Assembly: GCA_965199855.1 (NCBI GenBank)
Contig: OZ241326.1
Span: 2,336,001 to 2,400,000 of the forward strand
Direction of reading: 5' to 3'
Source: a bacterium
GTDB taxonomy: Bacteria; UBA8248
Length of the DNA stretch: 64,000 nucleotides
A program made the position numbers and the translations under genes. Below, one piece after another: positions 1 through 64,000 of the stretch. How positions within the stretch are numbered: position 1 is the first letter of the stretch; every line of letters begins with the position of its first letter. Under the pieces are notes generated by a model that searched no databases, was not told the DNA's origin, and saw only the letters and a list, made by a program, of their open reading frames with translations.

Positions 1-2
1 AC

Positions 3-173
3 ACCCACGTCGAGGTGGCCTACACCCACACGGGCGGGATGCCCATCTCGATTCACCACCAGTGCTTCGCGCTGCGGCGCGCCACCGCGCGAATCCACCC
101 GGACGGCCGGGTGGCGTACCGGGAAAACCCGGAATGGTTCACCGACTACTACCGCCGCGACACCGTGAGCTGA
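3..173 (+). CDS. 3' end of Fe-S hydro-lyase (fumarate hydratase/tartrate dehydratase) alpha subunit, partial
   Basis: Open frame from the window edge, THVEVAYTHTGGMPISIHHQCFALRRATARI..., resembles the alpha-subunit C-terminus; lies directly upstream of a beta subunit. Confidence 0.75.
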   Translation, partial: THVEVAYTHTGGMPISIHHQCFALRRATARIHPDGRVAYRENPEWFTDYYRRDTVS

Positions 174-195
174 GCGGCGCGGGAGGCTTGGGAGG

Positions 196-879
196 ATGAG
201 CGGCACCTCGGACCTGGAGATGCGGGAGCACCGCCTCGCCGCGCCCGTCTCGCCGGAGGCGCTGGAGAATCTCCGGCTGGGCGACGTCGTCTATTTCGAC
301 GGAGTGGTGTTCACCGGCAGAATCGGCCTCTACAAGAAGCTGTTCGACGAGAAGGCGCCCCCGCCGGCGGACATCGCCTCGCTCACGAACGTGACCTTCC
401 ACTGCTCGCCCGCCGTGGGGCGCGATGCAGAGGGCGGCTGGAAGGTGGCCGCCGTCACGGCCACGGCGAGCTTTCGCTTCGAGAAGCACCTCCCCCTCCT
501 CATGGACGAGCACGGGGTGCGCTGCGTCATCGGCAAGGGCGGCATGGCGCCCAAGGTGTACCAGGAGCACTTCCGGCGGCTGGGCGCCGTGTTCCTGAAC
601 ACGGTGGGCTACGGCATCGGCGCCCAGTACGGCCGCGGCATCGTCGGCGTGCGGGACGTCCATTGGCTCGAGGAGCTGGGCATCGCGCAGGCGATGTGGG
701 TGTTCGAGGTGCGGAACTTCGGCCCCTTCCTCGTGGAGTGCGACGCCCGGGGCGAGAGCCTCTACCAGATGGCGCTCGCCGAGACGAACGCGGAGCTCGG
801 CAAGCTCTACGAGGGGCTGCCCGCCCCGACCCTCAAGCGCCTGGGCGAGGTGCGCAATCCCGAAGACGAGGTTTTCTGA
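196..879 (+). CDS. Fe-S hydro-lyase (fumarate hydratase/tartrate dehydratase) beta subunit
   Basis: LRLGDVVYFDGVVFTGR, FHCSP, IGKGGM, ELGIAQAMW...FGPFLV motifs. Confidence 0.85.
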   Translation: MSGTSDLEMREHRLAAPVSPEALENLRLGDVVYFDGVVFTGRIGLYKKLFDEKAPPPADIASLTNVTFHCSPAVGRDAEGGWKVAAVTATASFRFEKHLPLLMDEHGVRCVIGKGGMAPKVYQEHFRRLGAVFLNTVGYGIGAQYGRGIVGVRDVHWLEELGIAQAMWVFEVRNFGPFLVECDARGESLYQMALAETNAELGKLYEGLPAPTLKRLGEVRNPEDEVF

Positions 880-928
880 GCGGGCGGCGAGGAGCGCGGC
901 GCCCGCCCGCTGACGAGAGGATGAGCCG

Positions 929-1936
929 TTGCCGAAGGGAATCGCCTGGGTCACCACGAGCTGGCTGAACGGCCTGGAGGACCCGATGCGCCACTTCCGC
1001 CCCCTCGAAGCCGAGGCGGGCCTCGAGGTGCGGATCGACTCGAACGGCCTGGACAAGACCGAGGAGGAGGTCATCGCCGGCCTCCCCGGCGTGGTCGTCG
1101 CCTTTCCGAGCAACGACCCCTACAACGAGCGCACCCTGGCGGCGGGGACGGACTTGAGGCACGTAGCGAGGACGGGCGTGGGCTTCAACGCCGTGGACCT
1201 CGACGCCGCCGCGCGCCGCGGGGTGATCGTCACCAACGCGCCGGGGCAGAATGCGGACTCCGTCGCGGAGCACGCCCTGGGCCTCATGCTCTGCGCCGCG
1301 CGCCGAATCGCCGAGAGCGACAGGAGGATGCGCGCGGGCGAATGGGCGGCGCTGCGGGTTCCCATCGCGCCGCTTCGGGGCAAAACGCTGGGCGTCATCG
1401 GGCTGGGCAACATCGGCAAGCGCGTGGCGAGGCGCGCCGCGGCCTTCGGGATGAAGATCATCGCCCACGACGTCGCGCGGGACGAGCGATTCGCCGCCGA
1501 GACGGGCGTCTTCTTCAAGGAGCGCGAGGAGGTGGCGCGAAGCGCAGACTTCATCACCTGCCACGTCCCCCTGAACGAGGAGACGCGCGGCATGGTGGAC
1601 GAGGCGTTCCTGCGCGCCATGAAGCCCGGCGCCTACCTCGTCAACACCTCGCGCGGCCCGGTGGTCGATCTGGACGCCCTGGCCCTCGCCCTGGAGCGGG
1701 GACGCATCCGGGGCGCCGCCCTCGACGTCTTCCCGAACGAGCCGGCGGACAGCCGCCACCGCGTATTCTCGCTCGACAGCGTCGTGCTCACCCCGCACGT
1801 AGCGGGCCTCGGCGAGGACGCCTGCGAGCAGTCGCTGGAGTTCGCCGTCGCCGCCGCCCTCGACGTCATCGCCCGAAGGCGTCCGGCCGGCCTCCTGAAC
1901 CCCGAGGCGCTGGAAAAGGCCGGCATCCGGGACTAG
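929..1936 (+). CDS. D-isomer-specific 2-hydroxyacid dehydrogenase (SerA-like)
   Basis: GVIGLGNIG, VNTSRGPVVD, AALDVF.EP, TPHVAG. Confidence 0.9.
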   Translation: MPKGIAWVTTSWLNGLEDPMRHFRPLEAEAGLEVRIDSNGLDKTEEEVIAGLPGVVVAFPSNDPYNERTLAAGTDLRHVARTGVGFNAVDLDAAARRGVIVTNAPGQNADSVAEHALGLMLCAARRIAESDRRMRAGEWAALRVPIAPLRGKTLGVIGLGNIGKRVARRAAAFGMKIIAHDVARDERFAAETGVFFKEREEVARSADFITCHVPLNEETRGMVDEAFLRAMKPGAYLVNTSRGPVVDLDALALALERGRIRGAALDVFPNEPADSRHRVFSLDSVVLTPHVAGLGEDACEQSLEFAVAAALDVIARRRPAGLLNPEALEKAGIRD

Positions 1937-2017
1937 GGAGAAGGAGAAGCTCTCGTTCCGCTCGCCGGGCCGCCGCGCCCCGCGGGCGTCAAACGCGCCG
2001 CCGTCAGAGATCGATTC

Positions 2018-3406
2018 ATGCGAAAAGCCAGCAAGCCGCGCGCGCTCCTCGCCGCCGCCCTTCTCCTTCTGCTCGCCGCCCCCGCGCCGGCGGCCGGGGC
2101 GCAGAAGGAGGCCGCCCCGCCGCGCGTTCCCTGGAACGTGACCGAGCACCGGATGAAGAACGGGATGCGCGCCCTGCTCCTGCCGGACGCGAGCGCGCCT
2201 CTGGTGGTCTTCATGGTCTGGTACGCGGTCGGCAGCCGAGACGAGCGGCCCGGACTCACCGGCATGGCGCACTTTCTCGAGCACATGATGTTTCGCGGCA
2301 CCCGGAAGCACCCCGGCAAGACGTTCAGCAATCTCATCAAGAAGAACGGCGGCGTGGACAACGCCTTCACGAGCTTCGACTACACCGCCTACTACGAGCG
2401 CATCGCCTCGGACAGGCTCGGGCTCGCCGCCGCCCTCGAAGCCGACCGCATGGTGAACATGACGCTCGACAAGACGGCGTTCGACGCGGAGAAGAACGTG
2501 GTGCACGAGGAGAGGCGCACCCGAACCGACAGGCCGACGGGCAGGTTCTGGGAGCAGCTGCGCGCCGTCGCCTACACGAGCCATCCCTACCGGAACCCCA
2601 TCATCGGCTGGCCGGAGGATCTGGCGGCCATCACCATCCGGGACATGGAGGCGTTCTACAGGCGCTACTACAGCCCCGAGAACGCCACCGCCGTCGTCGT
2701 GGGCGACTTCGAGGTCGGGGAGGCCGCCGCGCTCCTCGAAAAGCATTTCGGCAAGATTCCCAAGTCCCCCGCCTTCAGGAAGCGGCCCGCGCTCTTCGAG
2801 TTCGACCAGAAGTCCGAGCGCAGGGCCTACGTCCGCGCGGAGGCGCAGCTCCCCTTCGTGGCGATCGGCTACCACGCCCCCAACTGGAAGAGCGAGGACG
2901 CCCCCGCCCTCGTCATGCTCGAAGCCGTCCTCGGCGGGGGAGAAACCTCGCGCTTTCACCAGCGGCTGGTTCGGAAGGACGCCATCGCCCTGGGCGCGGG
3001 CGCGGACTACACCTACCTCTCGGTGGACCCGATGCTCTTCTACCTCTACGGGAGGCCCGCCCCCGGCAAGACGGCGGACGAGGTGGAGAAGGCCCTCCTC
3101 GATGAGACGCGGAAGCTCATCGAGAAGGGCGTGGAGGAGGAGGAGCTCCGCCGCGCGCTCAGGAACGTAGAGGCGAACACGGTCTTCTCCATGGATTCGC
3201 ACTACTACCGCGCGATGCTCCTCGGCCGGGCGGCGGTGGCGGGCGACTGGCGGCTGCTGAAGGGCTATCTGCCCGCCCTCCGGAAGGTGCGGCCCGCCGA
3301 CGTGGCGCGCGTCGCCGGGAAATATCTGAACCACGGCAGAAAGACCACCGCCGCCCTCATCCCGCTCAAGAAGAGCGGGCGAAGCGGCGGAGGGCGCAGG
3401 CCATGA
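2018..3406 (+). CDS. M16 (pitrilysin/insulinase) zinc peptidase, active subunit with signal peptide
   Basis: HFLEHMMF inverted zinc motif, NAFTSFDYTAY; hydrophobic N-terminus. Confidence 0.92.
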   Translation: MRKASKPRALLAAALLLLLAAPAPAAGAQKEAAPPRVPWNVTEHRMKNGMRALLLPDASAPLVVFMVWYAVGSRDERPGLTGMAHFLEHMMFRGTRKHPGKTFSNLIKKNGGVDNAFTSFDYTAYYERIASDRLGLAAALEADRMVNMTLDKTAFDAEKNVVHEERRTRTDRPTGRFWEQLRAVAYTSHPYRNPIIGWPEDLAAITIRDMEAFYRRYYSPENATAVVVGDFEVGEAAALLEKHFGKIPKSPAFRKRPALFEFDQKSERRAYVRAEAQLPFVAIGYHAPNWKSEDAPALVMLEAVLGGGETSRFHQRLVRKDAIALGAGADYTYLSVDPMLFYLYGRPAPGKTADEVEKALLDETRKLIEKGVEEEELRRALRNVEANTVFSMDSHYYRAMLLGRAAVAGDWRLLKGYLPALRKVRPADVARVAGKYLNHGRKTTAALIPLKKSGRSGGGRRP

Positions 3407-4737
3407 GGACGCGCCGCGTTTTCCGCGCGCTGCTCGCCTGGGCGCTCCTCCTGCCGTCCTCCTTCGCCGGCGCGGCCGTCCTCGCCTACGAGCGCGAGGA
3501 GCTGCCGGGCGGCGCCGTCCTGCTGGTCAAGGAGAACAGGCAGCTGCCGATGGTTCGCGTCGTCGTCTCGATTCCGGCGGGGGCGCGCCGCGAGGCGCCC
3601 GCGCGGGCGGGCCTAGCGAACCTCACCGCCGCCCTGCTCACCCGGGGGACGAAGACGCGAAGCGCGGCGGACGTCGAGAAGACGAACGACGCCCTGGGCG
3701 GCGGCGTGAGCGTCGAGGCCGGGCGCGAGCGCGCGACGGCCTCCCTGCGCGCGCTCACGCGGGACGTGGAGGAGGGCCTCTCCCTGCTGGGCGACGCGCT
3801 CAGAAGCCCCGCTTTTCCGGCCGAGGAGATCGAGAAGACGAAGCGGCGCGTCCTGGGCATGCTTCGCCAGCGGCGCGAGCGGCCCCGCCGCCTCGCGGAC
3901 AGGGCGTTCAGGGAGCGGCTCTACGGCGAGACGCCCGAGGGCCGCATGGTGGAGGGAACGGAGGAGTCGATCGCGAAGCTGCGCAGGGAGGACGTCGTCC
4001 GCTTCCACGAGAAGTGGTACGGCCTCGAGGGGACGGTATTCGTCTTCGTGGGCGACGTCTCCCTCGCGCGGGCGCGCGCCCTCGTTCTCGCCCGTTTCAG
4101 GGGCTGGCGGGCGCGCGGCGGGAAAATCCCCGCGGTGAAGCCGCCCGCCCCTCCGCGCGGGATGGAGGTCGTCAGGATCGACCGCCCCCTCTCCCAGTCC
4201 ACGGTGATTCTGGGCAACCGCGCGCTCAAGAGGACGCACCCCGACTTCTACGCCGCGCGCGTGATGAACTACATCCTGGGCGGGGACGGCACCACCAGCA
4301 GAATCTCGGCGAACCTCCGGGGGGAGAAGGGACTCGTCTATGCCGTCTACAGCTACTTCGCCTCGCGCAGGCGCGCGGGCCACTGGCGGCTCACGCTGAA
4401 GACGAAGAACAGGAGCGCGAACGAGGCCATCCGCGAGTCGCTCGGGGAGGTGAGGCGCCTCCAGGAGGCCGGGGTGAGCGGCGCCGAGCTTCAGGACGCC
4501 AAGGACTTCATCACCGGAAACTTCGCCACGCGCTTCGGCTCCTCGAGCCGCGTTGCGAACTACATTCTCGCGGTGGAGCTCCTCGGCTTCTCCCCCGGCT
4601 ACGCGGACGAATACGTGAAAAAAATCCGCGCCGTGACGAAGGCGCAGGTCGTGGAGGCGGCGCGAAAGCACATCAGGCTGGATGAATCCGCCCTCGTGGT
4701 GGTGGGAAACCTGGGCGAGGCGAACCTGTCCTATTGA
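3403..4737 (+). CDS. M16 peptidase partner subunit (no HxxEH)
   Basis: GLANLTAALLTRGT, LRGEKGLVYAVYS; ATGA overlap with the upstream M16 gene. Confidence 0.88.
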   Translation: MRTRRVFRALLAWALLLPSSFAGAAVLAYEREELPGGAVLLVKENRQLPMVRVVVSIPAGARREAPARAGLANLTAALLTRGTKTRSAADVEKTNDALGGGVSVEAGRERATASLRALTRDVEEGLSLLGDALRSPAFPAEEIEKTKRRVLGMLRQRRERPRRLADRAFRERLYGETPEGRMVEGTEESIAKLRREDVVRFHEKWYGLEGTVFVFVGDVSLARARALVLARFRGWRARGGKIPAVKPPAPPRGMEVVRIDRPLSQSTVILGNRALKRTHPDFYAARVMNYILGGDGTTSRISANLRGEKGLVYAVYSYFASRRRAGHWRLTLKTKNRSANEAIRESLGEVRRLQEAGVSGAELQDAKDFITGNFATRFGSSSRVANYILAVELLGFSPGYADEYVKKIRAVTKAQVVEAARKHIRLDESALVVVGNLGEANLSY

Positions 4738-4809
4738 CGCGCGCGAAAGCCCCCCGCGGGAGCGGCGCGGGGGCCGCCTTTTCGCCGCGCGCCCCGGGGA
4801 GGGAAAGCG

Positions 4810-5205
4810 ATGAGGCGCGAGACGCTCAAGCCCAAGGGGCTCGCCGTCCCTGCCGGGCATTTCTCGCACGGGGTGATCGTCGAGGGCGGCCGGACGCTCT
4901 ACGTGGCGGGCCAGACGCCCCTGGACGAGGCGGGAAGCCTCGTCTGCCCGGACGACCCCGAAGGGCAGGCGCGCCAGTGCTTCCGGAACGTCGAGAAGGT
5001 CGCGGCGGCGGCGGGCGGGCGCATGGAGGACGCGGCGAAGATTCAGGTCTTCGCGACGAGCCTCGCCTACAGGGGCGCCGTCGGCAGGGCGCGGGCCGAA
5101 TTCTTCCCCGACGACCCGCCCGCCAGCACCTTTCTCGTGGTGTCGAGCCTGGCGGAGCCCGGCTTTCTGGTCGAGGTGGAAGCCGTCATCCCCCTGCCCG
5201 GGTGA
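4810..5205 (+). CDS. RidA/YjgF family protein
   Basis: FSHGV, LYVAGQ, PASTFLVVSSL, LVEVEAV. Confidence 0.88.
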   Translation: MRRETLKPKGLAVPAGHFSHGVIVEGGRTLYVAGQTPLDEAGSLVCPDDPEGQARQCFRNVEKVAAAAGGRMEDAAKIQVFATSLAYRGAVGRARAEFFPDDPPASTFLVVSSLAEPGFLVEVEAVIPLPG

Positions 5206-5210
5206 GGGCG

Positions 5211-5903
5211 ATGAGCGGGAGGCGCGCCCTGCGCTGGGCGCTCGCCGCGGGCTGGCTGGCGGCCATCCACCTCCAGACGGCCTCGGGCGCGCTCGCGCCT
5301 TCCGCTCCCCTTCCTCCGGGGGTGGACAAAATCATCCACCTTTGCCAGTTTGGGCTTCTCGCCTGGCTCCTCTGGCGGCCATGGCGGGAGACGTTCGCCG
5401 ACTGGCCCGCGGGAAAAACCGCGGTCTTCATCTTCCTCCTCACCGCCCTGAACGGCGCGGCGGACGAGCTGCACCAGCTTTTTCTGCCCCATCGCGCCGC
5501 CGAGTGGGGAGACGCGGCGGCGGACGCCGCGGGCGGAGGAGGCGCCCTCCTCTGGCGCCTGCGCCGCGAGAAGGCGCGCCCCGGCGCGGCGGCGCCGCAG
5601 GAGAGCCATCGTGGACGACGCAAGGGAAGCCCTCGCCCGGGACATGAAGGACGCCATGCGCGCGAAGCAGGCGCTCCGGCTCTCCACGATCCGGATGGCG
5701 CGCGCCGAGATTCTGAACAGGGACAAGGAGAGCGGCGAGGAGGCGCCGCCGGAGGAGATTCTCAAGCTGCTCCAAAGTATGATAAAGAAGCGGGAGGAGG
5801 CCGCCGGCCAATACGAGGCGGGCGGACGCGAGGACATGGCCCGCCGGGAGCGCGAGGAGATTCAGATTCTCCGGGGCTATCTCCCCGCGCAGATGGGCGA
5901 TGA
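5211..5903 (+). CDS. VanZ-like membrane protein (3' end uncertain, overlaps next gene)
   Basis: DKIIHLCQFGLL, DELHQLFLPHRAAEWGDAAAD; the frame runs on ~290 nt into the YqeY gene. Confidence 0.65.
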   Translation: MSGRRALRWALAAGWLAAIHLQTASGALAPSAPLPPGVDKIIHLCQFGLLAWLLWRPWRETFADWPAGKTAVFIFLLTALNGAADELHQLFLPHRAAEWGDAAADAAGGGGALLWRLRREKARPGAAAPQESHRGRRKGSPRPGHEGRHAREAGAPALHDPDGARRDSEQGQGERRGGAAGGDSQAAPKYDKEAGGGRRPIRGGRTRGHGPPGARGDSDSPGLSPRADGR

Positions 5904-6060
5904 GGAAATTCAGGCCGCCGCCCGCGCGGTCATCGAGGAGACGGGAGCCTCCTCGATGAAGGACATGGGGAAGGTGATGGGAATCCTGACCCGCCGACTG
6001 GCCGGGCGCGCCGCGGGCGCCCGCGTCTCCGCGGCCGTCCGCAAGCTCCTGGGCGCGTGA
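5611..6060 (+). CDS. GatB/YqeY domain protein
   Basis: DMKDAMRAK..LRLSTIR, YLPAQM, KDMGKVMG. Confidence 0.92.
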   Translation: MDDAREALARDMKDAMRAKQALRLSTIRMARAEILNRDKESGEEAPPEEILKLLQSMIKKREEAAGQYEAGGREDMARREREEIQILRGYLPAQMGDEEIQAAARAVIEETGASSMKDMGKVMGILTRRLAGRAAGARVSAAVRKLLGA

Positions 6061-6076
6061 GGGAGGGCATATCCCG

Positions 6077-6475
6077 ATGAGCAGACGGCCGGCCTATCGC
6101 GTGGAGGACGTCGCCGCGGCCTACCAGTGCGAGCCCGAGCAGGAGGAGATCATCTCGGCGCTCGCCGAGCGCGACTACCGCGTCTTCGAGGTCGAGCAGC
6201 CCGCCGGCGCCTTCGTGCCCTATCACGCGCACAGAGAGGAGGAGGCCGTCATTGTCGTCGAGGGGCGGATGCAGTTCAACGTGGAGGAGGAGCTCGTCCT
6301 CGTCCAAAGCGGCGAGGTCATCACCATCCGCGAGGAGGCGATTCACAGCGCCGCCCAGGTGGGCGAGGAGAAGGCCAGGCTCCTGCTCGCCTTCCCGAAC
6401 GACGCGGGCGACCCGCCGGCCATCGACCTCGACTGGGAGGGCGACGAGGGGGATGACGACGTCGGCTACGCCTGA
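6077..6475 (+). CDS. Cupin domain protein
   Basis: YHAH.EEE...VEGRM, IHSA motifs. Confidence 0.75.
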   Translation: MSRRPAYRVEDVAAAYQCEPEQEEIISALAERDYRVFEVEQPAGAFVPYHAHREEEAVIVVEGRMQFNVEEELVLVQSGEVITIREEAIHSAAQVGEEKARLLLAFPNDAGDPPAIDLDWEGDEGDDDVGYA

Positions 6476-6920
6476 GCTCCTCTACTTCGCCTACGGAGCG
6501 AACCTGAACGCCGCCCACATGAAAATCCTCTGCCCCCGAAGCGTCCCCGCGGGCCCCGCGCGTCTGGAGAATCACCGCCTCGCCATCGCCCTGCCCGCCG
6601 CGGCGCCCCGAAGCGCCCCCGGCTGGGCGACCGTGACGCCCGAGGCGGGCGCGCGCGTCCCGGGCGCGCTCTTTCGCCTCCATCCCGACGACCTGCCCGT
6701 CCTGGATCGCTTCGAGGATTTCCCCACGCTCTACGGGCGCGAAACCCTGGAGGTCGCGGCGGGAGAGGGCGCGGCGCAAGCCATGCTCTACGTCATGCGG
6801 GGGCGCCTGCGGGCGGCGCGCCCGACGGCGCGATACGTGGAGCTGATCCGGGAGGGATACGAGGATTTCGGCCTGCCCCCCGCCGCGCTGGACGCCGCGC
6901 TGGCGGAGGTTCGCTTCTGA
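6453..6920 (+). CDS. Gamma-glutamylcyclotransferase family protein
   Basis: YFAYGANL motif, LDRFE. Confidence 0.85.
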   Translation: MTTSATPELLYFAYGANLNAAHMKILCPRSVPAGPARLENHRLAIALPAAAPRSAPGWATVTPEAGARVPGALFRLHPDDLPVLDRFEDFPTLYGRETLEVAAGEGAAQAMLYVMRGRLRAARPTARYVELIREGYEDFGLPPAALDAALAEVRF

Positions 6921-6933
6921 GGAGTGATAGTTC

Positions 6934-7616
6934 ATGGTGGCGAGACGCAAAAAGTACGATCCGGCGGATCCCGAAGCGGTGGCCGCAAGAAATCGCGTTC
7001 ACACGATCATTGATTCCATTGGGTCGGAAGATATTGTGGCGACCATCAAAAAGGCCCCCAGTTTACGCGGCATGTTCATGGGATACGTAGCAGAGGAAAT
7101 GTTCGAGAAATACGTCCTCCGAAACTATGAGTTCATTCAATCGGAGGATATTGAAACGCATGACGATCACGATCGACGCCTCAACAAATCAGATCGAACC
7201 ATTCGCTTCCGGGGCCGGTTCTATTCCGTTCAGTTGAAATCCGTCCAAACGAACAGCATCAAGCGCAACCTGGAAACCGGCCTTTTGCAGGCCGACGTTC
7301 AAAATGATGCGTCAGACGCGAGAACCGTTCATTTGCCAAACGGAAGCAGCCTCATCACCACCTGCTATGTAAAAGGGGAATACGATGTTCTGGCGGTACC
7401 GATGTTCCCGTTCACCGGTTCCTGGAATTACGCCTACAAGCGAAACGTTGACTGCCGAAAAACCAAAAGCAAAAATACGGCCCGGAGGACGCGCAATACC
7501 TTCTGGCGACGACCGAAGCAATCACTTGGCCGCTCACGAATGACTGGCGAATGGACTTGTTCGACCTGCTCGACGATCAGATAGGCTCGCGTAGCCAATC
7601 CGCGAAATTGGAATAG
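6934..7616 (+). CDS. Putative type II restriction endonuclease, with apparent frameshift at A5 run 7471-7475
   Basis: Lower GC; [13 protein letters not shown]...QLKS (PD-(D/E)xK-like); convergent with a DNA methylase; alternative frame after 7476 gives a more protein-like tail ending TAG 7614-7616. Confidence 0.6.
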
Positions 7617-8371
7617 GATATTTTCTTCTGATGGTCTTCGCGCCTGAAGATCAGGAAATAGGAATGGTTCTTTCGCGCGTGGTTCTGCTTTTTCAGGCGT
7701 GAAATCACGGGCGCGTTGCGCCTGACGACGACGAAGAGGTCCTGGCAGTAAAAGCCGTGTCTTTCATACGCCCAGATCAGCTCGACGTGCGTGAGCTTTT
7801 GCAGATTCGCCGAAACCTCATCCTGGCATTTCACGATGAACTTGCCCGAGGCGCGAAGGACGCGCTTCACTTCCGGCAGGACGGACAGGTAGGTCTCCAG
7901 AACCGCGTCGTGATACTTCCGGACCTTTTGGCGGGGTTGCGGCGCGCCGTTCGAGTAGGCGTCCTGAAACGTTTGATGCGTCCCCGACCCGGCGAGAGAT
8001 TCTTTGCTTTTTCTATACAAGCCTTCCATGTAGGGCGGATCGAAAACCACCGCGTCAACGCTGGCGGCGGCGTATGGAAGATCCGTCCAGTCCGTGCCCA
8101 GTTTCAGGTCGCTGGGAAGAAGCCTGTAATCCTTCTTGTCCATGTTCTTCCAGAAAACTCCCCTTCCGTAGGTGATGTCGGCCACGACCGAACCCTTGGG
8201 AACGTGAAGGGCGAGGATGTCCGGGAAAATCCCGGCGTTGTCGCCGAGATGCGAGGAGAAGATCAATTCGGTGGTGGAAACGCCGCCCTGCTTGCGGCGC
8301 GCCCTTGGCGTCTGCGGGTCCGCTTCCATCGGAAACTCTCGCTGGTCATTCACGGCGGGGCCTCTCTCCAA
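7577..8371 (-). CDS. Amino (N4/N6) DNA methyltransferase
   Basis: DITYGRGVF (motif I-like) and FDPPY (motif IV). Confidence 0.85.
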
Positions 8372-8478
8372 TCAACTTGCCTGAAGCCATTTTTCTCACG
8401 CGGGGCGGAGATTCAACACGCATACCACGAGCGCGAACAAAATACAAAAGAAAAAAGCGCGCCGCCCGCGAGGCGCCC

Positions 8479-8961
8479 TCAGAAATCGCCCTTCGCCCGG
8501 AGGTAGGGCACGAGGCCGCCCGCCTCGATCATCGCCCAGAGCGCGGCGGGAAACGGCGCGAAGGCGACCCGCTCATCTCCCATGCGCGCCTCCCCCGCCA
8601 GCGGGTCCACGAGAATCTCCTCCCCCGCCCGCATCGCGTCCGTGTCGCAGGCGATGACGGGAAGCCCCGAGTTGATCGCGTTTCGATAGAACATGTGGCC
8701 GAAGCTCTTGGCCAGGACGCAGCTCACGCCGAGGGCGCGGAGGACGAGGGCGGCGTCCTGCCGGCTGCTGACGAGGCCGAAGTTCTCCCCCGCGGCGATC
8801 ACGTCGCCCGGCTCCATCCTTCGGGAGAAATCCGGATCCAGCTCCCGGAAGGCGTCGCGCGCGAGCGCCTCCATCGAGGTTCCGGGCGGGCGGTATTTGA
8901 CGGAAAGATGCGCGTCGGTGCTGACGTCGTCGCCGAAGCGGTGGACTTTGCCCCTCAGCAT
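8479..8961 (-). CDS. 3-isopropylmalate dehydratase/homoaconitase small subunit (LeuD/DmdB family)
   Basis: FGDDVSTD, AGENFG..SSR, FYRNAINSGLP, AGGLVPY. Confidence 0.88.
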   Translation of the reverse strand: MLRGKVHRFGDDVSTDAHLSVKYRPPGTSMEALARDAFRELDPDFSRRMEPGDVIAAGENFGLVSSRQDAALVLRALGVSCVLAKSFGHMFYRNAINSGLPVIACDTDAMRAGEEILVDPLAGEARMGDERVAFAPFPAALWAMIEAGGLVPYLRAKGDF

Positions 8962-8983
8962 GAATCTCCCCTCCCGGCGCGCG

Positions 8984-10240
8984 CTAGAGAAACTCCCTGG
9001 GGTCGGCGATGCGGCCCGCAATCGCGCTCGCCGCCACCGTGGCCGGCGAGGCCAGGAAAATCTCGGCCTCTTTGCTGCCCAGCCTGCCGGGGAAGTTGCG
9101 GTTCGCCGAGGAGACGGCGCGCTCGCCGTCGGCCAGGCAACCGTTTCCCGTCATCGAGGCGCAGGGGCCGCAGGCGGCGGCGAGCACGGCCGCGCCCGCC
9201 TCGACCAGGGCCGCTATCGCCCCGCTCCGGAGGGCGGCCTCATAGACTCGCCGGCTCGTGGGCGCGACGTAGAAGCGCACCCCGGGGGCGATCTTCCTTC
9301 CGCGCGCGACGCGCGCCGCGATTTCGATGTCCTCGAGCCGCCCGTTCGTGCAGGTTCCCACGAACGCCTGGTGGACGGGCAGGCCCTCGAACGCCTCGAC
9401 GGGATGCGCGTTTCCGGCGGCGGGCGGCGCGGAGACGAGGGGCGCGAGCGCGGAGACGTCCAGCCGGATTTCCCGCGCGTAGGAGGCGCCCGCGTCCGGG
9501 GCGACCGCCTCCCCGAGGGGCGCGCCATGCGCCCGCGCCCAGGCGAGCGTCTTCTCGTCCGCCTCCATGACGCCCGTCTTCGCCCCCATGTCCACCGACA
9601 TGTTGGCGATGGTGAAGCGCGCGTCCATCGAGAGCGCCGCCAGCGCCTCTCCCCCGTATTCCACCGCCATGTAGTTCGCCCCGTTCGCGCCCATCTCCTT
9701 CGCCAGGGCGAGCTCCACGTCCTTGGAGAAGACGCCCGGGGCGAGCGCGCCCGCGAACTCCACGCGAACGCTCTCGGGCACCTTGAACCAGAGCTTGCCG
9801 GTGGCGTAGGCGGAGGCTATCTCCACGCTCTCCACGGCCACGGCCATGGCGTTGAGCGCCCCGTAGGTGCAGACGTGGCTGTCGCCGCCCACGGCGAGGG
9901 CGCCCGGCCCCACGCGACCCTCCTCCGTCACGACGGTGTGGCACACGCCCGCGCCCGGCTCGAAGACCTCGACGCCGAACTCCGCGCCGAACTCCCGGAG
10001 CTTCCTGTGGTGGTTCGCCCAGAGGACGTCCTGGGCGGGAACGAAATGGTCGATGATGAAGTCCGTCTTCTTCGGGTCCAGCCGGAACTCGAAGCCCGCC
10101 TCCCGGAAGACGTCGATCGCCTTCGGCCCCTTGGCGTCGCCCGCCATGACGTAGTCGAGCGCGGCGACCACCAGGTCGCCCGCCCGCGCGTCGCCTCCCG
10201 AGTGCGCGGAGAGTATCTTTTCCGCCATCGTGCGGGGCAA
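8984..10240 (-). CDS. 3-isopropylmalate dehydratase/homoaconitase large subunit (LeuC/HacA family)
   Basis: TMAEKIL, DSHVCTYGA, GTCTNGR, CGPC, NRNFPGR, LASPATVAASA; TTG start after GGAG. Confidence 0.9.
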   Translation of the reverse strand: MPRTMAEKILSAHSGGDARAGDLVVAALDYVMAGDAKGPKAIDVFREAGFEFRLDPKKTDFIIDHFVPAQDVLWANHHRKLREFGAEFGVEVFEPGAGVCHTVVTEEGRVGPGALAVGGDSHVCTYGALNAMAVAVESVEIASAYATGKLWFKVPESVRVEFAGALAPGVFSKDVELALAKEMGANGANYMAVEYGGEALAALSMDARFTIANMSVDMGAKTGVMEADEKTLAWARAHGAPLGEAVAPDAGASYAREIRLDVSALAPLVSAPPAAGNAHPVEAFEGLPVHQAFVGTCTNGRLEDIEIAARVARGRKIAPGVRFYVAPTSRRVYEAALRSGAIAALVEAGAAVLAAACGPCASMTGNGCLADGERAVSSANRNFPGRLGSKEAEIFLASPATVAASAIAGRIADPREFL

Positions 10241-10331
10241 GGGGTTCTCCCTGCGGAACGGTTGGGAACAATGCGCTATTGGTATACACCAAAAACCGGA
10301 AGGGCGGAATCCTTGAATTGGAGTCTTTGAG

Positions 10332-10359
10332 TTGACAATGCCGTCCTGATGCCCAAAAT
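10332..10359 (+). promoter_or_regulatory. Putative sigma70 promoter for the three-gene cassette
   Basis: TTGACA-16nt-CAAAAT in an AT-rich intergenic region. Confidence 0.4.
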
Positions 10360-10429
10360 TGCAATCGCAACGAAACAAGGCTTTCCAGGGCCGGATGATG
10401 GGCGGGATTGCGGAAAACGGGAGGCGAAG

Positions 10430-10690
10430 ATGACGGAGCGCAAAAAAACCCTGACGGATCAGTCCGGCAACCTGGTGGAGGGCACAGTCGTAGAGATAGC
10501 CGAATCCATCGAACGATTCAGCGAAGTGAAGCTCGCGGACGGAACGATCCTGAAAACGAAAATGTCCGCGATTGAGGCTACCCGAATCGATGACCAGTGG
10601 GACAAGGACGGCAACCCGATTTACCTTCTCCAGAGCAGCAACATCGTCGCGATCGCCGAATCGCCGGAGCGCCTGAAAAGGAGCCGATAA
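10430..10690 (+). CDS. Small hypothetical protein (cassette gene 1)
   Basis: GGAGG RBS before ATG; ORF ends 1 nt before the next ATG. Confidence 0.75.
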   Translation: MTERKKTLTDQSGNLVEGTVVEIAESIERFSEVKLADGTILKTKMSAIEATRIDDQWDKDGNPIYLLQSSNIVAIAESPERLKRSR

Positions 10691-10691
10691 G

Positions 10692-11225
10692 ATGGCCGCT
10701 TCGGAAGCCCCGCTACTCTCCTACAGCGGCGCAGGCTCATCTCCCGCGAGGTCCCGATCCTGTTCGCGGCTTTTTTCAGGCGATGAAGTCGAGAGGAAGG
10801 ATTGGACGGAAGAAGCGACTCTCGGCCGCGCGCATGACGAAGCTTGGCCCCGGATTTTCATTTTCGCCAGGCCGGGGCGGCAGGCCGTCCCGACCTGGCG
10901 CGCGCCGGATGAATACCAGCCCTTCATTCCAAAGGAGAGCATGTTCGCGCGATGGGTGGAGCAGTGGCGCGAGGAGAGAGGAGCCGCGTCTTCTCTGTCG
11001 GATATGTTCGCGTGTCCCTCATATCTGAAAATCATCGGGATGGGAGAAAGGGCGCTCCCGCTGATATTCGCCCGGCTCAGAAGCGAGAGGGACGACCCCG
11101 ATCACTGGTTCGCCGCCCTTGAGGCCATAACGGGCGAGAACCCGATCCCGGAAAATGATTGCGGAGACACGCTGAAAATGGCCGAGGCCTGGCTTTCATG
11201 GGCGGAAAAGAAGAGTGCCCGGTAG
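10692..11225 (+). CDS. Hypothetical protein (cassette gene 2), Trp-rich helical C-terminus
   Basis: PSYLKIIGMGERALPLI...DHWFAALEAITGENP...MAEAWLSW. Confidence 0.7.
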   Translation: MAASEAPLLSYSGAGSSPARSRSCSRLFSGDEVERKDWTEEATLGRAHDEAWPRIFIFARPGRQAVPTWRAPDEYQPFIPKESMFARWVEQWREERGAASSLSDMFACPSYLKIIGMGERALPLIFARLRSERDDPDHWFAALEAITGENPIPENDCGDTLKMAEAWLSWAEKKSAR

Positions 11226-11664
11226 CTGGACGCCCGATGATTTCCCGAAACTGCATTCCCTGAATCATCGCGTAACGAGCCCATGTAAAAATCGCTACAA
11301 CTGCATCGCCTGGGCGGCCGGCTCAGACGATAGATGGTGGTGGCCGACCAGATACGGGTTTTGGCCCCCGGGCGTTCCCAGGGAAGAAACCCTGGCCGCG
11401 TTCGCGGCCGCCTTCGCGACGCTCGGATATGCGGAATGCCGGGACGGCTCCCCGGAGAGAGGATACGAGAAGGTGGCGCTGTTCGCCCGGCGCGATGCGG
11501 AGGGTCGTCTTGCGCCTACGCACGCGGCGAAGCAGCTCGCCGATGGGCGCTGGACAAGCAAGCTCGGCCGCCTGGAAGACATCGAACACGGGGAAGCGGA
11601 GGACGTGAACGGACCGCTCTACGGAGCCCCCGTCCGATTCATGCGGCGCGCCGTTTCGCCCTGA
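11215..11664 (+). CDS. Papain-like Cys/His domain protein (DUF7689-like; cassette gene 3)
   Basis: YNCIAWA, THAAKQ, WTSKLG..EDIEH. Confidence 0.72.
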   Translation: MPGSWTPDDFPKLHSLNHRVTSPCKNRYNCIAWAAGSDDRWWWPTRYGFWPPGVPREETLAAFAAAFATLGYAECRDGSPERGYEKVALFARRDAEGRLAPTHAAKQLADGRWTSKLGRLEDIEHGEAEDVNGPLYGAPVRFMRRAVSP

Positions 11665-11668
11665 AAAA

Positions 11669-11690
11669 CGTTCAGGCGAGGGGCGAGCCG
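11669..11690. repeat. 22-bp direct repeat, copy 1
   Basis: CGTTCAGGCGAGGGGCGAGCCG; 21/22 identical to 12316-12337. Confidence 0.8.
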
Positions 11691-11721
11691 AGACCGCCGG
11701 AGCGGGAGCGCGGACGCCACG

Positions 11722-11895
11722 TCAAAAGGCTTTCTCCAGCCCCGCCTGCTTGAGAATTCCGTTGGCCGTGCGGCGGGATTTTATGACGCCGTCGACGGGA
11801 AACCGCTTCGAGCTAACGGGACTGCTCCGGATTTCGTGATCGCCCTTGCCCTGCCGCACGACGGAGCATCCCGCCTCCACGAGGAGTTTTTTCAG
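11722..11895 (-). pseudogene. HicA-family toxin remnant, no conventional start codon
   Basis: LKKLLVEAGCSVRQGKGDHEIRSSP...VDGVIKSRRTANGILKQAGLEKAF*; preceded in frame by TGA TAA. Confidence 0.75.
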
Positions 11896-11898
11896 TTA

Positions 11899-12141
11899 TC
11901 AGGCGAACGCCAACTCCCGCTCGAACCCGTTGAAGCGGGCTTGCGCCTGAAGCGGACGGGAGCCGCCTTCCAAAAGGTGGGCGTTCGCTTCCAGAAGTTC
12001 GGGGATGAGAACCTCGAGCTTCTCCTTGAGCTCCTCGGGCGTGGCCGCCTCGGTGACGAGCCCGGGAACGTCCTCGCTCGTCGCCACCCAGACCCGCGCC
12101 TCGGAATCCCAGTCGGCGGAAACCTCGATGGGCCGCGCCAT
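11899..12141 (-). CDS. DUF1902 (HicB-like) antitoxin
   Basis: WDSEARVWVATSEDVPGLVTEA. Confidence 0.85.
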   Translation of the reverse strand: MARPIEVSADWDSEARVWVATSEDVPGLVTEAATPEELKEKLEVLIPELLEANAHLLEGGSRPLQAQARFNGFERELAFA

Positions 12142-12240
12142 GATTCGCCTCCTTTCGCCTTCCGCTTGTTCGCTTCCTGCTTTCTACGATACGCGGGGCA
12201 AACAACAACCCTCCCTTGCGACTTTACAAGAATTCGCCAT

Positions 12241-12282
12241 ACATCGCAATATATTGTTAAACATTGTCATACATTGTCATAC
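12241..12282. repeat. Phased 10-bp direct repeats (possible operator)
   Basis: ACATCGCAAT ATATTGTTAA ACATTGTCAT ACATTGTCAT AC. Confidence 0.6.
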
Positions 12283-12315
12283 GCGATGCGTCGGCGAGCC
12301 TTGCGCCGCCGCGCG

Positions 12316-12337
12316 CGTTCAGGCGAGGGGCCAGCCG
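12316..12337. repeat. 22-bp direct repeat, copy 2
   Basis: CGTTCAGGCGAGGGGCCAGCCG. Confidence 0.8.
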
Positions 12338-12384
12338 CCGCGCGCGGCGATCGCCTCGTCAACGCGCGCCATGAGCCGGGCTGG

Positions 12385-15180
12385 TCAGCTTCCCCTTCCC
12401 CGCCGCCGCTTCGGCTCTCTCCCCGGCTTCAGGGGGGCGCGCATTTTCTCATACAGGGCGAAGAGATGCTCCACGCGCTCGCGCTCGGAGGAGAAGCCGC
12501 CGCGCCGATAGAGGCGGTCCACGGCGCGGTCGAGGGAGTGGTGGGCGCGGCGCAGGTCGGGCGGCATGAGGTCGGGGTCGTAGAGGTCGGCCAGCGTCGC
12601 CCCCGGGTGATTCGCGCGGGCGTCGAGAACGGCGCGGGCGAGCGGCTCCAGCCTCGACAGGCCGGCGCTCTTCGGCGGCGTCGGAAAGGTGTTATAGACG
12701 AGGCCGATGGAGTAACGGTAGTCGCTCTTGAGCCTCCCACCCACATAGCGAAGCCAGGCCATGTGCATGGCGGAGGTGAGCAGGGCGAAGTCGGCGAGGG
12801 CGGCGTTTTGAAGGATCAAGGAGGCTTCGCTGGGAATAACGGGCGGCTCTAACCAACCAAAAGGCGCGTACTCTCGACGCTCCGAGCTCACCCTGGGAAT
12901 AATCAGAAAGGGCGTTTCCGGAATTACGGTCACCCCATAGGCAGTCGGAAACTCTGTAAGGCGTTGCGTCGCCTTGCGTTTGCTCTTGGCGCGAAAATTG
13001 CGAACGGCTTGAAGCCTCTCCCTGACCATGGACAAATCTCGGAGTTTCTGAGGCGGAATATCCGCCGTGTGAAGTATCCACCTTTCTTTGCTTCTCAGAA
13101 ATTCCCGCGCCCCCAAAAAAGGGCGGAAATATGGAGCGGCGCCCGGCTCCCTTTCGATAAATGCGGCCTTAGAATCTGCCGAGAACGTGAGGTTTCCGTC
13201 TTCAAGGGGTTGCGTGCCGAAAATAAGCCTCCGCATCCCGTTGATCGGCTTGCTCTCCTCCCGAACCGTCAGATGCGGGTCGGCGAGGCCGCCCGCGTCG
13301 AACAGATAGGGCGAGAGGGCGGCGTGGCGGCTCTCCTGCGGATCGCCGCTGACGTCGGGGTAGCTGAACAGCCGCTTCTCCGCCCGCGCCGCCTCCCGGG
13401 CGTCCAGCCCGACGATGACGACGTGCACGCGCGCCTTTCCCCGCGCGTCCGACCCCCAGGCGAAGGTGCGGTGGGCGAAGGCTATCTCCAGCCTGCATCG
13501 GTCGAAAAGAACCGGCCAAAGCTGCGCCGCTCCCTCCCCCTGCGTAATCGAGTTGGTGGCGACGAGGCCGACCCGCGTCCCGCTCTTTCGCAGATACTCC
13601 CCCGCCCGGATGAACCAGGCGGTCACGTAGTCCAGCGTCCCGCCGCTCCCGCCCAGGTCGGCGACCCGGCGCGTCTGCGCGCGCTGGTCGGGCGTCTGGA
13701 ATTTCGCGCCGACGAACGGCGGATTGCCGAACACGAAATCGCACTCGGCGGGCGGCAGAAGCTCCGCCCAGTCGAACTCCAGCGCGTCCGCGCAACGGAC
13801 GTGCGGGGAGATCGTGAGCGGAATGCGGGTATAGGTTTGGCCGAACTCCAGGCTCAGGCGGTTGTTCATGATGTGATCCATCATCCAGAGCGCGGTCTCG
13901 GCGATGCGCGCCGGAAACTCGGCGATCTCGACGCCGTAGAACTGATCCACGGTGACGCGGGAAAGCGCGGCGGCGTCGAGCTCCCGCTGCTCTCCCGACG
14001 CGCGAGAGGAGCGAAGCTCGCGCATCACCTCCATCTCCAGCGTCCGCAGCTCGCGGTAGGCGATGATGAGGAAGTTCCCGCAGCCGCAGGCCGGGTCGAA
14101 GAACGTCATCTCCCCCAGCCGCTTCTGGAAGGCTTCCAGTTCGGCGCGGCGGCGGCTGTCCCTTCGCGCCTTGAGCCGCTCGAACTCCGCCCGCAGATCG
14201 TCCAGAAAGAGCGGCTCGATGACCTTCAGGATGTTCTTCTCGGTGGTGTAGTGCGCCCCCTGCGCGCGGCGCTCCGCCGGGTTCATCACGGACTGAAAGA
14301 GCGCGCCGAAGATGGCGGGGGAGATGTTCGACCAGTCGAAGCGGCAGGTTTCGAGCAGGGCGCGGCGCATGGGCGCGTCGAAGGAGGGAATGCGCAGGGC
14401 GTCCTTGAAGAGGTCGCCGTTCACGTAGGAGAAGCGGGCGAGGTCTTCATCCAGCGTCGCCGCGCGCTCCTCCGGCGGCGTATTCAGCACCTGAAAAAGC
14501 AGCGCCAGCCGGGGGCCGAGGTCGGCGCCGTCCTCGCTCGTCCGCTCCTCCAGGAATTCCATGAACAGGTCGCGCGGCTCGAAGATGCCGGTGTCGTCCG
14601 CGAACAGGCAGAAGACGAGGCGCACCAGAAAGCGCTCCAGATCATGCCCCCGGTAGCCGGCTTCCGCCAGCGCGTCGTGCAGCCCGCCGGCGAGCTCGGC
14701 GGCCTTGACGTTGGCGGGATCCTGATCCCGAAAAGCCCGGCGCTGCACGCCCAGGATGAAGCCGAATTTCTCGAGATGCGCGGGCAGGTCGGCGAGGGCG
14801 AAGGCCGTCCGCTCGCGCTCGTCGAGGTCCCGGAGCTCGAACGTCCTGAAGTCGCTGACCAGGATATAGCGGGGCCTGTCCTTCTCGGGCAGGGCGTCGA
14901 AGTACGTCCCCGCCTGCTCGTAGGCTTCGTCCAGGTCGCGCCCCGCGCTCTTCTGCTCGACGATGAGGACGCCCGGCCAGAACAGGTCGATGTAGCCGCC
15001 CGTGTCGTCGAGCCGCTTCACGCGCTCCTCGTAGCGCGCGACGGTGCGGCGCCTGACGCCGAAAATCTCGAAAAACTCGTTGTAGAAGCTCTGCGTCTCG
15101 CCCTTCTCGTAGCCCGCCCCCTCCCAGCGGCGGGCGAACGCCGCCGCGCGGGCGCGCATCTCGTTCCAGGAAAGGCGCAT
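12385..15180 (-). CDS. MmeI-family type IIG restriction-modification enzyme
   Basis: YIDLFWPG..VEQKS nuclease region, GAHYT, DPACGCGNFL, GNPPF, GRLKSDYRYS. Confidence 0.92.
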   Translation of the reverse strand: MRLSWNEMRARAAAFARRWEGAGYEKGETQSFYNEFFEIFGVRRRTVARYEERVKRLDDTGGYIDLFWPGVLIVEQKSAGRDLDEAYEQAGTYFDALPEKDRPRYILVSDFRTFELRDLDERERTAFALADLPAHLEKFGFILGVQRRAFRDQDPANVKAAELAGGLHDALAEAGYRGHDLERFLVRLVFCLFADDTGIFEPRDLFMEFLEERTSEDGADLGPRLALLFQVLNTPPEERAATLDEDLARFSYVNGDLFKDALRIPSFDAPMRRALLETCRFDWSNISPAIFGALFQSVMNPAERRAQGAHYTTEKNILKVIEPLFLDDLRAEFERLKARRDSRRRAELEAFQKRLGEMTFFDPACGCGNFLIIAYRELRTLEMEVMRELRSSRASGEQRELDAAALSRVTVDQFYGVEIAEFPARIAETALWMMDHIMNNRLSLEFGQTYTRIPLTISPHVRCADALEFDWAELLPPAECDFVFGNPPFVGAKFQTPDQRAQTRRVADLGGSGGTLDYVTAWFIRAGEYLRKSGTRVGLVATNSITQGEGAAQLWPVLFDRCRLEIAFAHRTFAWGSDARGKARVHVVIVGLDAREAARAEKRLFSYPDVSGDPQESRHAALSPYLFDAGGLADPHLTVREESKPINGMRRLIFGTQPLEDGNLTFSADSKAAFIEREPGAAPYFRPFLGAREFLRSKERWILHTADIPPQKLRDLSMVRERLQAVRNFRAKSKRKATQRLTEFPTAYGVTVIPETPFLIIPRVSSERREYAPFGWLEPPVIPSEASLILQNAALADFALLTSAMHMAWLRYVGGRLKSDYRYSIGLVYNTFPTPPKSAGLSRLEPLARAVLDARANHPGATLADLYDPDLMPPDLRRAHHSLDRAVDRLYRRGGFSSERERVEHLFALYEKMRAPLKPGREPKRRRGRGS

Positions 15181-15229
15181 CAGAGCCTCGGAATCCGGCG
15201 AGACGCGAAGGGAGGAAAGATAGTCAGGT

Positions 15230-15574
15230 TCACCCCTCCCGCCCGGTCTGCGGCTCCCGGGCGGGGTCGATTTCGTAGAGGTAGTCGAACGAATAGATGC
15301 CCGCGCCGCATCCCCCCCGCCAGATGAAGTTGATGGCGTAGCGCCCCACCATCTCGGCGTTTTCGAGCTCGGCGGGGCCTTCCGGCCCCGTGAGGACGAC
15401 GAGGGGGTTCCTCTCCCGCTCCCTGCGCTTCTCCTTGCAGTTCGCGCACGGGCAGAGGGCGGCGAGGTAGTCGAAGCCGAACGCGCTCCTCTCCCCGCTC
15501 GCCCACTCCACGCGCAGCTGGCGGGCGCGCTTGTCCACCGTGAGATCGACGGGGGTGGCGGCGTCCGCGCTCAC
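15230..15574 (-). CDS. DUF971 / GBBH-N-like domain protein
   Basis: CPCANC, VGRYAINFIW, GIYSFDYL. Confidence 0.85.
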   Translation of the reverse strand: MSADAATPVDLTVDKRARQLRVEWASGERSAFGFDYLAALCPCANCKEKRRERERNPLVVLTGPEGPAELENAEMVGRYAINFIWRGGCGAGIYSFDYLYEIDPAREPQTGREG

Positions 15575-15595
15575 GGGAGGCGTCCCCCGGCGCGC

Positions 15596-16255
15596 CTAGC
15601 GCGCCCTGACGCCGTATTTCTCATACTTCTTCGCCGAGGCGGAGGTGCGCCGGGCGGATTCGGGCGTCTTGAGCTCCAGCAGATAGGGGCGCTCGGCCGA
15701 GGCGGCGCGCACGGCGTCCAGGAGGCCCTCCTCGTCCCCGCCGCTCTCCCATTCGCCCTCCTCGAGCTTCACGAAGACGGGCTTGCCCTCCCCGAAGTCC
15801 AGCGTGGGCACGCCGAAGATGCCCTGCGCCTCGGCCTCCTCGTGCTCCCGCGCGATGAGGGGGACGGTCGCCCCGCTCTTCATGTCCTCCTCCCAGCGCG
15901 CCGCGTCGAGGCCGACCTCCACGGCGAGGTCGCGCAGCACGAGCTCGCTCGTGATGTCCTTGCCGTCCCTGTGCCGCGCCCTGTGGAGGGCGACGTGGTA
16001 GCGGTCGAACTCCGCCTCGCCCTGGAGCGCCGCGCACTTCGCCGCCTGATGGGGAGGCATGTCCCGGCTCGGGAAGGTCTTGTCCTCCCAGGCCTTCCAG
16101 TCCTCGCCCCTTGCGGGGCCGAAATTCGCCTGCTCCAGCACGAAGGCCCTGTAATCGACCTTGAGGCCGCTTCTCTTCTCCCGAAGACGAACGAGCCACT
16201 CCATGGCCCGGTAGGCGTAGGGTCAGACGTAGCAGTTCCACATGGTGAGGTTCAT
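15596..16255 (-). CDS. DsbA/FrnE-like probable selenoprotein (C-Y-V-U-P)
   Basis: ATG at 16255 gives MNLTMWNCYV-TGA(16225-16223)-PYAYRAMEW, in frame with the 202-aa ORF (GIFGVPT cis-Pro loop); hairpin follows. Confidence 0.82.
16192..16210 (-). promoter_or_regulatory. SECIS-like hairpin
   Basis: CGGGCCA-TGGAG-TGGCTCG, loop 19 nt after TGA. Confidence 0.65.
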
Positions 16256-16335
16256 GGCTTTCTCCCCGTGAAAAAGACTCGGAAACGACGCGCCGCCATT
16301 ATACGCCGTGAAGCGGGCGCGGGAAAGCGGGCGCG

Positions 16336-16364
16336 TTGACAAAAACGAAAAACGCGGATATTTT
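16336..16364 (+). promoter_or_regulatory. Putative sigma70 promoter (a divergent minus-strand TATAAT lies at 16298-16303)
   Basis: TTGACA-17nt-TATTTT. Confidence 0.6.
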
Positions 16365-16423
16365 CTTAGCAATGTCGAGTAATTCAATCAACAATGAAGA
16401 AATAATAAAACGGAAAATCCCGC

Positions 16424-16888
16424 ATGGAGCATGGAATGCCTGATCCGGAGAGGCGGCCGGCGTTTCTGGACGAGGCGGCGGCGGACAGGGTGAGGACGGC
16501 GGCGCTGCTCATCGGGCGGGGCGGCCGCGCCAGAGGCGCGAACGAGGCGCTCTTCCGCGTCGCGGCGCATCTTCAAAGGGCGTGGCCCCGCCGCGTGCTG
16601 GAAGCGGCGTTTCTGGAGATCGGCGACCCCTCCATCCCCGGGGGAATCGACCTTTGCGTCGAGAGGGGAGCGGAGAGAATCATCGTCATCCCCTGCTTTC
16701 TCTTCAGGGGCGATCGCGTGAAGACGGATTTGCTCGCGTTCCTCAGGGAGGGCCGGGAGAAATACGCGGACATCGACGTCATCCTGGGGCCGCATCTGGG
16801 CTTTCACCCCAAGCTCATCGAGATCGTGGACGAGCGCATCCGGCAGGTGCTCGAAACGCTGGAATTCGAGGAGAAGGCCGCGCCATGA
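16424..16888 (+). CDS. CbiX/SirB-like chelatase-fold protein
   Basis: AAFLEIGDPSI, IIVIPCFLF.G, LGFHPKL; the usual His residues are absent. Confidence 0.8.
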   Translation: MEHGMPDPERRPAFLDEAAADRVRTAALLIGRGGRARGANEALFRVAAHLQRAWPRRVLEAAFLEIGDPSIPGGIDLCVERGAERIIVIPCFLFRGDRVKTDLLAFLREGREKYADIDVILGPHLGFHPKLIEIVDERIRQVLETLEFEEKAAP

Positions 16889-16955
16889 GGCAATGAAGCG
16901 CCCCCGCCCCCGCGCCTGAGTTTCACGCTCCGAGCCAAAGTGCTTTAATGCGGGC

Positions 16956-17852
16956 ATGTCCGAGCCCGCCGCCCTCTACGCCCTCGTCTCCGCGGCGCTG
17001 CTCGCGCTCCGGGACATCTTCGGGCGCCTGGGCGTCCGGGGCATCGACCCCATATCGGGCTCGGCCTTCACCGCCCTCGTCGGCCTCCCCGTTCTCTGGA
17101 GCGTCTCCGTCCTGCTGGGAGACTTCTCGGACCCCTGGCCGGGCTGGACCTGGCCGCTTCTGTTCATCGGCGCGTCGGGGATTCTCAGGGTCTTCATCGC
17201 GCGCACGATGCTCTTCGCCGCCACGCAATACATCGGCGCGGCGCGAGCGAGCGCCATCGCCGCGACGAACCTGCTGTTCGCCGTCCTCCTGGGCGTCGTC
17301 CTGCTGGGGGAGAGCCTCACGCTCCCCATCGGGCTGGGCGCCGCCCTGGTGTTCGCAGGCTACGTTTTCATCTCCCGGAGCCGCCCCGACGGCCATGGAA
17401 AGGCGCCCCGCCGCCGCTCCTACGCCGGCATGGGGCTGGCGCTCGGCTGCGCGGCGGCGTTCGGAGCGGGCGCGGTGTTCGCGCGCCCGGCGGTGGGCTT
17501 CTTCACCTCCGCGAACGAGGCGAATTTCTACTCCAACCTTTTCGCCGTCCTGCCCTTTCTGCCCTTCTTCGCCCGCAGGGGAAAGACGGGGGAGACCGGG
17601 CGCTGGACCATGCGCAACCGGGGCTTTCTCCTGCTGGCCGGACTCTCGGCGAGCCTCGGCGTCACGTTCCTCTACCTCGCCCTGGCGAACGCGCCCGTCG
17701 TCTACGCCTTTCCCATCTCGCAGTCGAGGCCCCTGTTCGCCATCGCGATAGCGCGGCTGTTCCTTCAATCCGAAGAAAGGGTGAACCGGCGCGTCCTGGC
17801 GGGGGCGGGGGCGATTTTCGCGGGGACGAGCGTTCTGATTTTCAAGGGATGA
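16956..17852 (+). CDS. DMT/EamA family transporter
   Basis: Multiple TM helices in two repeats, LLGESLT, LFLQSEE. Confidence 0.85.
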   Translation: MSEPAALYALVSAALLALRDIFGRLGVRGIDPISGSAFTALVGLPVLWSVSVLLGDFSDPWPGWTWPLLFIGASGILRVFIARTMLFAATQYIGAARASAIAATNLLFAVLLGVVLLGESLTLPIGLGAALVFAGYVFISRSRPDGHGKAPRRRSYAGMGLALGCAAAFGAGAVFARPAVGFFTSANEANFYSNLFAVLPFLPFFARRGKTGETGRWTMRNRGFLLLAGLSASLGVTFLYLALANAPVVYAFPISQSRPLFAIAIARLFLQSEERVNRRVLAGAGAIFAGTSVLIFKG

Positions 17853-17923
17853 CGCGCCTTCCGGCATCGGGCGGGCGAGCGGCCCCGTTGCCGGCTGCGC
17901 GCGCGAACGCATCTTGCCGCCCG

Positions 17924-18517
17924 TCAGCGCAAACTCTCGCAGCGCCCTCGCTTCGCCCGAAATTCCTCCTCCTGGACGCGGCCAAAGAACGCCAGAATTT
18001 CAATCTCCCTCACGCATAACCAATAGGAGGGCCGCCTGAAATGTCCCGCATACGCTTCGCATCCTTTCCCGTCGCCCTCGATTTGGTGGCCCACCACCCG
18101 GTATTCATCATCAACCTCAACGGTAACCGCGCAGTGATAGGCGCGCATTCTCTCGTGCCGTATCGTCAGGCACTCGGTTCTCTTTGGAACGGATCGCTTG
18201 ACGCCGCCTTTCACGGAAGTATATGCGGAATACTCCGTACATCTGGTCTCCGGGACTGAATCCGCCACATGCTCCACGCGCTTCCATATATGCAGCCGGC
18301 GTCCTGCAACGGACGTCTCCGAACTGGGATAACCCATCACCGCGACAAGTCTGTCGATATGCTCGCCATACAGCTCCGACAGTCCTCGCGCGAGAACGGC
18401 ATCCGTCGTGAATGACGTGGGCGTGAAGCGGAAGGTCGCGCATCCTGCCGCCGTCAGGAGAGCGAAGCAGACAACGGACGCTCTCGCAAAAGCAGTTTTA
18501 CGGCGGCGCTTTCTCAT
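17924..18517 (-). CDS. Hypothetical lipoprotein
   Basis: Basic N-terminus plus lipobox TAAGC; lower GC than neighbours. Confidence 0.65.
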   Translation of the reverse strand: MRKRRRKTAFARASVVCFALLTAAGCATFRFTPTSFTTDAVLARGLSELYGEHIDRLVAVMGYPSSETSVAGRRLHIWKRVEHVADSVPETRCTEYSAYTSVKGGVKRSVPKRTECLTIRHERMRAYHCAVTVEVDDEYRVVGHQIEGDGKGCEAYAGHFRRPSYWLCVREIEILAFFGRVQEEEFRAKRGRCESLR

Positions 18518-18639
18518 GGCGCGGATGTCTCTCGATAATGAAAGATGAGCATCCCGGCGGCCTTGCGGCGCGAAAAACCAAGGGAAGCGGCGCCTATGCG
18601 CATCCCGACCGGCCGGCGGCGCGCGGCAATCCCGGGGCT

Positions 18640-19290
18640 TCAGTGCGTGTGGGTCATCGCCATCATGATCACGCGCTCGATTTCGAGAATCGCGTCGCTC
18701 ACTTCGCGGCCGAGCAGATCCAGCTTGCGGATCTGCTCGATGCGGGGACGGATGCGGTTGATCTCCTTGCTGGCGAACAGGTAGCGCAGAATGTCGCAGG
18801 CGTCGGCGAGGCAGATGATGGCGACGTCCCTCGGGTCCGGCGCCTCGTCCGACAGCAGCACGCCCGTGATGCGCAGCTTCACCTCGCGCTCGGCGCGCCC
18901 GTCGATGGTCGGATACCTCCGCGCCCGGAAGACCCAGAGGAATTTCTCCTCCTGGGACTCCAGAATGCCCTTTTCCACCAGGCCGGCGAGCACCTGGCTT
19001 CGGATGTCGGCGGTCTCGGCGGAAATCGCCTCGATCCAGGCCTTCGCGTCCTTCGTCTCCCCGGAGGCCGCGATGTCGGCCAGAATCCGGTCCTGCGCCG
19101 GATGACCCGTCGGGGTCTTGTCCAGAACCAGCAGCCGCTCGGGGTCGGTGTCGATGCGGTTCGCGAACGCCAGGTCCATCAGGACGGCGCCGGCGAGCAC
19201 GTATCCCATCGTGCTTTCTCGAACGGGCAGGAAGGAGCCTTTCTCGTCGTCCAGCATGAGCAGGAGGATTTCGTCGGCGAATGTCAGCAT
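18640..19290 (-). CDS. GPP34 (GOLPH3/Vps74-like) family protein
   Basis: LTFADEILLL, LAGAVLMDL, LVEKGIL...FLWVF..RRYP. Confidence 0.85.
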   Translation of the reverse strand: MLTFADEILLLMLDDEKGSFLPVRESTMGYVLAGAVLMDLAFANRIDTDPERLLVLDKTPTGHPAQDRILADIAASGETKDAKAWIEAISAETADIRSQVLAGLVEKGILESQEEKFLWVFRARRYPTIDGRAEREVKLRITGVLLSDEAPDPRDVAIICLADACDILRYLFASKEINRIRPRIEQIRKLDLLGREVSDAILEIERVIMMAMTHTH

Positions 19291-19301
19291 GGGGCGCTCC
19301 T

Positions 19302-19640
19302 TTACGAAGCCGCCGCGAGGGCCGCCTCGCGCGTGTCGTGGCAATCGATGATGGTGTCGAAGCCGCCGGCTTCTACCACGGATTTGCAATCGGGCCGCAG
19401 CGCGCAGATCATCAGCCGGCCGCCGCTCTGCTGGCATTTTCTCGCGCTCGTGAGAAACGCGCGCAGCCCCGCGCTGCTGACGTATTCCATCCCGCCGCAA
19501 TCGAGCAGGACGCGGACGTCGCCGCGCTCGACGGCCTCCGAAATCCGCTTCTCCAGATCAGGCGCGGTGAGGCCGTCAACGCGCCCCTCAATCGAGACGA
19601 CGAGGGCGGAACCCGCCTTTTCTTCCCCGATATTCATCAT
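19302..19640 (-). CDS. STAS domain anti-sigma factor antagonist
   Basis: GRVDG, YVSSAGLR. Confidence 0.9.
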   Translation of the reverse strand: MMNIGEEKAGSALVVSIEGRVDGLTAPDLEKRISEAVERGDVRVLLDCGGMEYVSSAGLRAFLTSARKCQQSGGRLMICALRPDCKSVVEAGGFDTIIDCHDTREAALAAAS

Positions 19641-19781
19641 GTCTCCATGCTCTCCTGAATGGCTGGGGGAGTTGAACCTCCGCTATAAAGGTAATCCAAC
19701 GCCCGGCGGTTTGCAACTTGCCCTTTCGCGCGCGGGGGCGTCCCGCGGGCCATCCGCGCCGCAAGCCCGAGGTTCCCCCCC

Positions 19782-20240
19782 TCACGCGCCCCCGCCCCCC
19801 TTTCTGCGCACCAGATGGACGGCGCGCATCGAGAGCACCACATCGCCCTCCTGGTTGAACGTCCTGAACTCCATGAGGACGATCCCCCGGCGCGGCTCCG
19901 AGCGGGACGCCCGCGCCTCGACGACCTCCGCCTCGACGCGCAGGGCGTCTCCGGGGCGAACGGGCTTCAGCCAGCGAATGGAGTCCATGCCGGGCGAGCC
20001 CATCCCCGTGGTTCCGATGACGCCCGTGTCGATGAACAGGCGAAACGAGGCGACCACCGTGTGAAATCCGCTGGCGATGACGCCCCCGTAGGGAGACTCG
20101 GCCGCCGCCTTCTCGTCAACGTGGAAGGGCTGCGGGTCGTAGAGCCTGGCGAACTCCACGATCTCCTCCAGCGAGAGCGTCTTCTCCTTCGTCCGGAACC
20201 GCTCGCCGACCTGAAAATCCTCGAAGAATTTCTCTCTCAT
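19782..20240 (-). CDS. MaoC family dehydratase
   Basis: FFEDF, YDPQPFHVD, IASGFHT, PVRPGD. Confidence 0.9.
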   Translation of the reverse strand: MREKFFEDFQVGERFRTKEKTLSLEEIVEFARLYDPQPFHVDEKAAAESPYGGVIASGFHTVVASFRLFIDTGVIGTTGMGSPGMDSIRWLKPVRPGDALRVEAEVVEARASRSEPRRGIVLMEFRTFNQEGDVVLSMRAVHLVRRKGGGGA

Positions 20241-20306
20241 CGAAAGCAGCCGCCAAACCGGGCGTCATCCCGGGCTTCGGGGAGATGGGCGATTCCCCTC
20301 CGGGGT

Positions 20307-21416
20307 CTATAGTTCCTCGTATTCATGGACGTCCAAGGGTAGCCCGACGGGCGCCTTTCGATGCGCGGAGACGTCCATCGCCATCGTGAGCAGCAGGTTG
20401 CGGTGTCCGTCCCGCGCGGTGGCGTGCGGCGTTTCCAGCCCCGTGTGGACGCGACCGAACCAGGCGTTCGTCTCCTCGCGCATCGGCCCCCAGAGCTGAT
20501 CGAAAACGACGTCTCCGGGCGGATAGCTCGCCAGAAAGTCCACGTTCCGCTTCGCCTCGGGCGTGTAGCCCGCAGGCTGGGGGTTTTCGCTGGCGAGAAC
20601 CAGATCCCTGTGCGTGTCGTCGATGGTGAGGACGCCCTCGGTGCCGACGATGCCGATCTCCAGGCTGTAGACGGAGCCGGGCCAGACCGTCGGCAGCGCC
20701 CAGGAGATGCTCATGCTCCAGATGGTTCCATCCTCGAAGGTGAAGATGCCCAGGGTGGCGTCCTTCGTGCCGTAGGTCGCGCCGAGCGCCTTGTCCATCG
20801 AGCGCGCATAGACTTCCACGGGCGTCTTCCCCTCCATGAGCCACATGCAGATGTCGAGGCTGTGCGTTCCCGAGACGACCATCGGCGTCAGGATGCCGCG
20901 GTATTCCGTCTTCTCCACCGTGGCGATGGGCACCAGGCGGTTCATGAAGGCTCTCGTGACGACCGTGGTGACGTCGCCCAGCTGGCCGGTGCGGATTTTC
21001 TCCTTGGCGATGAGAAACCGCCGCCTGAAGCGCTGCGTATAGCCCACCACCGCGTCCAGCCCGGCGTCCTCGATCGCCTGCAGGACCCGCGCGGAATCGG
21101 CCGCGTTCGTGGCGAGCGGCTTCTCGATGAACAGGGCGTGGCCCCCCTCCGCCGACGCCAGGACGGGGCCTACGTGCTCGTTCTCCTCCGTGGCGATGAT
21201 GGCGGCGTTCACCTCCGGCCGCGAGAGAAGCTCCCTGTAGTCCGTGGTGAAGAAGTCGGCGTTCGTCTCCCCGGCGAGCCGCCTCCCCGCCTTCTCGTCG
21301 ATGTCGCAAAGGCCCAGCCATTCGACGCCCGGATAGTCGCGGGCGAATTCGGCGCGGATTCTGCCGATCTTCCCGCAGCCCACGACGGCCAGACCAATCT
21401 CTTTCTTGTCCGCCAT
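20307..21416 (-). CDS. Gfo/Idh/MocA oxidoreductase
   Basis: GCGKIG, IEKPLA, VGYTQRF. Confidence 0.9.
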   Translation of the reverse strand: MADKKEIGLAVVGCGKIGRIRAEFARDYPGVEWLGLCDIDEKAGRRLAGETNADFFTTDYRELLSRPEVNAAIIATEENEHVGPVLASAEGGHALFIEKPLATNAADSARVLQAIEDAGLDAVVGYTQRFRRRFLIAKEKIRTGQLGDVTTVVTRAFMNRLVPIATVEKTEYRGILTPMVVSGTHSLDICMWLMEGKTPVEVYARSMDKALGATYGTKDATLGIFTFEDGTIWSMSISWALPTVWPGSVYSLEIGIVGTEGVLTIDDTHRDLVLASENPQPAGYTPEAKRNVDFLASYPPGDVVFDQLWGPMREETNAWFGRVHTGLETPHATARDGHRNLLLTMAMDVSAHRKAPVGLPLDVHEYEEL

Positions 21417-21944
21417 TCCCTTTTTCCCCTTTGCTTGCAGAATCGCCAGCCCGACGGCCCCACGCGCCCGGCCCGACGAAAAGCGCCAGATTTTTCACTG
21501 AACGCGCGCGAACCGGCGGGACGCATCATAATACGCGGGGGCGGATTCAGGAAGGCGCGGAGGATAACCGGGGACGCGCAAGGGCGTTTCGGCGAAAGGG
21601 AGACGACATGCCTCACGCGCGCCATCGCGGAGCGAGCCGGAATGACGGCGGGGGAACGACGGGAAAGACGAAAAATCTCCCGGCGCGGGCGAGGCGCGTC
21701 GCCGCCCGGGGCGACATGAAAATTTCGACAAAATCAGACAAATTCACGGCCTTATCCTGCAAATAGAGAGCTGTTTTCCACCTTTTAGAGACCCCTTTGA
21801 CGATCCTTTGACCATCCCGCCCGGCCCCCGATTCGCCCGCCTTCCCCCTTCCAGAGGCGCAACTCCCCCACGCCGGAATATAACCCGCCCCGGCCGCCCC
21901 CGCGGAAGCGCAGATGCGCGTAAATGCGGGCAGACGCGCGCGAT

Positions 21945-21960
21945 TGTTCCACGTGGAACA
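21945..21960. promoter_or_regulatory. parS-like centromere site
   Basis: Perfect palindrome TGTTCCACGTGGAACA, close to the parS consensus TGTTNCACGTGAAACA; intergenic. Confidence 0.8.
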
Positions 21961-22101
21961 ATTTGACGGGGAAATTCCGGGGGGAAATCTCTTTTTCCGG
22001 GCGCGCTCCGCCCCGCCGGAGAGGATTCGGCCCCCGATATTCAGGGGAAATCTCCCGTTTTCGCGGCGCCGGCGCGCGAAATCGCCAAATTTCGATGGAA
22101 A

Positions 22102-22464
22102 CTAGTCTTTCACCTCGACGCGAATGGCCTCGAGGGGTTTGTCGCCGTGATTCTCGACGGCGTGCAGACCCTCCCTTTCCAGCCAGAACGGGACGCCCTC
22201 CTCGCGGCGCTCGCCGAGAGGGCAGACCTCGCCCTTTTCGTTGTAGTAGGTGATCTCCGGCATACTCGTGATGGTGAACACGCTCTCCCATTTGTGCGCG
22301 TGCCGCTTTTCGAGCTCGCCGGGCCGAATCGTCACTCTCAGGACGCGAACCCGCTCGTTCTCGAAGACGACCTCATGGTTCTCGGGCGCGGCGACGACGG
22401 CGTCCAGCTCCTCGGGCGTTCCCGGAACATACTCCGGCCGCCCCGGCGAAATGCTCTGGCTCAA
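22102..22464 (-). CDS. Cupin-fold protein
   Basis: APENHEVVFENERVRVL, HAH, HAVEN; TTG start overlaps upstream stop. Confidence 0.8.
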   Translation of the reverse strand: MSQSISPGRPEYVPGTPEELDAVVAAPENHEVVFENERVRVLRVTIRPGELEKRHAHKWESVFTITSMPEITYYNEKGEVCPLGERREEGVPFWLEREGLHAVENHGDKPLEAIRVEVKD

Positions 22465-23435
22465 TTTCTTCCCTCCCCGGAAAGCGCGGGCGACGGCGGC
22501 TGGGCGAACAGCGATTTCGGCAGCATGGCGTGGACTCCCTTGACGCCGTTCACGATTTGCGTAACCCGCAGGTCCACGGCGAGGCTGCAAAGCGTATAGG
22601 CGTCGTCCCTGCCCATGCCCCGCCATTCTCCGAGAAAGCGTATCGTCTCCCGAAGCGCCATCTTCGCCGCGTTGTCGAGAATGGGGTCGAACCCCATGAG
22701 AATATGATGCGTCGCGGTTTCCGCCCTGGGGGTATCGAGGCGCAAGTTCTTCCGCAGAACGATCTCGAGCTTTCCCGAAAGGCCCGTTTCGATGGCCGTC
22801 AGACAGGCCTCCCCGTCTCCCTGGCAGCCGTGCCCGTCCCCCACGGAGAACAGCGCCCCCTCGTTGAAGACCGGAAAATAGACGACGGCGCCCGACGCGA
22901 GCTCCTTGTTGTCCAGGTTTCCGCCCCAGGCGCCGGGAGGATAGCTCCCCACGCGGCCCATGGCGGGCGGGGGCGCCACGCCGAAGTTCCCGAAATAGGG
23001 ACGGAGCGGCACCTTGACGCCCGCGCCCCAGTCGCCCGTCTGCGCCTCTAGGTCAAGGTCCACGATGACGGAGCGCGCATAGGGGAAATCCTCCGGAAGC
23101 CCGCCCTGCATCGGCCGGATGGCGTTGTATCCCCAGTCGTAGCGCGTCCTCACCTCATGGACGCGAACCTCCAGGGCGTCCCCCGGCCGGGCGTCCTCCA
23201 CATAGACGGGCCCCGTCATGATGTGGGGGCCGGGCCCCTGGGGAACCCGCGCGAGAATGTCCCTCAGGTTCCGCGACGCCCTTTCTCCGAGCCGCTCCAG
23301 ATACTCCTCCCTGCCCGATTCCGTATGAACCTCCAGGACATCGCCCGAGCGCACCCGCAGCACGGGCGCGAGCGAAGCGTCGTAGTAGCCCCAATGAACG
23401 GTATCGGGCTTCGCCGTCAATTCATGGGTCGCCAT
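22461..23435 (-). CDS. Acetamidase/formamidase family protein (copy 2)
   Basis: GPHIMTGPV, GGNLDNKE, GDGHGCQGDGE. Confidence 0.9.
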   Translation of the reverse strand: MATHELTAKPDTVHWGYYDASLAPVLRVRSGDVLEVHTESGREEYLERLGERASRNLRDILARVPQGPGPHIMTGPVYVEDARPGDALEVRVHEVRTRYDWGYNAIRPMQGGLPEDFPYARSVIVDLDLEAQTGDWGAGVKVPLRPYFGNFGVAPPPAMGRVGSYPPGAWGGNLDNKELASGAVVYFPVFNEGALFSVGDGHGCQGDGEACLTAIETGLSGKLEIVLRKNLRLDTPRAETATHHILMGFDPILDNAAKMALRETIRFLGEWRGMGRDDAYTLCSLAVDLRVTQIVNGVKGVHAMLPKSLFAQPPSPALSGEGRN

Positions 23436-23539
23436 CGAAGCGCTCCTCCAGCAGGGGCGATGGGCCGCCGCTTTCCGCATACAAGCATTGCGCGCGGACG
23501 GGCGAAAGCGAGCCCGGGCGCGCCGGACGGATGGATTCC

Positions 23540-24475
23540 CTAATCGAGAATCTCCTTCGGCAGCATGGCGTGGATTCCCTTGACGCCGTTCACGATCTGC
23601 GTGACGCGCAAGTCCACCGCCAGGCTGCACAGCCTGTAGGCGTCCTCCGGGCTCATGCCGCGAAGCTCGCCCAGGAAGCGAATCGTCTCCCGGAGCGCCA
23701 TCTTCGCCGCGTTGTCGAGAATCGGGTCGAACCCCATCAGGATATGGTGGGACGCCGTCTCCGCGCGCGGCGTCTCGATTTTCATGTCCTTGCGAACGCG
23801 CATCTCGAAGACGCCGACGAGGCCCATCTCGATTCCGTTGACGTTCGCCTCGCCGTCCCCCTGACAGCCGTGCCCGTCGCCCACGGAGAACAGGGCGCCT
23901 TCGGTGAAAACAGGCAGATAGACCGTCGCGCCCGCGGTGAACTCCTTGCAGTCCGTGTTTCCGCCCCACGCCCCGGGCGGAAGCGTGGGCACGCGCCCGA
24001 GCGCGGGAGCGGGCGCGACGCCGAAATTGCCGAAAAAAGGCGCAAGAGGAACGCGGACGCCCGCGCCCCAGTCGCCCGTCCCGCTCTCCTCGTCAATCTC
24101 CACGAGCGCGACCCGCTCGTAGGGGAAATCCTCCGGCAGGCCGCCCGCCAGGGGTTTGAATCCGTTGTAGCCCCAGTCGTAGCGGGGCTTTACGTCGTGA
24201 ATCCTCACTTCCAGCGCGTCGCCGGGCCGGGCGCCCTCCACGGCCACGGGACCCGTCATGATGTGGGGTCCCGGCCCGGGCGTCATCGTCTCCAGTATCT
24301 CCCTCAAATTCCCGGAAAGCCGCTCGGGGCGCGTCCGGAGAAAATCCTTCCGGCCCGATTCGGTCTTCACGACGAGCGTGTCGCCCGAGGCCATCGTCAG
24401 GACGGGGGGAAGGGCCGCGTCGTAAAAGCCCCAATGGCAGGTATCGACCGTCGTGTCGAGCTCCCGCGTGGCCAA
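23540..24475 (-). CDS. Acetamidase/formamidase family protein (copy 1)
   Basis: GPHIMTGPV, GGNTDCKE, GDGHGCQGDGE. Confidence 0.9.
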   Translation of the reverse strand: MATRELDTTVDTCHWGFYDAALPPVLTMASGDTLVVKTESGRKDFLRTRPERLSGNLREILETMTPGPGPHIMTGPVAVEGARPGDALEVRIHDVKPRYDWGYNGFKPLAGGLPEDFPYERVALVEIDEESGTGDWGAGVRVPLAPFFGNFGVAPAPALGRVPTLPPGAWGGNTDCKEFTAGATVYLPVFTEGALFSVGDGHGCQGDGEANVNGIEMGLVGVFEMRVRKDMKIETPRAETASHHILMGFDPILDNAAKMALRETIRFLGELRGMSPEDAYRLCSLAVDLRVTQIVNGVKGIHAMLPKEILD

Positions 24476-24649
24476 AAGCGCTTCTCCTTGCGACGAGGGG
24501 CGGCGCGCGGAACGTCCCGGAGGGAGAATCGCCCGCCGCCTCCCGAACCCGAAGCCCCGAACGCCGGGACTACGGCGATATGTTCGGAATCCGGCGCCAA
24601 CTCTACCAGCAAGGGATTTGAAGATCAAAAATCCCTCTTTCGGGCCGGC

Positions 24650-25423
24650 TCAGCCGAGGGCGGCGTCCGCGAGGGCGGGCAGAATCTCGCCCGTCTTCCC
24701 CTGAATCCGCGCGTCCGCCCTGGCGTCGAAGCGGGTGGGGCCCTCGTTGACGATGACGAGGCGCGCCCCCGCCCTTCGGGCGCGCTCGGGCAGGCCGCCC
24801 GCCGGCCGCACCTCCAGGGAAGAGCCCGCGACCAGGAAAACCTCCGCCACCCGGGACGCCGCGTCGGCGCGCGCCAGTTTTTCGGCAGAAAGCCTCTCTC
24901 CGAAGAAAACCGCGTCCGGCTTCAGCAGGCCGCCGCAGCGCCCGCATCGGGGAATCGCCTCGCCGCCCCGGACCCGCGCGTGAACCCCGGGGCGCGGCGA
25001 TTTCGCCCCGCAGCCCACGCAGACGCACAGGTGGCTCGTCCCGTGAAGCTCCACGATCTTCTCCGGGTCGTGTCCCGCCTTTTGATGAAGTCCGTCCGTA
25101 TTCTGCGTCACGAGCAGCGCGAGGCGGTCATGCCGGGACAATCGCGCAAGGGCCAGGTGCCCGGCGGAGGGGGAGGCGGTCTTGACCAGTTCGTATCCAT
25201 CCAGAGCGACCTCCCAGTAGCGCTTCTGAATGTCGCTCGAGGCCAGCCACCGGCGGATGTCGAAGTCCTTCGGGTCGAAGCGATCCCAGATGCCGCCCCT
25301 GGAGCGGAAGTCGGGAATGCCGCTTTCGGTGCTGATTCCGGCGCCCGTAAGGCACACCGTAGAGCGGGATTCCCGCACCCAGGCCGCCGCTTTTTCGATG
25401 AGTTCTTTCCGGGAACCCTTCAA
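24650..25423 (-). CDS. Sir2-family NAD-dependent deacylase (CobB-like)
   Basis: TGAGISTESGIPDFR, TQNTDGLH, ELHG, two CxxC. Confidence 0.92.
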   Translation of the reverse strand: MKGSRKELIEKAAAWVRESRSTVCLTGAGISTESGIPDFRSRGGIWDRFDPKDFDIRRWLASSDIQKRYWEVALDGYELVKTASPSAGHLALARLSRHDRLALLVTQNTDGLHQKAGHDPEKIVELHGTSHLCVCVGCGAKSPRPGVHARVRGGEAIPRCGRCGGLLKPDAVFFGERLSAEKLARADAASRVAEVFLVAGSSLEVRPAGGLPERARRAGARLVIVNEGPTRFDARADARIQGKTGEILPALADAALG

Positions 25424-25802
25424 CGGACGCCTGCCCGATATGGAAGCGGACGGGGACGGCGGCGGCGAGGCGTGAAACCCGGCCGCCGATCGATGTATGC
25501 TACGCGAGTCGCGGACGCATGAAAACCGGAAGCGGCGAACCGCGGAAGTCCTCAAAACGTCCGGCAAGAACACGCGCTTGCGCGGACGCCCGCGAAAACG
25601 AGCGCGCGGCGAACGAGGCCGGCCGCAGGCGCGCGAGCGAAAAAAGCCTCCTTCGAGAACGATTCCGGCGCCTTTCCGCCCATGATTTTTCCGAGGCTGT
25701 GGTAGAGTCGCCCATGGCGTCCCCGCGCCGGCCGGACGCCCCGGAAGCCGCGCGGGCGATTCTGATTCGCCCTCATCGTCAGGACAACGAGGAGAGAGGA
25801 AC

Positions 25803-27494
25803 ATGACCGAGCGGAAAACGGCGTTGAACAAGTTCAGCCGCCGCGTCACCCAGCCGCCCTCGCAGGCCGCCTCCCAGGCCATGCTCTACGGCGCGGGGCT
25901 GGACGAGACGGACATGGGAAACCCCCAGGTCGGCATCGCCAGCATGTGGTGGGAGGGAAACTCCTGCAACTTCCACCTCAACCGGCTCGCCGAATACATC
26001 AAGCAGAGCGTGAGCGCCGAGAAGAAAATGGTCGGTCTCATCTTCAACACCATCGGCGTGAGCGACGGCATCTCGATGGGCACGGAGGGGATGCGGTATT
26101 CCCTGCAATCGCGGGACCTCATCGCCGATTCCATCGAAACCGTCGTCGGCGCGCAATGGTATGACGCCCTCGTCACGCTCCCGGGATGCGACAAGAACAT
26201 GCCCGGCTCCATCATCGCCATGGCGCGGCTCGACCGCCCCAGCCTGATGGTCTATGGCGGCACCATCAGCCCGGGATTCCTGAACGGCGAGAAGCTGGAC
26301 GTGGTCTCCGCCTTCCAGGCCTACGGCGAATACTTCTCCGGCAAAATCGACGAGGAGCGCTTCCGGTCGGTCATCCGCAACGCCTGCCCGAGCGGAGGCG
26401 CCTGCGGAGGCATGTATACGGCGAACACGATGTCCTCCTCCATCGAGACGCTGGGCATGAGCCTGCCCTACAGCTCCTCGAATCCCGCCATGAGCGAGGA
26501 GAAGCGCAGCGAGTGCCTCGACGTGGGCAAGGCCGTCTATCATCTGCTCGAAAACGACATCAAGCCCAGCGACATCATGACGCGAGAGGCGTTCGAGAAC
26601 GCGCTCACCATCGTCATGGCGCTCGGCGGCTCGACCAACGCCGTCCTGCACTACATCGCCATCGCCAAGGCGGTCGGGGTCGAACTCACGATTGACGATT
26701 TTCAGGAAATCAGCGACCGCACGCCCTACGTCGCGGACCTCAAGCCCAGCGGCAAGTTCGTCATGGAAGACCTCCACGACGCGGGCGGCGTTCCGGGCGT
26801 CCAGAAGATTCTCCTGAAGGAGGGGCTGCTCCACGGCGACTGCCTCACCGTCACGGGCGGAACGCTCGGCGAGAACATCGAGGCCCTGCCCGACCTGCGC
26901 GCCGGGCAGAAGATCATCGTTCCGCTTTCCTCTCCCATCAAGGAGACGGGGCACCTCCAGATTCTCTACGGAAACCTCGCCGGCGAGGGCGCCGTCGCCA
27001 AGATCACGGGGAAGGAGGGAGAGCGCTTCGAGGGGCCGGCGCGCTGCTTCGACTCCGAGGAGGACGCCCTCAAGGGGCTGGAGGAGAACAGAATTCAGAA
27101 AGGAGACGTCGTCATCATCCGCTACGAGGGCCCCAGAGGCGGCCCCGGAATGCGGGAGATGCTGACAGTGACCTCCGCCATCATGGGAGCCGGCCTCGGC
27201 GGCGACCTGGCGCTCATCACGGACGGAAGATTCTCGGGCGGGACGCACGGCTTCGTCGTCGGGCACGTCACGCCCGAGGCCCAGGCGGGCGGCCTCATCG
27301 CCCTCGTCGAAGACGGAGACCCCGTTCTGATCGACGCGAGCGAGCGCGTCATGGAGCTCCGAATACCCGATGAGGAAATCGAGAGGCGCCGGGAGCGTTG
27401 GCGCGCCCCCGCGCTCAAGTTCACCAGGGGCACGCTCTACAAATACGCCAAATGCGTCTCCTCGGCGTCCGAGGGGTGCGTGACGGACGAATAG
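25803..27494 (+). CDS. ilvD: Dihydroxy-acid dehydratase
   Basis: [36 protein letters not shown]. Confidence 0.96.
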
Positions 27495-27516
27495 GCTCCA
27501 AGCTTTCCGCCGGGCG

Positions 27517-27972
27517 TCATTCCCTGCTTCTTCGGGCGGCGTACGCCCCGAAATACGCGCCGATGGAAGATGCCTTCCAGTCGAGGCCCGCATCTTCGGC
27601 CTTTCGCAGCAGCTCCTCGCCGCTCATGCCGCTTTCCTCGGCCAGATGAACGAGCGAGCAAATCCCGGCCCGCCCCATGCCTTTTCAGTGGACGAACACC
27701 GGGCCCTCTTTTCTCGCCTGGGCGAGCGTCTCGTGAATCTTCGAGGCCAGCCCGTCGTTCATCGCATCGACGCCCACGGGAATATGGGCGAAGTTCATGC
27801 CCAGCTCCCGCGCCGCCGCCTCCTCCGCCTCCGGCGGGAGTTCGGCTTCTCCCTCGTCGGCCAGGCGAAGGTTGACCACCGTCCTGACTCCCCGCTTCGC
27901 CAGAGACGCCAAATCCTCCCTGTCCGGCTGGCCCCCGAACGCCAGGTTCTCAGCCAGGTCGAAATAGTTCAT
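27517..27972 (-). CDS. PTP-fold/DUF442-like sulfurtransferase or phosphatase, probable selenoprotein (H-U-KGMG-R)
   Basis: GGQP, VVNLR, GPVFVH-TGA(27687-27685)-KGMGRAG matches HCx5R; frame continues to TGA at 27519-27517 (151 aa); hairpin follows. Confidence 0.8.
27652..27675 (-). promoter_or_regulatory. SECIS-like hairpin
   Basis: GGGCGGGC-CGGGATTT-GCTCGCTC (two G-U pairs), loop 17 nt after TGA. Confidence 0.55.
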
Positions 27973-28054
27973 GACGCTTTCCCTTCTCGATGATGGTCCG
28001 GGCCGCGTCGGCGGCTGGCCGGGCTGAAGGACGATTCAAGCCGAAGAAGCGACC

Positions 28055-28897
28055 TCATCCGCGCTGCGCCAGCTCCCGGCAGCGGAGCAGGCAGGTGGCC
28101 TTTTCATCCTCGCCGTCGCGCTTGTAGATTCCGATCAGGTTGTTGAGCATTCTCTCCACGATGCGCCGGGGCGGGGTTTCCTGCAAAAACCGCATGTCGA
28201 AATGATAGCCGAGTCCCCGCACGATGGCCGCGCAGTCCCCTACGCTCAGGCGCTTTCCCCGCTCGAAGGGATCCAGAAAGACGGGCTCCTCATCGGTCTG
28301 GTATTTTACGATGAAATGCCCCGGCATCCCGACCCCGTGAAACGGAAGCCCCAGCCGCGCGCCGAGAACCAGATACAGGGCGGAAAGCGATATGGGAATT
28401 CCCAGCCTGCGATTCAGCACGCGGTTGATGAAGCTGTTCCGCGCGTCGTAGTAATCCTCCCGCGCGCCGTCGAAGCGAAGCTCGCCGTGCAGATACTCCA
28501 CCACTTCGGCGACGACGGCCTCCGCCTCACGCAGACCCCGCAGACGCTCGCGCAAGTGATTCTCCATGCTCCGCAGTTCTTCCCTTTCCCTCTCCATGCT
28601 TTCGAGCGGATGGCCGAAGGCGGCCAGCAGAAAGCAGGCCTCCTCCAGACCCGCGTCCGCCGCCGAAGAGAGCGACCAATCCGCAAAGGCGGCTTCGATT
28701 TGCCCGTAATGAAAACGCAGGAGCGAGGGCGGCAGCGCCGCCTCGTTCGTCTCGCGCACTTTGAGCATCGAGAAGAGCCTGCGCCGCTCCTCGGCCGAGA
28801 AGCCGGAAACCTGGCGGTCCAAAGCCGTCGGCACGCCCGGCGATCCATCGTCGAGCAGGCGGCAGACGGCTTCGAGCTGGGAATCGCTCAACGACAA
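28055..28897 (-). CDS. SirB1-like transglutaminase-core protein
   Basis: NSFINRVLNRRLGIPISL, GVGMPGHF, LDPF, RMLNNL. Confidence 0.88.
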   Translation of the reverse strand: MSLSDSQLEAVCRLLDDGSPGVPTALDRQVSGFSAEERRRLFSMLKVRETNEAALPPSLLRFHYGQIEAAFADWSLSSAADAGLEEACFLLAAFGHPLESMEREREELRSMENHLRERLRGLREAEAVVAEVVEYLHGELRFDGAREDYYDARNSFINRVLNRRLGIPISLSALYLVLGARLGLPFHGVGMPGHFIVKYQTDEEPVFLDPFERGKRLSVGDCAAIVRGLGYHFDMRFLQETPPRRIVERMLNNLIGIYKRDGEDEKATCLLRCRELAQRG

Positions 28898-29002
28898 GTC
28901 GCCGTCCTCCTTTCGGGTGAGCCGCCCGTTCACGTCCCGGCTCCCCGAATATGGTATGATCATCCGCGCATCTTCACAATCGACGCCCATCGGGAGAAGC
29001 GT

Positions 29003-30628
29003 ATGGCGACGTATGCCGACGTTGTGGCGGAGGCTCTGCGGGACGCGGGGACCGAATTCATCTTCGGGGTTCCCGGAAGCCTGAGCTCCGTGGAGATCAT
29101 CGAAGCCGCCAGGAAGCGCGGCGTGCGCTACGTCCTTTGCAGCAACGAGAGCAGCGCGGCCGTGAAGGCGGGAACCTACGGAATCATGACGGGGCGGCCG
29201 GGGGTCGTGAGCACGGGGGTCGGGCCGGGGGCGGCGGCCGTTCTCCACGGCGTGGCGCACAACTTCCTCGAGCGCGCCCCCTGCCTCGTTCTGACGGATC
29301 GCTTCCCGGACGCGCAGTTTCGCCGCCAGGGCCGGCAAAGGCTGGAGCAGGATCGCCTGCTGCGCCCCATCACGAAGGGCACCTTCAAACTGGCGAAAGA
29401 CAACGCGGCCGCGGTCATCCGCCGCGCCCTGGCGCTGGCGGCGGAGGGGAGGCCGGGGCCCGTGCACGTGGACCTTCCCTACGACGTCATGCTGGCCGAC
29501 GCGGAGGAAGGCGATTTTCCGCCGAAGGAGAAGCCCCGGAAATACGTCGGCCGCGCGGGCTCCGCCCATCCGGGAATCGCCGCGGCCGCCGCCGCCGTCT
29601 CTGAGGCGGACAGGCCCATCGTAATAGCGGGCCTTCAGGTGAACCGCTCGGGACGGGAGGCGGAGAAGCAGTTCGTCCGCTTCGCCGAAAGGCTCGGGGC
29701 GCCCGTGCTCGCCGCGCCGTCGGCCAAGGGCGTCCTGCCGGAAAACCACCCCCTCGCCATGGGAACCTTCCGCGGCGCGCCTTCCGAGCGGGAGCTGATA
29801 GACAGGTCGGATCTCCTGATTCTCGTGGGCTTCGACACGGTGGAGGTGTTCGCCCCGGGCTGCTGGAACTATCCCCAGCGGGTGATCAACCTGGACGAGA
29901 CGCCGCACCTGGAAGACCTCATCCGCCCCGAGGTGGAGGTCGTCGCCCATCTCGCCGACGTCCTCGAACAACTCGCCGCCTCCGTCTCCTCCGCGCACGC
30001 CTGGAACACCGAGGAGATGGACTCCTACAAGAAAATGCGGCAGGCCGCGCTGTTTCCCGCCGGCGAGGGACTGATGCCCGGCGCGCTCATCCGCGTCGCC
30101 CGGGAATGCCTGCCCGACAACGGCATCATGACGACGGACGCGGGAAGCCACAAAGTCCTGGCCAACGACATCTGGGAGACGCGGCGTCCCCTGGGCTATC
30201 TCACCTCGAGCGGCCTGGGTTCGATGGCGGTCGCCATGCCGGCCGCCATCGCCGCCAAGATGGCGGAGCCGGACGCGCCCGTTCTCTGCCTCACGGGAGA
30301 CGGCGGCTTCCTCATGCGGATAGGCGACATGGAGGTCGCCGTTCGGGAAAACGTCCCCTTCGTGGTCGTGGTGTTCAACGACGGCTGCCTGAACCTGATC
30401 AAAATCAAGCAGGACGCCCGCTCCTTCCCCCGTCTGGGCACAGGCTTCCGCGATTCCGACTACGCCTCCGTGGCGAGGGGACTGGGATGCGAGGGAGAGA
30501 GGGTTTTTTCGGAGGAAGAGCTGGAAGACGCCCTCAAGCGGGCGTTCGCGTCGGAGAAGCCCTGGGTCATCGACGCCGTCATCAATCCCGACGGCTATGT
30601 CGCCTCGAAAGACGTTCGCGCCGAATAG
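29003..30628 (+). CDS. Thiamine pyrophosphate-dependent enzyme (acetolactate synthase-like)
   Basis: IFGVPG, PGPVHVDLP, GLGSM, GDGGF...VFND. Confidence 0.9.
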   Translation: MATYADVVAEALRDAGTEFIFGVPGSLSSVEIIEAARKRGVRYVLCSNESSAAVKAGTYGIMTGRPGVVSTGVGPGAAAVLHGVAHNFLERAPCLVLTDRFPDAQFRRQGRQRLEQDRLLRPITKGTFKLAKDNAAAVIRRALALAAEGRPGPVHVDLPYDVMLADAEEGDFPPKEKPRKYVGRAGSAHPGIAAAAAAVSEADRPIVIAGLQVNRSGREAEKQFVRFAERLGAPVLAAPSAKGVLPENHPLAMGTFRGAPSERELIDRSDLLILVGFDTVEVFAPGCWNYPQRVINLDETPHLEDLIRPEVEVVAHLADVLEQLAASVSSAHAWNTEEMDSYKKMRQAALFPAGEGLMPGALIRVARECLPDNGIMTTDAGSHKVLANDIWETRRPLGYLTSSGLGSMAVAMPAAIAAKMAEPDAPVLCLTGDGGFLMRIGDMEVAVRENVPFVVVVFNDGCLNLIKIKQDARSFPRLGTGFRDSDYASVARGLGCEGERVFSEEELEDALKRAFASEKPWVIDAVINPDGYVASKDVRAE

Positions 30629-30798
30629 CAAAAATAATATAACTTGACAAGATTTCCCCCAACGACGCACCCTGCGTCATATATCTCTTTTCAGGCGGAG
30701 GAATTCGCGTTTCCCCGCGAGTTGAACGTCCGGACAGGGAACGTCCGGGCGGCAATGTCCTCGACCCCTCGCAGGGGTCCCGCTCGGGAGGATGACAG

Positions 30799-31008
30799 GT
30801 GCCAGAGGGAACGGTGAAGTGGTTCAGCGACAAAAAGGGGTATGGCTTCATCTCTCGGGAGGATGGCGACGATATCTTCGTTCATTTCTCGGCCATCTCG
30901 TCGGAAGGCTTCAAATCCTTGAAAGAGGGGGAAAAGGTTACGTTCGAGGTGACGCAAGGCCCCAAGGGGCTTCAGGCGGCGAACGTAACGAAGCAGGAAG
31001 AATTCTGA
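30799..31008 (+). CDS. Cold-shock protein
   Basis: GTVKWF..KKGYGFI, DIFVHFS. Confidence 0.95.
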
Positions 31009-31216
31009 TTCCCCTTTCCCGTCATTGCGCTTTATCGGGAAAGGCGACGCATCCGCTCGAAGACGCACCCGCGCCGACTCCGCGGTCTCGTCTCCGCCTT
31101 GCGGCCCGGCGGAACGTTTGGAATCCGATCTCCGGCCGCGGCCCTGCGCGGGTCTCCCGCGTCCATTCAACGACCTCGCTCCGCGCTCCTCCTTCCCCCG
31201 CGGGGAAACCGGCGGC

Positions 31217-33373
31217 TCAAGGCTCCAGAAAACAGGCCATCGCCTCCTGCAGTTTTTCTCTCAGCGTCAGGGAGGGACGATAATCCACGTGCCGGAAATC
31301 GTCTTCGTCCATTTTCCGCAGGAGCGTCCCGTAGGTTCGCCCCATGATTCTGGCGGGAAGGAGGTTTTCCTTCCGTTCGCCGCGCAGCGCCGCGGCGGCG
31401 CGATCGTAATATGATCGCGCCCGGCGCGCCTGGAACCTGAGAAGGCCCACAACCCGCCCGGTATGCCTCTTGTCCTTCAGATCCGAGGCCGCTACGCCGT
31501 ATTCCTCCATCTCCTTTCGGGGAAGATAGACGCGCCCCCGCCCGGCGTCCTCCCAGACGTCCCGCAGGATATTCGTCATCTGGAGCGCCCTCCCCAGAGA
31601 TACGGCGTAATCCTTCGCGGACTCGGACGCCACCCCGAAGACGCCCAGACAGGCCAGCCCCACCGCCGAGGCCACCTTGTCGCAATAGGCTTCCAGTTCC
31701 CGGAAATCCTCGAATCTCCGCTCCTCGAGGTCCATCGCCACTCCGTCGCAAATCGCCTCGAAATGCTCCTGCGGCAAGTCGTATTTCCGCGCCGCCCGGG
31801 CGAGCTCCGCGATGATCGGGTGGGCCGGACTCTCATCTCCCAAACGCGCCGCGGCATCCCTCCATTCGCGCAGCAGGATTCTTTTTCCGGAAACCTCGCC
31901 CGGCTCGTCGGCGATGTCGTCGGCCATGCGGCAATAGGCGTAGATCGCGATGATGGCGCGCCTTTTCTCCGCCGGCAGGGTGAAAAAGGAGAGGTAGAAA
32001 TTCGAGCGGCTCTGGCGAACGAGCCAGAGGCAATATCTGCGGTTCAGCTCCTCTTCCGCGCGAGCGTCCACGAGAGATTCGAGCCGATGAATCGGGCGAA
32101 ACGCGGCGAGAAACGACTTGGCCTTGTCCCGCCTGTTCAGCTTCGGCGAACCGGCGCAGACGTTCCACTCCTCGCGGGAAATCGCATCGAGCGCCGCCGC
32201 GCCGCCCCGCCAGATCGCCCGAAACTCGCGGCCCGACCTGCCGCGAATCCTGCGAAAAAGGGGCAGGCCCTCCCGGAAGTGGCGCTTCGTTCTGTTGATG
32301 TGATGCACGAGAAGGGCGCGCAGCTGGGGCGTCGCCGCATCCTTCAGCAAATCATCGTCGGACACGCCGAACTTCCTCATGTCGTCCTGGGGCATATAGA
32401 TGAGGTTCCGCTCGGCGTTTTCCCTGATATCCTGCAAATGGTTCGCAATCTGCAGGCCCGTGCATATCGCGTCCGACGCGCGAAAGGCGGCCGCGCCGCG
32501 CGCGCCGTGCAACATGAGATAAATCCGCCCGACGGGGTGCGCGGAGCGGCGGCAATAGTCGATCAGCGCCTCGTAGTCCGGATACCTGGATACCGTGACG
32601 TCCTGCCGAAAGGCGGAGAGCAGATCCTGAAAAGGCCGCAGGGGAAGATCGAACAGGCGAATCGTATGGGAAAGCGCCGCGAAAACGTCCCTCTTCGCCC
32701 CTCCTCCCTTGGCCTCGACGAGCTCTTCCTCCCATTCGTCGAGACGGGCGAGCCGCTCGGCCGGAGGCGCGGCCGCATCTGATATGTCGTCCGTGCTTCT
32801 GCAAAACGCATAGACCGCGAGGATGTGCGGCCTCAGCTTCGGCGGCAGCAGCCGTGAAGCGACAGGGAAATTCTCGGGGTGGGCGTCCACGATTCTCCGA
32901 CATGCGTCATAGGCGGCGCCTGCGTCTTCCCGATCGCTTTTTCCGTTTTTTCCCGAACCGGGTATCTCCTCGCCTCGTCTCAGAGACTCTATCAGGGGCG
33001 CGTCGGCCGGCAGAAAATCGAAATCCCCCAGCGCGAAAGGATGCGCCCATTCATGTCCGCTCACCCCCAGATTCCTCGCCGTCCCGCTCTTCCACTCGCA
33101 GTCATAGAAGCGGAGGTGGACGGCGCGGTCGGGGTAACGATGATGCGTCTTCCAGCGAAGACGCCCGACGCGGGCCTCGATGCCGAGCTCCTCGCAAATC
33201 TCCCGCCGCAGCGCCTCCCGGGGGTTCTCGCCGGGTTCCACCTTTCCGCCGGGAAACTCCCAGAGGCCGGGCATCTGTCCGCCCTGCGGGCGGCGGCAGA
33301 CGAGAACGCGCTCCTCGCGCCAGACGATTCCGGCGACGACGCTAAGCTCCAAAGCGGCGGCTTCTTCTTTCAT
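31217..33373 (-). CDS. NUDIX (MutT-like) - HpnC - HpnD fusion (squalene synthesis)
   Basis: WEFPGGKVEPGE...LRREICEELG; HPENFPVAS..AFCRSTDDISD; SNFYLSF..YCRMADDIAD..LQMTNILRD; single open frame. Confidence 0.85.
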   Translation of the reverse strand: MKEEAAALELSVVAGIVWREERVLVCRRPQGGQMPGLWEFPGGKVEPGENPREALRREICEELGIEARVGRLRWKTHHRYPDRAVHLRFYDCEWKSGTARNLGVSGHEWAHPFALGDFDFLPADAPLIESLRRGEEIPGSGKNGKSDREDAGAAYDACRRIVDAHPENFPVASRLLPPKLRPHILAVYAFCRSTDDISDAAAPPAERLARLDEWEEELVEAKGGGAKRDVFAALSHTIRLFDLPLRPFQDLLSAFRQDVTVSRYPDYEALIDYCRRSAHPVGRIYLMLHGARGAAAFRASDAICTGLQIANHLQDIRENAERNLIYMPQDDMRKFGVSDDDLLKDAATPQLRALLVHHINRTKRHFREGLPLFRRIRGRSGREFRAIWRGGAAALDAISREEWNVCAGSPKLNRRDKAKSFLAAFRPIHRLESLVDARAEEELNRRYCLWLVRQSRSNFYLSFFTLPAEKRRAIIAIYAYCRMADDIADEPGEVSGKRILLREWRDAAARLGDESPAHPIIAELARAARKYDLPQEHFEAICDGVAMDLEERRFEDFRELEAYCDKVASAVGLACLGVFGVASESAKDYAVSLGRALQMTNILRDVWEDAGRGRVYLPRKEMEEYGVAASDLKDKRHTGRVVGLLRFQARRARSYYDRAAAALRGERKENLLPARIMGRTYGTLLRKMDEDDFRHVDYRPSLTLREKLQEAMACFLEP

Positions 33374-34186
33374 TCAGGCGCCTCCCGCCTCCTTCCGCGC
33401 GGCCCCCTCCTCCGCGCGCTTCGACAATCGCGCCAGCGTGCTGGAGAACACGACCGGCTCCGCCCGGGGCAGGGCTTCGGCCAGCGCCTTTTCATTCTCG
33501 AAGCGGGCGCCGGGGATGATCCATCCGGGCGTTTGCAGCTCCACCGAGCCCATGGAAAACGGCCATGGGGAGATTTCCAGATCGTTCGCGCCCGAGGTTC
33601 TCACCTTCAGGCCGCCCTGCGTCAGCGGGTGGACGGCGTCGTCGGGCGGGGTGATCTCGGGCGCGCGGCACGCCAGCAGGGAGAGCGTGTCGCAGGCCCT
33701 GAGCAGCGCCGCGCCGCTCTCAATCGAGTCCCTGGACTCCGGCTCGATGCGGGCGTCGAGCGTCTCGCGCCGCTTCGCCTCGGCGTGAATGAAGCCGCTC
33801 AGCAGCCTGGAGACCTCCTGGGGCGCGCCCCGCCTGCCTCCGGCGGCGAGCGAGGCGAAATGGACGCTGACCAGATAGCCGGAAAACGGATGGAAGGACG
33901 CGCATGAATCAATGCCCTCCGCCCATATTTTCACGGCCTCATCCGCCGTGACCCCGAAAAAGCTGCATGGCAGACTCGTCACGTCGTCCCATTTCGGCGT
34001 AGCGTCCGAGCGGCACCATCCCACGTCGTGGTTGTCCACGGCGAAGAGAACTTTCTCCCTGGCCCCGGCGGGCGGGGCGGGGAGCGACTCGATGCCCGTC
34101 CACTTTCGCGCGATCGTCCCCGCCGCCCTGGCGTGATCATGCTGGGAAATGAGGCAAACGTCATTCTCTCTCGGACGAACTATCAT
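33374..34186 (-). CDS. DUF3891 family protein
   Basis: ISQHDHA, HDVGW, CDTLSL, PWPF. Confidence 0.78.
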   Translation of the reverse strand: MIVRPRENDVCLISQHDHARAAGTIARKWTGIESLPAPPAGAREKVLFAVDNHDVGWCRSDATPKWDDVTSLPCSFFGVTADEAVKIWAEGIDSCASFHPFSGYLVSVHFASLAAGGRRGAPQEVSRLLSGFIHAEAKRRETLDARIEPESRDSIESGAALLRACDTLSLLACRAPEITPPDDAVHPLTQGGLKVRTSGANDLEISPWPFSMGSVELQTPGWIIPGARFENEKALAEALPRAEPVVFSSTLARLSKRAEEGAARKEAGGA

Positions 34187-34423
34187 GCGGCGCACCTGCA
34201 AACGCGGCGGCTAGGACGCGGACGGCCTGCCGGCTTCCCCGTCGCGGGGAACTCCGTCGCATTGTAGGCGCCCGGGGAAAATCCGGCAACCGCCATGGCG
34301 TCCGAGAAGGGAACGGCGCGCGAGCCGGGCGTCCACTTGAAGGGACGCATGAAAAATACGTAACCTTGCCGGAAGGCAACGCGCGAGCCCGAACTCCCGA
34401 GAAGAGGAAGCCGCAAGCCGACT

Positions 34424-35860
34424 ATGAGCGAGAAGAACTCCCCGCAAGACCCCGGTTCGGTCGGCCTGACGAGGACGCGGACGATAACGCTGCCCGATCC
34501 GTTCAGGACGGATTCGGGCGAAACGCTGCCCGAAGTCCGCGTCGCCTACGAGACATACGGCGAGCTCTCCCCCGGCGGTGACAACGCCGTCCTCGTCATC
34601 CACGCCTTGACGGGCGACGCGCACGCGGCGGGCTTCCACAGCGAGGCTGATCCGCGCCCCGGCTGGTGGGATCCGATGATCGGCCCCGGCAAGGCCATCG
34701 ACACCGAAAAATACTTCGTCGTCTCCTCCAACAACCTGGGGGGATGCGCGGGCACGACGGGGCCCGGCTCCATAAATCCCGCCACGGGGAAGCCCTACAA
34801 CATGCGCTTCCCCGTCATCACGGTGGAGGACACGGTTCGAGCGCACAGGCTGCTCCTCGAGCGCCTGGGGGTAAAGCGCCTCAGGACGGTCATCGGCGGC
34901 TCCCTCGCCGGGATGCAGACCCTGGAGTGGGGTCTGCGCTACGGGGACTTCTGCGACTCCGTCATCCCGGTCGCGGCCGCCGCCCGCCTGGATCCCATGG
35001 GAATCGCGTGGGGCAAAATCGCCCGCAGGGCCATTACGGCGGACGCCGCCTGGAAAAGCGGCGACTACGCCCCCGGCCAGGGGCCGCGCAAGGGCCTGAG
35101 CGCGGCGCGGATGCTGGCCCACGTCACCTACCTGAGCCGGGGAATCATGTGGGAGAAATTCGGGCGCGAGACGCGGGACAAGGACGCGATGCTGGCGGAC
35201 ATCGCCTCCCGCTTCGAGGTGGAGAGCTATCTCGACCACCAGGGCGAGAAATTCGTCGATCGATTCGACGCCAACTCGTATCTGTATATCTCCCGCATGA
35301 TGGACCTCTACGACGCCTCGCTGGGCTTCGAGAGCCTGGAAGCCTCCCTCTCCCGCCTGAGCGCCAAGTGCATGCTCGTGTGCTTCATCTCCGACTGGCT
35401 CTTCCCGCCGGAGAGAAGCATTGAGATGGCCGAGGCGCTGCGAAAGCTCGGGCGTGAGGTGGAGCTGCACACCGTGGAATCCACCTACGGTCACGACGCC
35501 TTTCTGGTGCAATACGACAAGCTCACCGAGATCGTCGGCGGCTTTCTGGAAAGGCTCGAAAGGGGCGGGGCGATCGGCATCGACGCGACCCCCGTCCCCC
35601 CGGGGTGCCGCCGCCTCGTTCTCTCTTTTCCCGGCGACTTGGCGGACAAACCCGTTTTGTGGGAACTCGGCGAGAGATACTCGTTTTCCGTCAACGTGGC
35701 GAGAAGCGAGCTCGACGCCCGCTCGGGCTGGCAGGTATGCGAATTCCAAGGAGACGCGGAGGAAATCGCGCGCGCGGCGGCGGAACTCAGAAGCATGGGC
35801 GTCTGGGTCGATGCGGGAGGGCACGACGCCATCGACCACGATCGCGCCGAAGTGGTATAA
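34424..35860 (+). CDS. metX: Homoserine O-acetyltransferase with C-terminal NIL-like domain
   Basis: HALTGD, GGSLAGM, RFDAN, GHDAFL; tail RLVLSFP..KPVLWEL..VNV..G. Confidence 0.88.
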   Translation: MSEKNSPQDPGSVGLTRTRTITLPDPFRTDSGETLPEVRVAYETYGELSPGGDNAVLVIHALTGDAHAAGFHSEADPRPGWWDPMIGPGKAIDTEKYFVVSSNNLGGCAGTTGPGSINPATGKPYNMRFPVITVEDTVRAHRLLLERLGVKRLRTVIGGSLAGMQTLEWGLRYGDFCDSVIPVAAAARLDPMGIAWGKIARRAITADAAWKSGDYAPGQGPRKGLSAARMLAHVTYLSRGIMWEKFGRETRDKDAMLADIASRFEVESYLDHQGEKFVDRFDANSYLYISRMMDLYDASLGFESLEASLSRLSAKCMLVCFISDWLFPPERSIEMAEALRKLGREVELHTVESTYGHDAFLVQYDKLTEIVGGFLERLERGGAIGIDATPVPPGCRRLVLSFPGDLADKPVLWELGERYSFSVNVARSELDARSGWQVCEFQGDAEEIARAAAELRSMGVWVDAGGHDAIDHDRAEVV

Positions 35861-35935
35861 ATCAGGGAGCGCGGCCCGGAACATAAAGATCGCTTTCTTT
35901 TCTCAAACCCGCAAACACAAGACGGAGACGATCCG

Positions 35936-36568
35936 ATGAGCGCACTGAAAGAACCCATCGTCGTGGTGAAATACTCGGATTACACGTGACCGTTCTGCTA
36001 CGTCGCCACCGTGGGTGGCACGCCCGTGATCGAGGAAGACTCCGACGTGGTCGTCGAATGGGTCAGCTGGGAGGGCAGACCCCCCGGGCAGGATTTCGCC
36101 GGCTACACGCCCGAGCAGAAAAAAGAGAACTACGAGAACCACCACAAGCCTCTCGCCGAGAAATACGGCGTGCCGCTCCGCCCGGCGGGGGCGGACTACC
36201 GCACGACGGGCCTCCACATGGCCACCTACTACGCCCGGGACAAGGGAAAATTCAGGGAATTCCGGGATCGCTGCTACAAGGCGCGCTGGGTGGACGACCT
36301 CGACCTCGAGGACGCGGAGACCATCGCCGCGCTCGGCGAGGAGGTCGGCCTGGCCGGGCAGGAAATCAAGGCCGTCATCGCCGAGGGGCGCTACATCGGC
36401 GCCCTGCGCAGCCAGCGCGCCCAGGGCAAGGGTCTGGGCATTTTCGGAATCCCCACCTTCGTGGTGGAGGGCAAGCTCTTCTGGGGCAAGGACGTCATCG
36501 ACGACGTGCGCGCCGAGGTCGCCCGCGTCCGGCGGGAGCGGCTCGAAAAGCAAGAGGAAGAGGGCTAG
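35936..36568 (+). CDS. DsbA/FrnE-like probable selenoprotein (D-Y-T-U-P-F-C)
   Basis: MSALKEPIVVVKYSDYT-TGA(35987-35989)-PFCY matches DxxCPxC; GIPTFVV..FWG.D C-terminus. Confidence 0.87.
36001..36022 (+). promoter_or_regulatory. SECIS-like hairpin
   Basis: CGT(C)GCCACC-GTG-GGTGGCACG, loop 21 nt after TGA. Confidence 0.68.
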
Positions 36569-36704
36569 CCGCTCCCTCCTTGCGCTCAGGGGCCGTCCCC
36601 GCGCGAAGCAGGCGCCGCCTCGGCGGGCTGCGCCCGCCTCACCCTTTCAGCACTGGTTCCGCAGGCCGGAGCTCCCGGCCCCGACATTTCGAGGAGAGAA
36701 CCCG

Positions 36705-38297
36705 ATGGCGCAATTCGACGGCATCATCATCGGCGCGGGCCACAACGGCCTGGTGTGCGCGGCCTATCTCGCGCGGGCGGGGCTGAAGGTCGCCGTCCTC
36801 GAAAACGAACCCGAAATCGGCGGCGGATCAAGCACGAAGGAATTTCTCCTGCCAGGCTACCGCTCGAACATGCACGCGAATTTCTTCATCGGCCTCGACG
36901 ATTTTCCCATCGTCAAGGATTTGGAGCTGAACAAACACGGCTTCAGGTGGCTTACGCCGGACGCCCAGCACGCCGCGCTCTATCGGGACGGCACGGCGAT
37001 TCTCCTCCATCGGGATCCGGAGAAAAGCGCCGCTTCCATCTCGAAATTCTCCCGAAAGGACGCTGAATCCTACGTCTATCTTCACAGGCGATTCGCCGTG
37101 GAGCTCGCCCCCCTCATGCGCAGCTTCCTGTTTCATCCGCCGCTGCCTCCGGGAGAAATCGCCGAGCGGATGGAGAGCGAAGCGGGTCGGGAGGTTCTGG
37201 GCTTCGCGAAGACGTCCATCTTCGAGGCTATCGAATCCCACTTCGAGCATCCCAAGATGCGCGCGCTTTTCTTCCTCTTCTCCCACGCCATCACGGTGGA
37301 GGACGCGCCGGGCACGGGCATTTTTCTCCCGAGTCTGTTCTCCACCCACACGACGCTCGGCCTTCCGGTGGGAGGCGCCCTCCAGTTGCCGCTGGCGCTC
37401 GAGCGCATCATCCTCCAGAATGGCGGCGTCGTCCTCAGAAACAGCCGCGTCCGCGAAGTGACGCGCGAAGCCGGCCGCGCGGCGGGCGTCGCGCTCGAAA
37501 ACGGAGAGAGGATGACGGCGGGGCGGTTCGTCGCCTCCAGCCTCAACGCGCCGGCGTCCATCCGGATGGCGGGAGAGGACGCCTTCCCCGACGAGGTGAA
37601 CGAGAAGGCGCGAAACTGGGACTGGGGCTTCCACTCCCTCAGCACGCTGCATCTCGCCCTGGCCGAGCCTCCGAAATACGCGGCGGAGGACTTCGACCCG
37701 GACGTGGTCCGCGCCTACAACGTCATCTTCGGCGCGGATTCGGGCGAGGAGATGGCCGAAAACGCGCAGGAGCGCAAGAGCGGCGCCCTGCCCTCGCGCC
37801 CTATGGGCAACGGCGCGTGCAACAGCCGGCACGACCCTTCCTACGCGCCCGCCGACGGGCACGTCGCCTTCTGGTGGCCGGGCGCGCCCTACGACCTCAG
37901 GGACGGCGGCCCCGAAAAATGGGATGAGATAAAGGAGGAATACGCCGAGCGTCTGGTGGGCGCGTGGCGAGGCTACGCCCCGAACCTCACGCCCGGGAAC
38001 ATTCGCGCGGCGAAGCTCTACACCCCGCTCGACGTGGAGCGCGGGAACGGGAACATGGTGCGCGGCGGCGTGCGCATGGGCGCCTATATTCCCGAGCAGC
38101 TGGGCGTCAACAGGCCCCATCCCCTGCTCTCCGGCATGAGGACGCCGCTGGAAGGGTTTTATCTGTGCAGTTCGAGCTGCCAGGGGGGCGGCCTGAACGG
38201 AGCGCCCGGCTACAACGCGGCGGGCGTCATCGCGGACGACCAGGGCGTGGAGAAGTGGTGGGAGCCGCTGCCCGCGCCCGCGTCGCCCGCGCTCTAG
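36705..38297 (+). CDS. Phytoene dehydrogenase-like FAD oxidoreductase
   Basis: IGAGHNGL, TPLDVE, YLCSS..GGG..GAPGYNAA. Confidence 0.88.
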   Translation: MAQFDGIIIGAGHNGLVCAAYLARAGLKVAVLENEPEIGGGSSTKEFLLPGYRSNMHANFFIGLDDFPIVKDLELNKHGFRWLTPDAQHAALYRDGTAILLHRDPEKSAASISKFSRKDAESYVYLHRRFAVELAPLMRSFLFHPPLPPGEIAERMESEAGREVLGFAKTSIFEAIESHFEHPKMRALFFLFSHAITVEDAPGTGIFLPSLFSTHTTLGLPVGGALQLPLALERIILQNGGVVLRNSRVREVTREAGRAAGVALENGERMTAGRFVASSLNAPASIRMAGEDAFPDEVNEKARNWDWGFHSLSTLHLALAEPPKYAAEDFDPDVVRAYNVIFGADSGEEMAENAQERKSGALPSRPMGNGACNSRHDPSYAPADGHVAFWWPGAPYDLRDGGPEKWDEIKEEYAERLVGAWRGYAPNLTPGNIRAAKLYTPLDVERGNGNMVRGGVRMGAYIPEQLGVNRPHPLLSGMRTPLEGFYLCSSSCQGGGLNGAPGYNAAGVIADDQGVEKWWEPLPAPASPAL

Positions 38298-38695
38298 CTC
38301 CCGGATTCGGGGATCATCGCCACCGCCTCGATCTCCACGATGTCGTCCTGGTTCAGCGCGCTCACCTCCACGATGGTGCGCGCGGGGAGGTTCGGCCCGA
38401 AGTATTCCTCATACAGCCGGTTGACGACCGGACGATGGGCGTTCATGTCCCGCACATAGACGACGGTGGAAACGAAGGTCGCCAGGGACGCCCCCGCCGC
38501 CTCCGCGATGGCTTTCAGATTCTCGAGCGCCCTTCTCGCGCGAGCCTCGATGCTCCTCTCGACGAGCTCCCCCGTTTCGGGGTCGATGCCGCGCTGGCCG
38601 GCGATGAACAGCAGATTCCCCGCCCGGCGCGCCTGAACGAACGGCCCAGTGGGCGAAGGCGCGCGGCCCGTCTGAATGGTTCGAGGCGACTCCAA
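38294..38695 (-). CDS. RidA family protein
   Basis: APSPTGPFVQA, LFIAGQ, PART, VEIEAVA. Confidence 0.9.
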   Translation of the reverse strand: MESPRTIQTGRAPSPTGPFVQARRAGNLLFIAGQRGIDPETGELVERSIEARARRALENLKAIAEAAGASLATFVSTVVYVRDMNAHRPVVNRLYEEYFGPNLPARTIVEVSALNQDDIVEIEAVAMIPESGS

Positions 38696-38759
38696 GACGC
38701 CCCCCGATTGAAGGAGGAAGAACAGACGCGCGAGCGGCCTGTTTCGGCTTCGCGCCGCG

Positions 38760-38984
38760 CTATTTCTTCTTGCCTTTGGGCAGCTCCGCCGGAAACGCGA
38801 TTTTGAGCCATTGCCGCGTCAGGATGGTCGCGGCGTTCTCGTCTTTTCCGGGAATGAACGCTATCGGCTCCTTCGGCTGCGCGCCTTCCCGATCCAGCAT
38901 GAAGACGTCGACGCCGAACCCATAAAGATCGTGCTCGCGGGTCTGAAGATTGTATTTCACCCCGTTGTTCGTCAGTTCGCTCAT
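38760..38984 (-). CDS. Small hypothetical protein
   Basis: GAGGGG RBS and GC-biased third positions. Confidence 0.55.
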   Translation of the reverse strand: MSELTNNGVKYNLQTREHDLYGFGVDVFMLDREGAQPKEPIAFIPGKDENAATILTRQWLKIAFPAELPKGKKK

Positions 38985-39149
38985 CTCGAATCATCCCCTC
39001 AAAACCGCTTGCGAAAACCGGACGATGGCGATTCCAGCGCTTCCCAGCATAGCGGACGGCGCGAATCGCCGCAAATTCGGGCGGGCGCGCGCCTCGAATC
39101 CGGCCGTTCTTGACCCTCTCCCGGCTCTGTGATACACGCAACGGCCCAT

Positions 39150-39224
39150 GGGCCGTTAGCTCAGTGGCAGAGCGCTGCCTTCACACGGCAGAAGTCACTG
39201 GTTCAAATCCAGTACGGCCCACCA
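39150..39224 (+). tRNA. tRNA-Val (CAC)
   Basis: Acceptor stem GGGCCGT/ACGGCCC, anticodon arm CTGCC-TTCACAC-GGCAG, T loop GGTTCAAATCC, CCA end. Confidence 0.97.
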
Positions 39225-39339
39225 CAGGAATTTTATCGTTCATCTTCCCGACCGTCTCCCAAGCGAAGCGCCCTCCGCGCCGCCCCTCGCGGGCGGACGC
39301 GCCCGCGCATCCTTCCGCCGCGCTTCCAGGAAAACCGCC

Positions 39340-41892
39340 TCACATCATGCTTATCGGGTCCACGTCCACCGCCAGCTGAACGGAGGAAAACGCCGCCTGC
39401 GCGTCGAATTCGGCCGCCAGCGATTCGAGCGCCTCGCCCAGGCGCCTCGACGTCCTCGCCTTGAGAATCATGTGATGCCGCCATACGCCGCGCGCCTTGG
39501 GAACCGACGCCGGCGCGGGACCCAGGCATTCGACCTCCTCCGCTCCGGCGGCGCGCTTTTTCAGAAAGGAGGCCGTCCACTCGGCCGACTGCGCGGCCAG
39601 CCGCCCGTTTTTCGACTCGAAACGAAGCCGCGCCAAGCGTCGATACGGCGGATAGCCCATCCGCTCCCTCGCCAGAGCCTCCCGCCGGTAGAAGCCCGCG
39701 TAATCGTGCGCGCGCGCGCACTGAATCGCAAAATGATCCGGCCGGAACGTCTGGATGATGACCTCGCCCGGCAAATCGGCGCGCCCCGCCCGGCCGGCCA
39801 CCTGCGTCAGCAGCTGGAAGGTGCGCTCACTCGCCCTGAAATCCGGCAGATGAAGCCCCACGTCGGCCACGACGACGCCCACGAGCGTCAGCTTGGGGAA
39901 ATCATGTCCCTTCGCCGCCATTTGCGTTCCGATGAGGATGTCAGCCTCCCCGCTTCGCATCGCCCCGAATATCCGCTCATGCGCCCCCGCACGGCGGGTC
40001 GCGTCGCTGTCGATTCGCAGCACGCGCGCGCCCGGAAACCGCGCCTTCGCCGCCTGCTCCACGCGCTCCGTTCCGACCCCGAAATAGCCCACCCGCCCGC
40101 CGCCGCAGGAGGGACATTCACCGGGCGGACGCGCGCTGTAATCGCACCAGTGGCACTGCTCCCTTCCCCCGCCTTCCCGGTGAAACGTGAGGGGAATGGC
40201 GCAATGAGGACACTGAAGCGCCTCGCCGCAGTCGCGGCACAGGATGGTCGAGGAAAATCCGCGCCGGTTCAGAAACAGCAGCGTCTGCTCGCCTCTCGCC
40301 AGGCGATCCCGGATGGCCTCGGACAAATCGGGCGTGAGGAGCTCGGGCGCCCCGGATCGCGCGCCGGCCTCCTTTCTCAAATCCACCAGCCGCACCTTCG
40401 GCAGCGCGCCGCCCGTCGGCCGACCGGACAGTTCGCAAAGCCTGTAGCGCCCGCTTCTCGCGCTCGTATAGCTCTCGATGGAGGGCGTCGCCGAGCCCAG
40501 AACGACCGGAACGCCCAGATTCCTGGCGCGCACGATGGCGGTGTCCCGCGCGTGGTAGCGCGGCGATTCCTCCTGCTTGTAGGAGCCGTCGTGCTCCTCG
40601 TCCACCACAATCAGCCCCAGATTCGGAATCGGGGCGAAAACGGCGGACCGCGCGCCCACGACGATGGGCGCGTCTCCCTTTTTGACGCGCCGCCACGCGG
40701 CGAGACGCTCCCTGTCTGAATATGCGCTGTGCAGGCAGACCGCCAGACGGCCGAAGCGCTCCTGGAACCGCCCCAGCAGCTGAGGAGTCAGGCCGATTTC
40801 CGGCGCCAGGATCAGCGCGCCCAGACCATTGTCGAGCGCCTCCTGCGCGAGCCGCATATACACTTCCGTCTTTCCGCTGCCCGTTACGCCGTGAAAAAGG
40901 GTGACCGAAAAAATTTTCGCCCCCACGTCCCCCCTCACCGCCCGGAACGATCCCTCCTGCTCCTCCGTGAGAACGGGCAAAGCGGCGCCGCGCGCGACAG
41001 CGTCCGCCCCTCCAGACGTCCCGTTCGCCCCATCCGGCGCGAGGGCCTCCTCCACCTCGATCCATCCTTTTTTCTCCAGGGCCGCGCAGGCGGCGCGCGC
41101 GCCCCGCAAGCGGGCTTCCAGGTCTCGCAACGGCATCCGCCCGCCTTCCGTCCCGCCCAGAAGGCGCAAGACCTCCGCCTGCCGCTCCGCGCGATTCTCC
41201 AGGCGCCTCCACGCATCCCCCGAAGGCTTCCTGAGCAGACGCGCGCATCTGACCTTTCTCGGCCCGGCGCCGCCCACGGACTCGACGCTCTTCTCCACCA
41301 GACCCGCATCGAGAAGACGCGCAAGCTCCGGGCGCGTTCCCCGTCCGAACGCCGCCGCGAGAGAGGGGAGGGTTCTCGGGCGTCCGCGAAGCCCCGCCAG
41401 AATTCGCGTCCTGAGATTCCCTTTCGCCTCCGGGGATGCGAGACCGGGCAGCCCCAGGCCGCCTTCCTCGAGGGCGGCTTCGCGCCGGCCGGCCGCGCTC
41501 AGCCGATAGCGTTCCACGGTCTTCTTCTCCCGGTGGGCCGGAAGAGCGAATTTGAGAGCTTCCCCCCAGCCGCAGCAGTAATACCGCGACACCCACCTGG
41601 TGAGCTTCAGAAGCTCCGGCGTGAGCAGAGGCTCCTCGTCGATCATCTCCAGAACGGGCCGGATGGAAGCGGGCGCGACGCCCGCGGGCGGCCGCTCGCT
41701 CGGCGCGCCGAGGACGTATCCCGTCAGCTTCCTCTTTCCCAGGGGAACCAGGACGCGCAGCCCGGGCGCGAGCCGCTCCGCGAACTCCGGAGACGCGCGA
41801 TAGGTGAGCGATTCGAGATGGGGCACGCTGAGGGCGACCTCGACGTAGCGGCTTCGCGGCTCGCCCGCCTCTTTTTTGAGGGCGTATTTCAC
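39340..41892 (-). CDS. priA: Primosomal protein N'
   Basis: GVTGSGKTEVY, DEEH, CxxC clusters, QVAGRAGR, DVDP. Confidence 0.96.
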   Translation of the reverse strand: MKYALKKEAGEPRSRYVEVALSVPHLESLTYRASPEFAERLAPGLRVLVPLGKRKLTGYVLGAPSERPPAGVAPASIRPVLEMIDEEPLLTPELLKLTRWVSRYYCCGWGEALKFALPAHREKKTVERYRLSAAGRREAALEEGGLGLPGLASPEAKGNLRTRILAGLRGRPRTLPSLAAAFGRGTRPELARLLDAGLVEKSVESVGGAGPRKVRCARLLRKPSGDAWRRLENRAERQAEVLRLLGGTEGGRMPLRDLEARLRGARAACAALEKKGWIEVEEALAPDGANGTSGGADAVARGAALPVLTEEQEGSFRAVRGDVGAKIFSVTLFHGVTGSGKTEVYMRLAQEALDNGLGALILAPEIGLTPQLLGRFQERFGRLAVCLHSAYSDRERLAAWRRVKKGDAPIVVGARSAVFAPIPNLGLIVVDEEHDGSYKQEESPRYHARDTAIVRARNLGVPVVLGSATPSIESYTSARSGRYRLCELSGRPTGGALPKVRLVDLRKEAGARSGAPELLTPDLSEAIRDRLARGEQTLLFLNRRGFSSTILCRDCGEALQCPHCAIPLTFHREGGGREQCHWCDYSARPPGECPSCGGGRVGYFGVGTERVEQAAKARFPGARVLRIDSDATRRAGAHERIFGAMRSGEADILIGTQMAAKGHDFPKLTLVGVVVADVGLHLPDFRASERTFQLLTQVAGRAGRADLPGEVIIQTFRPDHFAIQCARAHDYAGFYRREALARERMGYPPYRRLARLRFESKNGRLAAQSAEWTASFLKKRAAGAEEVECLGPAPASVPKARGVWRHHMILKARTSRRLGEALESLAAEFDAQAAFSSVQLAVDVDPISMM

Positions 41893-42857
41893 GGACGGGG
41901 CGTCCCGCCGCTCAGGATGACGTCCAGATGCGCCCGGGTGAGATTCCGCCCGCTCAGGATTCCGGCGACCCGCCTGCCCCGCAAGTCCATCTTCATGGCG
42001 GCCGCCGTCGCGGCGGCGCCCGCGCCCTCGGCGATGACGCGAGCCTCCGAGACGAGCAGGCGTATGGCCTCGCAGAGCTCCTCCTCGCTCACCAGGACGA
42101 CTTCGTCCACATATCGCCGGAGCATCGAAAAGGTCAGTTCAAAGGGCGTTCTCGTGGCGAGGCCATCCGCGAAGGTGTTCGCCGCAGGCTCGGAGAGCAT
42201 CTCGCCCGCGTGAAAACTCCGGAACACGGCGGGCGCGTTCGCCGCCTGAACGCCCACGACGCGAATGCCGGGGTTCACGCTCTTGGCGACGAGGCCGGCG
42301 CCGCACGCCCCGCTCCCTCCGCCCAGGGGAACGATGATGACTTCGATCTCCGGTTCGGTCTCCAAAATTTCCAGGGTCTGGGTCGCCACGCCCGCGATGA
42401 GATGCGGCTCGTTGGCCGAGTGCACGTAGCGCATACCCCGTTCGCCGCATTGCGCCTCGCACCACTCCCTCGCCTCGTCGAAATCCTTCCCGACGAAGGC
42501 GACTTCCGCCCCCAGTCTCCTGATGGACGATATTTTATCCGGATTCGCCCCGCGCGGCGCGGCTATCAGCGCCTTGACCCCGAAAATTCTCGCGGCGTAG
42601 GCGATGGATTGGCCGTGGTTGCCGGTCGAGGCCGTGATGAGGCCCGCTCTTTTCTCCTTCGGCGAAAGTCGTGAGACGAGATTCAAGCCGCCTCGGACCT
42701 TGAACGCGCCGATGGGCTGCATGGACTCGAATTTCACGAAATACCGGCACCCCAAACGCTCCGACAGCGCCTCCACCTCGTGAAAGGGAGTGGGGCGCAG
42801 GTAGGGGGCGATGCGCTTTCGCGCCTGCAAGACGTCCTCGAACGTGGGCGCGCTCAT
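41889..42857 (-). CDS. PLP-dependent threonine/serine dehydratase family protein
   Basis: GAFKVRG, ASTGNHG, PLGGGSG. Confidence 0.9.
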   Translation of the reverse strand: MSAPTFEDVLQARKRIAPYLRPTPFHEVEALSERLGCRYFVKFESMQPIGAFKVRGGLNLVSRLSPKEKRAGLITASTGNHGQSIAYAARIFGVKALIAAPRGANPDKISSIRRLGAEVAFVGKDFDEAREWCEAQCGERGMRYVHSANEPHLIAGVATQTLEILETEPEIEVIIVPLGGGSGACGAGLVAKSVNPGIRVVGVQAANAPAVFRSFHAGEMLSEPAANTFADGLATRTPFELTFSMLRRYVDEVVLVSEEELCEAIRLLVSEARVIAEGAGAAATAAAMKMDLRGRRVAGILSGRNLTRAHLDVILSGGTPRP

Positions 42858-42968
42858 GGAGCCTCCCGGCGGCGGGCGTATCTCCGTATCCTTATAGCAA
42901 AACTTATCGCAAAATAGGCGGCGCGGGGAGCGGCCGTCTCTGATTGGCGCTCGCCGGAAGCGGGAATG

Positions 42969-42997
42969 TTGACCCGTCTTCGCGCACGGACTAGAAT
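42969..42997 (+). promoter_or_regulatory. Putative sigma70 promoter
   Basis: TTGACC-17nt-TAGAAT. Confidence 0.6.
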
Positions 42998-43042
42998 GTC
43001 CTCGCGCATGAGGCCATCACGCTGCCGTGGAGGGTTGTCGCC

Positions 43043-43372
43043 ATGAAAAGCGCCCTGGAAATCGCGATGGAGAAGACTTCCGCCATCGGGGAGGAAGCGC
43101 GTCGGGAGCTGGAAAAACTCACCCCCGGGCAAAAAAGCAGAATCGAGGAAATCAAAAAGCGCTACGAGGGAAAAATCGCCGAAAAAGACGTTCTCCACCA
43201 GCAGGAACTGTCGAAAATGACGGGGGGCGCGCCCATTGAAGCCGTAGAAGCGCAACTGGAGTCCGAGGCCAAAGAGGCGCTCGCCGCGTTTCGCCGGAAA
43301 TTCAGGGAAGACCGCGACGCGCTGGAAGCGGAGCGCGACGCGGAGATAGAAGCCATCCGAAAAGAAGGCTGA
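43043..43372 (+). CDS. Hypothetical coiled-coil protein
   Basis: MKSALEIAMEK start; GGAGG RBS; upstream promoter. Confidence 0.75.
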   Translation: MKSALEIAMEKTSAIGEEARRELEKLTPGQKSRIEEIKKRYEGKIAEKDVLHQQELSKMTGGAPIEAVEAQLESEAKEALAAFRRKFREDRDALEAERDAEIEAIRKEG

Positions 43373-43488
43373 GCGGGCGATGCGGAGCGCGCGCGCGGGC
43401 CGGGAAGCCTGCGGGAGCGCGGACGGCGCCCTCGCCGGTCGGATCATCAAACGCATGAACTTCGGGAAAGCGAACCGGGAGACGCCGG

Positions 43489-43899
43489 ATGCCTCGCTCC
43501 GTTAGGATATTCGAGAGAACCTGGCTGTGCGCCTGGCTCATCGGAATCGTCGTCGCCACGATCGTCCATCCCGGCATGGTCAGCGCGGCATCCGGCATTT
43601 TTGGCGATCTGGCGCGGCTGTTCGTCGTTTTTTTCCAGATCTTCACCTTGGGCTTCACCCTGCTGTTCGTTCTCCTCGCCTCCAGAAAACGGAACAGGAT
43701 CGCCATGCGGACCTTGATCGCCTTCTTCGGGGTGGGGCTCGTTTTCTACATCCCGCAGCTCTTCGTCATTTCCGAGGCCGGGATGCTGGGGGTACTCTCG
43801 TCCGTCCAGCTGCTGATGCAGTGCGTGGGCGTCTATTTCCTGCTAACCGAGGAGAGCCGCGACTGGTTCAACGGGACGGATCTCTATCCGGCGAACTGA
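43489..43899 (+). CDS. Hypothetical 4-TM membrane protein
   Basis: Four hydrophobic segments, C-terminal ESRDWF. Confidence 0.7.
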   Translation: MPRSVRIFERTWLCAWLIGIVVATIVHPGMVSAASGIFGDLARLFVVFFQIFTLGFTLLFVLLASRKRNRIAMRTLIAFFGVGLVFYIPQLFVISEAGMLGVLSSVQLLMQCVGVYFLLTEESRDWFNGTDLYPAN

Positions 43900-43959
43900 A
43901 AGCGCGAAGCCTCTCCGTTGAATCTCCTTAACCTTCGGCCCCGCCGCGCGCGCGGACCG

Positions 43960-44733
43960 CTAGATGTTCGAGCGGCTTTGCGAGCCGTCCACGCTCCAGC
44001 AGGCCCCATGCACCAGACTCGCCCTCGGACTCACCATGAAGACGGCCACGGCGGAGAGCTCCTCCACTCGCCCGAACCTGCCCAGGGGCATTTCCGAATC
44101 CATAAAGCCCTTCAGACCGTCGGGCGCCTCGTCCATCCGTCGCTCCCAGACCCCTCCCGGAAAGAGGATGCTGCCGGGCGCAATCGAATTCACGCGAATG
44201 TTGTCCTCCGCCGTCTGCTGGGCGAGGCCCTTGGAGAAGCTGATGAGCGCGGCCTTGGAGGCGTTGTAGGTTATCGCGCCCCTCGATTCGCGGCCATAGA
44301 TGGAGGCGACATTCAGGATGGCGCCGCCGCCCCTTTTCTTCATCTCCGGCACCGCGAGGCGCGAGAGCGTCACCGCGTGATACAGGTTGAACTCGAAGCC
44401 CTCGCGCCATTCCGCGTCCGTGATGTCGAGAAACGCCTTGGGGCTACTGCCCCCGACGTTGTTCACCAGAATATCGACGCCGCCGAACGCATCAAGCGCC
44501 CTTTGCAAGAAAACCTCGGGGACGCCCTCCCGCGTCACATCGCCGACGAAGCCCGCCGCGCGGCCGCCGTCCAGCGCGTTCAACTCGGCAAGCGCCTCGT
44601 TCAGGCGCTCCTCCCCCCGCGCGCTGATCGCCACGTGGCAACCCTCGCCGACCAAGTCCCTGGCGATGTGAAAGCCGATGCCCCGGCTGGCGCCCGAGAT
44701 CATCGCCACCTTGTCGGCGAGCATCAAATCCAT
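43960..44733 (-). CDS. SDR family oxidoreductase
   Basis: GASRGIG, NNVG, YNASK. Confidence 0.92.
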   Translation of the reverse strand: MDLMLADKVAMISGASRGIGFHIARDLVGEGCHVAISARGEERLNEALAELNALDGGRAAGFVGDVTREGVPEVFLQRALDAFGGVDILVNNVGGSSPKAFLDITDAEWREGFEFNLYHAVTLSRLAVPEMKKRGGGAILNVASIYGRESRGAITYNASKAALISFSKGLAQQTAEDNIRVNSIAPGSILFPGGVWERRMDEAPDGLKGFMDSEMPLGRFGRVEELSAVAVFMVSPRASLVHGACWSVDGSQSRSNI

Positions 44734-44792
44734 CGCTTCTCCTCCCGAGCGGAGAGGCCGAAAGCGCGCCCCTCCGCATCGCCCGACCGCCG

Positions 44793-45977
44793 CTAGACGG
44801 GTTCGTCGAGCGTCTGGGCGGCGCGCAGCAGCGTCATCGAGTCCGTTCCGTCGCCGTGCAGGAAGGTGAGGAGGTCGCGCATCATCTTCTCCGTCGGCGT
44901 CTCCTTCATGATGCCGATGCCGCCGAGAATGTCCGTGGCGAAGCGAATCGTCCTGAGCGCCACCTGATCGCTGAATACCTTCCCGTAGCGCGTGAAGCGC
45001 GTGTTGAAGCTCTCATCGTTCTCCACGCCCCAGCAAATGCGCCACATGAACTGCTCGGCCACCTCGATGTTCATCAGCATCTCGGCGAGCTGGTGCTGCA
45101 TCACCTGATGCTCGATGATGGGCTTGCCGCCCTGGACGCGCTCCTTCGCGTGCTGGAGGCAGAAATCGTAAATCCCCCGGGCGATGCCCGTGTTGCAGGC
45201 GGGAAGCTCCGCGCTGCCGCGAAACACCGTGGCGAAGGTGTGAAAGCCCCTGTTGACCTCGCCCAGGACGTCGTCCTTGTGCACGCGGACGTTGTCGTAG
45301 TAGCTCTCCGCGTTGGGATAGAGACGATAGCCGAGCTTGTCGTGCACGTTGCCGTAGGTTACGCCCTCCTGATCCCCGCGCACGAGAAAGCACGTGGTGC
45401 CCTCGTGCACCGGCGCGTCGGGGTTCGTCCGCGCGAATACCAGCAAAATCTTCGCCCAGCTCGTCAGCGAGGTGAACCGCTTCGCCCCGTTGATGACGTA
45501 GTAGTCGCCGTCCTCCACCGCCGAGGTCTTGAGGCCCAGTTTGGGGTCGGGCTGGCGGTAGAGATTGTCCGCGCCGTAGTCCGGCTCCGTCATCACGAAG
45601 GAGCCCACGCAGTCGTGATCCTCCACGAACATCCTGCCCCACTTCTCGAGCTGCGCCTCCGTCCCGCACTTGAAGAGCGCGTTCGACATCTTCCAGCACT
45701 GGCTCAGGCACTTGATGACGCCGATCTCTATCTGCGCTCCCGTCCAGAGGCACAGAGCCTTCGTCGTAGTGTCGGCGCCGATGCCGCCATGCTCCTCCGG
45801 CACCGCCATGGTGCGCAGGCCGAGCTTCGACGCCTTGTTGAGAAGCTCGCCCGGGTAGCAGTCCTTCGGGTCAGGCCGCCTGTCCATCTCCGCGGCGACG
45901 GGCGCCACCTCGCGCTCCATGAAGTCGCGGGTGAGATCGGCCAGCGCCAGCTGCTCTTCAGTGAATGGGTATTGCAT
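44793..45977 (-). CDS. Acyl-CoA dehydrogenase family protein
   Basis: MTEP, INGAKRF, RVQGGKPI, LGGIG. Confidence 0.88.
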   Translation of the reverse strand: MQYPFTEEQLALADLTRDFMEREVAPVAAEMDRRPDPKDCYPGELLNKASKLGLRTMAVPEEHGGIGADTTTKALCLWTGAQIEIGVIKCLSQCWKMSNALFKCGTEAQLEKWGRMFVEDHDCVGSFVMTEPDYGADNLYRQPDPKLGLKTSAVEDGDYYVINGAKRFTSLTSWAKILLVFARTNPDAPVHEGTTCFLVRGDQEGVTYGNVHDKLGYRLYPNAESYYDNVRVHKDDVLGEVNRGFHTFATVFRGSAELPACNTGIARGIYDFCLQHAKERVQGGKPIIEHQVMQHQLAEMLMNIEVAEQFMWRICWGVENDESFNTRFTRYGKVFSDQVALRTIRFATDILGGIGIMKETPTEKMMRDLLTFLHGDGTDSMTLLRAAQTLDEPV

Positions 45978-46162
45978 GGCTCCCCCCGAATCGGTGGACG
46001 AAAATCCCGCGCCTCAGGCCGCCGCGCCGCTTCTGGTTATCCTCTCGGCCGCATGGTGTCAACGCCCATCCGCCCGCGCGCGGCGAAAGCGGCGGGCGCC
46101 GCGGCCGCCTCCCCAGGCGGGCGATTCGGGCCGCGCGCCCTCCTCCGGGGCTTCGCGAGCCA

Positions 46163-46852
46163 TCACGCTCGGGGATAGGGGAGCGGGTCCCGTTCGCCGA
46201 TTTCCTCGAAGCCCCTTCGCCTCAGGACGCAGGCGTCGCACGCGCCGCAGGGCCGCCCGACGCCCAACGGGTCGTAGCAGGTGTGGGTGAGGGAAAAATC
46301 CACTCCCAGCTCCAGCCCCCTGCGCGCGATGTCGGATTTTCGCATCGCGCTCAGGGGCGCGTGAATCGCAAGCGGCGCGCCGCCCGCCCCCGCCTTCGTG
46401 GCCAGACGCGCCATGCGCGCGTAGGCTTCGATGTATTCGGGGCGGCAGTCGGGATAGCCCGAATAATCGAGCGCGTTCACCCCGATGAAAATGTCGCGCG
46501 CGTCCTTCACCTCGGCCAAGGCGAGGGCGTAGCTCAGAAAAATGGTGTTCCGCGCGGGCACGTAGGTGACGGGCACGCCCTCCCCGATGTCCTCGCGCTC
46601 CTTGGGAACCTCGATGTCGTCGGTGAGCGCGCTCCCGCCGATGGCGCGCATGTCGATGGGCAGCACGGCGTGGCCGGCCGCGCCGACCTGCTCCGCCACG
46701 CTCTTCGCGGCCAGAAGCTCGCACCGGTGCCTCTGCCCGTAGTCGAAGCTCAGCGCCTCGCAGAAGAATCCCTCCTGGTTCGCGATCGCCAGGGCGACGG
46801 CCGAATCCATGCCGCCGCTCAGGAGGACGACCGCCGCTCTTTTCCCGTTCAC
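46163..46852 (-). CDS. queC: 7-cyano-7-deazaguanine synthase
   Basis: SGGMDS, YGQRH, YVPARN, YPDCR, CGACDAC. Confidence 0.95.
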
Positions 46853-47028
46853 GCCCGGAATTCCTCCCCCGCCCCCGGTCCGGCGGAATGAACCACCCTC
46901 CCCGGGAAGTCGCTTTCAACATGCCGCCGTATCCATAGCGCGGCGTTCATATTAAAGTATGGAGGCGGCGCGCGGCAAAGAGACTCCACGAGAAGGCGCG
47001 AATCCACCGCCCGAGAAGGAGAACCCCC

Positions 47029-47430
47029 ATGACGCGGGACGAGGCGCTGGCCTTTTTGAGCGAACAGCATCACGGCGTCCTGAGCACCCTGCTCAAGGAC
47101 GGCAGGCCGCACCCCACGCCCATCGCGTTCGCCTACCGGGAAGGAGTCGCGGAATTCTCCATGACCTGGGATCGCGTGAAGGCAAGAAACCTCCAGCGCG
47201 ACCCGAGGGCGACTCTTTGCGTCCTCCCCGAGAGTAGTTTTTACCCCTATCTTTGCGCGGAAGGAGAAGCCGCGCTCATTGAGGATCCTGACGGACTCGG
47301 GAACCTCGGCCTCTACCGGCGCATCACCGGAAAGGAGCCTGACGATCGCGACGAATATCTCCGGGCGATGAAGGATGAGAAGCGGCTCGTGGCGCGGCTT
47401 CGCGTCACGCGCGTGTATCCGCTCGATTGA
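47029..47430 (+). CDS. PPOX-class (pyridoxamine oxidase-like) protein
   Basis: STLLKDGRP, KARNLQRDPR. Confidence 0.82.
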   Translation: MTRDEALAFLSEQHHGVLSTLLKDGRPHPTPIAFAYREGVAEFSMTWDRVKARNLQRDPRATLCVLPESSFYPYLCAEGEAALIEDPDGLGNLGLYRRITGKEPDDRDEYLRAMKDEKRLVARLRVTRVYPLD

Positions 47431-47614
47431 GGCGCGCTGCAAGACGGCGCGCCCGGGATAGACGGAGAGCGAAGCCCATGCGCGCGTCGCCGGCGCCTGC
47501 CCGCCCTTCACCGCGCTTTTCAGGCGACAAGGCGACGCAGGGCGCGGCCAAGGCGAGCGATCTCCGCTTCGTGCTATGTTCGGGGAAATCCATCGAACGG
47601 AGGAGGATGCTTCC

Positions 47615-47932
47615 ATGGCGGTCACCGCAATCGTTCGCTTCACGCTTCCCGAAGGCAGAACCCGCGAGGAGACGGCCGCGGCCTTCGAGAAATCCGCGCC
47701 TCTCTACAGGGACGTTCAGGGGCTGGTGCGCAAATACTATCTCGTGTCCGAGGACGCGCGCACCGGCGGCGGGGTGTATCTCTTTGAATCGCGCGCGGAC
47801 GCCGAGCGGCTCTACGACGACGCCTGGCGCGCCGGGCTGCGCGAGCGTCTGGGCGTCGAGGCGAGCGTGGAATACTTCGACTCGCCCGTCATCGTGGACA
47901 ACGAAGCGGGAGCGATCTCCACCGCGTCCTGA
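47615..47932 (+). CDS. YdhR-like monooxygenase
   Basis: GLVRKYY, GGVYLFES. Confidence 0.82.
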   Translation: MAVTAIVRFTLPEGRTREETAAAFEKSAPLYRDVQGLVRKYYLVSEDARTGGGVYLFESRADAERLYDDAWRAGLRERLGVEASVEYFDSPVIVDNEAGAISTAS

Positions 47933-48038
47933 AAGAGACCGCCCGCGCCGCAAGCATCGGCGGCGCTCGTCGATTCCATGAAAATGGGCGGGACTGCGAA
48001 AAAATCAGAAAACGGCTGACTTTCCCCACAAAACAATC

Positions 48039-48731
48039 TTACTCCTGGCCCGCCGCCGCTCTCGACAGAATCTCCCGAAAGCCCTCATACACCGCTTCGC
48101 CGAAGGCGGGCGGAGGGCGGACTTCCGTCAGTTTTCCGCCCTCTATCGTCTTCTCGGATGCGTATGGGTTATGAACGGCCTCCCCGTTCGGGAGGATCAG
48201 GGTAGGGCTGGTCATCGGCAGGCCCTCCTCGTCCCGCAGACGCATGGCTTCCCGGCAGTCGTCCATCACGCCTTCCTCGTATGCGCCCGATTCCAGGTCC
48301 GCACGCACCCTGTCGGCGTCGAGGCCTGCCTCCCCGGCGATTTCGCAAAGAACCGACTGCTCATCCACCCGCCTGCCCTCGAAGAAAAAGCCGCGCCGTA
48401 TAGCGAGGTCGAACGCGCGCGCCTTTTCCGGATCTTGCGTCCAGGCGCTCGCGCAGGCCTGAAAAGCGGGAATCGTGCTTCTCACATATTCGTCATGCGG
48501 CCAGCTTCTGCACGGGGCGAGCGGCTCCTGCACCGCCACCAGAGGCCACTCCTGATCCACGATGTGGCGAGGCGCCGGGCGGTCGTTGATGATTTCGAGG
48601 GGAAACGCGCGCCATTTGAGGCGCAGCTTCTCCCGGAAGGCGGGCATCACCCTGTCCAGCCGCGCCGCGGCCATATATGCCCAGGGTCAATGGTATTCGT
48701 GAAAAATTTCGACAACCGCCGGATTCGCCAT
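48039..48731 (-). CDS. DsbA/FrnE-like probable selenoprotein (E-Y-H-U-P-W)
   Basis: MANPAVVEIFHEYH-TGA(48689-48687)-PWAYMAA, in frame with the 211-aa ORF (WRAFPLE, TSPT); GGAGG RBS. Confidence 0.83.
48650..48686 (-). promoter_or_regulatory. SECIS-like two-stem hairpin
   Basis: Lower stem CCCTG/CAGGG, upper stem GGCCGC-GGC-GCGGCT, loop 20 nt after TGA. Confidence 0.68.
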
Positions 48732-48897
48732 ACCGCCTCCTCGCTGAGAACTTAAAAGTAACTCTTTCATCCTGACGCCCCGACGCCCCGCGCGCAACCC
48801 GCCGGGGATTCAGGCGCGCGGCCGCGGCTTCTTCCGCCGCCTTGATGCGCTCGCCGAAACGTGTGATACGATGAAGGATATTCGAGGAGACGCCCGC

Positions 48898-49314
48898 ATG
48901 AACCCCGACAGCCGGGCCATCGCCGACATTCTTTCAGCCGCCGGGACGATAGCCGTGGTCGGCCTCTCGGCCGATCCTTCCCGGACGAGCCACCGAATCG
49001 CCGCCTATCTCCAAGAGGCGGGCTACCGCGTCATTCCCGTGAACCCCAACGTCGAGCGCGTCCTCGGGGAAAAGGCGCATTCTCGCCTCGGCGAGATCGA
49101 GGAGCGCGTCGATATCGTCAACGTGTTCAGACGCTCCGGGGAAATTCCGGCCCTGGCGGACGAGGCGCTGAAAAAGCGCCCGCGCGCGTTCTGGATGCAA
49201 AAGGGCGTCTCGCATCCTGCGGCCGCGCGCCGCCTCGAGGTGGCGGGAATCGCCTCGATTCAGGACCTCTGCATCAAGGTCGCCCACCGCGGCCTCGCCC
49301 CCACCCCTCTATGA
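48898..49314 (+). CDS. CoA-binding protein (YccU-like)
   Basis: IAVVGLS, IPVNP, VDIVNVFR, WMQ.G, DLCIKV. Confidence 0.9.
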   Translation: MNPDSRAIADILSAAGTIAVVGLSADPSRTSHRIAAYLQEAGYRVIPVNPNVERVLGEKAHSRLGEIEERVDIVNVFRRSGEIPALADEALKKRPRAFWMQKGVSHPAAARRLEVAGIASIQDLCIKVAHRGLAPTPL

Positions 49315-49384
49315 GAGCGGGCCGCTGCGATTCTCCCGAAAATTTCATCGCTACGCGCTCCTGGCGCTCGCCGCGCTGACGGCG

Positions 49385-50170
49385 ATGGGAATTCCGTCTT
49401 TTCTGGAAAACGTTCTTCTGTATCACCCCCACCGGGAGCTCGACCTGACGCCCGAAAGCTACGGCGTCCCATACGAAGACGTCCGTTTCCGCGCCGCTGA
49501 CGGCGCGCGACTTCACGGCTGGCATGTTGCGCCGAAGGAGGCGGGCGGCCCGGTTCTCCTGTGGGCGCACGGCAACGCCGGCAACCTCTCGCACCGGGCG
49601 GAGAACATCGCGCTCATTCAAAGGGAGCTGGGCGCGGGCGTCTTCGCGTTCGACTACCGGGGCTACGGGAAAAGCGAGGGCAGACCGAGCGAGGATGGCC
49701 TCTACGCCGACGGCAGGGCCGCCCACGACTGGCTGCTGGCGCGCGCGCCGCGTGAGCGCGTTTTCCTGTTCGGCCGCTCGCTGGGCGCGGCCGTGGTCGT
49801 CCGACTCGCCTCGGAGGGAAGAAAGGCGCGCGGCCTCATCCTGGAGAGCCCTTTCGAGAGCACCCTCGCCATGGGCAAGAAGATGTTTCCCTTCCTGCCG
49901 GTCGGCTGGCTCGTCTCCAAGAAGTTCGACAATGCGTCCATGCTCCCGCAAGTGAAGACGCCCCTGCTGATCCTGCACGGCGACCGGGACGGCATCGTGC
50001 CCCACGCCCAGGGGAGACGGCTCTTCGAGGCGGCGCGCGCGCCCGGCAAGCGCTTCTTCACCATCGAGGGGGCGGGCCACAACGACACGTATCTCGCGGG
50101 AGGCGCGCTCTACTGGAAGGCGTGGCGGGATTTTCTGCAAAACCCCGAGGGCGGGCGAAGCGGGAGCTGA
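49385..50170 (+). CDS. Alpha/beta hydrolase (ABHD13-like)
   Basis: HGNAGN, DYRGYG, GRSLG, HGDRD, GAGHN. Confidence 0.9.
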   Translation: MGIPSFLENVLLYHPHRELDLTPESYGVPYEDVRFRAADGARLHGWHVAPKEAGGPVLLWAHGNAGNLSHRAENIALIQRELGAGVFAFDYRGYGKSEGRPSEDGLYADGRAAHDWLLARAPRERVFLFGRSLGAAVVVRLASEGRKARGLILESPFESTLAMGKKMFPFLPVGWLVSKKFDNASMLPQVKTPLLILHGDRDGIVPHAQGRRLFEAARAPGKRFFTIEGAGHNDTYLAGGALYWKAWRDFLQNPEGGRSGS

Positions 50171-50245
50171 GCAAAGAGTCCGCGCCCGGCGTCTTTCTCC
50201 GCGCTCTTCCGTCCGCGTGGAGCGGCGCGCCGCCGAAGGCCGGCC

Positions 50246-51031
50246 TCAGGGCTTTCGCGCCCGCCGCCTCTCTCGAAACTCCTCCACCAGCCGCTCGTGA
50301 CGCGCGCTGGCGAGAAATCCCTCGACGAACGGGCCGGCCGGATGGTTCACGAGATTCTCCGGCGCATCGACCTGAACGATCGCCCCCTCGCGCATCACGG
50401 CGATTCGGTCGGCGATTTGAAAAGCGTCGGAAAGATCATGCGTCACGAGCAGGCTCATCGCCCCGAGCTCCTCGTGCACCCGCCTCAACTCCTTGCGGAC
50501 CTCGACCCTGGCGACCGGGTCGATGTTCGCCATGGGCTCATCAAGGAGAAAAACGCGCGGAGGAATGGCGATGGCGCGGCCGATCGCCACCTTCTGCCGC
50601 TGGCCCGCGCTCAGACCGCCCGGGCGGCGGCCAGCCCAGCTCTCGCCGATCCCCAGGCGGCGCATCACGCCGCGCGCGCGCTCGTTCAGGGCGCCAGGCA
50701 GCCACCCGCGAATTTTCAGGGCGAAACCCAGGTTAGAGTGTCTCTTCGGGTCGAACACCTTCATGTGCGGCCACAGGGCGTAGCTCTGAAACACCAGTTG
50801 AATCCCGCGCCGGCCGGGCGGCACGCCGTTCATCCGCGCCCCGTCGAGGTAGATGTGGCCCGCGTCCTCGTCCTCCACGCCGGCGATCAGGCGCAGCAGG
50901 GTGGATTTCCCGCAACCGGTCGGCCCGACGAGCGCCATGAATTCCCCGTCCTCCAGCGTGAGGGAGAGGCCATCGACCGCCCGCGCGCCGTCGAAATCCT
51001 TTCTGAGTCCCACAATTCTCAAAGGGCTCAC
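50246..51031 (-). CDS. ABC transporter ATP-binding protein (MalK/PotA-like), no permease in window
   Basis: GPTGCGKS, LSAGQ, LLDEP, VTHD. Confidence 0.9.
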   Translation of the reverse strand: MSPLRIVGLRKDFDGARAVDGLSLTLEDGEFMALVGPTGCGKSTLLRLIAGVEDEDAGHIYLDGARMNGVPPGRRGIQLVFQSYALWPHMKVFDPKRHSNLGFALKIRGWLPGALNERARGVMRRLGIGESWAGRRPGGLSAGQRQKVAIGRAIAIPPRVFLLDEPMANIDPVARVEVRKELRRVHEELGAMSLLVTHDLSDAFQIADRIAVMREGAIVQVDAPENLVNHPAGPFVEGFLASARHERLVEEFRERRRARKP

Positions 51032-51169
51032 CGGCCTGCCTCGCTGTGAAAAAGGGGGGTTGGTTTGTGAGAATCACGGCGCCGGACAGCGCGCGCTCCG
51101 CTCCCGCCGGCCTTTCGGCGCGGCGTCCGGCCCCATCCCGGAGGCGGGTCGTCTCCTCCCGACGCTTCC

Positions 51170-51517
51170 CTATCCGCTCTCGGGGGCGAGGCTGTTCAGC
51201 TTCTCGACGCCCGGCGTGAAAATCTCCTCCAGAACGAGCTCCCCCTCGCCCGCGTTTCGCGTGGAATGCTCCTGGTTCGGCGGAAAGACCACGACGCCGC
51301 CCGGCCCGAGCGTCACCTCCCGTCCGCCGCAGGCGAACCGCGCCTTTCCCTCGAGAACAATCGTCATCTGCTCGTTCGGATGCGAATGGGGGTTGTACAT
51401 GTCCACGCCCGCGCGAATCGTCTGGCGAAGCACGGTAAGATTCTCCCCCGCCGCCACCCGCTGCGCCCGCTCCCCGGTGTCATGCGCCGCCATCTTCCCG
51501 AAATGATAGACTCTCAC
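51170..51517 (-). CDS. Cupin domain protein
   Basis: PHSHPNEQ, PPNQEH. Confidence 0.85.
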   Translation of the reverse strand: MRVYHFGKMAAHDTGERAQRVAAGENLTVLRQTIRAGVDMYNPHSHPNEQMTIVLEGKARFACGGREVTLGPGGVVVFPPNQEHSTRNAGEGELVLEEIFTPGVEKLNSLAPESG

Positions 51518-51667
51518 GCTTCCCTCCGCCCGGATGGCTGAAAATTCGATGGAAAATGCGGACCCCGCGTTATGGAATCGCTCCCCTCATCGTATAGAAG
51601 TATTTGCATCCCCTCAATCGTTCTCTTAGAGTATTCTTACGCCTTCCCCCCCGCTCTGGAGACCGTG

Positions 51668-52192
51668 ATGAAGCGAATCCGCATCCCCGTCATCGCCGCC
51701 GCCCTGGCGGCCGCCCTGTGGGCGATACATCCGGCGACCTCCTCGGGGCTCGGGCCCGGCGCGCCCGCCCCCGAACTGAAGGGCGGCCCCTGGCTGGGCG
51801 TCGAGAAGCCCCTTCAACTGAAGGAGCTGCGCGGCAAGGTCGTGCTTCTCGACATGTGGACGTTCGGCTGAATCAACTGCGTGCGGGAGATTCCCGCGCT
51901 GCGCTCGTGGCACGAGCGCTACGGGGACAAGGGGCTGGTCGTCATCGGAAACCACGCGCCCGAGTTCGGCTTCGAGAAGAGCAGGGCGAACGTGGAGAAG
52001 GCCATCGCCAAGCTCGGCATCGCCTACCCCGTTGTGATGGACAACGGGTTCGTCAACTGGAACGCCTACGGCAACCGCTACTGGCCGACGAAATACCTGA
52101 TCGACAAGAAGGGAATCGTGCGCTTCAAGGCGATTGGCGAGGGGGGCCACGAGCGCGCCGAGGCGATGATCAAGAAGCTGCTCGCCGAGTGA
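51668..52192 (+). CDS. Exported thioredoxin-like (DipZ/TlpA-type) probable selenoprotein (U-I-N-C)
   Basis: Signal peptide; [17 protein letters not shown](51869-51871)-INC, then HAPEF, NRYWP. Confidence 0.88.
51881..51899 (+). promoter_or_regulatory. SECIS-like hairpin
   Basis: GTGCGGGA-GAT-TCCCGCGC, loop 17 nt after TGA. Confidence 0.7.
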
Positions 52193-52314
52193 TGGAGACG
52201 GAAAAGCGGGCGCGTGGTTCGGCGCGCCGCTTTATCTCTTCATCCGGGCGGGCCTCCTGCGGGGATGGCGGAGCGGACGCCTCTCGCCGAAGCGAAGCGT
52301 CGGGAGGTGAGCGC

Positions 52315-52608
52315 GTGAGCGAGCGCGAACGGGCGGAATTCACGCTTCCCACCCGGCTGGCGAGGCGCAGGCTCCTCGTGGGGAGGCTGGCGCTGGGCGT
52401 CGTCTGCGCCAACGCTCTTCTCGCTCTCGCCGCCGCATATCTGCTGAGCGGGCCGATGGCCTGGGCGACGAGCTTCCGGCTCGGCTTTCTCGGCTGGGCG
52501 GGCGTCCTGTTTCCCGCCTCCCTCATGCTGGCGGTTCCGGTGATGGCGCCTCTCGTCATCAGACTGCTGAAGCCGCCGACGGAGGAAGCGCCCGGAGAGC
52601 GAAAATGA
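52315..52608 (+). CDS. Small membrane protein
   Basis: GGAGG RBS, GTG start, two hydrophobic segments. Confidence 0.55.
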   Translation: MSERERAEFTLPTRLARRRLLVGRLALGVVCANALLALAAAYLLSGPMAWATSFRLGFLGWAGVLFPASLMLAVPVMAPLVIRLLKPPTEEAPGERK

Positions 52609-52917
52609 AGGCGGGCGAGAAGCGAAAAAAAGACGCCGCGGGAAGCGCGCCTGCGTGGAGGGCTGGAGCGCGATTCGCCACTGGCGGGGGGCGAGCCTCG
52701 CCGACGAACGTGGGCTGGCAGCGCCCGAAGTTCCTCCGCTGCGTCTTCTTCACGAACGAGGACGCGGGCGGCTTCTCTGGGAGAAGCGGGACTACCCGCG
52801 CTGCTACGGATTCTGACCTAGAAGCCCCCCGGCGCGTCTTGACAACGCCCTCCCGCCGCCTTCATATAGAGGGGGAATTTCAGCGCAAGCCCCAGTCCCC
52901 ATGAGGTCCCCTCTCGC

Positions 52918-52992
52918 TCCGGCGTAGCTCAACGGCAGAGCAATCGGCTGTTAACCGATGGGTTGTAGGTTCGAATCCTACCGCCGGAGCCA
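52918..52992 (+). tRNA. tRNA-Asn (GTT)
   Basis: Acceptor stem TCCGGCG/CGCCGGA, anticodon arm ATCGG-CTGTTAA-CCGAT, T loop GTTCGAATC, CCA end. Confidence 0.97.
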
Positions 52993-53062
52993 TGGGGGAG
53001 GGGGGCAACGGGCCGCCCATTGCAAGTTCTTGACTCCAAGACCGGCGAAAGGAGGCTTGACC

Positions 53063-54940
53063 GTGCTCTTTGCGGAAGCCAAAGATAGGATCCGGAGCTG
53101 GATTCGCCGCCTTATCAAGTGGCTGACCAAGCCCGAATATCCCACAGAGGCACCCGAACCAATTCCATCGAACGAGGCAAGGCCGGAGACAACCCACATA
53201 CTGGCGTCTCCCCCAACTACGGCATCGCCAAAGTCAGAACCGGCCTCTCCTTCCGACCCAGGCGAAGGCACCGACGCGGAACCCAAGACAACGGACGATT
53301 CAGCAAGCAAAGAAGAGCCCAAGAAAGAACCGCGCAAGATAGGACCGAGACGTATCAAGCCGGACAACAATCGCCAAAAACCAAATCGCCCCGCACAACT
53401 CACCCGCCCCTTCACTCCCAGGGCGGAGTTGCTCTGCCGCCAAGCTCGGGGTTCATCCTGGGAGTTAATTCTGTCCGTTCCCGAAGAATGCGGCATTGTG
53501 AAAATACAACATGACAACAACCCCTTGTCAGTCGACGAAAACGGCGAATGTCGCCCGTCATCATTCTCCGGCACCCTGAAAGTTGAATACAGCGACGGAA
53601 AAACTGACGAGATTATCCCATTGGTCTGCGACAAGACGCCGCTGGTTTTTAAAATGCGGAACGGCTGGCAAGGGTCTGGCCGCAAAATTAGCGGAATTAC
53701 TCGTGGGCACTTCATTGTTTTCACGCCTGCTGAATGGAAGCGAACGGGTCGCGTTCCGGTAGAAGCCGAGAACTGCGTGGACGCTGACTTCCGGGCGCAC
53801 TACTTCCATGCGCGCAAGAACGACGCAAACGATGAAATTGGCGGATTTAAGGAATATGAAGTCCCGTTGACCCCAACCGGATTCGAGTTGGAAGGTACTA
53901 GAATTTTCGATGATTCTGAAGATGGGGAACTATTCGTTGATACAGTTCCAAGGGTGAAGCCCGCGTCCGGCATCGTCTGGGCGCGCGTGGGCGAAGAGCG
54001 GCAGAGAGGCTGGTCTGGAGAAAATTTCAGACCCGATGACAAATCTCTCAAGAAAGTTCTGAATGGCCGCCAGAGGCGATTTTATGTCCGCGTCTATGAC
54101 GACGCGCCCAAGTTGATGGACAGCGGCGAGTTCCGCTATTACGCGGATCTGCAAGATATTCAGGTGAATGGCGTATCGTATTCGCAGGACATGCTGTTGC
54201 TCCCCACGTCGGACGGGCATTCGCCAACAAGACTGCAATTCATTGCCCGGAATGGAGAGCTGATCTCCCAAGATCGGCTGGAATTGAAAGGAAACAACCC
54301 TCACGCGGCCATTACGCCAGATGGCGTTTTGACAATAGCCCCACACCCGGATGGCGATGAAATAACCTTAGTCTTAAAAGCCAATACAAGTAGCGTGGCC
54401 GTCAAGCTCCACTTGCCGCGCGTCTGGTGGAGGCTTGAGCGATCAGGAGAGGAGCCAAGCAGGTGGGGCGACCAACCCCTAAATATGACGCGCGATGAGT
54501 TTCGAGATCGGGCCAATAAGAGCACCGTGATAAAATTGCGATTGCCTTCACGCATCAAATCTGCCGATGTGGGATTTGGTGATAATCTGGACCGGAGACT
54601 TCCCATAGGGGACGGATTGCCACTTGGGAACTTTATCGATTATACGGAAATCGACAATCCATCAAGTGAAGAGGTCGAACTGCGAATTCGATGCAATAGT
54701 GAAAGGCTAACTCTAATCCAACTTGCCGCTGACTTACCTGCCCCTACAAAGAAGCCTCTAACAAACAATATGCCAGACACTTGTCCAAGCGGCAACAAGG
54801 GATTCAGCTGCGGCGAATTGCGGAAGGCCAATCTCACAGCCGCCGATGCGAAACGCTTGCAATTACGTATCGACAGGCGACGCCGCAGCGAACACAATAG
54901 CAATATAGACAGGCTCATGGAGATTGGAAACGATGCCTGA
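53063..54940 (+). CDS. Large hypothetical protein with C-terminal eL13 (L13e)-like motif
   Basis: AAGGAGG RBS; tail GNKGFSCGELRKANLTAADAKRLQLRIDRRRRSEHNSNIDRL. Confidence 0.78.
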   Translation: MLFAEAKDRIRSWIRRLIKWLTKPEYPTEAPEPIPSNEARPETTHILASPPTTASPKSEPASPSDPGEGTDAEPKTTDDSASKEEPKKEPRKIGPRRIKPDNNRQKPNRPAQLTRPFTPRAELLCRQARGSSWELILSVPEECGIVKIQHDNNPLSVDENGECRPSSFSGTLKVEYSDGKTDEIIPLVCDKTPLVFKMRNGWQGSGRKISGITRGHFIVFTPAEWKRTGRVPVEAENCVDADFRAHYFHARKNDANDEIGGFKEYEVPLTPTGFELEGTRIFDDSEDGELFVDTVPRVKPASGIVWARVGEERQRGWSGENFRPDDKSLKKVLNGRQRRFYVRVYDDAPKLMDSGEFRYYADLQDIQVNGVSYSQDMLLLPTSDGHSPTRLQFIARNGELISQDRLELKGNNPHAAITPDGVLTIAPHPDGDEITLVLKANTSSVAVKLHLPRVWWRLERSGEEPSRWGDQPLNMTRDEFRDRANKSTVIKLRLPSRIKSADVGFGDNLDRRLPIGDGLPLGNFIDYTEIDNPSSEEVELRIRCNSERLTLIQLAADLPAPTKKPLTNNMPDTCPSGNKGFSCGELRKANLTAADAKRLQLRIDRRRRSEHNSNIDRLMEIGNDA

Positions 54941-57900
54941 AACTCGTGACATTGAGAGATGGGTTGATACGATTGGTGCTCGCTACGAAAATTATTTGAA
55001 AACCTCGTTTTACTTCAAGGACTCGAAACTCCGTGAATCGTTTCAACATGCGTTACAGGGTGGCCGCCTGCTGAAAGGGCCTTTTCCCGAACCGGCGCGC
55101 GACTTCAAAAAAGGCGTAGACGCGAGGCAACTGGCGAAAGAATGTTTTCCTGACAGGGGCGGCGCTCTACTTCCGGCATTACGGAAAGGCGCTTTGTATG
55201 TCCATCAAGAGCGCGCCGTGCGTTGTACTCACACAGACCAGCGGAACATCGTGGTCGCCACCGGTACCGCCAGCGGCAAGACGGAGAGTTTTCTCTACCC
55301 GATTCTGTTCGAGTTGTACCGCCAATACTTGGCGGGAGAACTCAGCGAGCCCGGCGTGCGGGCCATGATCCTGTATCCGATGAACGCGCTCGCCAACGAT
55401 CAAAGAGAACGCCTTGGCGAAATTTGCGAGCAGCTACGCAAGGAGGGTTCAGATTTTGCCCCCATTTTCGGACAGTACATCGGACAAACACCCGAAGATC
55501 AAAGAGACCGTCGGCGTAACGCCTCTACTCGGGAAGAGGAACGCCTGCCCGGCGAGTTGGTTTTCCGGGAAGAGATGCGGAACAATCCGCCGCATATCCT
55601 GCTGACCAATTATTCCATGCTGGAATACCTTCTTATTCGTCCGAGCGACAGCCCGCTTTTCGACGTAGACCGAGGCAAACACTGGCAATTCATCGTGCTT
55701 GATGAAGCTCACCAGTACCGGGGCGCCAAAGGGATGGAGATGGGCATGTTAATCCGGCGTCTCAAGCAACGGTTGCGCGATGGAGGGCGCGAAGATCGTT
55801 TCCGCTGCATCGCCACCAGCGCGACCATCGCCACCGGCGAAGGCGAAGAAGACAAACAGGTCGTCGCGAAATTCGCCGAGGAACTCTTTGCCGAGCCTTT
55901 TCGGACATCCGGCATCATTTTGGGAGAACACGAACAACAGTCACTCAAAAAGGAGCCGCGTCGCTTCCATGCGTTCGCGCGCGCCTTGGAAGGGGCTTTT
56001 TTGCTCCATGATGACGGTGAGGATGCGGTCATCCTCAATCGCAAGAGAGAGGTTGGGTGCCGCGCCGAGCCCTTGGAAATCGCGTTATGCCGGGAATGCG
56101 GACAACACTATTACGTCGGCCGGGAAAATGATGGCAAGTTGAAAGAAGCGGTGCGAGATCCCAGTCATCCGAAATTTGGCGTGGATTATTACCTGCCATT
56201 GGAAAGCGATAATGCCGCTTCTCATGTCTTATGCCGATGCTGCGGCCAACTCTCCGCCGACGGGTCTGCTTGCGATTGCGGCGACAGCGCCTCAATTCTC
56301 GTCAAGAAGTGCGAATCTCATAAAGAACATCCGGATCACCTGAAGAAATGCGAAGCCTGCGGCTATAGCCGCGGCGGCATCGGCGACCCTGTTCAGGAAA
56401 TCGTGCACGGCTCCGACGGCCCCAACACCGTCATCGCGACCGCCCTTCACGAGTTGCTACCGGAAAGCAGGCGCAAGGTGCTGGCGTTCGCCGACAGTCG
56501 GCAGGAGGCCGCGTTCTTCGCCTGGTATGCTCAGGACTCCTATACGGAGGTACGCGACCGCAATTTGATGTTGCGCGCTTTGAAGGCTGGGGCAATCGAT
56601 TCTGAAGGACTGTCCATTGACGACCTCAAAAACCGACTGTTCAAACAGTGGGAACAGTCTGGTCTGTTTGAGAGAGCGGATACCAGGGAAAGCAAGGACC
56701 GAAAGGTGCTGACGGCAATCCTCGGAGAAGCGTTGACGGACGAGAAGAGGCTGTCCTTAAGTGGAGTCGGTTTGGTCAGGTGGTTCGTCAAAATCCCGGA
56801 CGACTTGAGACCGCCGGCCTCAATGCTGGAGCCGCCTTGGAATCTAACGGATGAAGAAGCGCGCCGCCTTCTCGCATATCTTTTAGACGAGTGGCGTGTG
56901 CGCTACGCCTTGGCTTTGCCGGACGGTGCAGGGACCCCGTTATGGAACGACGTATCACCCCTGCGGCGGCAACAGGCTTACGGTCTGGGCACCCCCGGCA
57001 AAAGAAAAAACATCGCAGAATGGGGCAGCTCCCAATCCGCAATCGTTGGTCACTTCCTGCGCCGGCTCCTTATGCGAAATGGACAGTCCGGCAATGACGA
57101 CCATTCACAATCGATCATGCTGATGAAGGATGTATGGAGCGCATTGCGCGAGCGGGATAAAAAATATGGCCAAAAAGCCGACCAAATTCTTTCGTCCGCT
57201 AACACAAACGGGACATTCCGCCTCAACTCGCGCTGGCTGCGGACCAAGCTCGCCGAGCCATCTGAAATTTGGGAGTGCGACACGTGCGCAAGCCTGAGCA
57301 CCCACAACATTCACAACATCTGTCCTCGAAACGGATGCCCCGGAAATCTGTCGCCTGCCGGCCAATCACGGCTTGAAGAAAACCACTATCGAATCCTTTA
57401 CGAAAAACCCGGCCTGCCACCCACGCTATGCGCTGAAGAACATACGGCTCAAATCGAAAGCAGCGAGGCGCGCCAGAGACAGGATCGCTTCAAAAGCGGA
57501 CAAATACACCTCCTCAGTTCCTCAACCACGTTTGAGGTTGGCGTCGACTTGGGCGATCTCGAGGTCGTATTCCTCCGCAACGTGCCGCCGGAGCCGTTCA
57601 ACTATACCCAGCGCGTCGGGAGGGCGGGACGCCGAGAAACGCCGGGATTGGCGCTGACCTACTGCCGCCGCAACCCACATGACTTGTACCACTACGAAGA
57701 CCCGGAAAAGCGCGTGATAGAGGGAAAGGTGCAACCCCCAAGGCTCCGGATGACCAACGACAAAATCATCTCCCGGCACATGGCCGCCGTCGCTCTGTCC
57801 GCATTTTTCAAGAATGAGGGAAACGAGGAACGCTTCAGGAATGTCGAATCCTTCATCGGCGATTGGGAGAATCCTCGCGCCGTTTCGGACCTGAAGCAGT

Positions 57901-59201
57901 TTTGCGAAAACAACGAGGCGTTGAAGAATTCGCTACTCCGGAGCGTGCCGGAAGCCATGCGCGAAACAACCGGACTCAACAGCAATGATTGGATTAAAAT
58001 CATCGCCGGCCCGGACAGCCGCCTTGACCGAGCCGAGAAAGAAGTTTCCGACGACTATCAGCGCATGGAAGCGCTTGAAAAAGAGTACTCGGACAACAGC
58101 AAATATAGCGACGCGAAACGTATCAAGCAACGGAGGGATACCATCGCTAACGAACAAACCTTGACCTTCCTCTCACGCAAAGCCGTAATTCCCAAATATG
58201 GCTTTCCGGTTGACGTGGTGGAACTCGATACCCGGGAACTCGATACCCGGCCGCAAAACAGAAGTTCGGCAAGAGTATCGTTGCAAAGAGACCTGTCTCA
58301 AGCCATTGCCGAATATGCGCCGGGCGGTAAAGTCGTGGCGAACAAGCAAGAGTGGGAATCATGCGGTGTAAAAGTAATTTCCGGAAAGCAATTTCCGGTC
58401 AAGCGTTACGCTTACGACGATGCCCGCTATTTTCAGCAATGTGATGAAGAGGGCAATCTTCCAAACAGCAGAAGCAGAAGATACCTTTCTCCGGTCTTCG
58501 GTTTCGTGACACCGCTATTTGAGAAACCCAAGAAGCCGCGGGGACGAGCGCAACGCCTATACACAACACGACCGTTTTTTCCGGGTTTTGATGAAGAACC
58601 GGAATCCAAGGACCTGTTCGGGATTACGGTAACAAAAGCGCAACCGGGAAGCTTGGTCATCCTGTGCGAGGGGCGGAATCAGAAAGGGTTCTATATTTGC
58701 CGCACTTGCGGAAGCCACATGACGAAGCCAGCGAGCGCGCACAAGACGCCGGCAGGATCCAAATGTACCGAGAGATTAGAGAAATTTTCGCTCGGGCACG
58801 AGTTGGTTACGGATGTAGTGCGCCTGCAATTTTCAGACTTGGGCGACCAGTGGGACGCTTACTCCCTCGCTTACGCCATACAGCTGGGCGCGTCGAAAAC
58901 AATGGATGTGCCGGACACGGACTTGAACGTCACTATCACTGGCGACAAAGCATCGGACGAGACGGCGATTGTCTTATATGACAATGTTCCCGGCGGTGCC
59001 GGTCTGGTGGCGCAGTTGGAACACGAGGGTATATTTCGAGAAATGCTCGGCAATGCCCGAGAACGGGTACAAGGCGGATGTGGCTGTGACTCAAGTTGCT
59101 ACGGTTGTCTGCGCAGCTACCGCAACCAGTTCGCGCACCCGCACTTGAATCGCAAAAGAGCTCAAGCCTTTTTACCCGCCGTAGGCGTCGGGGCGGAATA
59201 G
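54933..59201 (+). CDS. SF2 DEAH helicase with C-terminal DUF1998 (MrfA/DruE-like)
   Basis: TGTASGKT, YPMNALANDQ, DEAH, SAT, QRVGRAGR, DNVPGGAG, CGCDSSCYGCL. Confidence 0.92.
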   Translation: MPETRDIERWVDTIGARYENYLKTSFYFKDSKLRESFQHALQGGRLLKGPFPEPARDFKKGVDARQLAKECFPDRGGALLPALRKGALYVHQERAVRCTHTDQRNIVVATGTASGKTESFLYPILFELYRQYLAGELSEPGVRAMILYPMNALANDQRERLGEICEQLRKEGSDFAPIFGQYIGQTPEDQRDRRRNASTREEERLPGELVFREEMRNNPPHILLTNYSMLEYLLIRPSDSPLFDVDRGKHWQFIVLDEAHQYRGAKGMEMGMLIRRLKQRLRDGGREDRFRCIATSATIATGEGEEDKQVVAKFAEELFAEPFRTSGIILGEHEQQSLKKEPRRFHAFARALEGAFLLHDDGEDAVILNRKREVGCRAEPLEIALCRECGQHYYVGRENDGKLKEAVRDPSHPKFGVDYYLPLESDNAASHVLCRCCGQLSADGSACDCGDSASILVKKCESHKEHPDHLKKCEACGYSRGGIGDPVQEIVHGSDGPNTVIATALHELLPESRRKVLAFADSRQEAAFFAWYAQDSYTEVRDRNLMLRALKAGAIDSEGLSIDDLKNRLFKQWEQSGLFERADTRESKDRKVLTAILGEALTDEKRLSLSGVGLVRWFVKIPDDLRPPASMLEPPWNLTDEEARRLLAYLLDEWRVRYALALPDGAGTPLWNDVSPLRRQQAYGLGTPGKRKNIAEWGSSQSAIVGHFLRRLLMRNGQSGNDDHSQSIMLMKDVWSALRERDKKYGQKADQILSSANTNGTFRLNSRWLRTKLAEPSEIWECDTCASLSTHNIHNICPRNGCPGNLSPAGQSRLEENHYRILYEKPGLPPTLCAEEHTAQIESSEARQRQDRFKSGQIHLLSSSTTFEVGVDLGDLEVVFLRNVPPEPFNYTQRVGRAGRRETPGLALTYCRRNPHDLYHYEDPEKRVIEGKVQPPRLRMTNDKIISRHMAAVALSAFFKNEGNEERFRNVESFIGDWENPRAVSDLKQFCENNEALKNSLLRSVPEAMRETTGLNSNDWIKIIAGPDSRLDRAEKEVSDDYQRMEALEKEYSDNSKYSDAKRIKQRRDTIANEQTLTFLSRKAVIPKYGFPVDVVELDTRELDTRPQNRSSARVSLQRDLSQAIAEYAPGGKVVANKQEWESCGVKVISGKQFPVKRYAYDDARYFQQCDEEGNLPNSRSRRYLSPVFGFVTPLFEKPKKPRGRAQRLYTTRPFFPGFDEEPESKDLFGITVTKAQPGSLVILCEGRNQKGFYICRTCGSHMTKPASAHKTPAGSKCTERLEKFSLGHELVTDVVRLQFSDLGDQWDAYSLAYAIQLGASKTMDVPDTDLNVTITGDKASDETAIVLYDNVPGGAGLVAQLEHEGIFREMLGNARERVQGGCGCDSSCYGCLRSYRNQFAHPHLNRKRAQAFLPAVGVGAE

Positions 59202-59257
59202 CCGAAAACACTTTCATTGAGGTTCGTTGGGCGGCTTTTTCGAATTGCAACGCCCCC

Positions 59258-60515
59258 CTAGTCCCGGCGGTAGCCCCGGCATTTGGCGAGGATGGCGCCG
59301 TCGCGCGAGAACCACTCGGCGGTGAAGCCCGTCCCCTTGGGCAGAAACTTCACCAGGAGCAGGCCCTCGCTCCTGCCGCGCCGCCAGCGATACCACGAGC
59401 CCCTGGAGTCCCGCCCGTCCAGTTTGAGTCCCGTCCTCTTGAGGCGGCTGCCCTGGATGAAGCCCTCCTTCTCCCGGAAGCCGGCGGCGATGCCCTCATC
59501 CCTCCCTTCGCCCTCGCAGATGCCGCGAAATCCGCGCCAGCCCGAGGCGAAGCGGAGACGGGGCGCGGCGGAGAGCAGGCGCTTGTTGCGCCGCTTGATC
59601 TTCTTCCTCTCCGTTCTGATCGCATCCTTTATCTCCCATTTGTCGAACCAGCCGAAGGCGAGGGTGTTGATCGCGGCGGAGAGCGCGTCCTCCTCCTTCT
59701 TCTCGCCGGGCGCGGGGGTTGAGCTGTCCCGGAACGTAGTAGCGCCGCGCCTTGTCGGCGATATTCCGCGCGCGGCGGACGCGCCCGGGCCCCGCCGGGT
59801 GCGTCCTGAAATAGGCGCGGCCCCTGCCCGGCCCGCGCGCCCAGAGGCGCGAGGCGGCGTAGGGGTCGTAGCCGGCGAGCGCCGCGTAGAGAATGCCCAT
59901 CTTGTCCGCCTCCTCCTCTTCCTTGAAGGAGTAGGTCGCGCCCCTGCCCTTCCGACCCGTCCTTCCGCCGGCGAGGTTGATGAACGTTTGCGAGGATACG
60001 CGATCGGAGACGTGGGAGGCCGCGTTGTGGGCCATCTCGTGGCCGATCACCGCGGCGAGCTCCTCGTCGTCCAGGTCGTCGGTCAGGCCCGTGAAGAACA
60101 CCATCTTGTTGCCGCCGAGAGCGGCCGCGTTCCAAAGCGGGTCGTCAAAATAGACGAACCTGACGGAGCGCTCGATCTCGTCCGCCGCGTGGCTCGCGGA
60201 GACCACGCGATGGAAGACGCGCGCGAGGCGCTCGTAGCGAGGGTCGAAGGGCGACACCCGCCTCGCTCCGGGCCGCGCCCCGATTTTTTCGGGATTGCGG
60301 ATAATCTCCCTCATCCGCCTCTCGGAGGCGCGGACTTCCGCGGCCCGGGGGATGAAGTTGGGCGAGCGCTCCCCCGCGCTCGCGCCGCGCCTGCCCGGGG
60401 CACCGGGTTCCCGATACCGCTCGAGGATCGCGTCCGCCTGCGAGATGAGGTCAACGAGCTCCGCGCACGCGCTCATAGAAAGCGAGAGAAGCAGGAGCGC
60501 CGCCAGATTTCTCAT
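59258..60515 (-). CDS. M48-family metalloprotease lipoprotein, frameshifted near 59714-59718
   Basis: Lipobox MSAC, NAAA, GHEMAH, EEEAD, THP; a second frame continues APGEKKEED... to TAG at 59260-59258. Confidence 0.72.
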
Positions 60516-60600
60516 CGCGCGCCTCCTTTTCGGGCCGGCGGCCAGCGAGAGCCGGCGGCCGCTCCCTCCCGGCTTCGGCCGCGGCGCCTCGCCCGAAGAT

Positions 60601-61818
60601 TCAGACCATCATGCCCGCCAAAGCCGCCGTGAGCCAGGACGCCAGCGCGCCCGCGACCATCGCCCGCAGCGCGAGTTTCGCCAGATCGCCCCTGCGCTCG
60701 GGCGCGAGCCCCCCGATGCCGCCCACCTGGACGCCGATGGAGGCGAAATTTGCGAAGCCGCACAGGGCGTAGCTGGCGATGACCGCCGTGCGGTCGGAGA
60801 GGGCGCCGGCGGCGTGCAGCTCGCTCAGGTTGTGGTAGGCGATGAACTCGGTGAGGACGACCTTCTCTCCCATCAGCCGTCCCAGAACGTCCGCCTCGGC
60901 CCAGGGCGCGCCCATCGACCACGCCAGGGGGCGGAACGCCCAGCCGAGAATTTGCTGCACGCTCAGGCCCGCGAGGTCCAGCGCGCCGTTGATCATGGCG
61001 ACGAAGGCGACGAAGGCCACCAGCATGACGGCCACGTTCATCACGAGCGTCAGCCCCTCCGCCGCGCCGCGCGTCATGGCCTGGATGAGGTTGGCGTCGG
61101 GACGCTCCATCTCTATCCGCGCGTCGCCCAGGGTCTCCGGCGTCTCCGTCTCCGGGAAGACGATTTTCGCCATCACGAGCGCGGCGGGGGCGCTCATGAT
61201 GGAGGCGGCCATCAGGTGGCCGGCGATTCCCGGCACGTCCTTCAGCATCCCCGCATAGACGGCCAGCAGCCCGCCGGTCATGGTGGCGAAGCCGCCGGTC
61301 ATCACCGCCATGAGCTCGGAGGAGGTCATCCGCCCGAGGAAGGGCCGCACGACCAGGGGCGCCTCCGTCTGCCCGACGAAGATGTTGGCCGACACGCTCA
61401 GCGTCTCCGAGCCGCTCGTCCCCATGAACCTGCGCATGACGATGGCGATTCCGCGCACGACGGGCTGCATGACGCCCAGGTGGTAGAGCACGGCCATGAG
61501 CGAGGAGAGAAAGATGATGACCGGCAGAAAGCGGAAGGCGAGGTTGAACAGCGCGGGCTCGACGTTGCCCGTCTGGACGGAGCGGAAGATGAACGCGGTG
61601 CCCTCGTCGGCGAAGTTCAGGAGCTTGCGGACGAAGCCGTCCACCGCCGCGAAGAACGGCCGGCCCGCGGGCGTCTTCAGGATGAGGACGGCGAAGAGAA
61701 GCTGCAGGCCGAGACCCGCGGCGACGACGCGCCTCGATATGGCGGCGCGGTCGCGGGACATGGCGTAGGCGGCGCCAAGCAGAACGAGGATGCCCAGAAT
61801 CCCGACGAATCTCCCCAT
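60601..61818 (-). CDS. NupC/NupG (CNT) nucleoside transporter
   Basis: NIFVGQTEAP, MSAP, LCGFANF. Confidence 0.93.
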   Translation of the reverse strand: MGRFVGILGILVLLGAAYAMSRDRAAISRRVVAAGLGLQLLFAVLILKTPAGRPFFAAVDGFVRKLLNFADEGTAFIFRSVQTGNVEPALFNLAFRFLPVIIFLSSLMAVLYHLGVMQPVVRGIAIVMRRFMGTSGSETLSVSANIFVGQTEAPLVVRPFLGRMTSSELMAVMTGGFATMTGGLLAVYAGMLKDVPGIAGHLMAASIMSAPAALVMAKIVFPETETPETLGDARIEMERPDANLIQAMTRGAAEGLTLVMNVAVMLVAFVAFVAMINGALDLAGLSVQQILGWAFRPLAWSMGAPWAEADVLGRLMGEKVVLTEFIAYHNLSELHAAGALSDRTAVIASYALCGFANFASIGVQVGGIGGLAPERRGDLAKLALRAMVAGALASWLTAALAGMMV

Positions 61819-61954
61819 CGCGCCTCCTTCGGCGGGCGGGAAACGGCGTGAAGCGATATCAAAAAATGTAGCACCCCCGCCCGCGAACGCAAAGCCGCGC
61901 GCGGTGATCCGGCCTCCATTGGACATTGGCGAACCGTCCGCGGCAACGGCCGCG

Positions 61955-62716
61955 TCAGGCGCCCGCTTCCTCCGCCAGCGCCTCGGCGGTCCGCGCGATG
62001 AGGGCGAGGTCCCGGGGTCTCGAGAGTCTGTGATCGCCGTCCTTTACGAGCGTCAGGCGCGCGTCTCCGCCCTCGAGGGCGTTCGCCAGGCGAAGCGAGG
62101 TCTCCCATGGCACGCTTTCATCGCGCATTCCGTGAATGAGGCGAACGGGCTGTGTCAGCCCGATCCCGCCGCGCAGGAGCAGGTGGTTCGCTCCCTCGTC
62201 CAGCAGGCTCCGGGTGATGGGGTAAGGCGGCTCGTAGTCGGAGGCGCGCATGAAAAAGCCGCGTTCGGCCAGCTCCGCCCGCGCGGCGTCGTCGAGCCTG
62301 CTCCTTATCAAATCCTCCGTGAAGTCGGGGGCCGCCGCCACGCCCACCAGCCCCCGCACACGATCGGGCCGCGCCAGGGCGGCGAGCAGCATGATCCACC
62401 CGCCCATGCTCGAGCCGACGAGCACCTGGGCCCCCCGGGCGACCTCATCCAGAACCGCGACGGCGTCCTCCGCCCACGCCCCGATGGTTCCCTCCTCGAA
62501 CGCTCCCGAGGACTCTCCATGTCCGCCGTAGTCGAAGCGGACGTAGGCGCGTCCCGCGCGCCGGCAGCGCGCCTCGAGCGCGCTCGCCTTCGTCCCGCTC
62601 ATGTCCGAACGGAAGCCGCCCAGGAACATCAGCCCGGGGGACTTCCCCTCCAGCCGAAAAAAGGCGAGCGAGGCCCCGCCCGGCCGGGACAGAAATCTTG
62701 AGCCGGCGCGCGGCAT
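61955..62716 (-). CDS. Alpha/beta hydrolase (ABHD10-like)
   Basis: GFRSDM.GTKA, GSSMGG, GDHRLS. Confidence 0.9.
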   Translation of the reverse strand: MPRAGSRFLSRPGGASLAFFRLEGKSPGLMFLGGFRSDMSGTKASALEARCRRAGRAYVRFDYGGHGESSGAFEEGTIGAWAEDAVAVLDEVARGAQVLVGSSMGGWIMLLAALARPDRVRGLVGVAAAPDFTEDLIRSRLDDAARAELAERGFFMRASDYEPPYPITRSLLDEGANHLLLRGGIGLTQPVRLIHGMRDESVPWETSLRLANALEGGDARLTLVKDGDHRLSRPRDLALIARTAEALAEEAGA

Positions 62717-62725
62717 CTTTCTCGT

Positions 62726-63259
62726 CTAGGAGGATTTCTTCAGGTGATCGAGCAGGCCGGCGGCGACGCTCCGGATGGCGGCTTCCGCCTCCGGGTCCGC
62801 GCAGCGCCCCTTCTCGTCGAAGCGCTTGTGAACGCTCCCTAACGAGGCCTGGACGGGCAGAACCTCCGCGCCGACGTGGGTGAGGATGTGCCGCAGGTGC
62901 GAGAGGGCGTCGTCCGCGCCCGGCCCCATCGCCACGCCCAGGATGGCGACGCTCCCGCCCTCGAGAGTGGAGGGATAGCCCAGATTGTCTATCGCCAGCT
63001 TGAGGGTGCTGCTGACGCTGCCGTGATAGACCGGCGTCCCGATGAGGATTCCCGCCGCCCCCGACACGAGCCCCCGCAGGGCTTCGGGGTCCTTCGAGTC
63101 GCTCGGCTCGCCCGGCAGGGGCAGGTCGAGCTCGCCCAGATGAATCCGGGTGATCGCGAAATCGCCCTTCTCCAGTTCGTCCAGGGCGATCGCCAGCGCC
63201 TTGTCCGTGTTGTTCCCCGGCCGGCGGCTGCCGCCGAAAACGAGAATGTAGGGAGTCAC
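62726..63259 (-). CDS. NADPH-dependent FMN reductase
   Basis: GSRR, TPVYHGS...LKLAID. Confidence 0.88.
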   Translation of the reverse strand: MTPYILVFGGSRRPGNNTDKALAIALDELEKGDFAITRIHLGELDLPLPGEPSDSKDPEALRGLVSGAAGILIGTPVYHGSVSSTLKLAIDNLGYPSTLEGGSVAILGVAMGPGADDALSHLRHILTHVGAEVLPVQASLGSVHKRFDEKGRCADPEAEAAIRSVAAGLLDHLKKSS

Positions 63260-63278
63260 GTCCGGCGCTTGCGCTTGA

Positions 63279-64000
63279 TCAGGCGGCGACGCCCGCGGGA
63301 TCGGGCAGCGCGACGGGGGCGGTGTCCTTGAGCAGCGGCAGAACCTCCCTGCCGAAAATCTCCGCTTCCTCCCTGTGCGGCCATCCGTTCATGATGAAGT
63401 GCCGCACGCCCGCGTCGTAATACTCGCGGATGGTGGCGGCGACCATCTCCGGCGTGCCGACGAACATCGTGCCCGCCCCTCCGCGCACCCGGTTCACCCC
63501 CATCCAGATGGTGTCGGTGAGCCACAGGCTCCCGCGGGAGCCCATCTCGTTGATGCGCATCTGGCCGGTGGATTCGGTGTTGTTCTTCATGTCGGCCCAG
63601 GTTCCCGTGTTGGCGATGTCGCTCCTGTCGATGAGCGCCTCGGCGGCGCGCGCCGCCTCCTTCCTCGTCTCGCGCACGCAGACCAGATGGCGGACGCCGT
63701 AGCGCAGCGGACGCTCGCGGTCGTATTTTTGGGACTCCCGCGCGCCCTCCTCGATGTCCCTGGCGACCACCTCGGGCTCGGCGGCATACATGACGTGCAC
63801 GTCCCCGTATTCCCACGCCACCCGCTTGCCCGCCTGCGAGCTTCCCGCCAGGAAAATCGGGGGGTTGGGCTTCGTCACCCGCTCCGGGAAGATGGACGCG
63901 CCCTCGATCTCGAAAAATTTCCCCTTGTAGTCCATCGGCCCCTCCGAGCGCCAGAGCCTGCGCACCACGTCGAGAAACTCGCCCGTGCGCTCGTAGCGGT
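63279..64000 (-). CDS. LLM-class flavin-dependent monooxygenase (SsuD-like), 5' partial
   Basis: YKGKFF, PPIFLAGSS, FVGTPEMVA, FGREVLP; adjacent FMN reductase. Confidence 0.85.
   Translation of the reverse strand, partial: RYERTGEFLDVVRRLWRSEGPMDYKGKFFEIEGASIFPERVTKPNPPIFLAGSSQAGKRVAWEYGDVHVMYAAEPEVVARDIEEGARESQKYDRERPLRYGVRHLVCVRETRKEAARAAEALIDRSDIANTGTWADMKNNTESTGQMRINEMGSRGSLWLTDTIWMGVNRVRGGAGTMFVGTPEMVAATIREYYDAGVRHFIMNGWPHREEAEIFGREVLPLLKDTAPVALPDPAGVAA

Follow-up and report, generated by a model that had tools for sequence, protein, structure and literature searches.

DsbA-like selenoproteins are described in two forms, both of PF01323: form 1 carries the motif UxxC and form 2 the motif DxxUP (PMC13188914, Table 1). 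Other described relatives of the genes considered here are the Prx-like thiol:disulfide oxidoreductases (PF00578, UxxC), the redoxin selenoproteins (PF08534, UxxC) and the rhodanese-like selenoproteins (forms 1-5; PF00581, NF041203, NF045694). For Cys-containing DUF442 domains, an excerpt of PMC8533005 gives the loop as CRTGTR, running from Cys94 to Arg99, and an excerpt of PMC5823870 describes the DUF442 domain of Blh as a sulfur transferase. Many scattered thioredoxin-fold selenoproteins occur in Olavius Delta 1 (57-63 selenoproteins), in a Methylomirabilota MAG (63) and in UBA8248 MAGs; the BSepDB top ten includes three UBA8248 genomes with 48-54 selenoproteins each (PMC13326102, Table 2). 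Here we analyse a bacterial DNA stretch of 64,000 nucleotides (the window), whose content is, with high probability, best explained by five genuine selenoprotein genes: four of known families plus a Sec-containing DUF442/Blh protein (Table 1).

Table 1. Predicted selenoprotein genes and SECIS-like hairpins (positions in the window).
Feature	Position	Strand	Length	Predicted Sec codon	Motif or hairpin
Site 1 selenoprotein, DsbA/FrnE-like (PF01323)	15596..16255	-	219 aa	16223-16225	C-Y-V-U-P-Y-A (CxxUP)
Site 1 SECIS-like hairpin	16192..16210	-			8 bp, loop GGA, 20 nt after TGA
Site 2 DUF442/Blh selenoprotein (PF04273, TIGR01244-like), stand-alone, PTP fold	27517..27972	-	151 aa	27685-27687	H-U-K-G-M-G-R (UX4R)
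Site 2 SECIS-like hairpin	27652..27675	-			7-8 bp, loop CGGGAUUU, 17 nt after TGA
Site 3 selenoprotein, DsbA/FrnE-like	35936..36568	+	210 aa	35987-35989	D-Y-T-U-P-F-C (UxxC)
Site 3 SECIS-like hairpin	36001..36022	+			6 bp core + 3 bp, loop GUG (GUN), 21 nt after TGA
Site 4 selenoprotein, DsbA/FrnE-like	48039..48731	-	230 aa	48687-48689	E-Y-H-U-P-W-A (ExxUP)
Site 4 SECIS-like hairpin	48657..48673	-			7 bp, loop GGC, 20 nt after TGA
Site 5 AhpC-TSA/redoxin (ResA/TlpA-like) selenoprotein	51668..52192	+	174 aa	51869-51871	W-T-F-G-U-I-N-C (UxxC)
Site 5 SECIS-like hairpin	51881..51899	+			8 bp, loop GAU, 17 nt after TGA

An earlier note on this DNA had reported in-frame TGAs at 16223, 27685, 35987, 48687 and 51869, each at a redox or catalytic Cys position, in genes that are scattered and not part of one operon. 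All are present, two in plus-strand genes (35987 and 51869) and three in minus-strand genes, each aligns with a Cys column of homologues, and at every site the two in-frame segments united across the TGA form a single domain-length protein. The genes are indeed scattered. The count of five stands; the density of five genes in ~37 kb does not, the fair denominator being 5 per 64 kb, which is still ~4-6 times the average implied by the counts of selenoprotein-rich bacteria. None of the five proteins reached the cut-off of an NCBIfam selenoprotein model, and a sequence search of the PDB gave a single, marginal match (2m3v).

The three DsbA-like proteins score 62.5, 92.3 and 52.4 bits against the DSBA profile PF01323 (gathering cut-off 25.6) and, with Sec in place of the first Cys of CxxC, share both domain and Sec position with the described forms. 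Site 3 has the motif of form 1; sites 1 and 4 are similar to form 2, without a resolving Cys. The site 1 motif – Cys three residues before Sec, downstream Cys absent – is not listed in PMC13188914 Table 1, and is found also in P0378 (43% identity). The three genes also differ from known DsbA-like selenoproteins in occurring as paralogues within 33 kb. Site 5 lies above the gathering scores of PF00578 and PF08534 (50.6 vs 26 and 39.9 vs 26.6 bits, respectively), shares domain and motif with the Prx-like and redoxin selenoproteins and has a hydrophobic, signal-like N-terminus, as read from the sequence. It differs from them in that its close full-length homologues (49-63% identity) almost all have Cys: the column is Cys in 118 of the 120 homologues listed. 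These four proteins would be thioredoxin-fold thiol/selenol oxidoreductases, three DsbA/FrnE-like and one redoxin, probably exported.

The site 2 protein scores 38.5 bits against PF04273 (cut-off 26.1), and all 104 members of its alignment match that family; its score against TIGR01244 is 54.6 bits, below the curated cut-off of 85.85. The best match of its predicted structure (pLDDT 95) is the DUF442 structure 3gxg (Z 19.0, rmsd 2.2, 141 residues), which Foldseek also ranks first. With the Cupriavidus SQR DUF442 domain and Xylella Blh (PDB 3gxg, 2f46) it shares fold, PF04273 and the H-C-X4-R loop; it differs in having Sec for Cys, in being stand-alone and in an extra conserved Cys105. The loop runs from U96 through KGMG to R101, and nucleophile-X4-Arg is present in 75 of 103 homologues; among distant matches the Sec column is Cys in 134 of 150. 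A natural Cys form of the family, P0023, is 49% identical. The chemistry is probably that of the rhodanese-like selenoproteins, with Sec as the nucleophile, although the fold differs (PTP/DSP), UKGMGR is not UxxS, UxxG or CxU, and the rhodanese domain PF00581 has no match in the protein or its 103 homologues.

By analogy, we lean towards a rhodanese-type sulfurtransferase. If characterised Cys DUF442 domains are a guide, Sec96 would accept sulfane sulfur, with thiosulfate or a persulfide as donor, and pass it on to an acceptor thiol, while Arg101 would bind the anion. The protein may instead act as a phosphatase (DSP/PTP) or a selenium carrier; we regard this as less likely, though it has several points in its favor. 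In fold the archaeal Tk-PTP ties with DUF442 (Z 18.2 vs 19.0), and Pfam PTP-like models match alongside PF04273. Moreover, no sqr or pdo genes were identified near site 2, nor other sulfide-oxidation genes among its neighbors – a difference from the DUF442/Blh/TIGR01244 sulfur transferases – and the Gly usual at loop position +3 (92 of 103 homologues) is replaced by Met, Val or Leu in the site-2 Sec group. Classical PTP/DSP phosphatases, however, have a CX5R P-loop, from which the X4 loop of site 2 departs: UX4R is the arrangement of the sulfur-transferring DUF442 domains, as far as the excerpted descriptions go, and Sec rhodaneses are already an established theme.

Elsewhere in the window TGA is a normal stop, as the earlier note held: it ends 39 of the 58 called genes. 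Within these genes it occurs in frame five times, exactly at the five sites, compared to 220 TGG and 217 TGY codons. A scan of all TGAs in the window, on both strands, gave no sixth site combining a coding-like frame past the TGA with a SECIS-like hairpin.

Conservation of the DNA was examined at sites 2 and 3; sites 1 and 4 were judged by the starts of database proteins. The site 2 TGA is kept in 18/18 related loci (55-80% protein identity, 52-66% GC) and the site 3 TGA in all 17 that reach it. Residues past the site 2 TGA vary synonymously and are thus translated. The related DNA records carry the names Nitrospinota, Nitrospinae, Nitrospinaceae and Ca. Tectomicrobia, and BSepDB places similar names under UBA8248. 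Every orthologue with at least 60% identity starts after the U position: 23/23 for site 1 and 60/60 for site 4 (83 in total). The expectation that standard pipelines split such genes is borne out by truncated database entries (P0001-P0009, P0129, P0173, P0293, P0295). Sec recoding is accordingly well supported at sites 2 and 3, from DNA conservation in relatives, and well supported at sites 1 and 4, from the conserved truncation of database proteins; at site 5, where one near-identical truncated cluster stands among the 120 matches listed, it is more weakly supported.

These data bear directly on the possibility that the TGAs are true stops, leaving pseudogenes or split genes with products that begin at an internal Met past the TGA. 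Database proteins are annotated in this way, a GAGG precedes an internal Met of site 2, and the site 5 TGA is found in only its own species cluster. Nevertheless, at sites 2 and 3 the TGA stands at the catalytic column in divergent loci (18 and 17, respectively) and the sequence on either side of it is under purifying selection, which refutes this reading for these two sites. SD-like motifs precede four of the five full-length starts vs one of the five post-TGA starts, residues upstream of the TGA match the beginning of the DSBA profile, and five independent nonsense mutations, each at a catalytic Cys, are implausible. We consider true stops very improbable.

The hairpins were assessed with the published bSECIS rule: a loop of 3-9 nt with G at position 1-2, a stem of 4-16 bp, a spacing of 16-37 nt and an energy of at most -7.5 kcal/mol. 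As the earlier note described, each site has a G-containing apical loop 17-21 nt past the TGA with bacterial SECIS geometry. By stem search the rule holds for 5/5 sites vs 7/39 true TGA stops (P=0.0007) and by MFE folding for 4/5 vs 10/39 (P=0.03). Under the published rule such hairpins are less frequent after true stops than at the five sites, although not rare there; under a loose energy rule (-10 kcal/mol) the figures are 4/5 vs 15/39 (P=0.15). Loose hairpin energy, failing to separate the sites from true stops, was rejected as evidence, and folding z-scores against shuffles are only -0.03 to -2.08 across the five sites. A stricter rule (5/5 sites vs 3/39 true TGA stops and 5/208 Cys codons) had been devised after viewing the five sites, and the published rule was used in its place. 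Synonymous resampling gave P values of 0.005-0.054 per site (2e-5 combined). Because the stems fall out of register when the five hairpins are aligned, a rule-based scan replaced a covariance model.

Hairpins by themselves are weak evidence; their conservation is strong evidence. Codons 102-106 of site 2 are identical in 19/19 sequences. Synonymous difference drops to 0.137 across the hairpin, compared to 0.33-0.40 outside it; of 138 windows, the 11 with the lowest values all overlap the hairpin. This hairpin is nearly invariant among relatives: most pairs never change, the changes that occur are one-sided (G-U/A-U and G-C/G-U swaps only), two-sided compensatory changes affect 0/7 pairs, and covariation is not above shuffles. 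The site 3 hairpin has invariant stem codons, and all four bases occur at the wobble position of its loop; the hairpin region is no outlier in synonymous difference (0.173 vs 0.250, a value undercut by at least 14 of the 177 windows). In a blind control, 342 kb of related DNA yielded 106 groups of conserved in-frame TGA contexts, and in only two, sites 2 and 3, was a hairpin present in all members (next best 38%). From established bacterial Sec biology, the stem-loop would recruit SelB-GTP-Sec-tRNA, and Sec would be put in at the active-site Cys position.

UGA might instead be decoded as Cys, via a UGA-reading Cys-tRNA or a Sec pathway loaded with Cys. The inserted residue is not nameable from sequence alone, and tRNA-Sec is not among the tRNAs at hand: tRNA-Val and tRNA-Asn were the sole Rfam matches in the window, the 18 related site-2 loci hold no tRNA genes, and no selA, selB, selC or selD lies within the 64 kb. 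Set against this, the hairpin geometry agrees with the published SelB-dependent bSECIS model, and UBA8248 has the Sec pathway under the inclusion rule of BSepDB; we therefore give Cys decoding only a slight chance. Genome-wide reassignment of TGA to Trp or Gly (codes 4 or 25), suggested by W at the Sec column in two distant homologues (P0378 and P0269; probably a gene caller applying code 4 to TGA), is refuted by the counts of TGA stops, TGG codons and internal TGAs, these last all at Cys columns, and has practically no likelihood.

The preferred reading is thus Sec at all five sites, in a genome whose likely lineage is UBA8248, a GTDB phylum that we take to be Spongiamicota. That the organism is very selenoprotein-rich is probably right, and Table 2 of BSepDB already shows it for this lineage; indeed the phenomenon as such has been published, as have four of the five families and the abundance of selenoproteins in the likely lineage. 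The likely new element is the DUF442-family selenoprotein at 27685, absent from the 119-family 2026 catalogue and the literature searched. We think there is a good chance that Sec-DUF442 is a real, hitherto unreported selenoprotein family. A more tentative proposal, somewhat doubtful as it stands, is that the lineage holds the largest bacterial selenoproteome (more than 63, perhaps near 100), including the first PTP-fold selenoprotein, a Sec-dependent DUF442 sulfurtransferase: because the published counts of 48-54 used known families only, the lineage total may exceed the record of 63.

Known-family counts for the lineage are lower bounds, and public protein sets systematically truncate its redox genes. 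The probable new family has a fold (PTP/DSP) missing from the 2026 catalogue, and its natural Sec/Cys pair lets one ask what benefit selenium brings, whether in the transfer of sulfane sulfur or in a loop of the phosphate-binding type.

The five genes of the window that carry an in-frame TGA (sites 1-5; table) are real selenoprotein genes that use a known mechanism. An earlier note had placed the TGAs at 16223, 27685, 35987, 48687 and 51869; these positions are correct (the first, second and fourth on the minus strand), translation through the TGAs yields five complete proteins, and an SD-like motif is present at four of the five full-length starts. TGA also proved, as claimed, to be a normal stop elsewhere in this 65% GC window: it ends 39 of the 58 called genes, and internal TGAs occur at sites 1-5 only, against 220 TGG and 217 TGY codons; genome-wide reassignment of TGA is therefore excluded. 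Because a scan of every TGA in the window gave no sixth candidate, the claim of five genes stands, and the density becomes five per 64 kb in place of five in ~37 kb.

A G-containing loop had been described 17-21 nt past each TGA, and the measured distances are 20, 17, 21, 20 and 17 nt (sites 1-5), with the G at loop position 1 or 2. Folding z-scores range from -0.03 to -2.08: stability alone is unremarkable. The objection that such hairpins are equally frequent after true TGA stops has force under a loose rule, by which 15 of 39 true TGA stops equal four of the five sites, and less under the bSECIS constraints set out in section 5 of a 2026 review (PMC13188914), which are passed by all five sites, 7/39 true TGA stops, 2/19 other stops and 27/205 Cys codons. 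By MFE folding the corresponding counts are 4/5, 10/39, 2/19 and 46/205. Synonymous-codon resampling gave P = 0.046, 0.019, 0.010, 0.054 and 0.005 for sites 1-5 (combined 2e-5). Hairpins are enriched at the five sites, and by themselves would not prove recoding.

Sites 2 and 3 were compared with 18 syntenic loci from one genome scan. The TGA is present in all 18 loci at site 2 (protein identity 55-80%, GC 52-66%), and in all 17 that extend to site 3. At site 2, codons 102-106 are invariant in 19/19 sequences, synonymous difference is 0.137 in the hairpin, 0.396 upstream and 0.333 downstream, and all 11 lowest of 138 windows overlap the hairpin. Stem changes there are all one-sided (A-U 12, G-U 7; one G-C to G-U); two-sided compensation is absent from this hairpin, and covariation does not exceed that of shuffles. 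In the site 3 stem GCC ACC and GGT are fixed and GGC is kept in 17/18, with all four bases at the loop wobble position; this hairpin is no outlier in the synonymous window test. As a blind control, 342 kb of related DNA was scanned; its 4128 open TGA contexts fell into 106 groups conserved in at least eight loci, and only two of these – sites 2 and 3 – have a hairpin in all members. One locus (L018, 10001-10396, plus strand) holds a site 2 orthologue that retains the hairpin and the Sec TGA; codon 132, Trp in the others, is also TGA here, and Gly100 is replaced by Arg: possibly a decaying copy.

For sites 1, 4 and 5 the comparison was solely with database proteins. Every orthologue of at least 60% identity starts downstream of the Sec position (23/23 for site 1, 60/60 for site 4); among hits of at least 40%, counted by eye, the start is exactly the first Met past Sec in 13/38 and 39/62, respectively, and for some of the rest a contig end may have cut the protein short. 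Cys occupies the position in distant full-length homologues, three for site 1 and five for site 4. Site 5 is the least secured of the five, despite the strongest hairpin, because among the best 120 of 1975 homologues the column holds Cys in 118 (W in one) and the 98% identical match is a downstream fragment only. The CxxUP of site 1 has Cys for the usual Asp, the resolving Cys being lost; a homologue 43% identical to the site 1 protein (P0378) again has CxxUP, with W read at the Sec column, and the two possibly form a distinct DsbA selenoprotein subfamily.

Elsewhere in the window, the Nudix-HpnC-HpnD fusion is kept at full length in 17 related loci (67-85% identity), the order of the MetX-like gene and site 3 is also kept, and related loci have three acetamidase/formamidase paralogues against two here. 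From 7577 to 15180 an N6/N4 methylase-like ORF, DUF7689, DUF1902 and the MmeI-like gene lie among leuC/D-like genes. The region after tRNA-Asn, with a 1425-aa DruE-like helicase (PADLOC E 3e-154) and a 660-aa ORF without assignment, looks like an integrated defence island.

Positions of the TGA-containing genes and other features of the window
Feature	Position	Strand	Sec codon	Detail
Site 1	15596..16255	-	16223	DSBA-like PF01323; CYVUPYA
Site 2	27517..27972	-	27685	PF04273 Blh/DUF442; VHUKGMGR
Site 3	35936..36568	+	35987	DSBA-like PF01323; DYTUPFC
Site 4	48039..48731	-	48687	DSBA-like PF01323; EYHUPWA
Site 5	51668..52192	+	51869	AhpC-TSA/redoxin; TFGUINC
MmeI-like type IIG restriction-modification gene	12385-15180			
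Acetamidase/formamidase paralogues	22461-24475	-		two in tandem
Nudix (MutT-like)-HpnC-HpnD fusion	31217-33352	-		711 aa; squalene synthesis; both Hpn models above cut-offs
MetX-like acyltransferase	34424-35860	+		C-terminal NIL domain; immediately upstream of site 3
tRNA-Asn then low-GC island	52918-59201	+		GC 54-61%
ORF without Pfam or NCBIfam match	17924-18517	-		
ORF without Pfam or NCBIfam match	38760-38984	-		
ORF without Pfam or NCBIfam match	43043-43372	+		
ORF without Pfam or NCBIfam match	43489-43899	+		

By their record names, relatives are bacteria of the Nitrospinota, Nitrospinae, Nitrospinaceae and Ca. Tectomicrobia, and the window probably belongs to UBA8248. BSepDB files genomes so named under UBA8248, and three of these rank among its ten richest (54, 50 and 48 selenoproteins; PMC13326102); UBA8248 has been named Spongiamicota (PMC11920076). 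The earlier note's view of a selenoprotein-rich organism is probably right; such richness is already published (48-54; PMC13326102) for the lineage in which this organism is probably placed. If a genome of 3-4.4 Mb encodes 50 selenoproteins, finding five within 64 kb has P = 0.005-0.001, which corresponds to 0.06-0.2 windows of this kind in each genome; with 100 per genome, one to three five-site windows are expected. The published counts rest on known families only (PMC13326102); because this very feature was the reason for choosing the window, and paralogues may lie close together, its density only suggests that these counts are too low.

Table 1 of the 2026 review, with 119 families, includes both DsbA forms (1 and 2) as well as the Prx-like and redoxin families; it lacks an entry for PF04273 or for the PTP fold, and neither 'phosphatase' nor 'DUF442' occurs in the review text (PMC13188914) or in the deep-Sep paper. 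No description of a Sec-DUF442 was found in the part of the literature that was searched; publications mentioning both DUF442 and 'selen' concern, by their titles and abstracts, Cys enzymes or domain content. One family, that of site 2, appears to be uncatalogued. Nine of its ten closest database proteins end exactly at the pre-TGA His and the tenth ends earlier; in 150 more distant matches the column is Cys in 134, another residue in 11 and uncovered in five.

The AlphaFold model of site 2 (mean pLDDT 95) matches DUF442 first (3gxg, Z 19.0, rmsd 2.2 over 141 residues), with Tk-PTP tied (Z 18.2). Its nucleophile-X4-Arg loop, found in 75/103 aligned homologues, is shared with a characterised DUF442 whose CRTGTR loop carries a persulfide on Cys94 and needs Arg99 (PMC8533005); the Blh DUF442 domain has the PTP fold and yet moves sulfur from thiosulfate to cyanide or to GSH (PMC5823870). 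Because fold and loop match DUF442 and characterised DUF442 domains transfer sulfur, we infer that site 2 is probably a Sec-dependent sulfurtransferase; it might instead be a phosphatase or a selenium carrier. In a tree of 40 rows (33 selected homologues), P0037 and P0136, database proteins with the same His as their last residue, branch outside the group of the TGA sequences and P0023, a Cys form 49% identical to site 2 (97/86; bootstrap not converged). This branching hints that the Sec clade may be older and wider and may have reverted to Cys once.

Follow-up and report, generated by a model that had tools for sequence, protein, structure and literature searches.

Results

An in-frame TGA within a DUF442-like gene

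The window, which is the whole 64,000-nucleotide stretch of DNA analysed here, carries on its minus strand a gene for a predicted selenoprotein, with a SirB1-like gene upstream (Table 1). Under translation table 11 the open reading frame is confined to positions 27972..27685 (minus strand) and ends ...GPVFVH-TGA. As the original prediction had stated, the frame does not close there: past TGA96 it reads KGMGRAGICSL... for 55 codons until a second TGA, so that the terminal stop of the selenoprotein gene is a TGA as well, and translation with TGA as U gives a product of the length listed in Table 1. An open frame 3′ of the TGA is by itself within chance, since this GC-rich DNA contains many long spurious ORFs. 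What goes beyond chance is the conservation across relatives, rather than the open frame or the hairpin energy alone.

Table 1. Features of the predicted selenoprotein locus, given as positions in the window.
Feature	Position	Strand	Remarks
Predicted selenoprotein CDS	27517..27972	minus	151 residues (translated with TGA as U); ATG 27972..27970, TGA stop 27519..27517
In-frame TGA (codon 96), taken as the Sec codon	27685..27687	minus	Aligned with the Cys of the Cys-forms
Active-site loop H95-U96-K-G-M-G-R101 (U-x4-R)	27670..27690	minus	H95 and R101 invariant in the alignment
SECIS-like hairpin	27652..27675	minus	Codons G100-L107; from fold and conservation
Cys105 codon (TGC)	27658..27660	minus	Nine residues past Sec, within the 3′ arm of the hairpin
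Shine-Dalgarno-like AGAAGGGA	27980..27987	minus	Ends 8 nt before the ATG; seen by eye in the sequence
SirB1-like (Transglut_core2) gene	28055..28897	minus	Upstream neighbour; 280 aa, TTG start; PF13369, E 9e-45

Homology extends beyond the TGA

An exhaustive HMMER search returned 2633 relatives at E <= 0.001, and the best-scoring ones are mostly single-domain proteins of ~150 aa whose alignments cover residues 1 to ~150. Homology to these DUF442/PF04273 proteins extends beyond the TGA, and the TGA column itself corresponds to their near-invariant catalytic Cys, which is present in 109 of the 118 Cys-form relatives in the alignment. Cys orthologues of the gene therefore exist, and the TGA lies at the P-loop Cys as had been predicted. 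The top relative, the Cys-form P0024, is 49% identical over residues 1-151 (E 2.4e-39).

The database entries closest to the gene are much shorter. A word-indexed protein search found ten proteins of 84-95 aa that are 59-98% identical to the query; nine of them end ...GPV[FY]VH and cover just 63% of the query, and are thus cut off at the same place. One 95-aa form, from a Nitrospinae MAG, carries the NCBI name sulfur transferase domain protein. A stray 36-aa ORF (P0130) corresponds to residues 116-151 of the full-length protein. A further protein of 94 aa (P0139, 44% identical) also ends GPVFVH and belongs to a cluster without a name. It is located outside the Sec clade and could be, to judge from its sequence, a sign of a second Sec lineage. 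None of the four loci returned for P0139 holds its DNA, and the three that match in frame are two Cys-forms and one unrelated sequence.

The short proteins and the stray downstream ORF, including the form that NCBI has named, are what gene callers annotate, and they would be consistent with the TGA being a true stop or being read through without Sec, in which case the locus encodes a truncated protein of 95 residues, a pseudogene or two small genes. Against this, a product of 95 residues would be without the P-loop Arg and without three helices of a fold that is predicted at pLDDT 94 (see below).

The TGA is retained in two paralogue groups

Whole-genome searches were done with stops read through. 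Among the other genomes of the same GTDB family, 31 of 36 have a match over ~residues 1-150 that contains one TGA. Across 51 genomes of the phylum, 58 matches with identities down to 37% were found in 35 genomes; 57 of them span ~residues 1-150 and contain the TGA, and the remaining one is a fragment with a TAA. All positive genomes fall within a single family, in which 34 of 41 genomes other than that of the window have a match, and no match was found in the other 10 genomes of the phylum, which represent three other families.

Genes read at the sequence level comprise 49 from 29 genomes plus one (L052) that was missed by the extraction pattern, having Y in place of H before U, giving a total of 50 genes, which come from 30 genomes of a single GTDB family. 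Codon 96 is TGA in every one of them, and the residues after it read x3-[G/R/E]-R-A-G-[I/V/L]-C-S-L. These genes form two paralogue groups, group A with U-K-G-[MLV]-G-R, which includes the gene in the window, and group B with U-K-A-T-G-R, of which a copy is found in the same genome (G000:C1:647892-648338). The two are the only PF04273 genes in this genome, both above the cut-off and both of the Sec type, and the genome consequently has no Cys copy. In a tree with the 118 Cys-forms, 49 Sec-forms and P0024 constitute one clade (SH-aLRT 99), of which P0024 is the sole Cys member.

We further scanned 185,579 genomes, one per species, for H-U-x3-G-R-A-G-x-C-S-L, a scan restricted to that downstream motif. 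Of the 81 stretches that matched, 80 loci were fetched; 49 are members of the family and 31 are chance matches without homology. The source records of the members all bear the titles Nitrospinota, Nitrospinaceae, Candidatus Tectomicrobia or MAG 'bacterium', and the runs that contain the present stretch are labelled as sponge and marine metagenomes. Contigs from four public runs of four studies, 95-99% alike, retain TGA at codon 96, and TGC or TGT is not seen there; the difference closest to it is 27682 T>C, which alters codon 97 without changing the amino acid (AAA>AAG).

Purifying selection is similar on the two sides of the TGA. The pN/pS ratio is 0.22 in group A and 0.23 in group B for the upstream codons 2-95, and 0.28 and 0.24, respectively, for the downstream codons 109-148. 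These results indicate that the downstream region is translated, and they bear out the expectation that TGA-containing orthologues would be conserved on both sides of the codon.

A conserved hairpin and the Sec machinery

The hairpin downstream of the TGA has an 8-bp stem (GGGCGGGC/GCUCGCUC), which holds two G-U pairs, and the loop CGGGAUUU (27667..27660). It spans RNA nucleotides +12..+35 counted from the U of UGA, and the loop begins 17 nt after the A of UGA, in agreement with the distance originally proposed. A stem-loop soon after the UGA with a G-containing apical loop, as in SECIS elements, is therefore present, and its apex at ~+20 to +25 nt after the UGA is placed likewise in the SelD, OsmC-like, DsbA-like and TlpA-like selenoprotein genes of the genome. 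The energy of the hairpin is not significantly different from that of shuffled sequences (z = -0.45; 57 of 200 shuffles equal or exceed its stability). All 37 distinct hairpin sequences form the seven core pairs, and four pairs vary on one side only. Since none of the eight pairs shows a compensatory double change among these 37 sequences, the covariation test is uninformative, and the RNA structure rests on conservation and on frozen synonymous sites.

The latter are pronounced. Synonymous diversity is 0.17-0.19 in codons 97-108 versus 0.39-0.57 in the flanks. Codons 100-106 read GGG-CGR-GCC-GGG-ATT-TGC-TCG in essentially all 49 genes; apart from CGG/CGA, where either form pairs with U, and one ATA, these codons do not vary. 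Other conserved codons (G90, P91, V94, A111 and A125) use three or four synonyms.

The genome has the machinery to decode UGA as Sec, as a selenoprotein requires. The genes selB (371.9 bits) and selA (548.3 bits) and the tRNA-Sec (79.4 bits) score above their curated cut-offs, as does selD (344 bits), which itself contains one TGA. In the phylum, selB is above the cut-off in 48 of 51 genomes, and the three misses are genomes that are 67-91% complete. BSepDB places UBA8248 MAGs with labels like those of the family members in its top ten of bacteria by selenoprotein content, at 48-54 genes each.

The conservation of UGA96, the selection on both sides of it, the hairpin downstream and the Sec machinery are directly observed or strongly supported. 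On these sequence data the gene is very probably a real selenoprotein gene. The modest folding energy of the hairpin would fit a true stop, as do the truncated annotations, but a TGA kept in 50 of 50 genes of two old paralogue groups, with identities down to 37%, is not what decay would leave, nor is downstream selection equal to that upstream, and Sec is widely used by the organism. Termination at codon 96, or read-through without Sec, is thus extremely unlikely.

A PTP-like fold in the DUF442 branch

The read-through protein matches PF04273 (BLH_phosphatase, formerly DUF442) with 38.5 bits, above the cut-off of 26.1. The DSP-type Pfam models PTP-NADK, PTP-SAK and Y_phosphatase3 are also above their cut-offs. 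An arsenate reductase of the LMW-PTP/ArsC type was considered and rejected, as no such Pfam match is found at E <= 1. With the sulfur transferase model TIGR01244 the protein reaches 54.5 bits, under the cut-off of 85.85, and it is thus a divergent relative and not a TIGR01244 member by NCBI's rule. The Blh model NF040641 gives 63.7 bits against a cut-off of 625 and is matched at profile positions 3-130 of 423 only, which leaves the protein outside the DUF442-dioxygenase fusions.

The AlphaFold2 model of the 151 aa, built with a 60-row alignment, has a mean pLDDT of 94.2 and a pTM of 0.89. In this model, strand 92-95 leads into the U-x4-R loop, which is followed by helix 100-114. Foldseek ranks DUF442 structures first to fourth, with 3GXH and 2F46 at the top, and then TpbA, Tk-PTP, SsoPTP and VHR with TM 0.6-0.79, as expected of a PTP/DSP fold. 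The family profile aligns with 2F46 (E 1.7e-18) and 3GXG (E 4e-16), in both cases ungapped through C-x4-R, and the alignment to TpbA requires a one-residue gap, the loop being one residue shorter than C-x5-R. The original prediction of a PTP-fold protein with an HCx5R motif is therefore right as to the fold but not as to the loop, which is U-x4-R as in DUF442 sulfur transferases. By sequence and predicted structure, the selenoprotein is PTP-like in fold and a divergent DUF442 protein in family.

The PTP/DSP fold, the structural similarity to TpbA, Tk-PTP, SsoPTP and VHR and the matches to the three DSP-type models would all fit a phosphatase, in which the selenolate would be the nucleophile acting on phosphotyrosine, a phosphoinositide or a small phosphate ester. 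NMA1982 (2F46) reportedly has weak phosphatase activity, which also counts for this possibility. However, the loop lacks one residue of C-x5-R, and no conserved Asp is found at positions 66-78, the loop in which the general acid is located (D73 is present in 24 and D69 in 5 of the 49 Sec-forms, and none is dominant in the Cys-forms). The protein thus lacks two defining features of classical phosphatases. Moreover, Ala directly follows the Arg in all 49 Sec-forms, in the place of the Ser/Thr that follows it in classical PTPs, and the closest relatives in both sequence and structure are DUF442 proteins, not classical PTPs. A genuine selenoprotein that works as a phosphatase is accordingly very unlikely.

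Genomic context and fused relatives

The group A gene sits between the SirB1-like Transglut_core2 gene, whose match to SirB1 is weak, and a convergent ilvD. The SirB1-like gene is 82 nt upstream on the same strand, with neither a promoter-like nor a terminator-like site in the intervening DNA, and it lies beside the selenoprotein gene in 27 of 29 group-A-type loci. Paralogue B is found directly downstream of an OsmC-related selenoprotein gene in 18 of 20 loci (NF041052, 162.9 bits versus a cut-off of 95). A divergent glyoxalase-family gene lies nearby, as do two metallo-beta-lactamase-fold genes in most genomes. The OsmC-related gene likewise encodes Sec by UGA (U-x-x-T), followed by a hairpin at a comparable distance, but it is of a different fold and family; lying outside the window, it provides context for paralogue B only.

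No sqr, pdo or other recognisable sulfur-oxidation gene is present beside paralogue A or B, and the selenoprotein-type SQR model gives nothing above the cut-off in the genome. Among 18 fused Cys-form relatives that were scanned, two have two rhodanese domains; both share 36% identity with the query, and one further contains a metallo-beta-lactamase domain in the manner of persulfide dioxygenase fusions. The other 16 show no sulfur link.

Putative function in sulfane-sulfur transfer

Cys-form DUF442 domains are described as sulfur transferases. The DUF442 domain of Blh has thiosulfate:cyanide and thiosulfate:GSH sulfur transferase activity according to PMC5823870. The DUF442 domain of the Cupriavidus pinatubonensis SQR is an enzyme of the rhodanese type in PMC9163753; its catalytic residue is Cys94, and it speeds the transfer from polysulfide to GSH and from GSSH to sulfite. 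Together with the two rhodanese fusions, these activities favor a role of the selenolate in accepting sulfane sulfur and handing it on. The genomic context of paralogues A and B does not confirm this function. By analogy with the Cys-forms, we give sulfane-sulfur transfer an even chance of being the function, and the combined claim of a selenoprotein that is also a sulfane-sulfur transferase stands at the same balanced level.

On the favored explanation, the gene encodes a 151-residue cytoplasmic PTP-fold protein of the DUF442 branch (PF04273, TIGR01244-like), in which Sec replaces the catalytic Cys of the U-x4-R anion-binding loop. By the mechanism usual in bacteria, SelB carrying Sec-tRNA(Sec) would bind the hairpin on the translating mRNA and insert Sec at UGA96. 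The selenolate, placed at the N-terminus of helix 100-114 next to Arg101, might then attack the sulfane sulfur of a donor, as may be supposed from the Cys-form DUF442 proteins; candidate donors are thiosulfate, glutathione persulfide or polysulfide. The resulting Se-S(H) adduct of the enzyme would give up its sulfur to an acceptor, either a thiol or sulfite, and the enzyme would thereby limit or route reactive sulfane sulfur.

A second Cys close to the Sec raises a different possibility. Cys105 is found in 49 of 49 Sec-forms and in P0024, the nearest Cys-form, whereas this position is L, F, M or V in most of the 118 Cys-forms. The selenoprotein could thus be a redox enzyme in which Sec96 and the clade-specific Cys105 cycle via a selenenylsulfide, either to reduce a substrate that is an oxyanion or derives from a peroxide, or to act as the redox partner of another protein, which for paralogue B might be the OsmC-related selenoprotein encoded directly upstream. 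Most known selenoproteins are redox enzymes, as PMC13188914 states. Nevertheless, the UGC codon of Cys105 is within the conserved stem and may owe its conservation to the RNA rather than to catalysis, the hydrophobic residues at this position in the Cys-forms suggest a buried side chain, and paralogue A, the one in the window, is without a redox neighbour. We regard the redox enzyme as a rather unlikely though serious alternative to sulfane-sulfur transfer. Less likely still, though ahead of the phosphatase, is that the clade represents the first natural PTP-fold enzyme with a selenolate nucleophile and a nearby Cys (U-x8-C), working as a selenenylsulfide-cycling reductase or as a selenium/sulfur relay rather than as a simple transferase.

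Discussion

The protein in the window shares its fold and the C-x4-R loop (here with Sec) with DUF442/PF04273 proteins and domains such as the N-terminal domain of Blh of Xylella and Agrobacterium, the DUF442 domain of the C. pinatubonensis SQR, 2F46 (NMA1982) and 3GXH/3GXG. It is just 21-22% identical to the solved structures of the family and differs from the Cys-forms in having Sec, with a SECIS-like hairpin in the codons for the P-loop Arg and the first turns of the helix. It also differs in the extra Cys at +9 and in being neither fused nor adjacent to SQR or PDO. Classical PTP/DSP enzymes (TpbA 4R0S, VHR 1VHR, SsoPTP 2DXP/7MPC and Tk-PTP 5Z5A) have the same fold and the nucleophile at the same strand-loop-helix junction, but their loop is C-x5-R and not U-x4-R, and the protein in the window is without their conserved general-acid Asp. 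The rhodanese-like selenoproteins (forms 1-5; PF00581, NF041203, NF045694), as given in Table 1 of PMC13188914, are predicted sulfur transferases with Sec in place of the active-site Cys of an anion-binding loop, and were found largely through Cys/Sec homology. They have the unrelated rhodanese fold and no similarity in sequence, the protein in the window having no PF00581 match.

The original prediction had placed this Sec form outside the commonly listed selenoprotein families, and the comparison with a recent catalogue agrees. No PF04273, TIGR01244 or phosphatase-like entry appears among the 119 prokaryotic families and subfamilies in Table 1 of PMC13188914 (2026), the part of the catalogue compared, where the sulfur transferases are of the rhodanese fold only. 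This catalogue cites both BSepDB and Haft and Tolstoy 2025, although Table S2 of the former or the latter paper itself may still list the family. NCBIfam release 20 has no matching selenoprotein model. Term searches find no phosphatase, DUF442 or PF04273 in PMC13188914, the deep-Sep paper (PMC12013277) or a 2022 review (PMC9312934), and the sole phosphatase-type mention in the GOS paper (PMC2398784) is a PP2C fusion. A full-text literature search for a DUF442 selenoprotein or a bacterial selenoprotein with the PTP fold found nothing relevant among the papers listed, and no natural Sec form of the classical PTP/DSP phosphatases was found in the literature search or in Table 1 of the PMC13188914 catalogue. 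Within these sources, the gene represents a real Sec variant, not catalogued before, of the known DUF442 enzyme family, which would use the ordinary recoding mechanism of bacteria.

The finding extends the natural selenoproteome to the PTP/DSP fold, through the DUF442 branch, as the catalogue, in the table compared, has rhodanese-type but no PTP-fold Sec enzymes. It also corrects a systematic mis-annotation, the databases containing just the truncations of 84-95 aa and the stray 36-aa ORF. P0024 and the Sec clade provide a natural Sec/Cys pair for what selenium brings to P-loop chemistry, and codons G100-L107, with their frozen synonymous sites, are a clear case of codons that serve both an RNA signal and a peptide of the active site. 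If the U-x8-C reading is true, the enzyme would, for example, handle oxyanions bound in the P-loop or carry selenium or sulfane sulfur in organisms with relatives that reportedly have ~50 selenoprotein genes, and paralogue B and the adjacent OsmC-related selenoprotein would make up a two-selenoprotein module.

A second Sec-containing DUF442 gene and the neighborhoods of the two copies

The genome carries only two PF04273 genes, namely the selenoprotein gene in the window, which belongs to group A (U-K-G-[MLV]-G-R), and a second Sec-containing DUF442 copy of group B (U-K-A-T-G-R), paralogue B, located outside the window. The two share 47% identity. Adjacent to paralogue B is the gene of an OsmC-related selenoprotein with a U-L-L-T motif (NF041052, 162.9 bits vs. 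95). This tandem arrangement was found in 18 of the 20 group-B loci, and the two genes thus form a conserved two-selenoprotein gene pair. On the other side of paralogue B, an AAA_21 ATPase/DUF4276 gene pair is confined to this genome and absent from the other 19 group-B loci; it looks like an inserted island. The group-A gene in the window lies next to a SirB1-like Transglut_core2 gene, and this pairing is kept across genera. Comparison of 12 orthologues of the SirB1-like protein shows two fully conserved cysteines, Cys12 and Cys222, and three nearly invariant ones, Cys88, Cys269 and Cys273.

Features in the window and elsewhere in the same genome (G000)
Feature	Location	Strand	Remark
Paralogue B (DUF442, group B)	G000:C1:647892-648338 (locus L053 2998-3447)	minus	Sec-containing; outside window
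OsmC-related selenoprotein gene	L053 3519-4079	minus	Next gene upstream of paralogue B
AAA_21 ATPase/DUF4276 gene pair	L053 1086-2881	minus	Downstream of paralogue B
SirB1-like Transglut_core2 gene	Window 28055-28897	minus	TTG start
DsbA-like gene	Window 35936-36568	plus	In-frame TGA; Y-T-U-P-F-C
TlpA-like gene	Window 51668-52192	plus	In-frame TGA; F-G-U-I-N-C
selD	G000:C1:2985603-2986568 (locus L010)	minus	One in-frame TGA; A-G-G-U-G-S-K

Aberrant group-A copies and a probable decayed remnant

One group-A locus in another genome (L043, G009:C5:285643-286089) has a second TGA at codon 132, where the others have the Trp of D-F-D-W; either this gene is truncated or the assembly is wrong there. 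Genomes G008 and G019 have a group-B copy only, apart from a G008 fragment (G008:C10:131441-131719) with 47% identity to residues 2-101 and an internal TAA, which therefore looks like a decayed group-A remnant. In the 94-residue database protein P0026, from the representative library, about 56 first residues of a group-A protein are fused in frame to about 38 last residues. Since the entire Sec/P-loop region is missing, P0026 either derives from a deletion or was created by faulty assembly.

Other selenoprotein genes

The TGA was confirmed in both the DsbA-like and the TlpA-like genes of the window, each of which has a hairpin at a similar distance. As selD also contains an in-frame TGA, selenophosphate synthetase is itself a selenoprotein in this genome.

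Follow-up and report, generated by a model that had tools for sequence, protein, structure and literature searches.

Organization of the locus

The window, i.e. the whole stretch of 64,000 nucleotides of bacterial DNA that was analysed, carries two genes on the same strand directly downstream of a tRNA-Asn gene (Table 1). The first encodes a protein of a large unnamed family (P0001, referred to as the partner) and the second a helicase (P0002); they overlap by 17 nt, and the islet starts 70 nt beyond the 3' end of the tRNA gene. An earlier note on this DNA, made from the sequence alone, had pointed to an overlapping gene pair of lower GC content at this position, which is indeed what is found: the GC content is 0.48–0.58 over positions 53000–59000, compared to 0.62–0.72 in the flanks (about 0.54 versus 0.68). 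The start of gene 1 is best taken as the GTG codon at 53063, given the AGGAGG sequence 7 nt upstream, and a database entry (P0003) has the identical 625 residues. A longer reading frame for gene 1, starting at 52958, overlaps the tRNA-Asn gene and was rejected as a listing artefact. A relative of the same genus (genome G034) has an empty-type site, with 989 bp between the tRNA-Asn gene and the downstream flank, compared to 6263 bp here.

Table 1. Features of the two-gene islet and its surroundings (positions in the window)
Feature	Position	Strand	Basis
tRNA-Asn, anticodon GTT	52918..52992	+	ARAGORN
AGGAGG ribosome-binding site of gene 1	53050..53055	+	Read from sequence
Gene 1, 625-residue partner (P0001)	53063..54940	+	ORF from GTG, relatives
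N-terminal helix (residues 2-21), then disordered Pro/Glu/Lys/Ser-rich linker	53063..53419	+	AlphaFold model, composition
All-beta core, several Ig-like sandwich domains (residues ~120-555)	53420..54727	+	AlphaFold model, Foldseek
eL13-homologous C-terminal tail (residues 577-625), net charge +4	54791..54937	+	Profiles, fold comparison
Gene 2, 1425-residue compact DruE-type SF2 helicase (P0002)	54924..59201	+	Pfam, PADLOC
RecA1 / DEAD domain (residues 94-303)	55203..55832	+	Pfam PF00270, E 1.1e-17
Helicase_C, RecA2 (residues 838-904)	57435..57635	+	Pfam PF00271, E 1.3e-10
MZB / DUF1998 zinc-binding domain (residues 1315-1396)	58866..59111	+	Pfam PF09369, E 4e-13

The helicase

Gene 2 had been described in the earlier note as a DEAH helicase with Cys clusters and a DUF1998 end, and the domain searches agree with this. 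The Walker A motif (GTASGKTE) and the DEAH box of the RecA1 domain are intact and invariant among the relatives compared, and the Cys clusters do not vary among 20 relatives. The supposed affinity to Druantia is reflected in the PADLOC matches to DruE3 (E 3.1e-154) and DruE1 (E 4e-154), both at about 514 bits. The protein ends about 30 residues past the MZB domain, and Pfam and NCBIfam searches detected neither a PLD nor any other nuclease family in it. It is colinear from end to end with a compact DruE-like helicase from a Clostridium butyricum plasmid, whereas its alignment to the type III-A DruE of E. coli is confined to RecA1 and the C-terminal half. As judged from its sequence, gene 2 encodes a compact DruE-type helicase without a nuclease domain.

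The partner family

The disordered linker near the N-terminus of the partner (AlphaFold pLDDT below 50 at residues 23–105) has a mean identity of 22% to 16 relatives and carries a semi-conserved IGGRR-type motif, which reads IGPRR in P0001. The core is modelled with pLDDT values mostly above 90, and multi-Ig proteins were the sole Foldseek matches to the P0001 model. This core bears the conserved family motifs WARVGEE and LPRxWWR and two invariant arginines, R343 and R358. P0001 has 119 relatives, and the family comprises 759 representative clusters at E ≤ 1e-3, with members of about 500–1400 residues. Identity across loci is 27–51% for the partner versus 50–73% for the helicase, a combination of a divergent and a conserved protein that would fit a sensor working alongside a conserved motor.

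The C-terminal tail is a homologue of ribosomal protein eL13

The earlier note had recognized an L13e-like pattern at residues 577–618 of the partner (54791–54916), and the resemblance reflects real homology. For P0001 alone the outcome depends on the model: the archaeal L13e model NF008914 of NCBIfam matched at E 3.1e-10 over 40 residues (39.5 bits, against an equivalog cut-off of 96 bits), but the Pfam L13e family (PF01294) gave 17.9 bits (E 0.0029), below its cut-off of 24.9. A 6-residue segment that is kept in relatives is missing from the tail of P0001 itself. The Pfam cut-off was exceeded by 18 of 53 family members, as well as by others in further member sets. A profile of the whole family matched 70 PDB sequences, of which the best 60 were all eL13 (best E 1.7e-8), and a profile of the tail only matched eL13 of Pyrobaculum calidifontis at E 2.1e-15 and eukaryotic eL13 at about 1e-11.

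Structure comparison gave the same answer. For a model of the tail only (pLDDT 83), the best 50 Foldseek matches were all ribosome entries, albeit with a best E-value of just 7e-3. VIA-align against 48,161 chains placed eL13 in all top 8 positions (Z 6.4–8.3; rmsd 1.9–2.3 over 56–60 residues), while the next chain had a Z of 2.8. The tail is therefore a true homologue of the archaeal/eukaryotic ribosomal protein eL13, at family level far beyond chance, and it shares with eL13 (PF01294, NF008914) both profile and fold, including the core G-[KR]-G-F-S..E...A followed by D.RR...H..N. Ribosomal eL13 is a free small protein of the large subunit, whereas here it forms the C-terminal domain of a 625-residue protein in a defence-type islet. 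To our knowledge, eL13 is absent from bacterial ribosomes. NF008914 gave no matches in 14 control genomes including that of the archaeon Sulfolobus acidocaldarius, and this result is hence not evidence of absence.

When homologues were checked for the tail, as the earlier note had proposed, it was present in 179 of 237 family proteins (about three quarters), ending within 22 residues of the C-terminus in 173 of the 179. It is as well conserved as the core (mean identity 55% versus 51%), and it is basic, with a charge per residue of +0.106 versus −0.038 for the preceding 460 residues (n = 179).

Terminal modules are exchanged within the family

The eL13 tail is one of several modules, taken from ribosome and RNA polymerase subunits, that can stand in for one another, so that the part of the earlier note that saw eL13 only has to be widened. 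At the same C-terminal position, other family members carry whole S1, S5, S6 or S17, pieces of NusA, or RNA polymerase omega, and the family holds several further tail groups. Since the tail is interchangeable, and not eL13 alone, what needs explaining changes. The S1 tail comprises the entire protein, N-terminal domains included (690 bits versus an equivalog cut-off of 524; match beginning at model position ~13–27), the S17 and S6 tails span profile positions 1–68 of 68 and 1–90 of 90, respectively, and the S5 tail has both N and C domains. The omega tail, found in a genome of the same genus (G024), belongs to the Rpb6 family (32.9 bits, cut-off 26), and one member (genome G056) has sigma-70 regions 2-3-4 at its N-terminus.

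One explanation of these modules is that the partner docks through them onto the transcription-translation machinery, where each would take the position of a peripheral subunit: S1, S6, S17 and S5 on the 30S subunit, omega or sigma on RNA polymerase, and NusA pieces between both. In that case the helicase system would travel along with expressed DNA or polysomes, or would be freed when a phage shuts host expression down. The exchanged modules being complete subunits (S1, S17, S6, S5) and not lone RNA-binding folds speaks for such docking, as do the binding of omega and sigma-70 regions 2-3-4 to the polymerase core and the retention by the host of its own S17 and S5 copies. The S17 tail also outscores the host's S17 on the profile (100.7 versus 85.8 bits). 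However, eL13, the commonest tail, has no known site on the bacterial ribosome, the N-termini of the modules are fused to some 500–900 residues, which may block native assembly, and the S17 and S5 tails share just 46% and 34% identity with their host counterparts. We consider docking unlikely.

S1, S6, NusA, sigma-70 and RNA polymerase subunits are known targets of phage-encoded modifiers or binders. The modules could imitate host expression proteins that are bound or modified by phage take-over factors, and a phage factor on such a bait would switch the helicase on, much as in plant NLR immune receptors that have integrated decoys. In keeping with this, the core is conserved while the terminal domain varies and has repeatedly been replaced by parts of the host core machinery: in the helicase tree the eL13 label changes at least 3–4 times, and non-eL13 tails are nested within eL13 clades with support of 100/100. 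Moreover, canonical DruH has been proposed to sense phage proteins in the accessible text of two reports (bioRxiv 2026.05.12.724681; PMC13316683). Against it, an eL13 that could be imitated is lacking in most of these uncultured bacteria (among 301 genomes from one class the eL13 model matched in 2, one of the two being the partner itself), and in our judgement the tails resemble the host's proteins no more closely than typical S17 and S5 of other phyla would. A decoy function therefore seems quite unlikely.

Alternatively, the tail could bind the helicase or the acidic core of the partner, in an autoinhibitory or assembly role that has no external ligand. The tail is predicted with high confidence in the whole-protein model (pLDDT 93–96 at residues 580–620) and, being basic, would complement the acidic core electrostatically. 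A latch of this kind is not expected to be replaceable by unrelated folds such as OB, KH, dsRBD-like and omega while the helicase is still 50–73% identical, and a 10-residue linker of low confidence separates tail and core, which makes this internal role very unlikely.

Linkage and distribution of the pair

The helicase neighbour, too, proved to be kept among homologues: at 22 of 25 genomic loci the partner gene is directly followed by a helicase gene with the same orientation, and the loci come from at least nine phyla. A second pair, in genome G056, has an identical 17-nt overlap, and an overlap of 17 bp is also given for the tested DruH-DruE pair of M. smegmatis in the accessible text of PMC13316683. 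The full-length partner occurs in 2 of 51 genomes of the host phylum, and the helicase tree is at odds with the phyla, indicating cross-phylum transfer. Together with the GC content and the empty-type site, the sporadic presence and the helicase tree are best explained by an accessory, horizontally acquired pair.

These data also bear on whether the pair serves defence at all, or is an MrfA/YprA-like helicase for housekeeping or repair, accompanied by an accessory protein linked to RNA. Repair helicases do exist within the YprA family, according to the available part of PMC12458937. However, the PADLOC DruE score is far above that of any repair-type model (the best NCBIfam model, TIGR03817, gave 120 bits against a cut-off of 874), and sporadic occurrence, a low-GC islet adjoining a tRNA gene and cross-phylum transfer are not what a housekeeping role predicts. 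We regard it as extremely unlikely.

Comparison with Druantia and other systems

The pair shares with Druantia type III the DEAD/DEAH, Helicase_C and DUF1998/MZB domains and the overlapping upstream partner gene, but its partner is not recognized as a DruH homologue. The PADLOC DruH models gave no match to P0001 at E ≤ 1 and to none of 20 family members at E ≤ 10, whereas the E. coli DruH (1119 residues), used as positive control, was matched by DruH3 at E = 0. Likewise, hhalign of the partner against E. coli DruH and against the partner of the compact C. butyricum pair returned a probability of 0.2 each. The fold-library matches of the partner included no DruH chain. Because no sequence relation is detectable, the analogy with DruH is one of gene position and Ig-like folds.

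Compared to the type III-A system of E. coli (PDB 9TUD etc., cited in the available text of bioRxiv 2026.05.13.724758), the helicase core, Zn ribbons and MZB domain are shared, and DruH consists largely of Ig/Fn3-like beta domains, as does P0001. In published work this DruH binds ssDNA close to its C-terminal domain and has been proposed to sense infection. The III-A DruE has about 2100 residues with C-terminal PLD nuclease domains, versus 1425 without any in P0002. DruH itself is termed a protein "that lacks annotated domains" (bioRxiv 2026.05.13.724758, available text).

Closer in layout is Druantia III-B, or "type III-like", a compact two-gene form with a nuclease-free DruE (PMC12458937; bioRxiv 2026.05.13.724758). 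In the descriptions available from these sources it shares with our pair the two-gene operon, the partner 5' of a YprA helicase of the DruE type with MZB as its last domain, and the lack of a nuclease; P0002 conforms to their "compact DruE, most often without nuclease". The likeness of P0002 to III-B is drawn from compact layout, lack of a nuclease and full-length colinearity. Our pair differs in that the partner falls outside the DruH models and bears eL13 or another ribosomal or polymerase subunit as a module. As to the earlier suggestion of an undescribed Druantia-like module, III-B is already in print, so the module as a kind is not undescribed. In the papers whose text was searched, only the partner family and its tails are missing.

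CoCoNuT systems offer a functional analogy only, in that their accessory domains are predicted to engage translation components (PMC10542128). They differ in their McrBC-type core enzymes and in their SmpB-like OB, YTH and Hsp70 domains, and whole ribosomal proteins are not among the domains reported in the available text of that paper.

Possible function

We tentatively favour, at somewhat under an even chance, that the pair is a horizontally acquired anti-phage module similar to Druantia type III-B, in which a non-canonical sensor/adaptor partner carries a nucleic-acid-binding tail. By analogy with E. coli DruE, gene 2 would provide the motor, a nuclease-free DruE that loads on exposed ssDNA and unwinds phage DNA 3'-to-5'. 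Gene 1, presumably translationally coupled to gene 2, would provide the sensor/adaptor, whose acidic Ig-like array may form the surface used for recognition, as has been suggested for DruH. The small basic eL13-fold tail may bind RNA, ssDNA or hybrids, and in this way hold the complex at, or aim it to, the nucleic acid on which the helicase acts.

This proposal is consistent with most alternative tails being classic RNA or ssDNA binders (S1, S17, S5, S6, NusA KH). The 2026 papers, in the parts available, debate how Druantia senses infection, with DruH proposed as ssDNA binder, scaffold or phage-protein sensor, and a published parallel is E. coli DruH, whose C-terminal domain takes part in the interface that binds ssDNA (bioRxiv 2026.05.12.722862, accessible text). 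Counting against the proposal, neither protein has a recognizable nuclease domain and the partner has no detectable sequence relation to DruH. Moreover, plain nucleic-acid binding fails for some modules, because omega and sigma-70 bind the polymerase core and the S1 tail is whole. We read the tail as a putative basic nucleic-acid-binding module; that it docks to the expression machinery, or mimics it, is a live alternative.

A wider reading, possible although doubtful, is that the partner proteins serve as immune sensors in bacteria, with interchangeable expression-machinery subunits at their ends, which either seat them on the ribosome or RNA polymerase or bait phage proteins. If true, the bait version would give prokaryotes an equivalent of the integrated decoys known from plant NLRs, and a Druantia helicase would be coupled to surveillance of transcription and translation, not to DNA ends alone.

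The family shows clearly that a domain of an archaeal/eukaryotic ribosomal protein has been recruited by bacterial proteins, and it extends the domain repertoire of defence systems by whole ribosomal proteins and polymerase subunits. It also amounts to a natural experiment, in which the helicase stays nearly constant while the terminal module of its partner is swapped among identifiable, well-understood proteins. Since the swapped modules have known ligands and mutants, the sensing or targeting step is directly testable by deletion or exchange of the tail.

Genomic context of the gene pair

The earlier note described a lower-GC, overlapping gene pair directly after tRNA-Asn, and this description holds. 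The GC content is 0.48–0.58 over positions 53000–59000 versus 0.62–0.72 on either side, gene 1 (encoding the partner protein P0001) starts 70 bases from the tRNA gene, and gene 1 and gene 2 (encoding the helicase P0002) overlap by 17 nt. An ATG start for gene 1 at 52958, taken from a mechanical ORF list (660 aa), was rejected as it lies inside the tRNA-Asn gene; the GTG at 53063, which is accompanied by a ribosome-binding site, is the credible start.

Features of the tRNA-Asn islet and of the encoded proteins
Feature	Position	Description
tRNA-Asn(GTT)	52918–52992	
Gene 1	53063–54940	GTG start after AGGAGG; 625 aa
Gene 2	54924–59201	1425 aa
15-nt tandem duplication	58220–58249	within gene 2
DEAD	P0002 residues 94–303	Pfam
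Helicase_C	P0002 residues 838–904	Pfam
MZB/DUF1998	P0002 residues 1315–1396	Pfam

In another genome of the genus (flanks 82–91% identical), the distance from the tRNA to the downstream flank is only 989 bp, versus 6263 bp here. A sponge metagenome contig from a different study spans 52937–59300 and differs there by 42 letters and a single deletion of 15 nt, so the islet is present at the same site in an independent sample. No convincing direct repeat of the tRNA 3'-end (attachment site) was found at the islet's distal end, and no integrase ORF was noted within the islet. A promoter scan gave seven promoter-like sites against 2.4 expected, none of them upstream of gene 1, and the number of terminator-like sites in a terminator scan was not above chance.

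The helicase is of the DruE type

Gene 2 had been taken for a DUF1998 helicase with Cys clusters, and it is one: the protein ends about 30 residues past its Pfam MZB/DUF1998 domain and matches the PADLOC models DruE3 (E 3.1e-154) and DruE1 (E 4e-154), with scores for DpdJ, DrmA and BrxH far below these. The Walker A motif, the DEAH box and four clusters of Cys residues do not vary among 20 relatives. P0002 is colinear from end to end with a DruE-like helicase of 1559 aa from a Clostridium butyricum plasmid (25–39% identity); its alignment with DruE of E. coli type III-A (2104 aa) is limited to RecA1 and the C-terminal half. The helicase gene also contains an exact tandem duplication of 15 nt (five codons), of which one copy is missing from contigs of two other metagenome runs; its length is therefore polymorphic in the population.

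The partner protein family and its relation to DruH

P0001 is predicted to consist of an N-terminal helix, a disordered stretch of about 80 residues rich in Pro, Glu, Lys and Ser, an all-beta Ig-like core (residues ~120–555, pLDDT mostly >90) and a helical tail (residues 577–625) that is modelled with confidence and joined to the core by a low-confidence linker of 10 residues. A word-indexed search retrieved 119 family proteins, subsets of which were covered by the Pfam and NCBIfam scans, and the family amounts to 759 representative clusters at E<=1e-3, 310 of them at E<=1e-30, with almost no named proteins among its members. A tblastn search of plasmids with P0001 gave no match. Scanning one genome per species yielded 25 partner loci in Chloroflexota, Poribacteria, Latescibacterota, Binatota, Acidobacteriota, Spirochaetota, Nitrospinota and Pseudomonadota. 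Downstream of the partner gene in 22 of these, and on its strand, lies a full-length helicase gene, bearing out the expectation that homologues keep the helicase neighbour; the three other loci have either no helicase in the remaining 4.9 kb (L002) or a truncated partner fragment (L022, L026). Across loci, the helicases are 50–73% identical to P0002; for the partners the identity is 27–51%.

The N-termini of family members also differ (P0044, P0054, P0128, P0239, P0240, P0065, P0026 and P0156), and include long coiled coils with weak SMC-like or crescentin-like matches, HTH domains, DUF4389 and a weak PIN match below cut-off.

A relation of the partner to canonical DruH, the known partner of DruE in Druantia, was considered and rejected. 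The PADLOC DruH models matched none of 20 partner-family members even at E<=10, E. coli DruH serving as positive control with E=0 in the same library. The hhalign probability was 0.2 both against E. coli DruH and against the C. butyricum protein at the DruH position; as these comparisons set single sequences against a profile, a remote relation may still exist. No canonical DruH was among the three proteins found in a 'longer' word-based search. The Foldseek matches of the whole P0001 model are generic multi-Ig proteins only, with no DruH chain among them (structure library to 2026-04-08). Given the lack of a DruH model match and the low probability, the partner is DruH-like in position and Ig-richness, and not callable as DruH.

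The earlier note had proposed a possibly undescribed Druantia-like module. The likeness to Druantia stands, while the kind as such has been described: Bell et al. (PMC12458937) distinguish a 'Druantia Type III-like' branch (III-B) with helicases that are most often nuclease-free, and the present pair agrees with their description. The ribosomal-type tails treated below are a different matter. A term look-up gave zero occurrences of 'L13e' and 'ribosomal' in the text of PMC12458937 and of bioRxiv 2026.05.12.722862 and 2026.05.13.724758, and such tails are mentioned neither in the abstract, section 2.1 or section 2.3 of PMC13316683 nor in passages from 2026.05.12.724681. A full-text literature search for Druantia with ribosomal protein returned nothing relevant; supplementary tables could list III-B partner domains.

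The C-terminal tail is homologous to ribosomal protein eL13

The claim that gene 1 ends in a domain like eL13, a ribosomal protein of archaea and eukaryotes, has modest support from P0001 alone, which scores 17.9 bits with Pfam L13e, below the cut-off, and holds on family profiles and fold. P0001, whose tail is short of six residues that its relatives retain, by itself matches the NCBIfam archaeal L13e model with E 3.1e-10, and 18 of 53 family members pass the Pfam cut-off. The whole-family profile matched 70 PDB sequences, the best 60 of which are all eL13, and a profile of 26 tails reached E 2.1e-15 with Pyrobaculum calidifontis eL13 and about 1e-11 with eukaryotic eL13. When an AlphaFold model of the tail only (pLDDT 83) was compared with 48,161 representative structures, the eight top-ranking chains were all eL13 (Z 6.4–8.3; next Z 2.8); in Foldseek the top 50 rows for this model are all ribosome entries, with weak E-values owing to the shortness of the domain. 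This family-level evidence settles that the tail is a true eL13 homologue.

DotG/IcmE came out as the tail profile's top PDB match (E 1.6e-21) and was discarded as an artefact of summed weak matches, none passing alone. The short tandem repeats of Legionella DotG/IcmE resemble the eL13-core pattern G-F-S-x-x-E-L-x-x-A-G, and the spurious match sums 18 such weak stretches.

Conservation of the tail among homologues was likewise confirmed: a local HMM finds it in 179 of 237 family proteins, ending at most 22 residues from the C-terminus in 173 of them. Its mean identity is 55% versus 51% for the core, and it is basic, with a charge per residue of +0.106 versus -0.038 for the preceding 460 residues (n=179). 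A word-based search among short proteins, with the tail alone as query, found nothing.

Of the 22 other genomes of the genus, 18 encode a second type of bacterial eL13-tailed protein (loci L029–L040); it is found in none of 28 genomes of the same phylum outside the genus, and the source genome, including the window, also lacks it. These proteins of 260–460 residues start with a short, basic helix, continue with a long, acidic and repetitive region rich in Glu, Pro, Ser and Asp, and end in an eL13 domain above the Pfam cut-off (30–33 bits); they look like the partner without its Ig core. In 11 of 12 loci examined the gene lies 120–900 nt from tRNA-Asn(GTT) and convergent with it, at the same tRNA locus as the Druantia-like pair here.

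Exchange of modules at the tail position

Fifty of the 58 family proteins without an eL13 tail were scanned, the other eight looking truncated. Several of them carry other modules of ribosomal or transcriptional proteins.

Modules other than eL13 at the tail position of partner proteins
Module	Position	Found in	Score or remark
S5, N and C domains	C-terminal	five proteins and locus L024	
S5, C domain alone	C-terminal	P0119	
NusA-type KH	C-terminal	two proteins	
Full S6	C-terminal	P0192	E 6.6e-25
Full S17	C-terminal	locus L014	E 2.7e-27
Whole six-domain S1	C-terminal	P0241	690 bits vs equivalog cut-off 524
NusA C-terminal repeat	C-terminal	P0238	E 1.7e-7, below cut-off
RNA polymerase omega (Rpb6-family) tail		genome G024	E 6.5e-8, above cut-off; helicase next

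Genome G024, of the same genus, is the phylum's only other genome with a full partner. Another genome, G056, has two pairs of the P0001/P0002 type, the second of which (L059, G056:C111, 2023–10471, minus strand) also shows a 17-nt overlap; the 1408-aa partner of this second pair carries sigma-70 regions 2, 3 and 4, together with an additional region 1.2, N-terminal to the core, and has an eL13 end. Genomes with S17 and S5 tails retain their own S17 and S5; identity between tail and own protein is 46% for S17 and 34% for S5. Further tail groups, of eight members (with an HTH-like look), five members and others, had no match in Pfam, NCBIfam, the protein atlas or PDB profiles.

In a tree of 20 helicases, which is discordant with the phyla, members with non-eL13 tails are nested within eL13-tailed groups. 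Three partners with one non-eL13 tail group with the eL13-tailed L005 (support 100/100, branches ~0.1), and the eL13 label changes four times on the tree, at least three changes being forced by well-supported branches. This implies repeated replacement of the tail alongside a helicase that has stayed nearly constant.

Possible roles of the pair and its tails

In published studies of type III systems, DruE of E. coli is described as a 3'-to-5' helicase requiring exposed ssDNA, and DruH as an Ig-rich protein for which a role as infection sensor has been proposed. [quoted passage not shown]

A putative nucleic-acid-binding function covers most tails, namely S1, S17, KH, S5 and S6 as well as those of basic or zinc-ribbon type. 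Left unexplained are omega, sigma-70 and the use of whole subunits instead of bare folds, which leaves room for two other readings. One, which we regard as improbable, is that the modules dock to the ribosome or RNA polymerase; the other, to which we give somewhat less credence still, is that they act as bait for phage take-over factors. The eL13 tail suits neither docking nor bait well, since these bacteria lack an eL13 of their own: in the class to which genome G053 belongs, the eL13 model matches only two of 301 genomes, one match being the partner itself and the other weak. On the simplest reading, which we favour tentatively, the basic eL13 module is a putative nucleic-acid-binding end. 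By analogy with published type III Druantia, we propose that gene 1 would encode a sensor or adaptor and gene 2 the motor.
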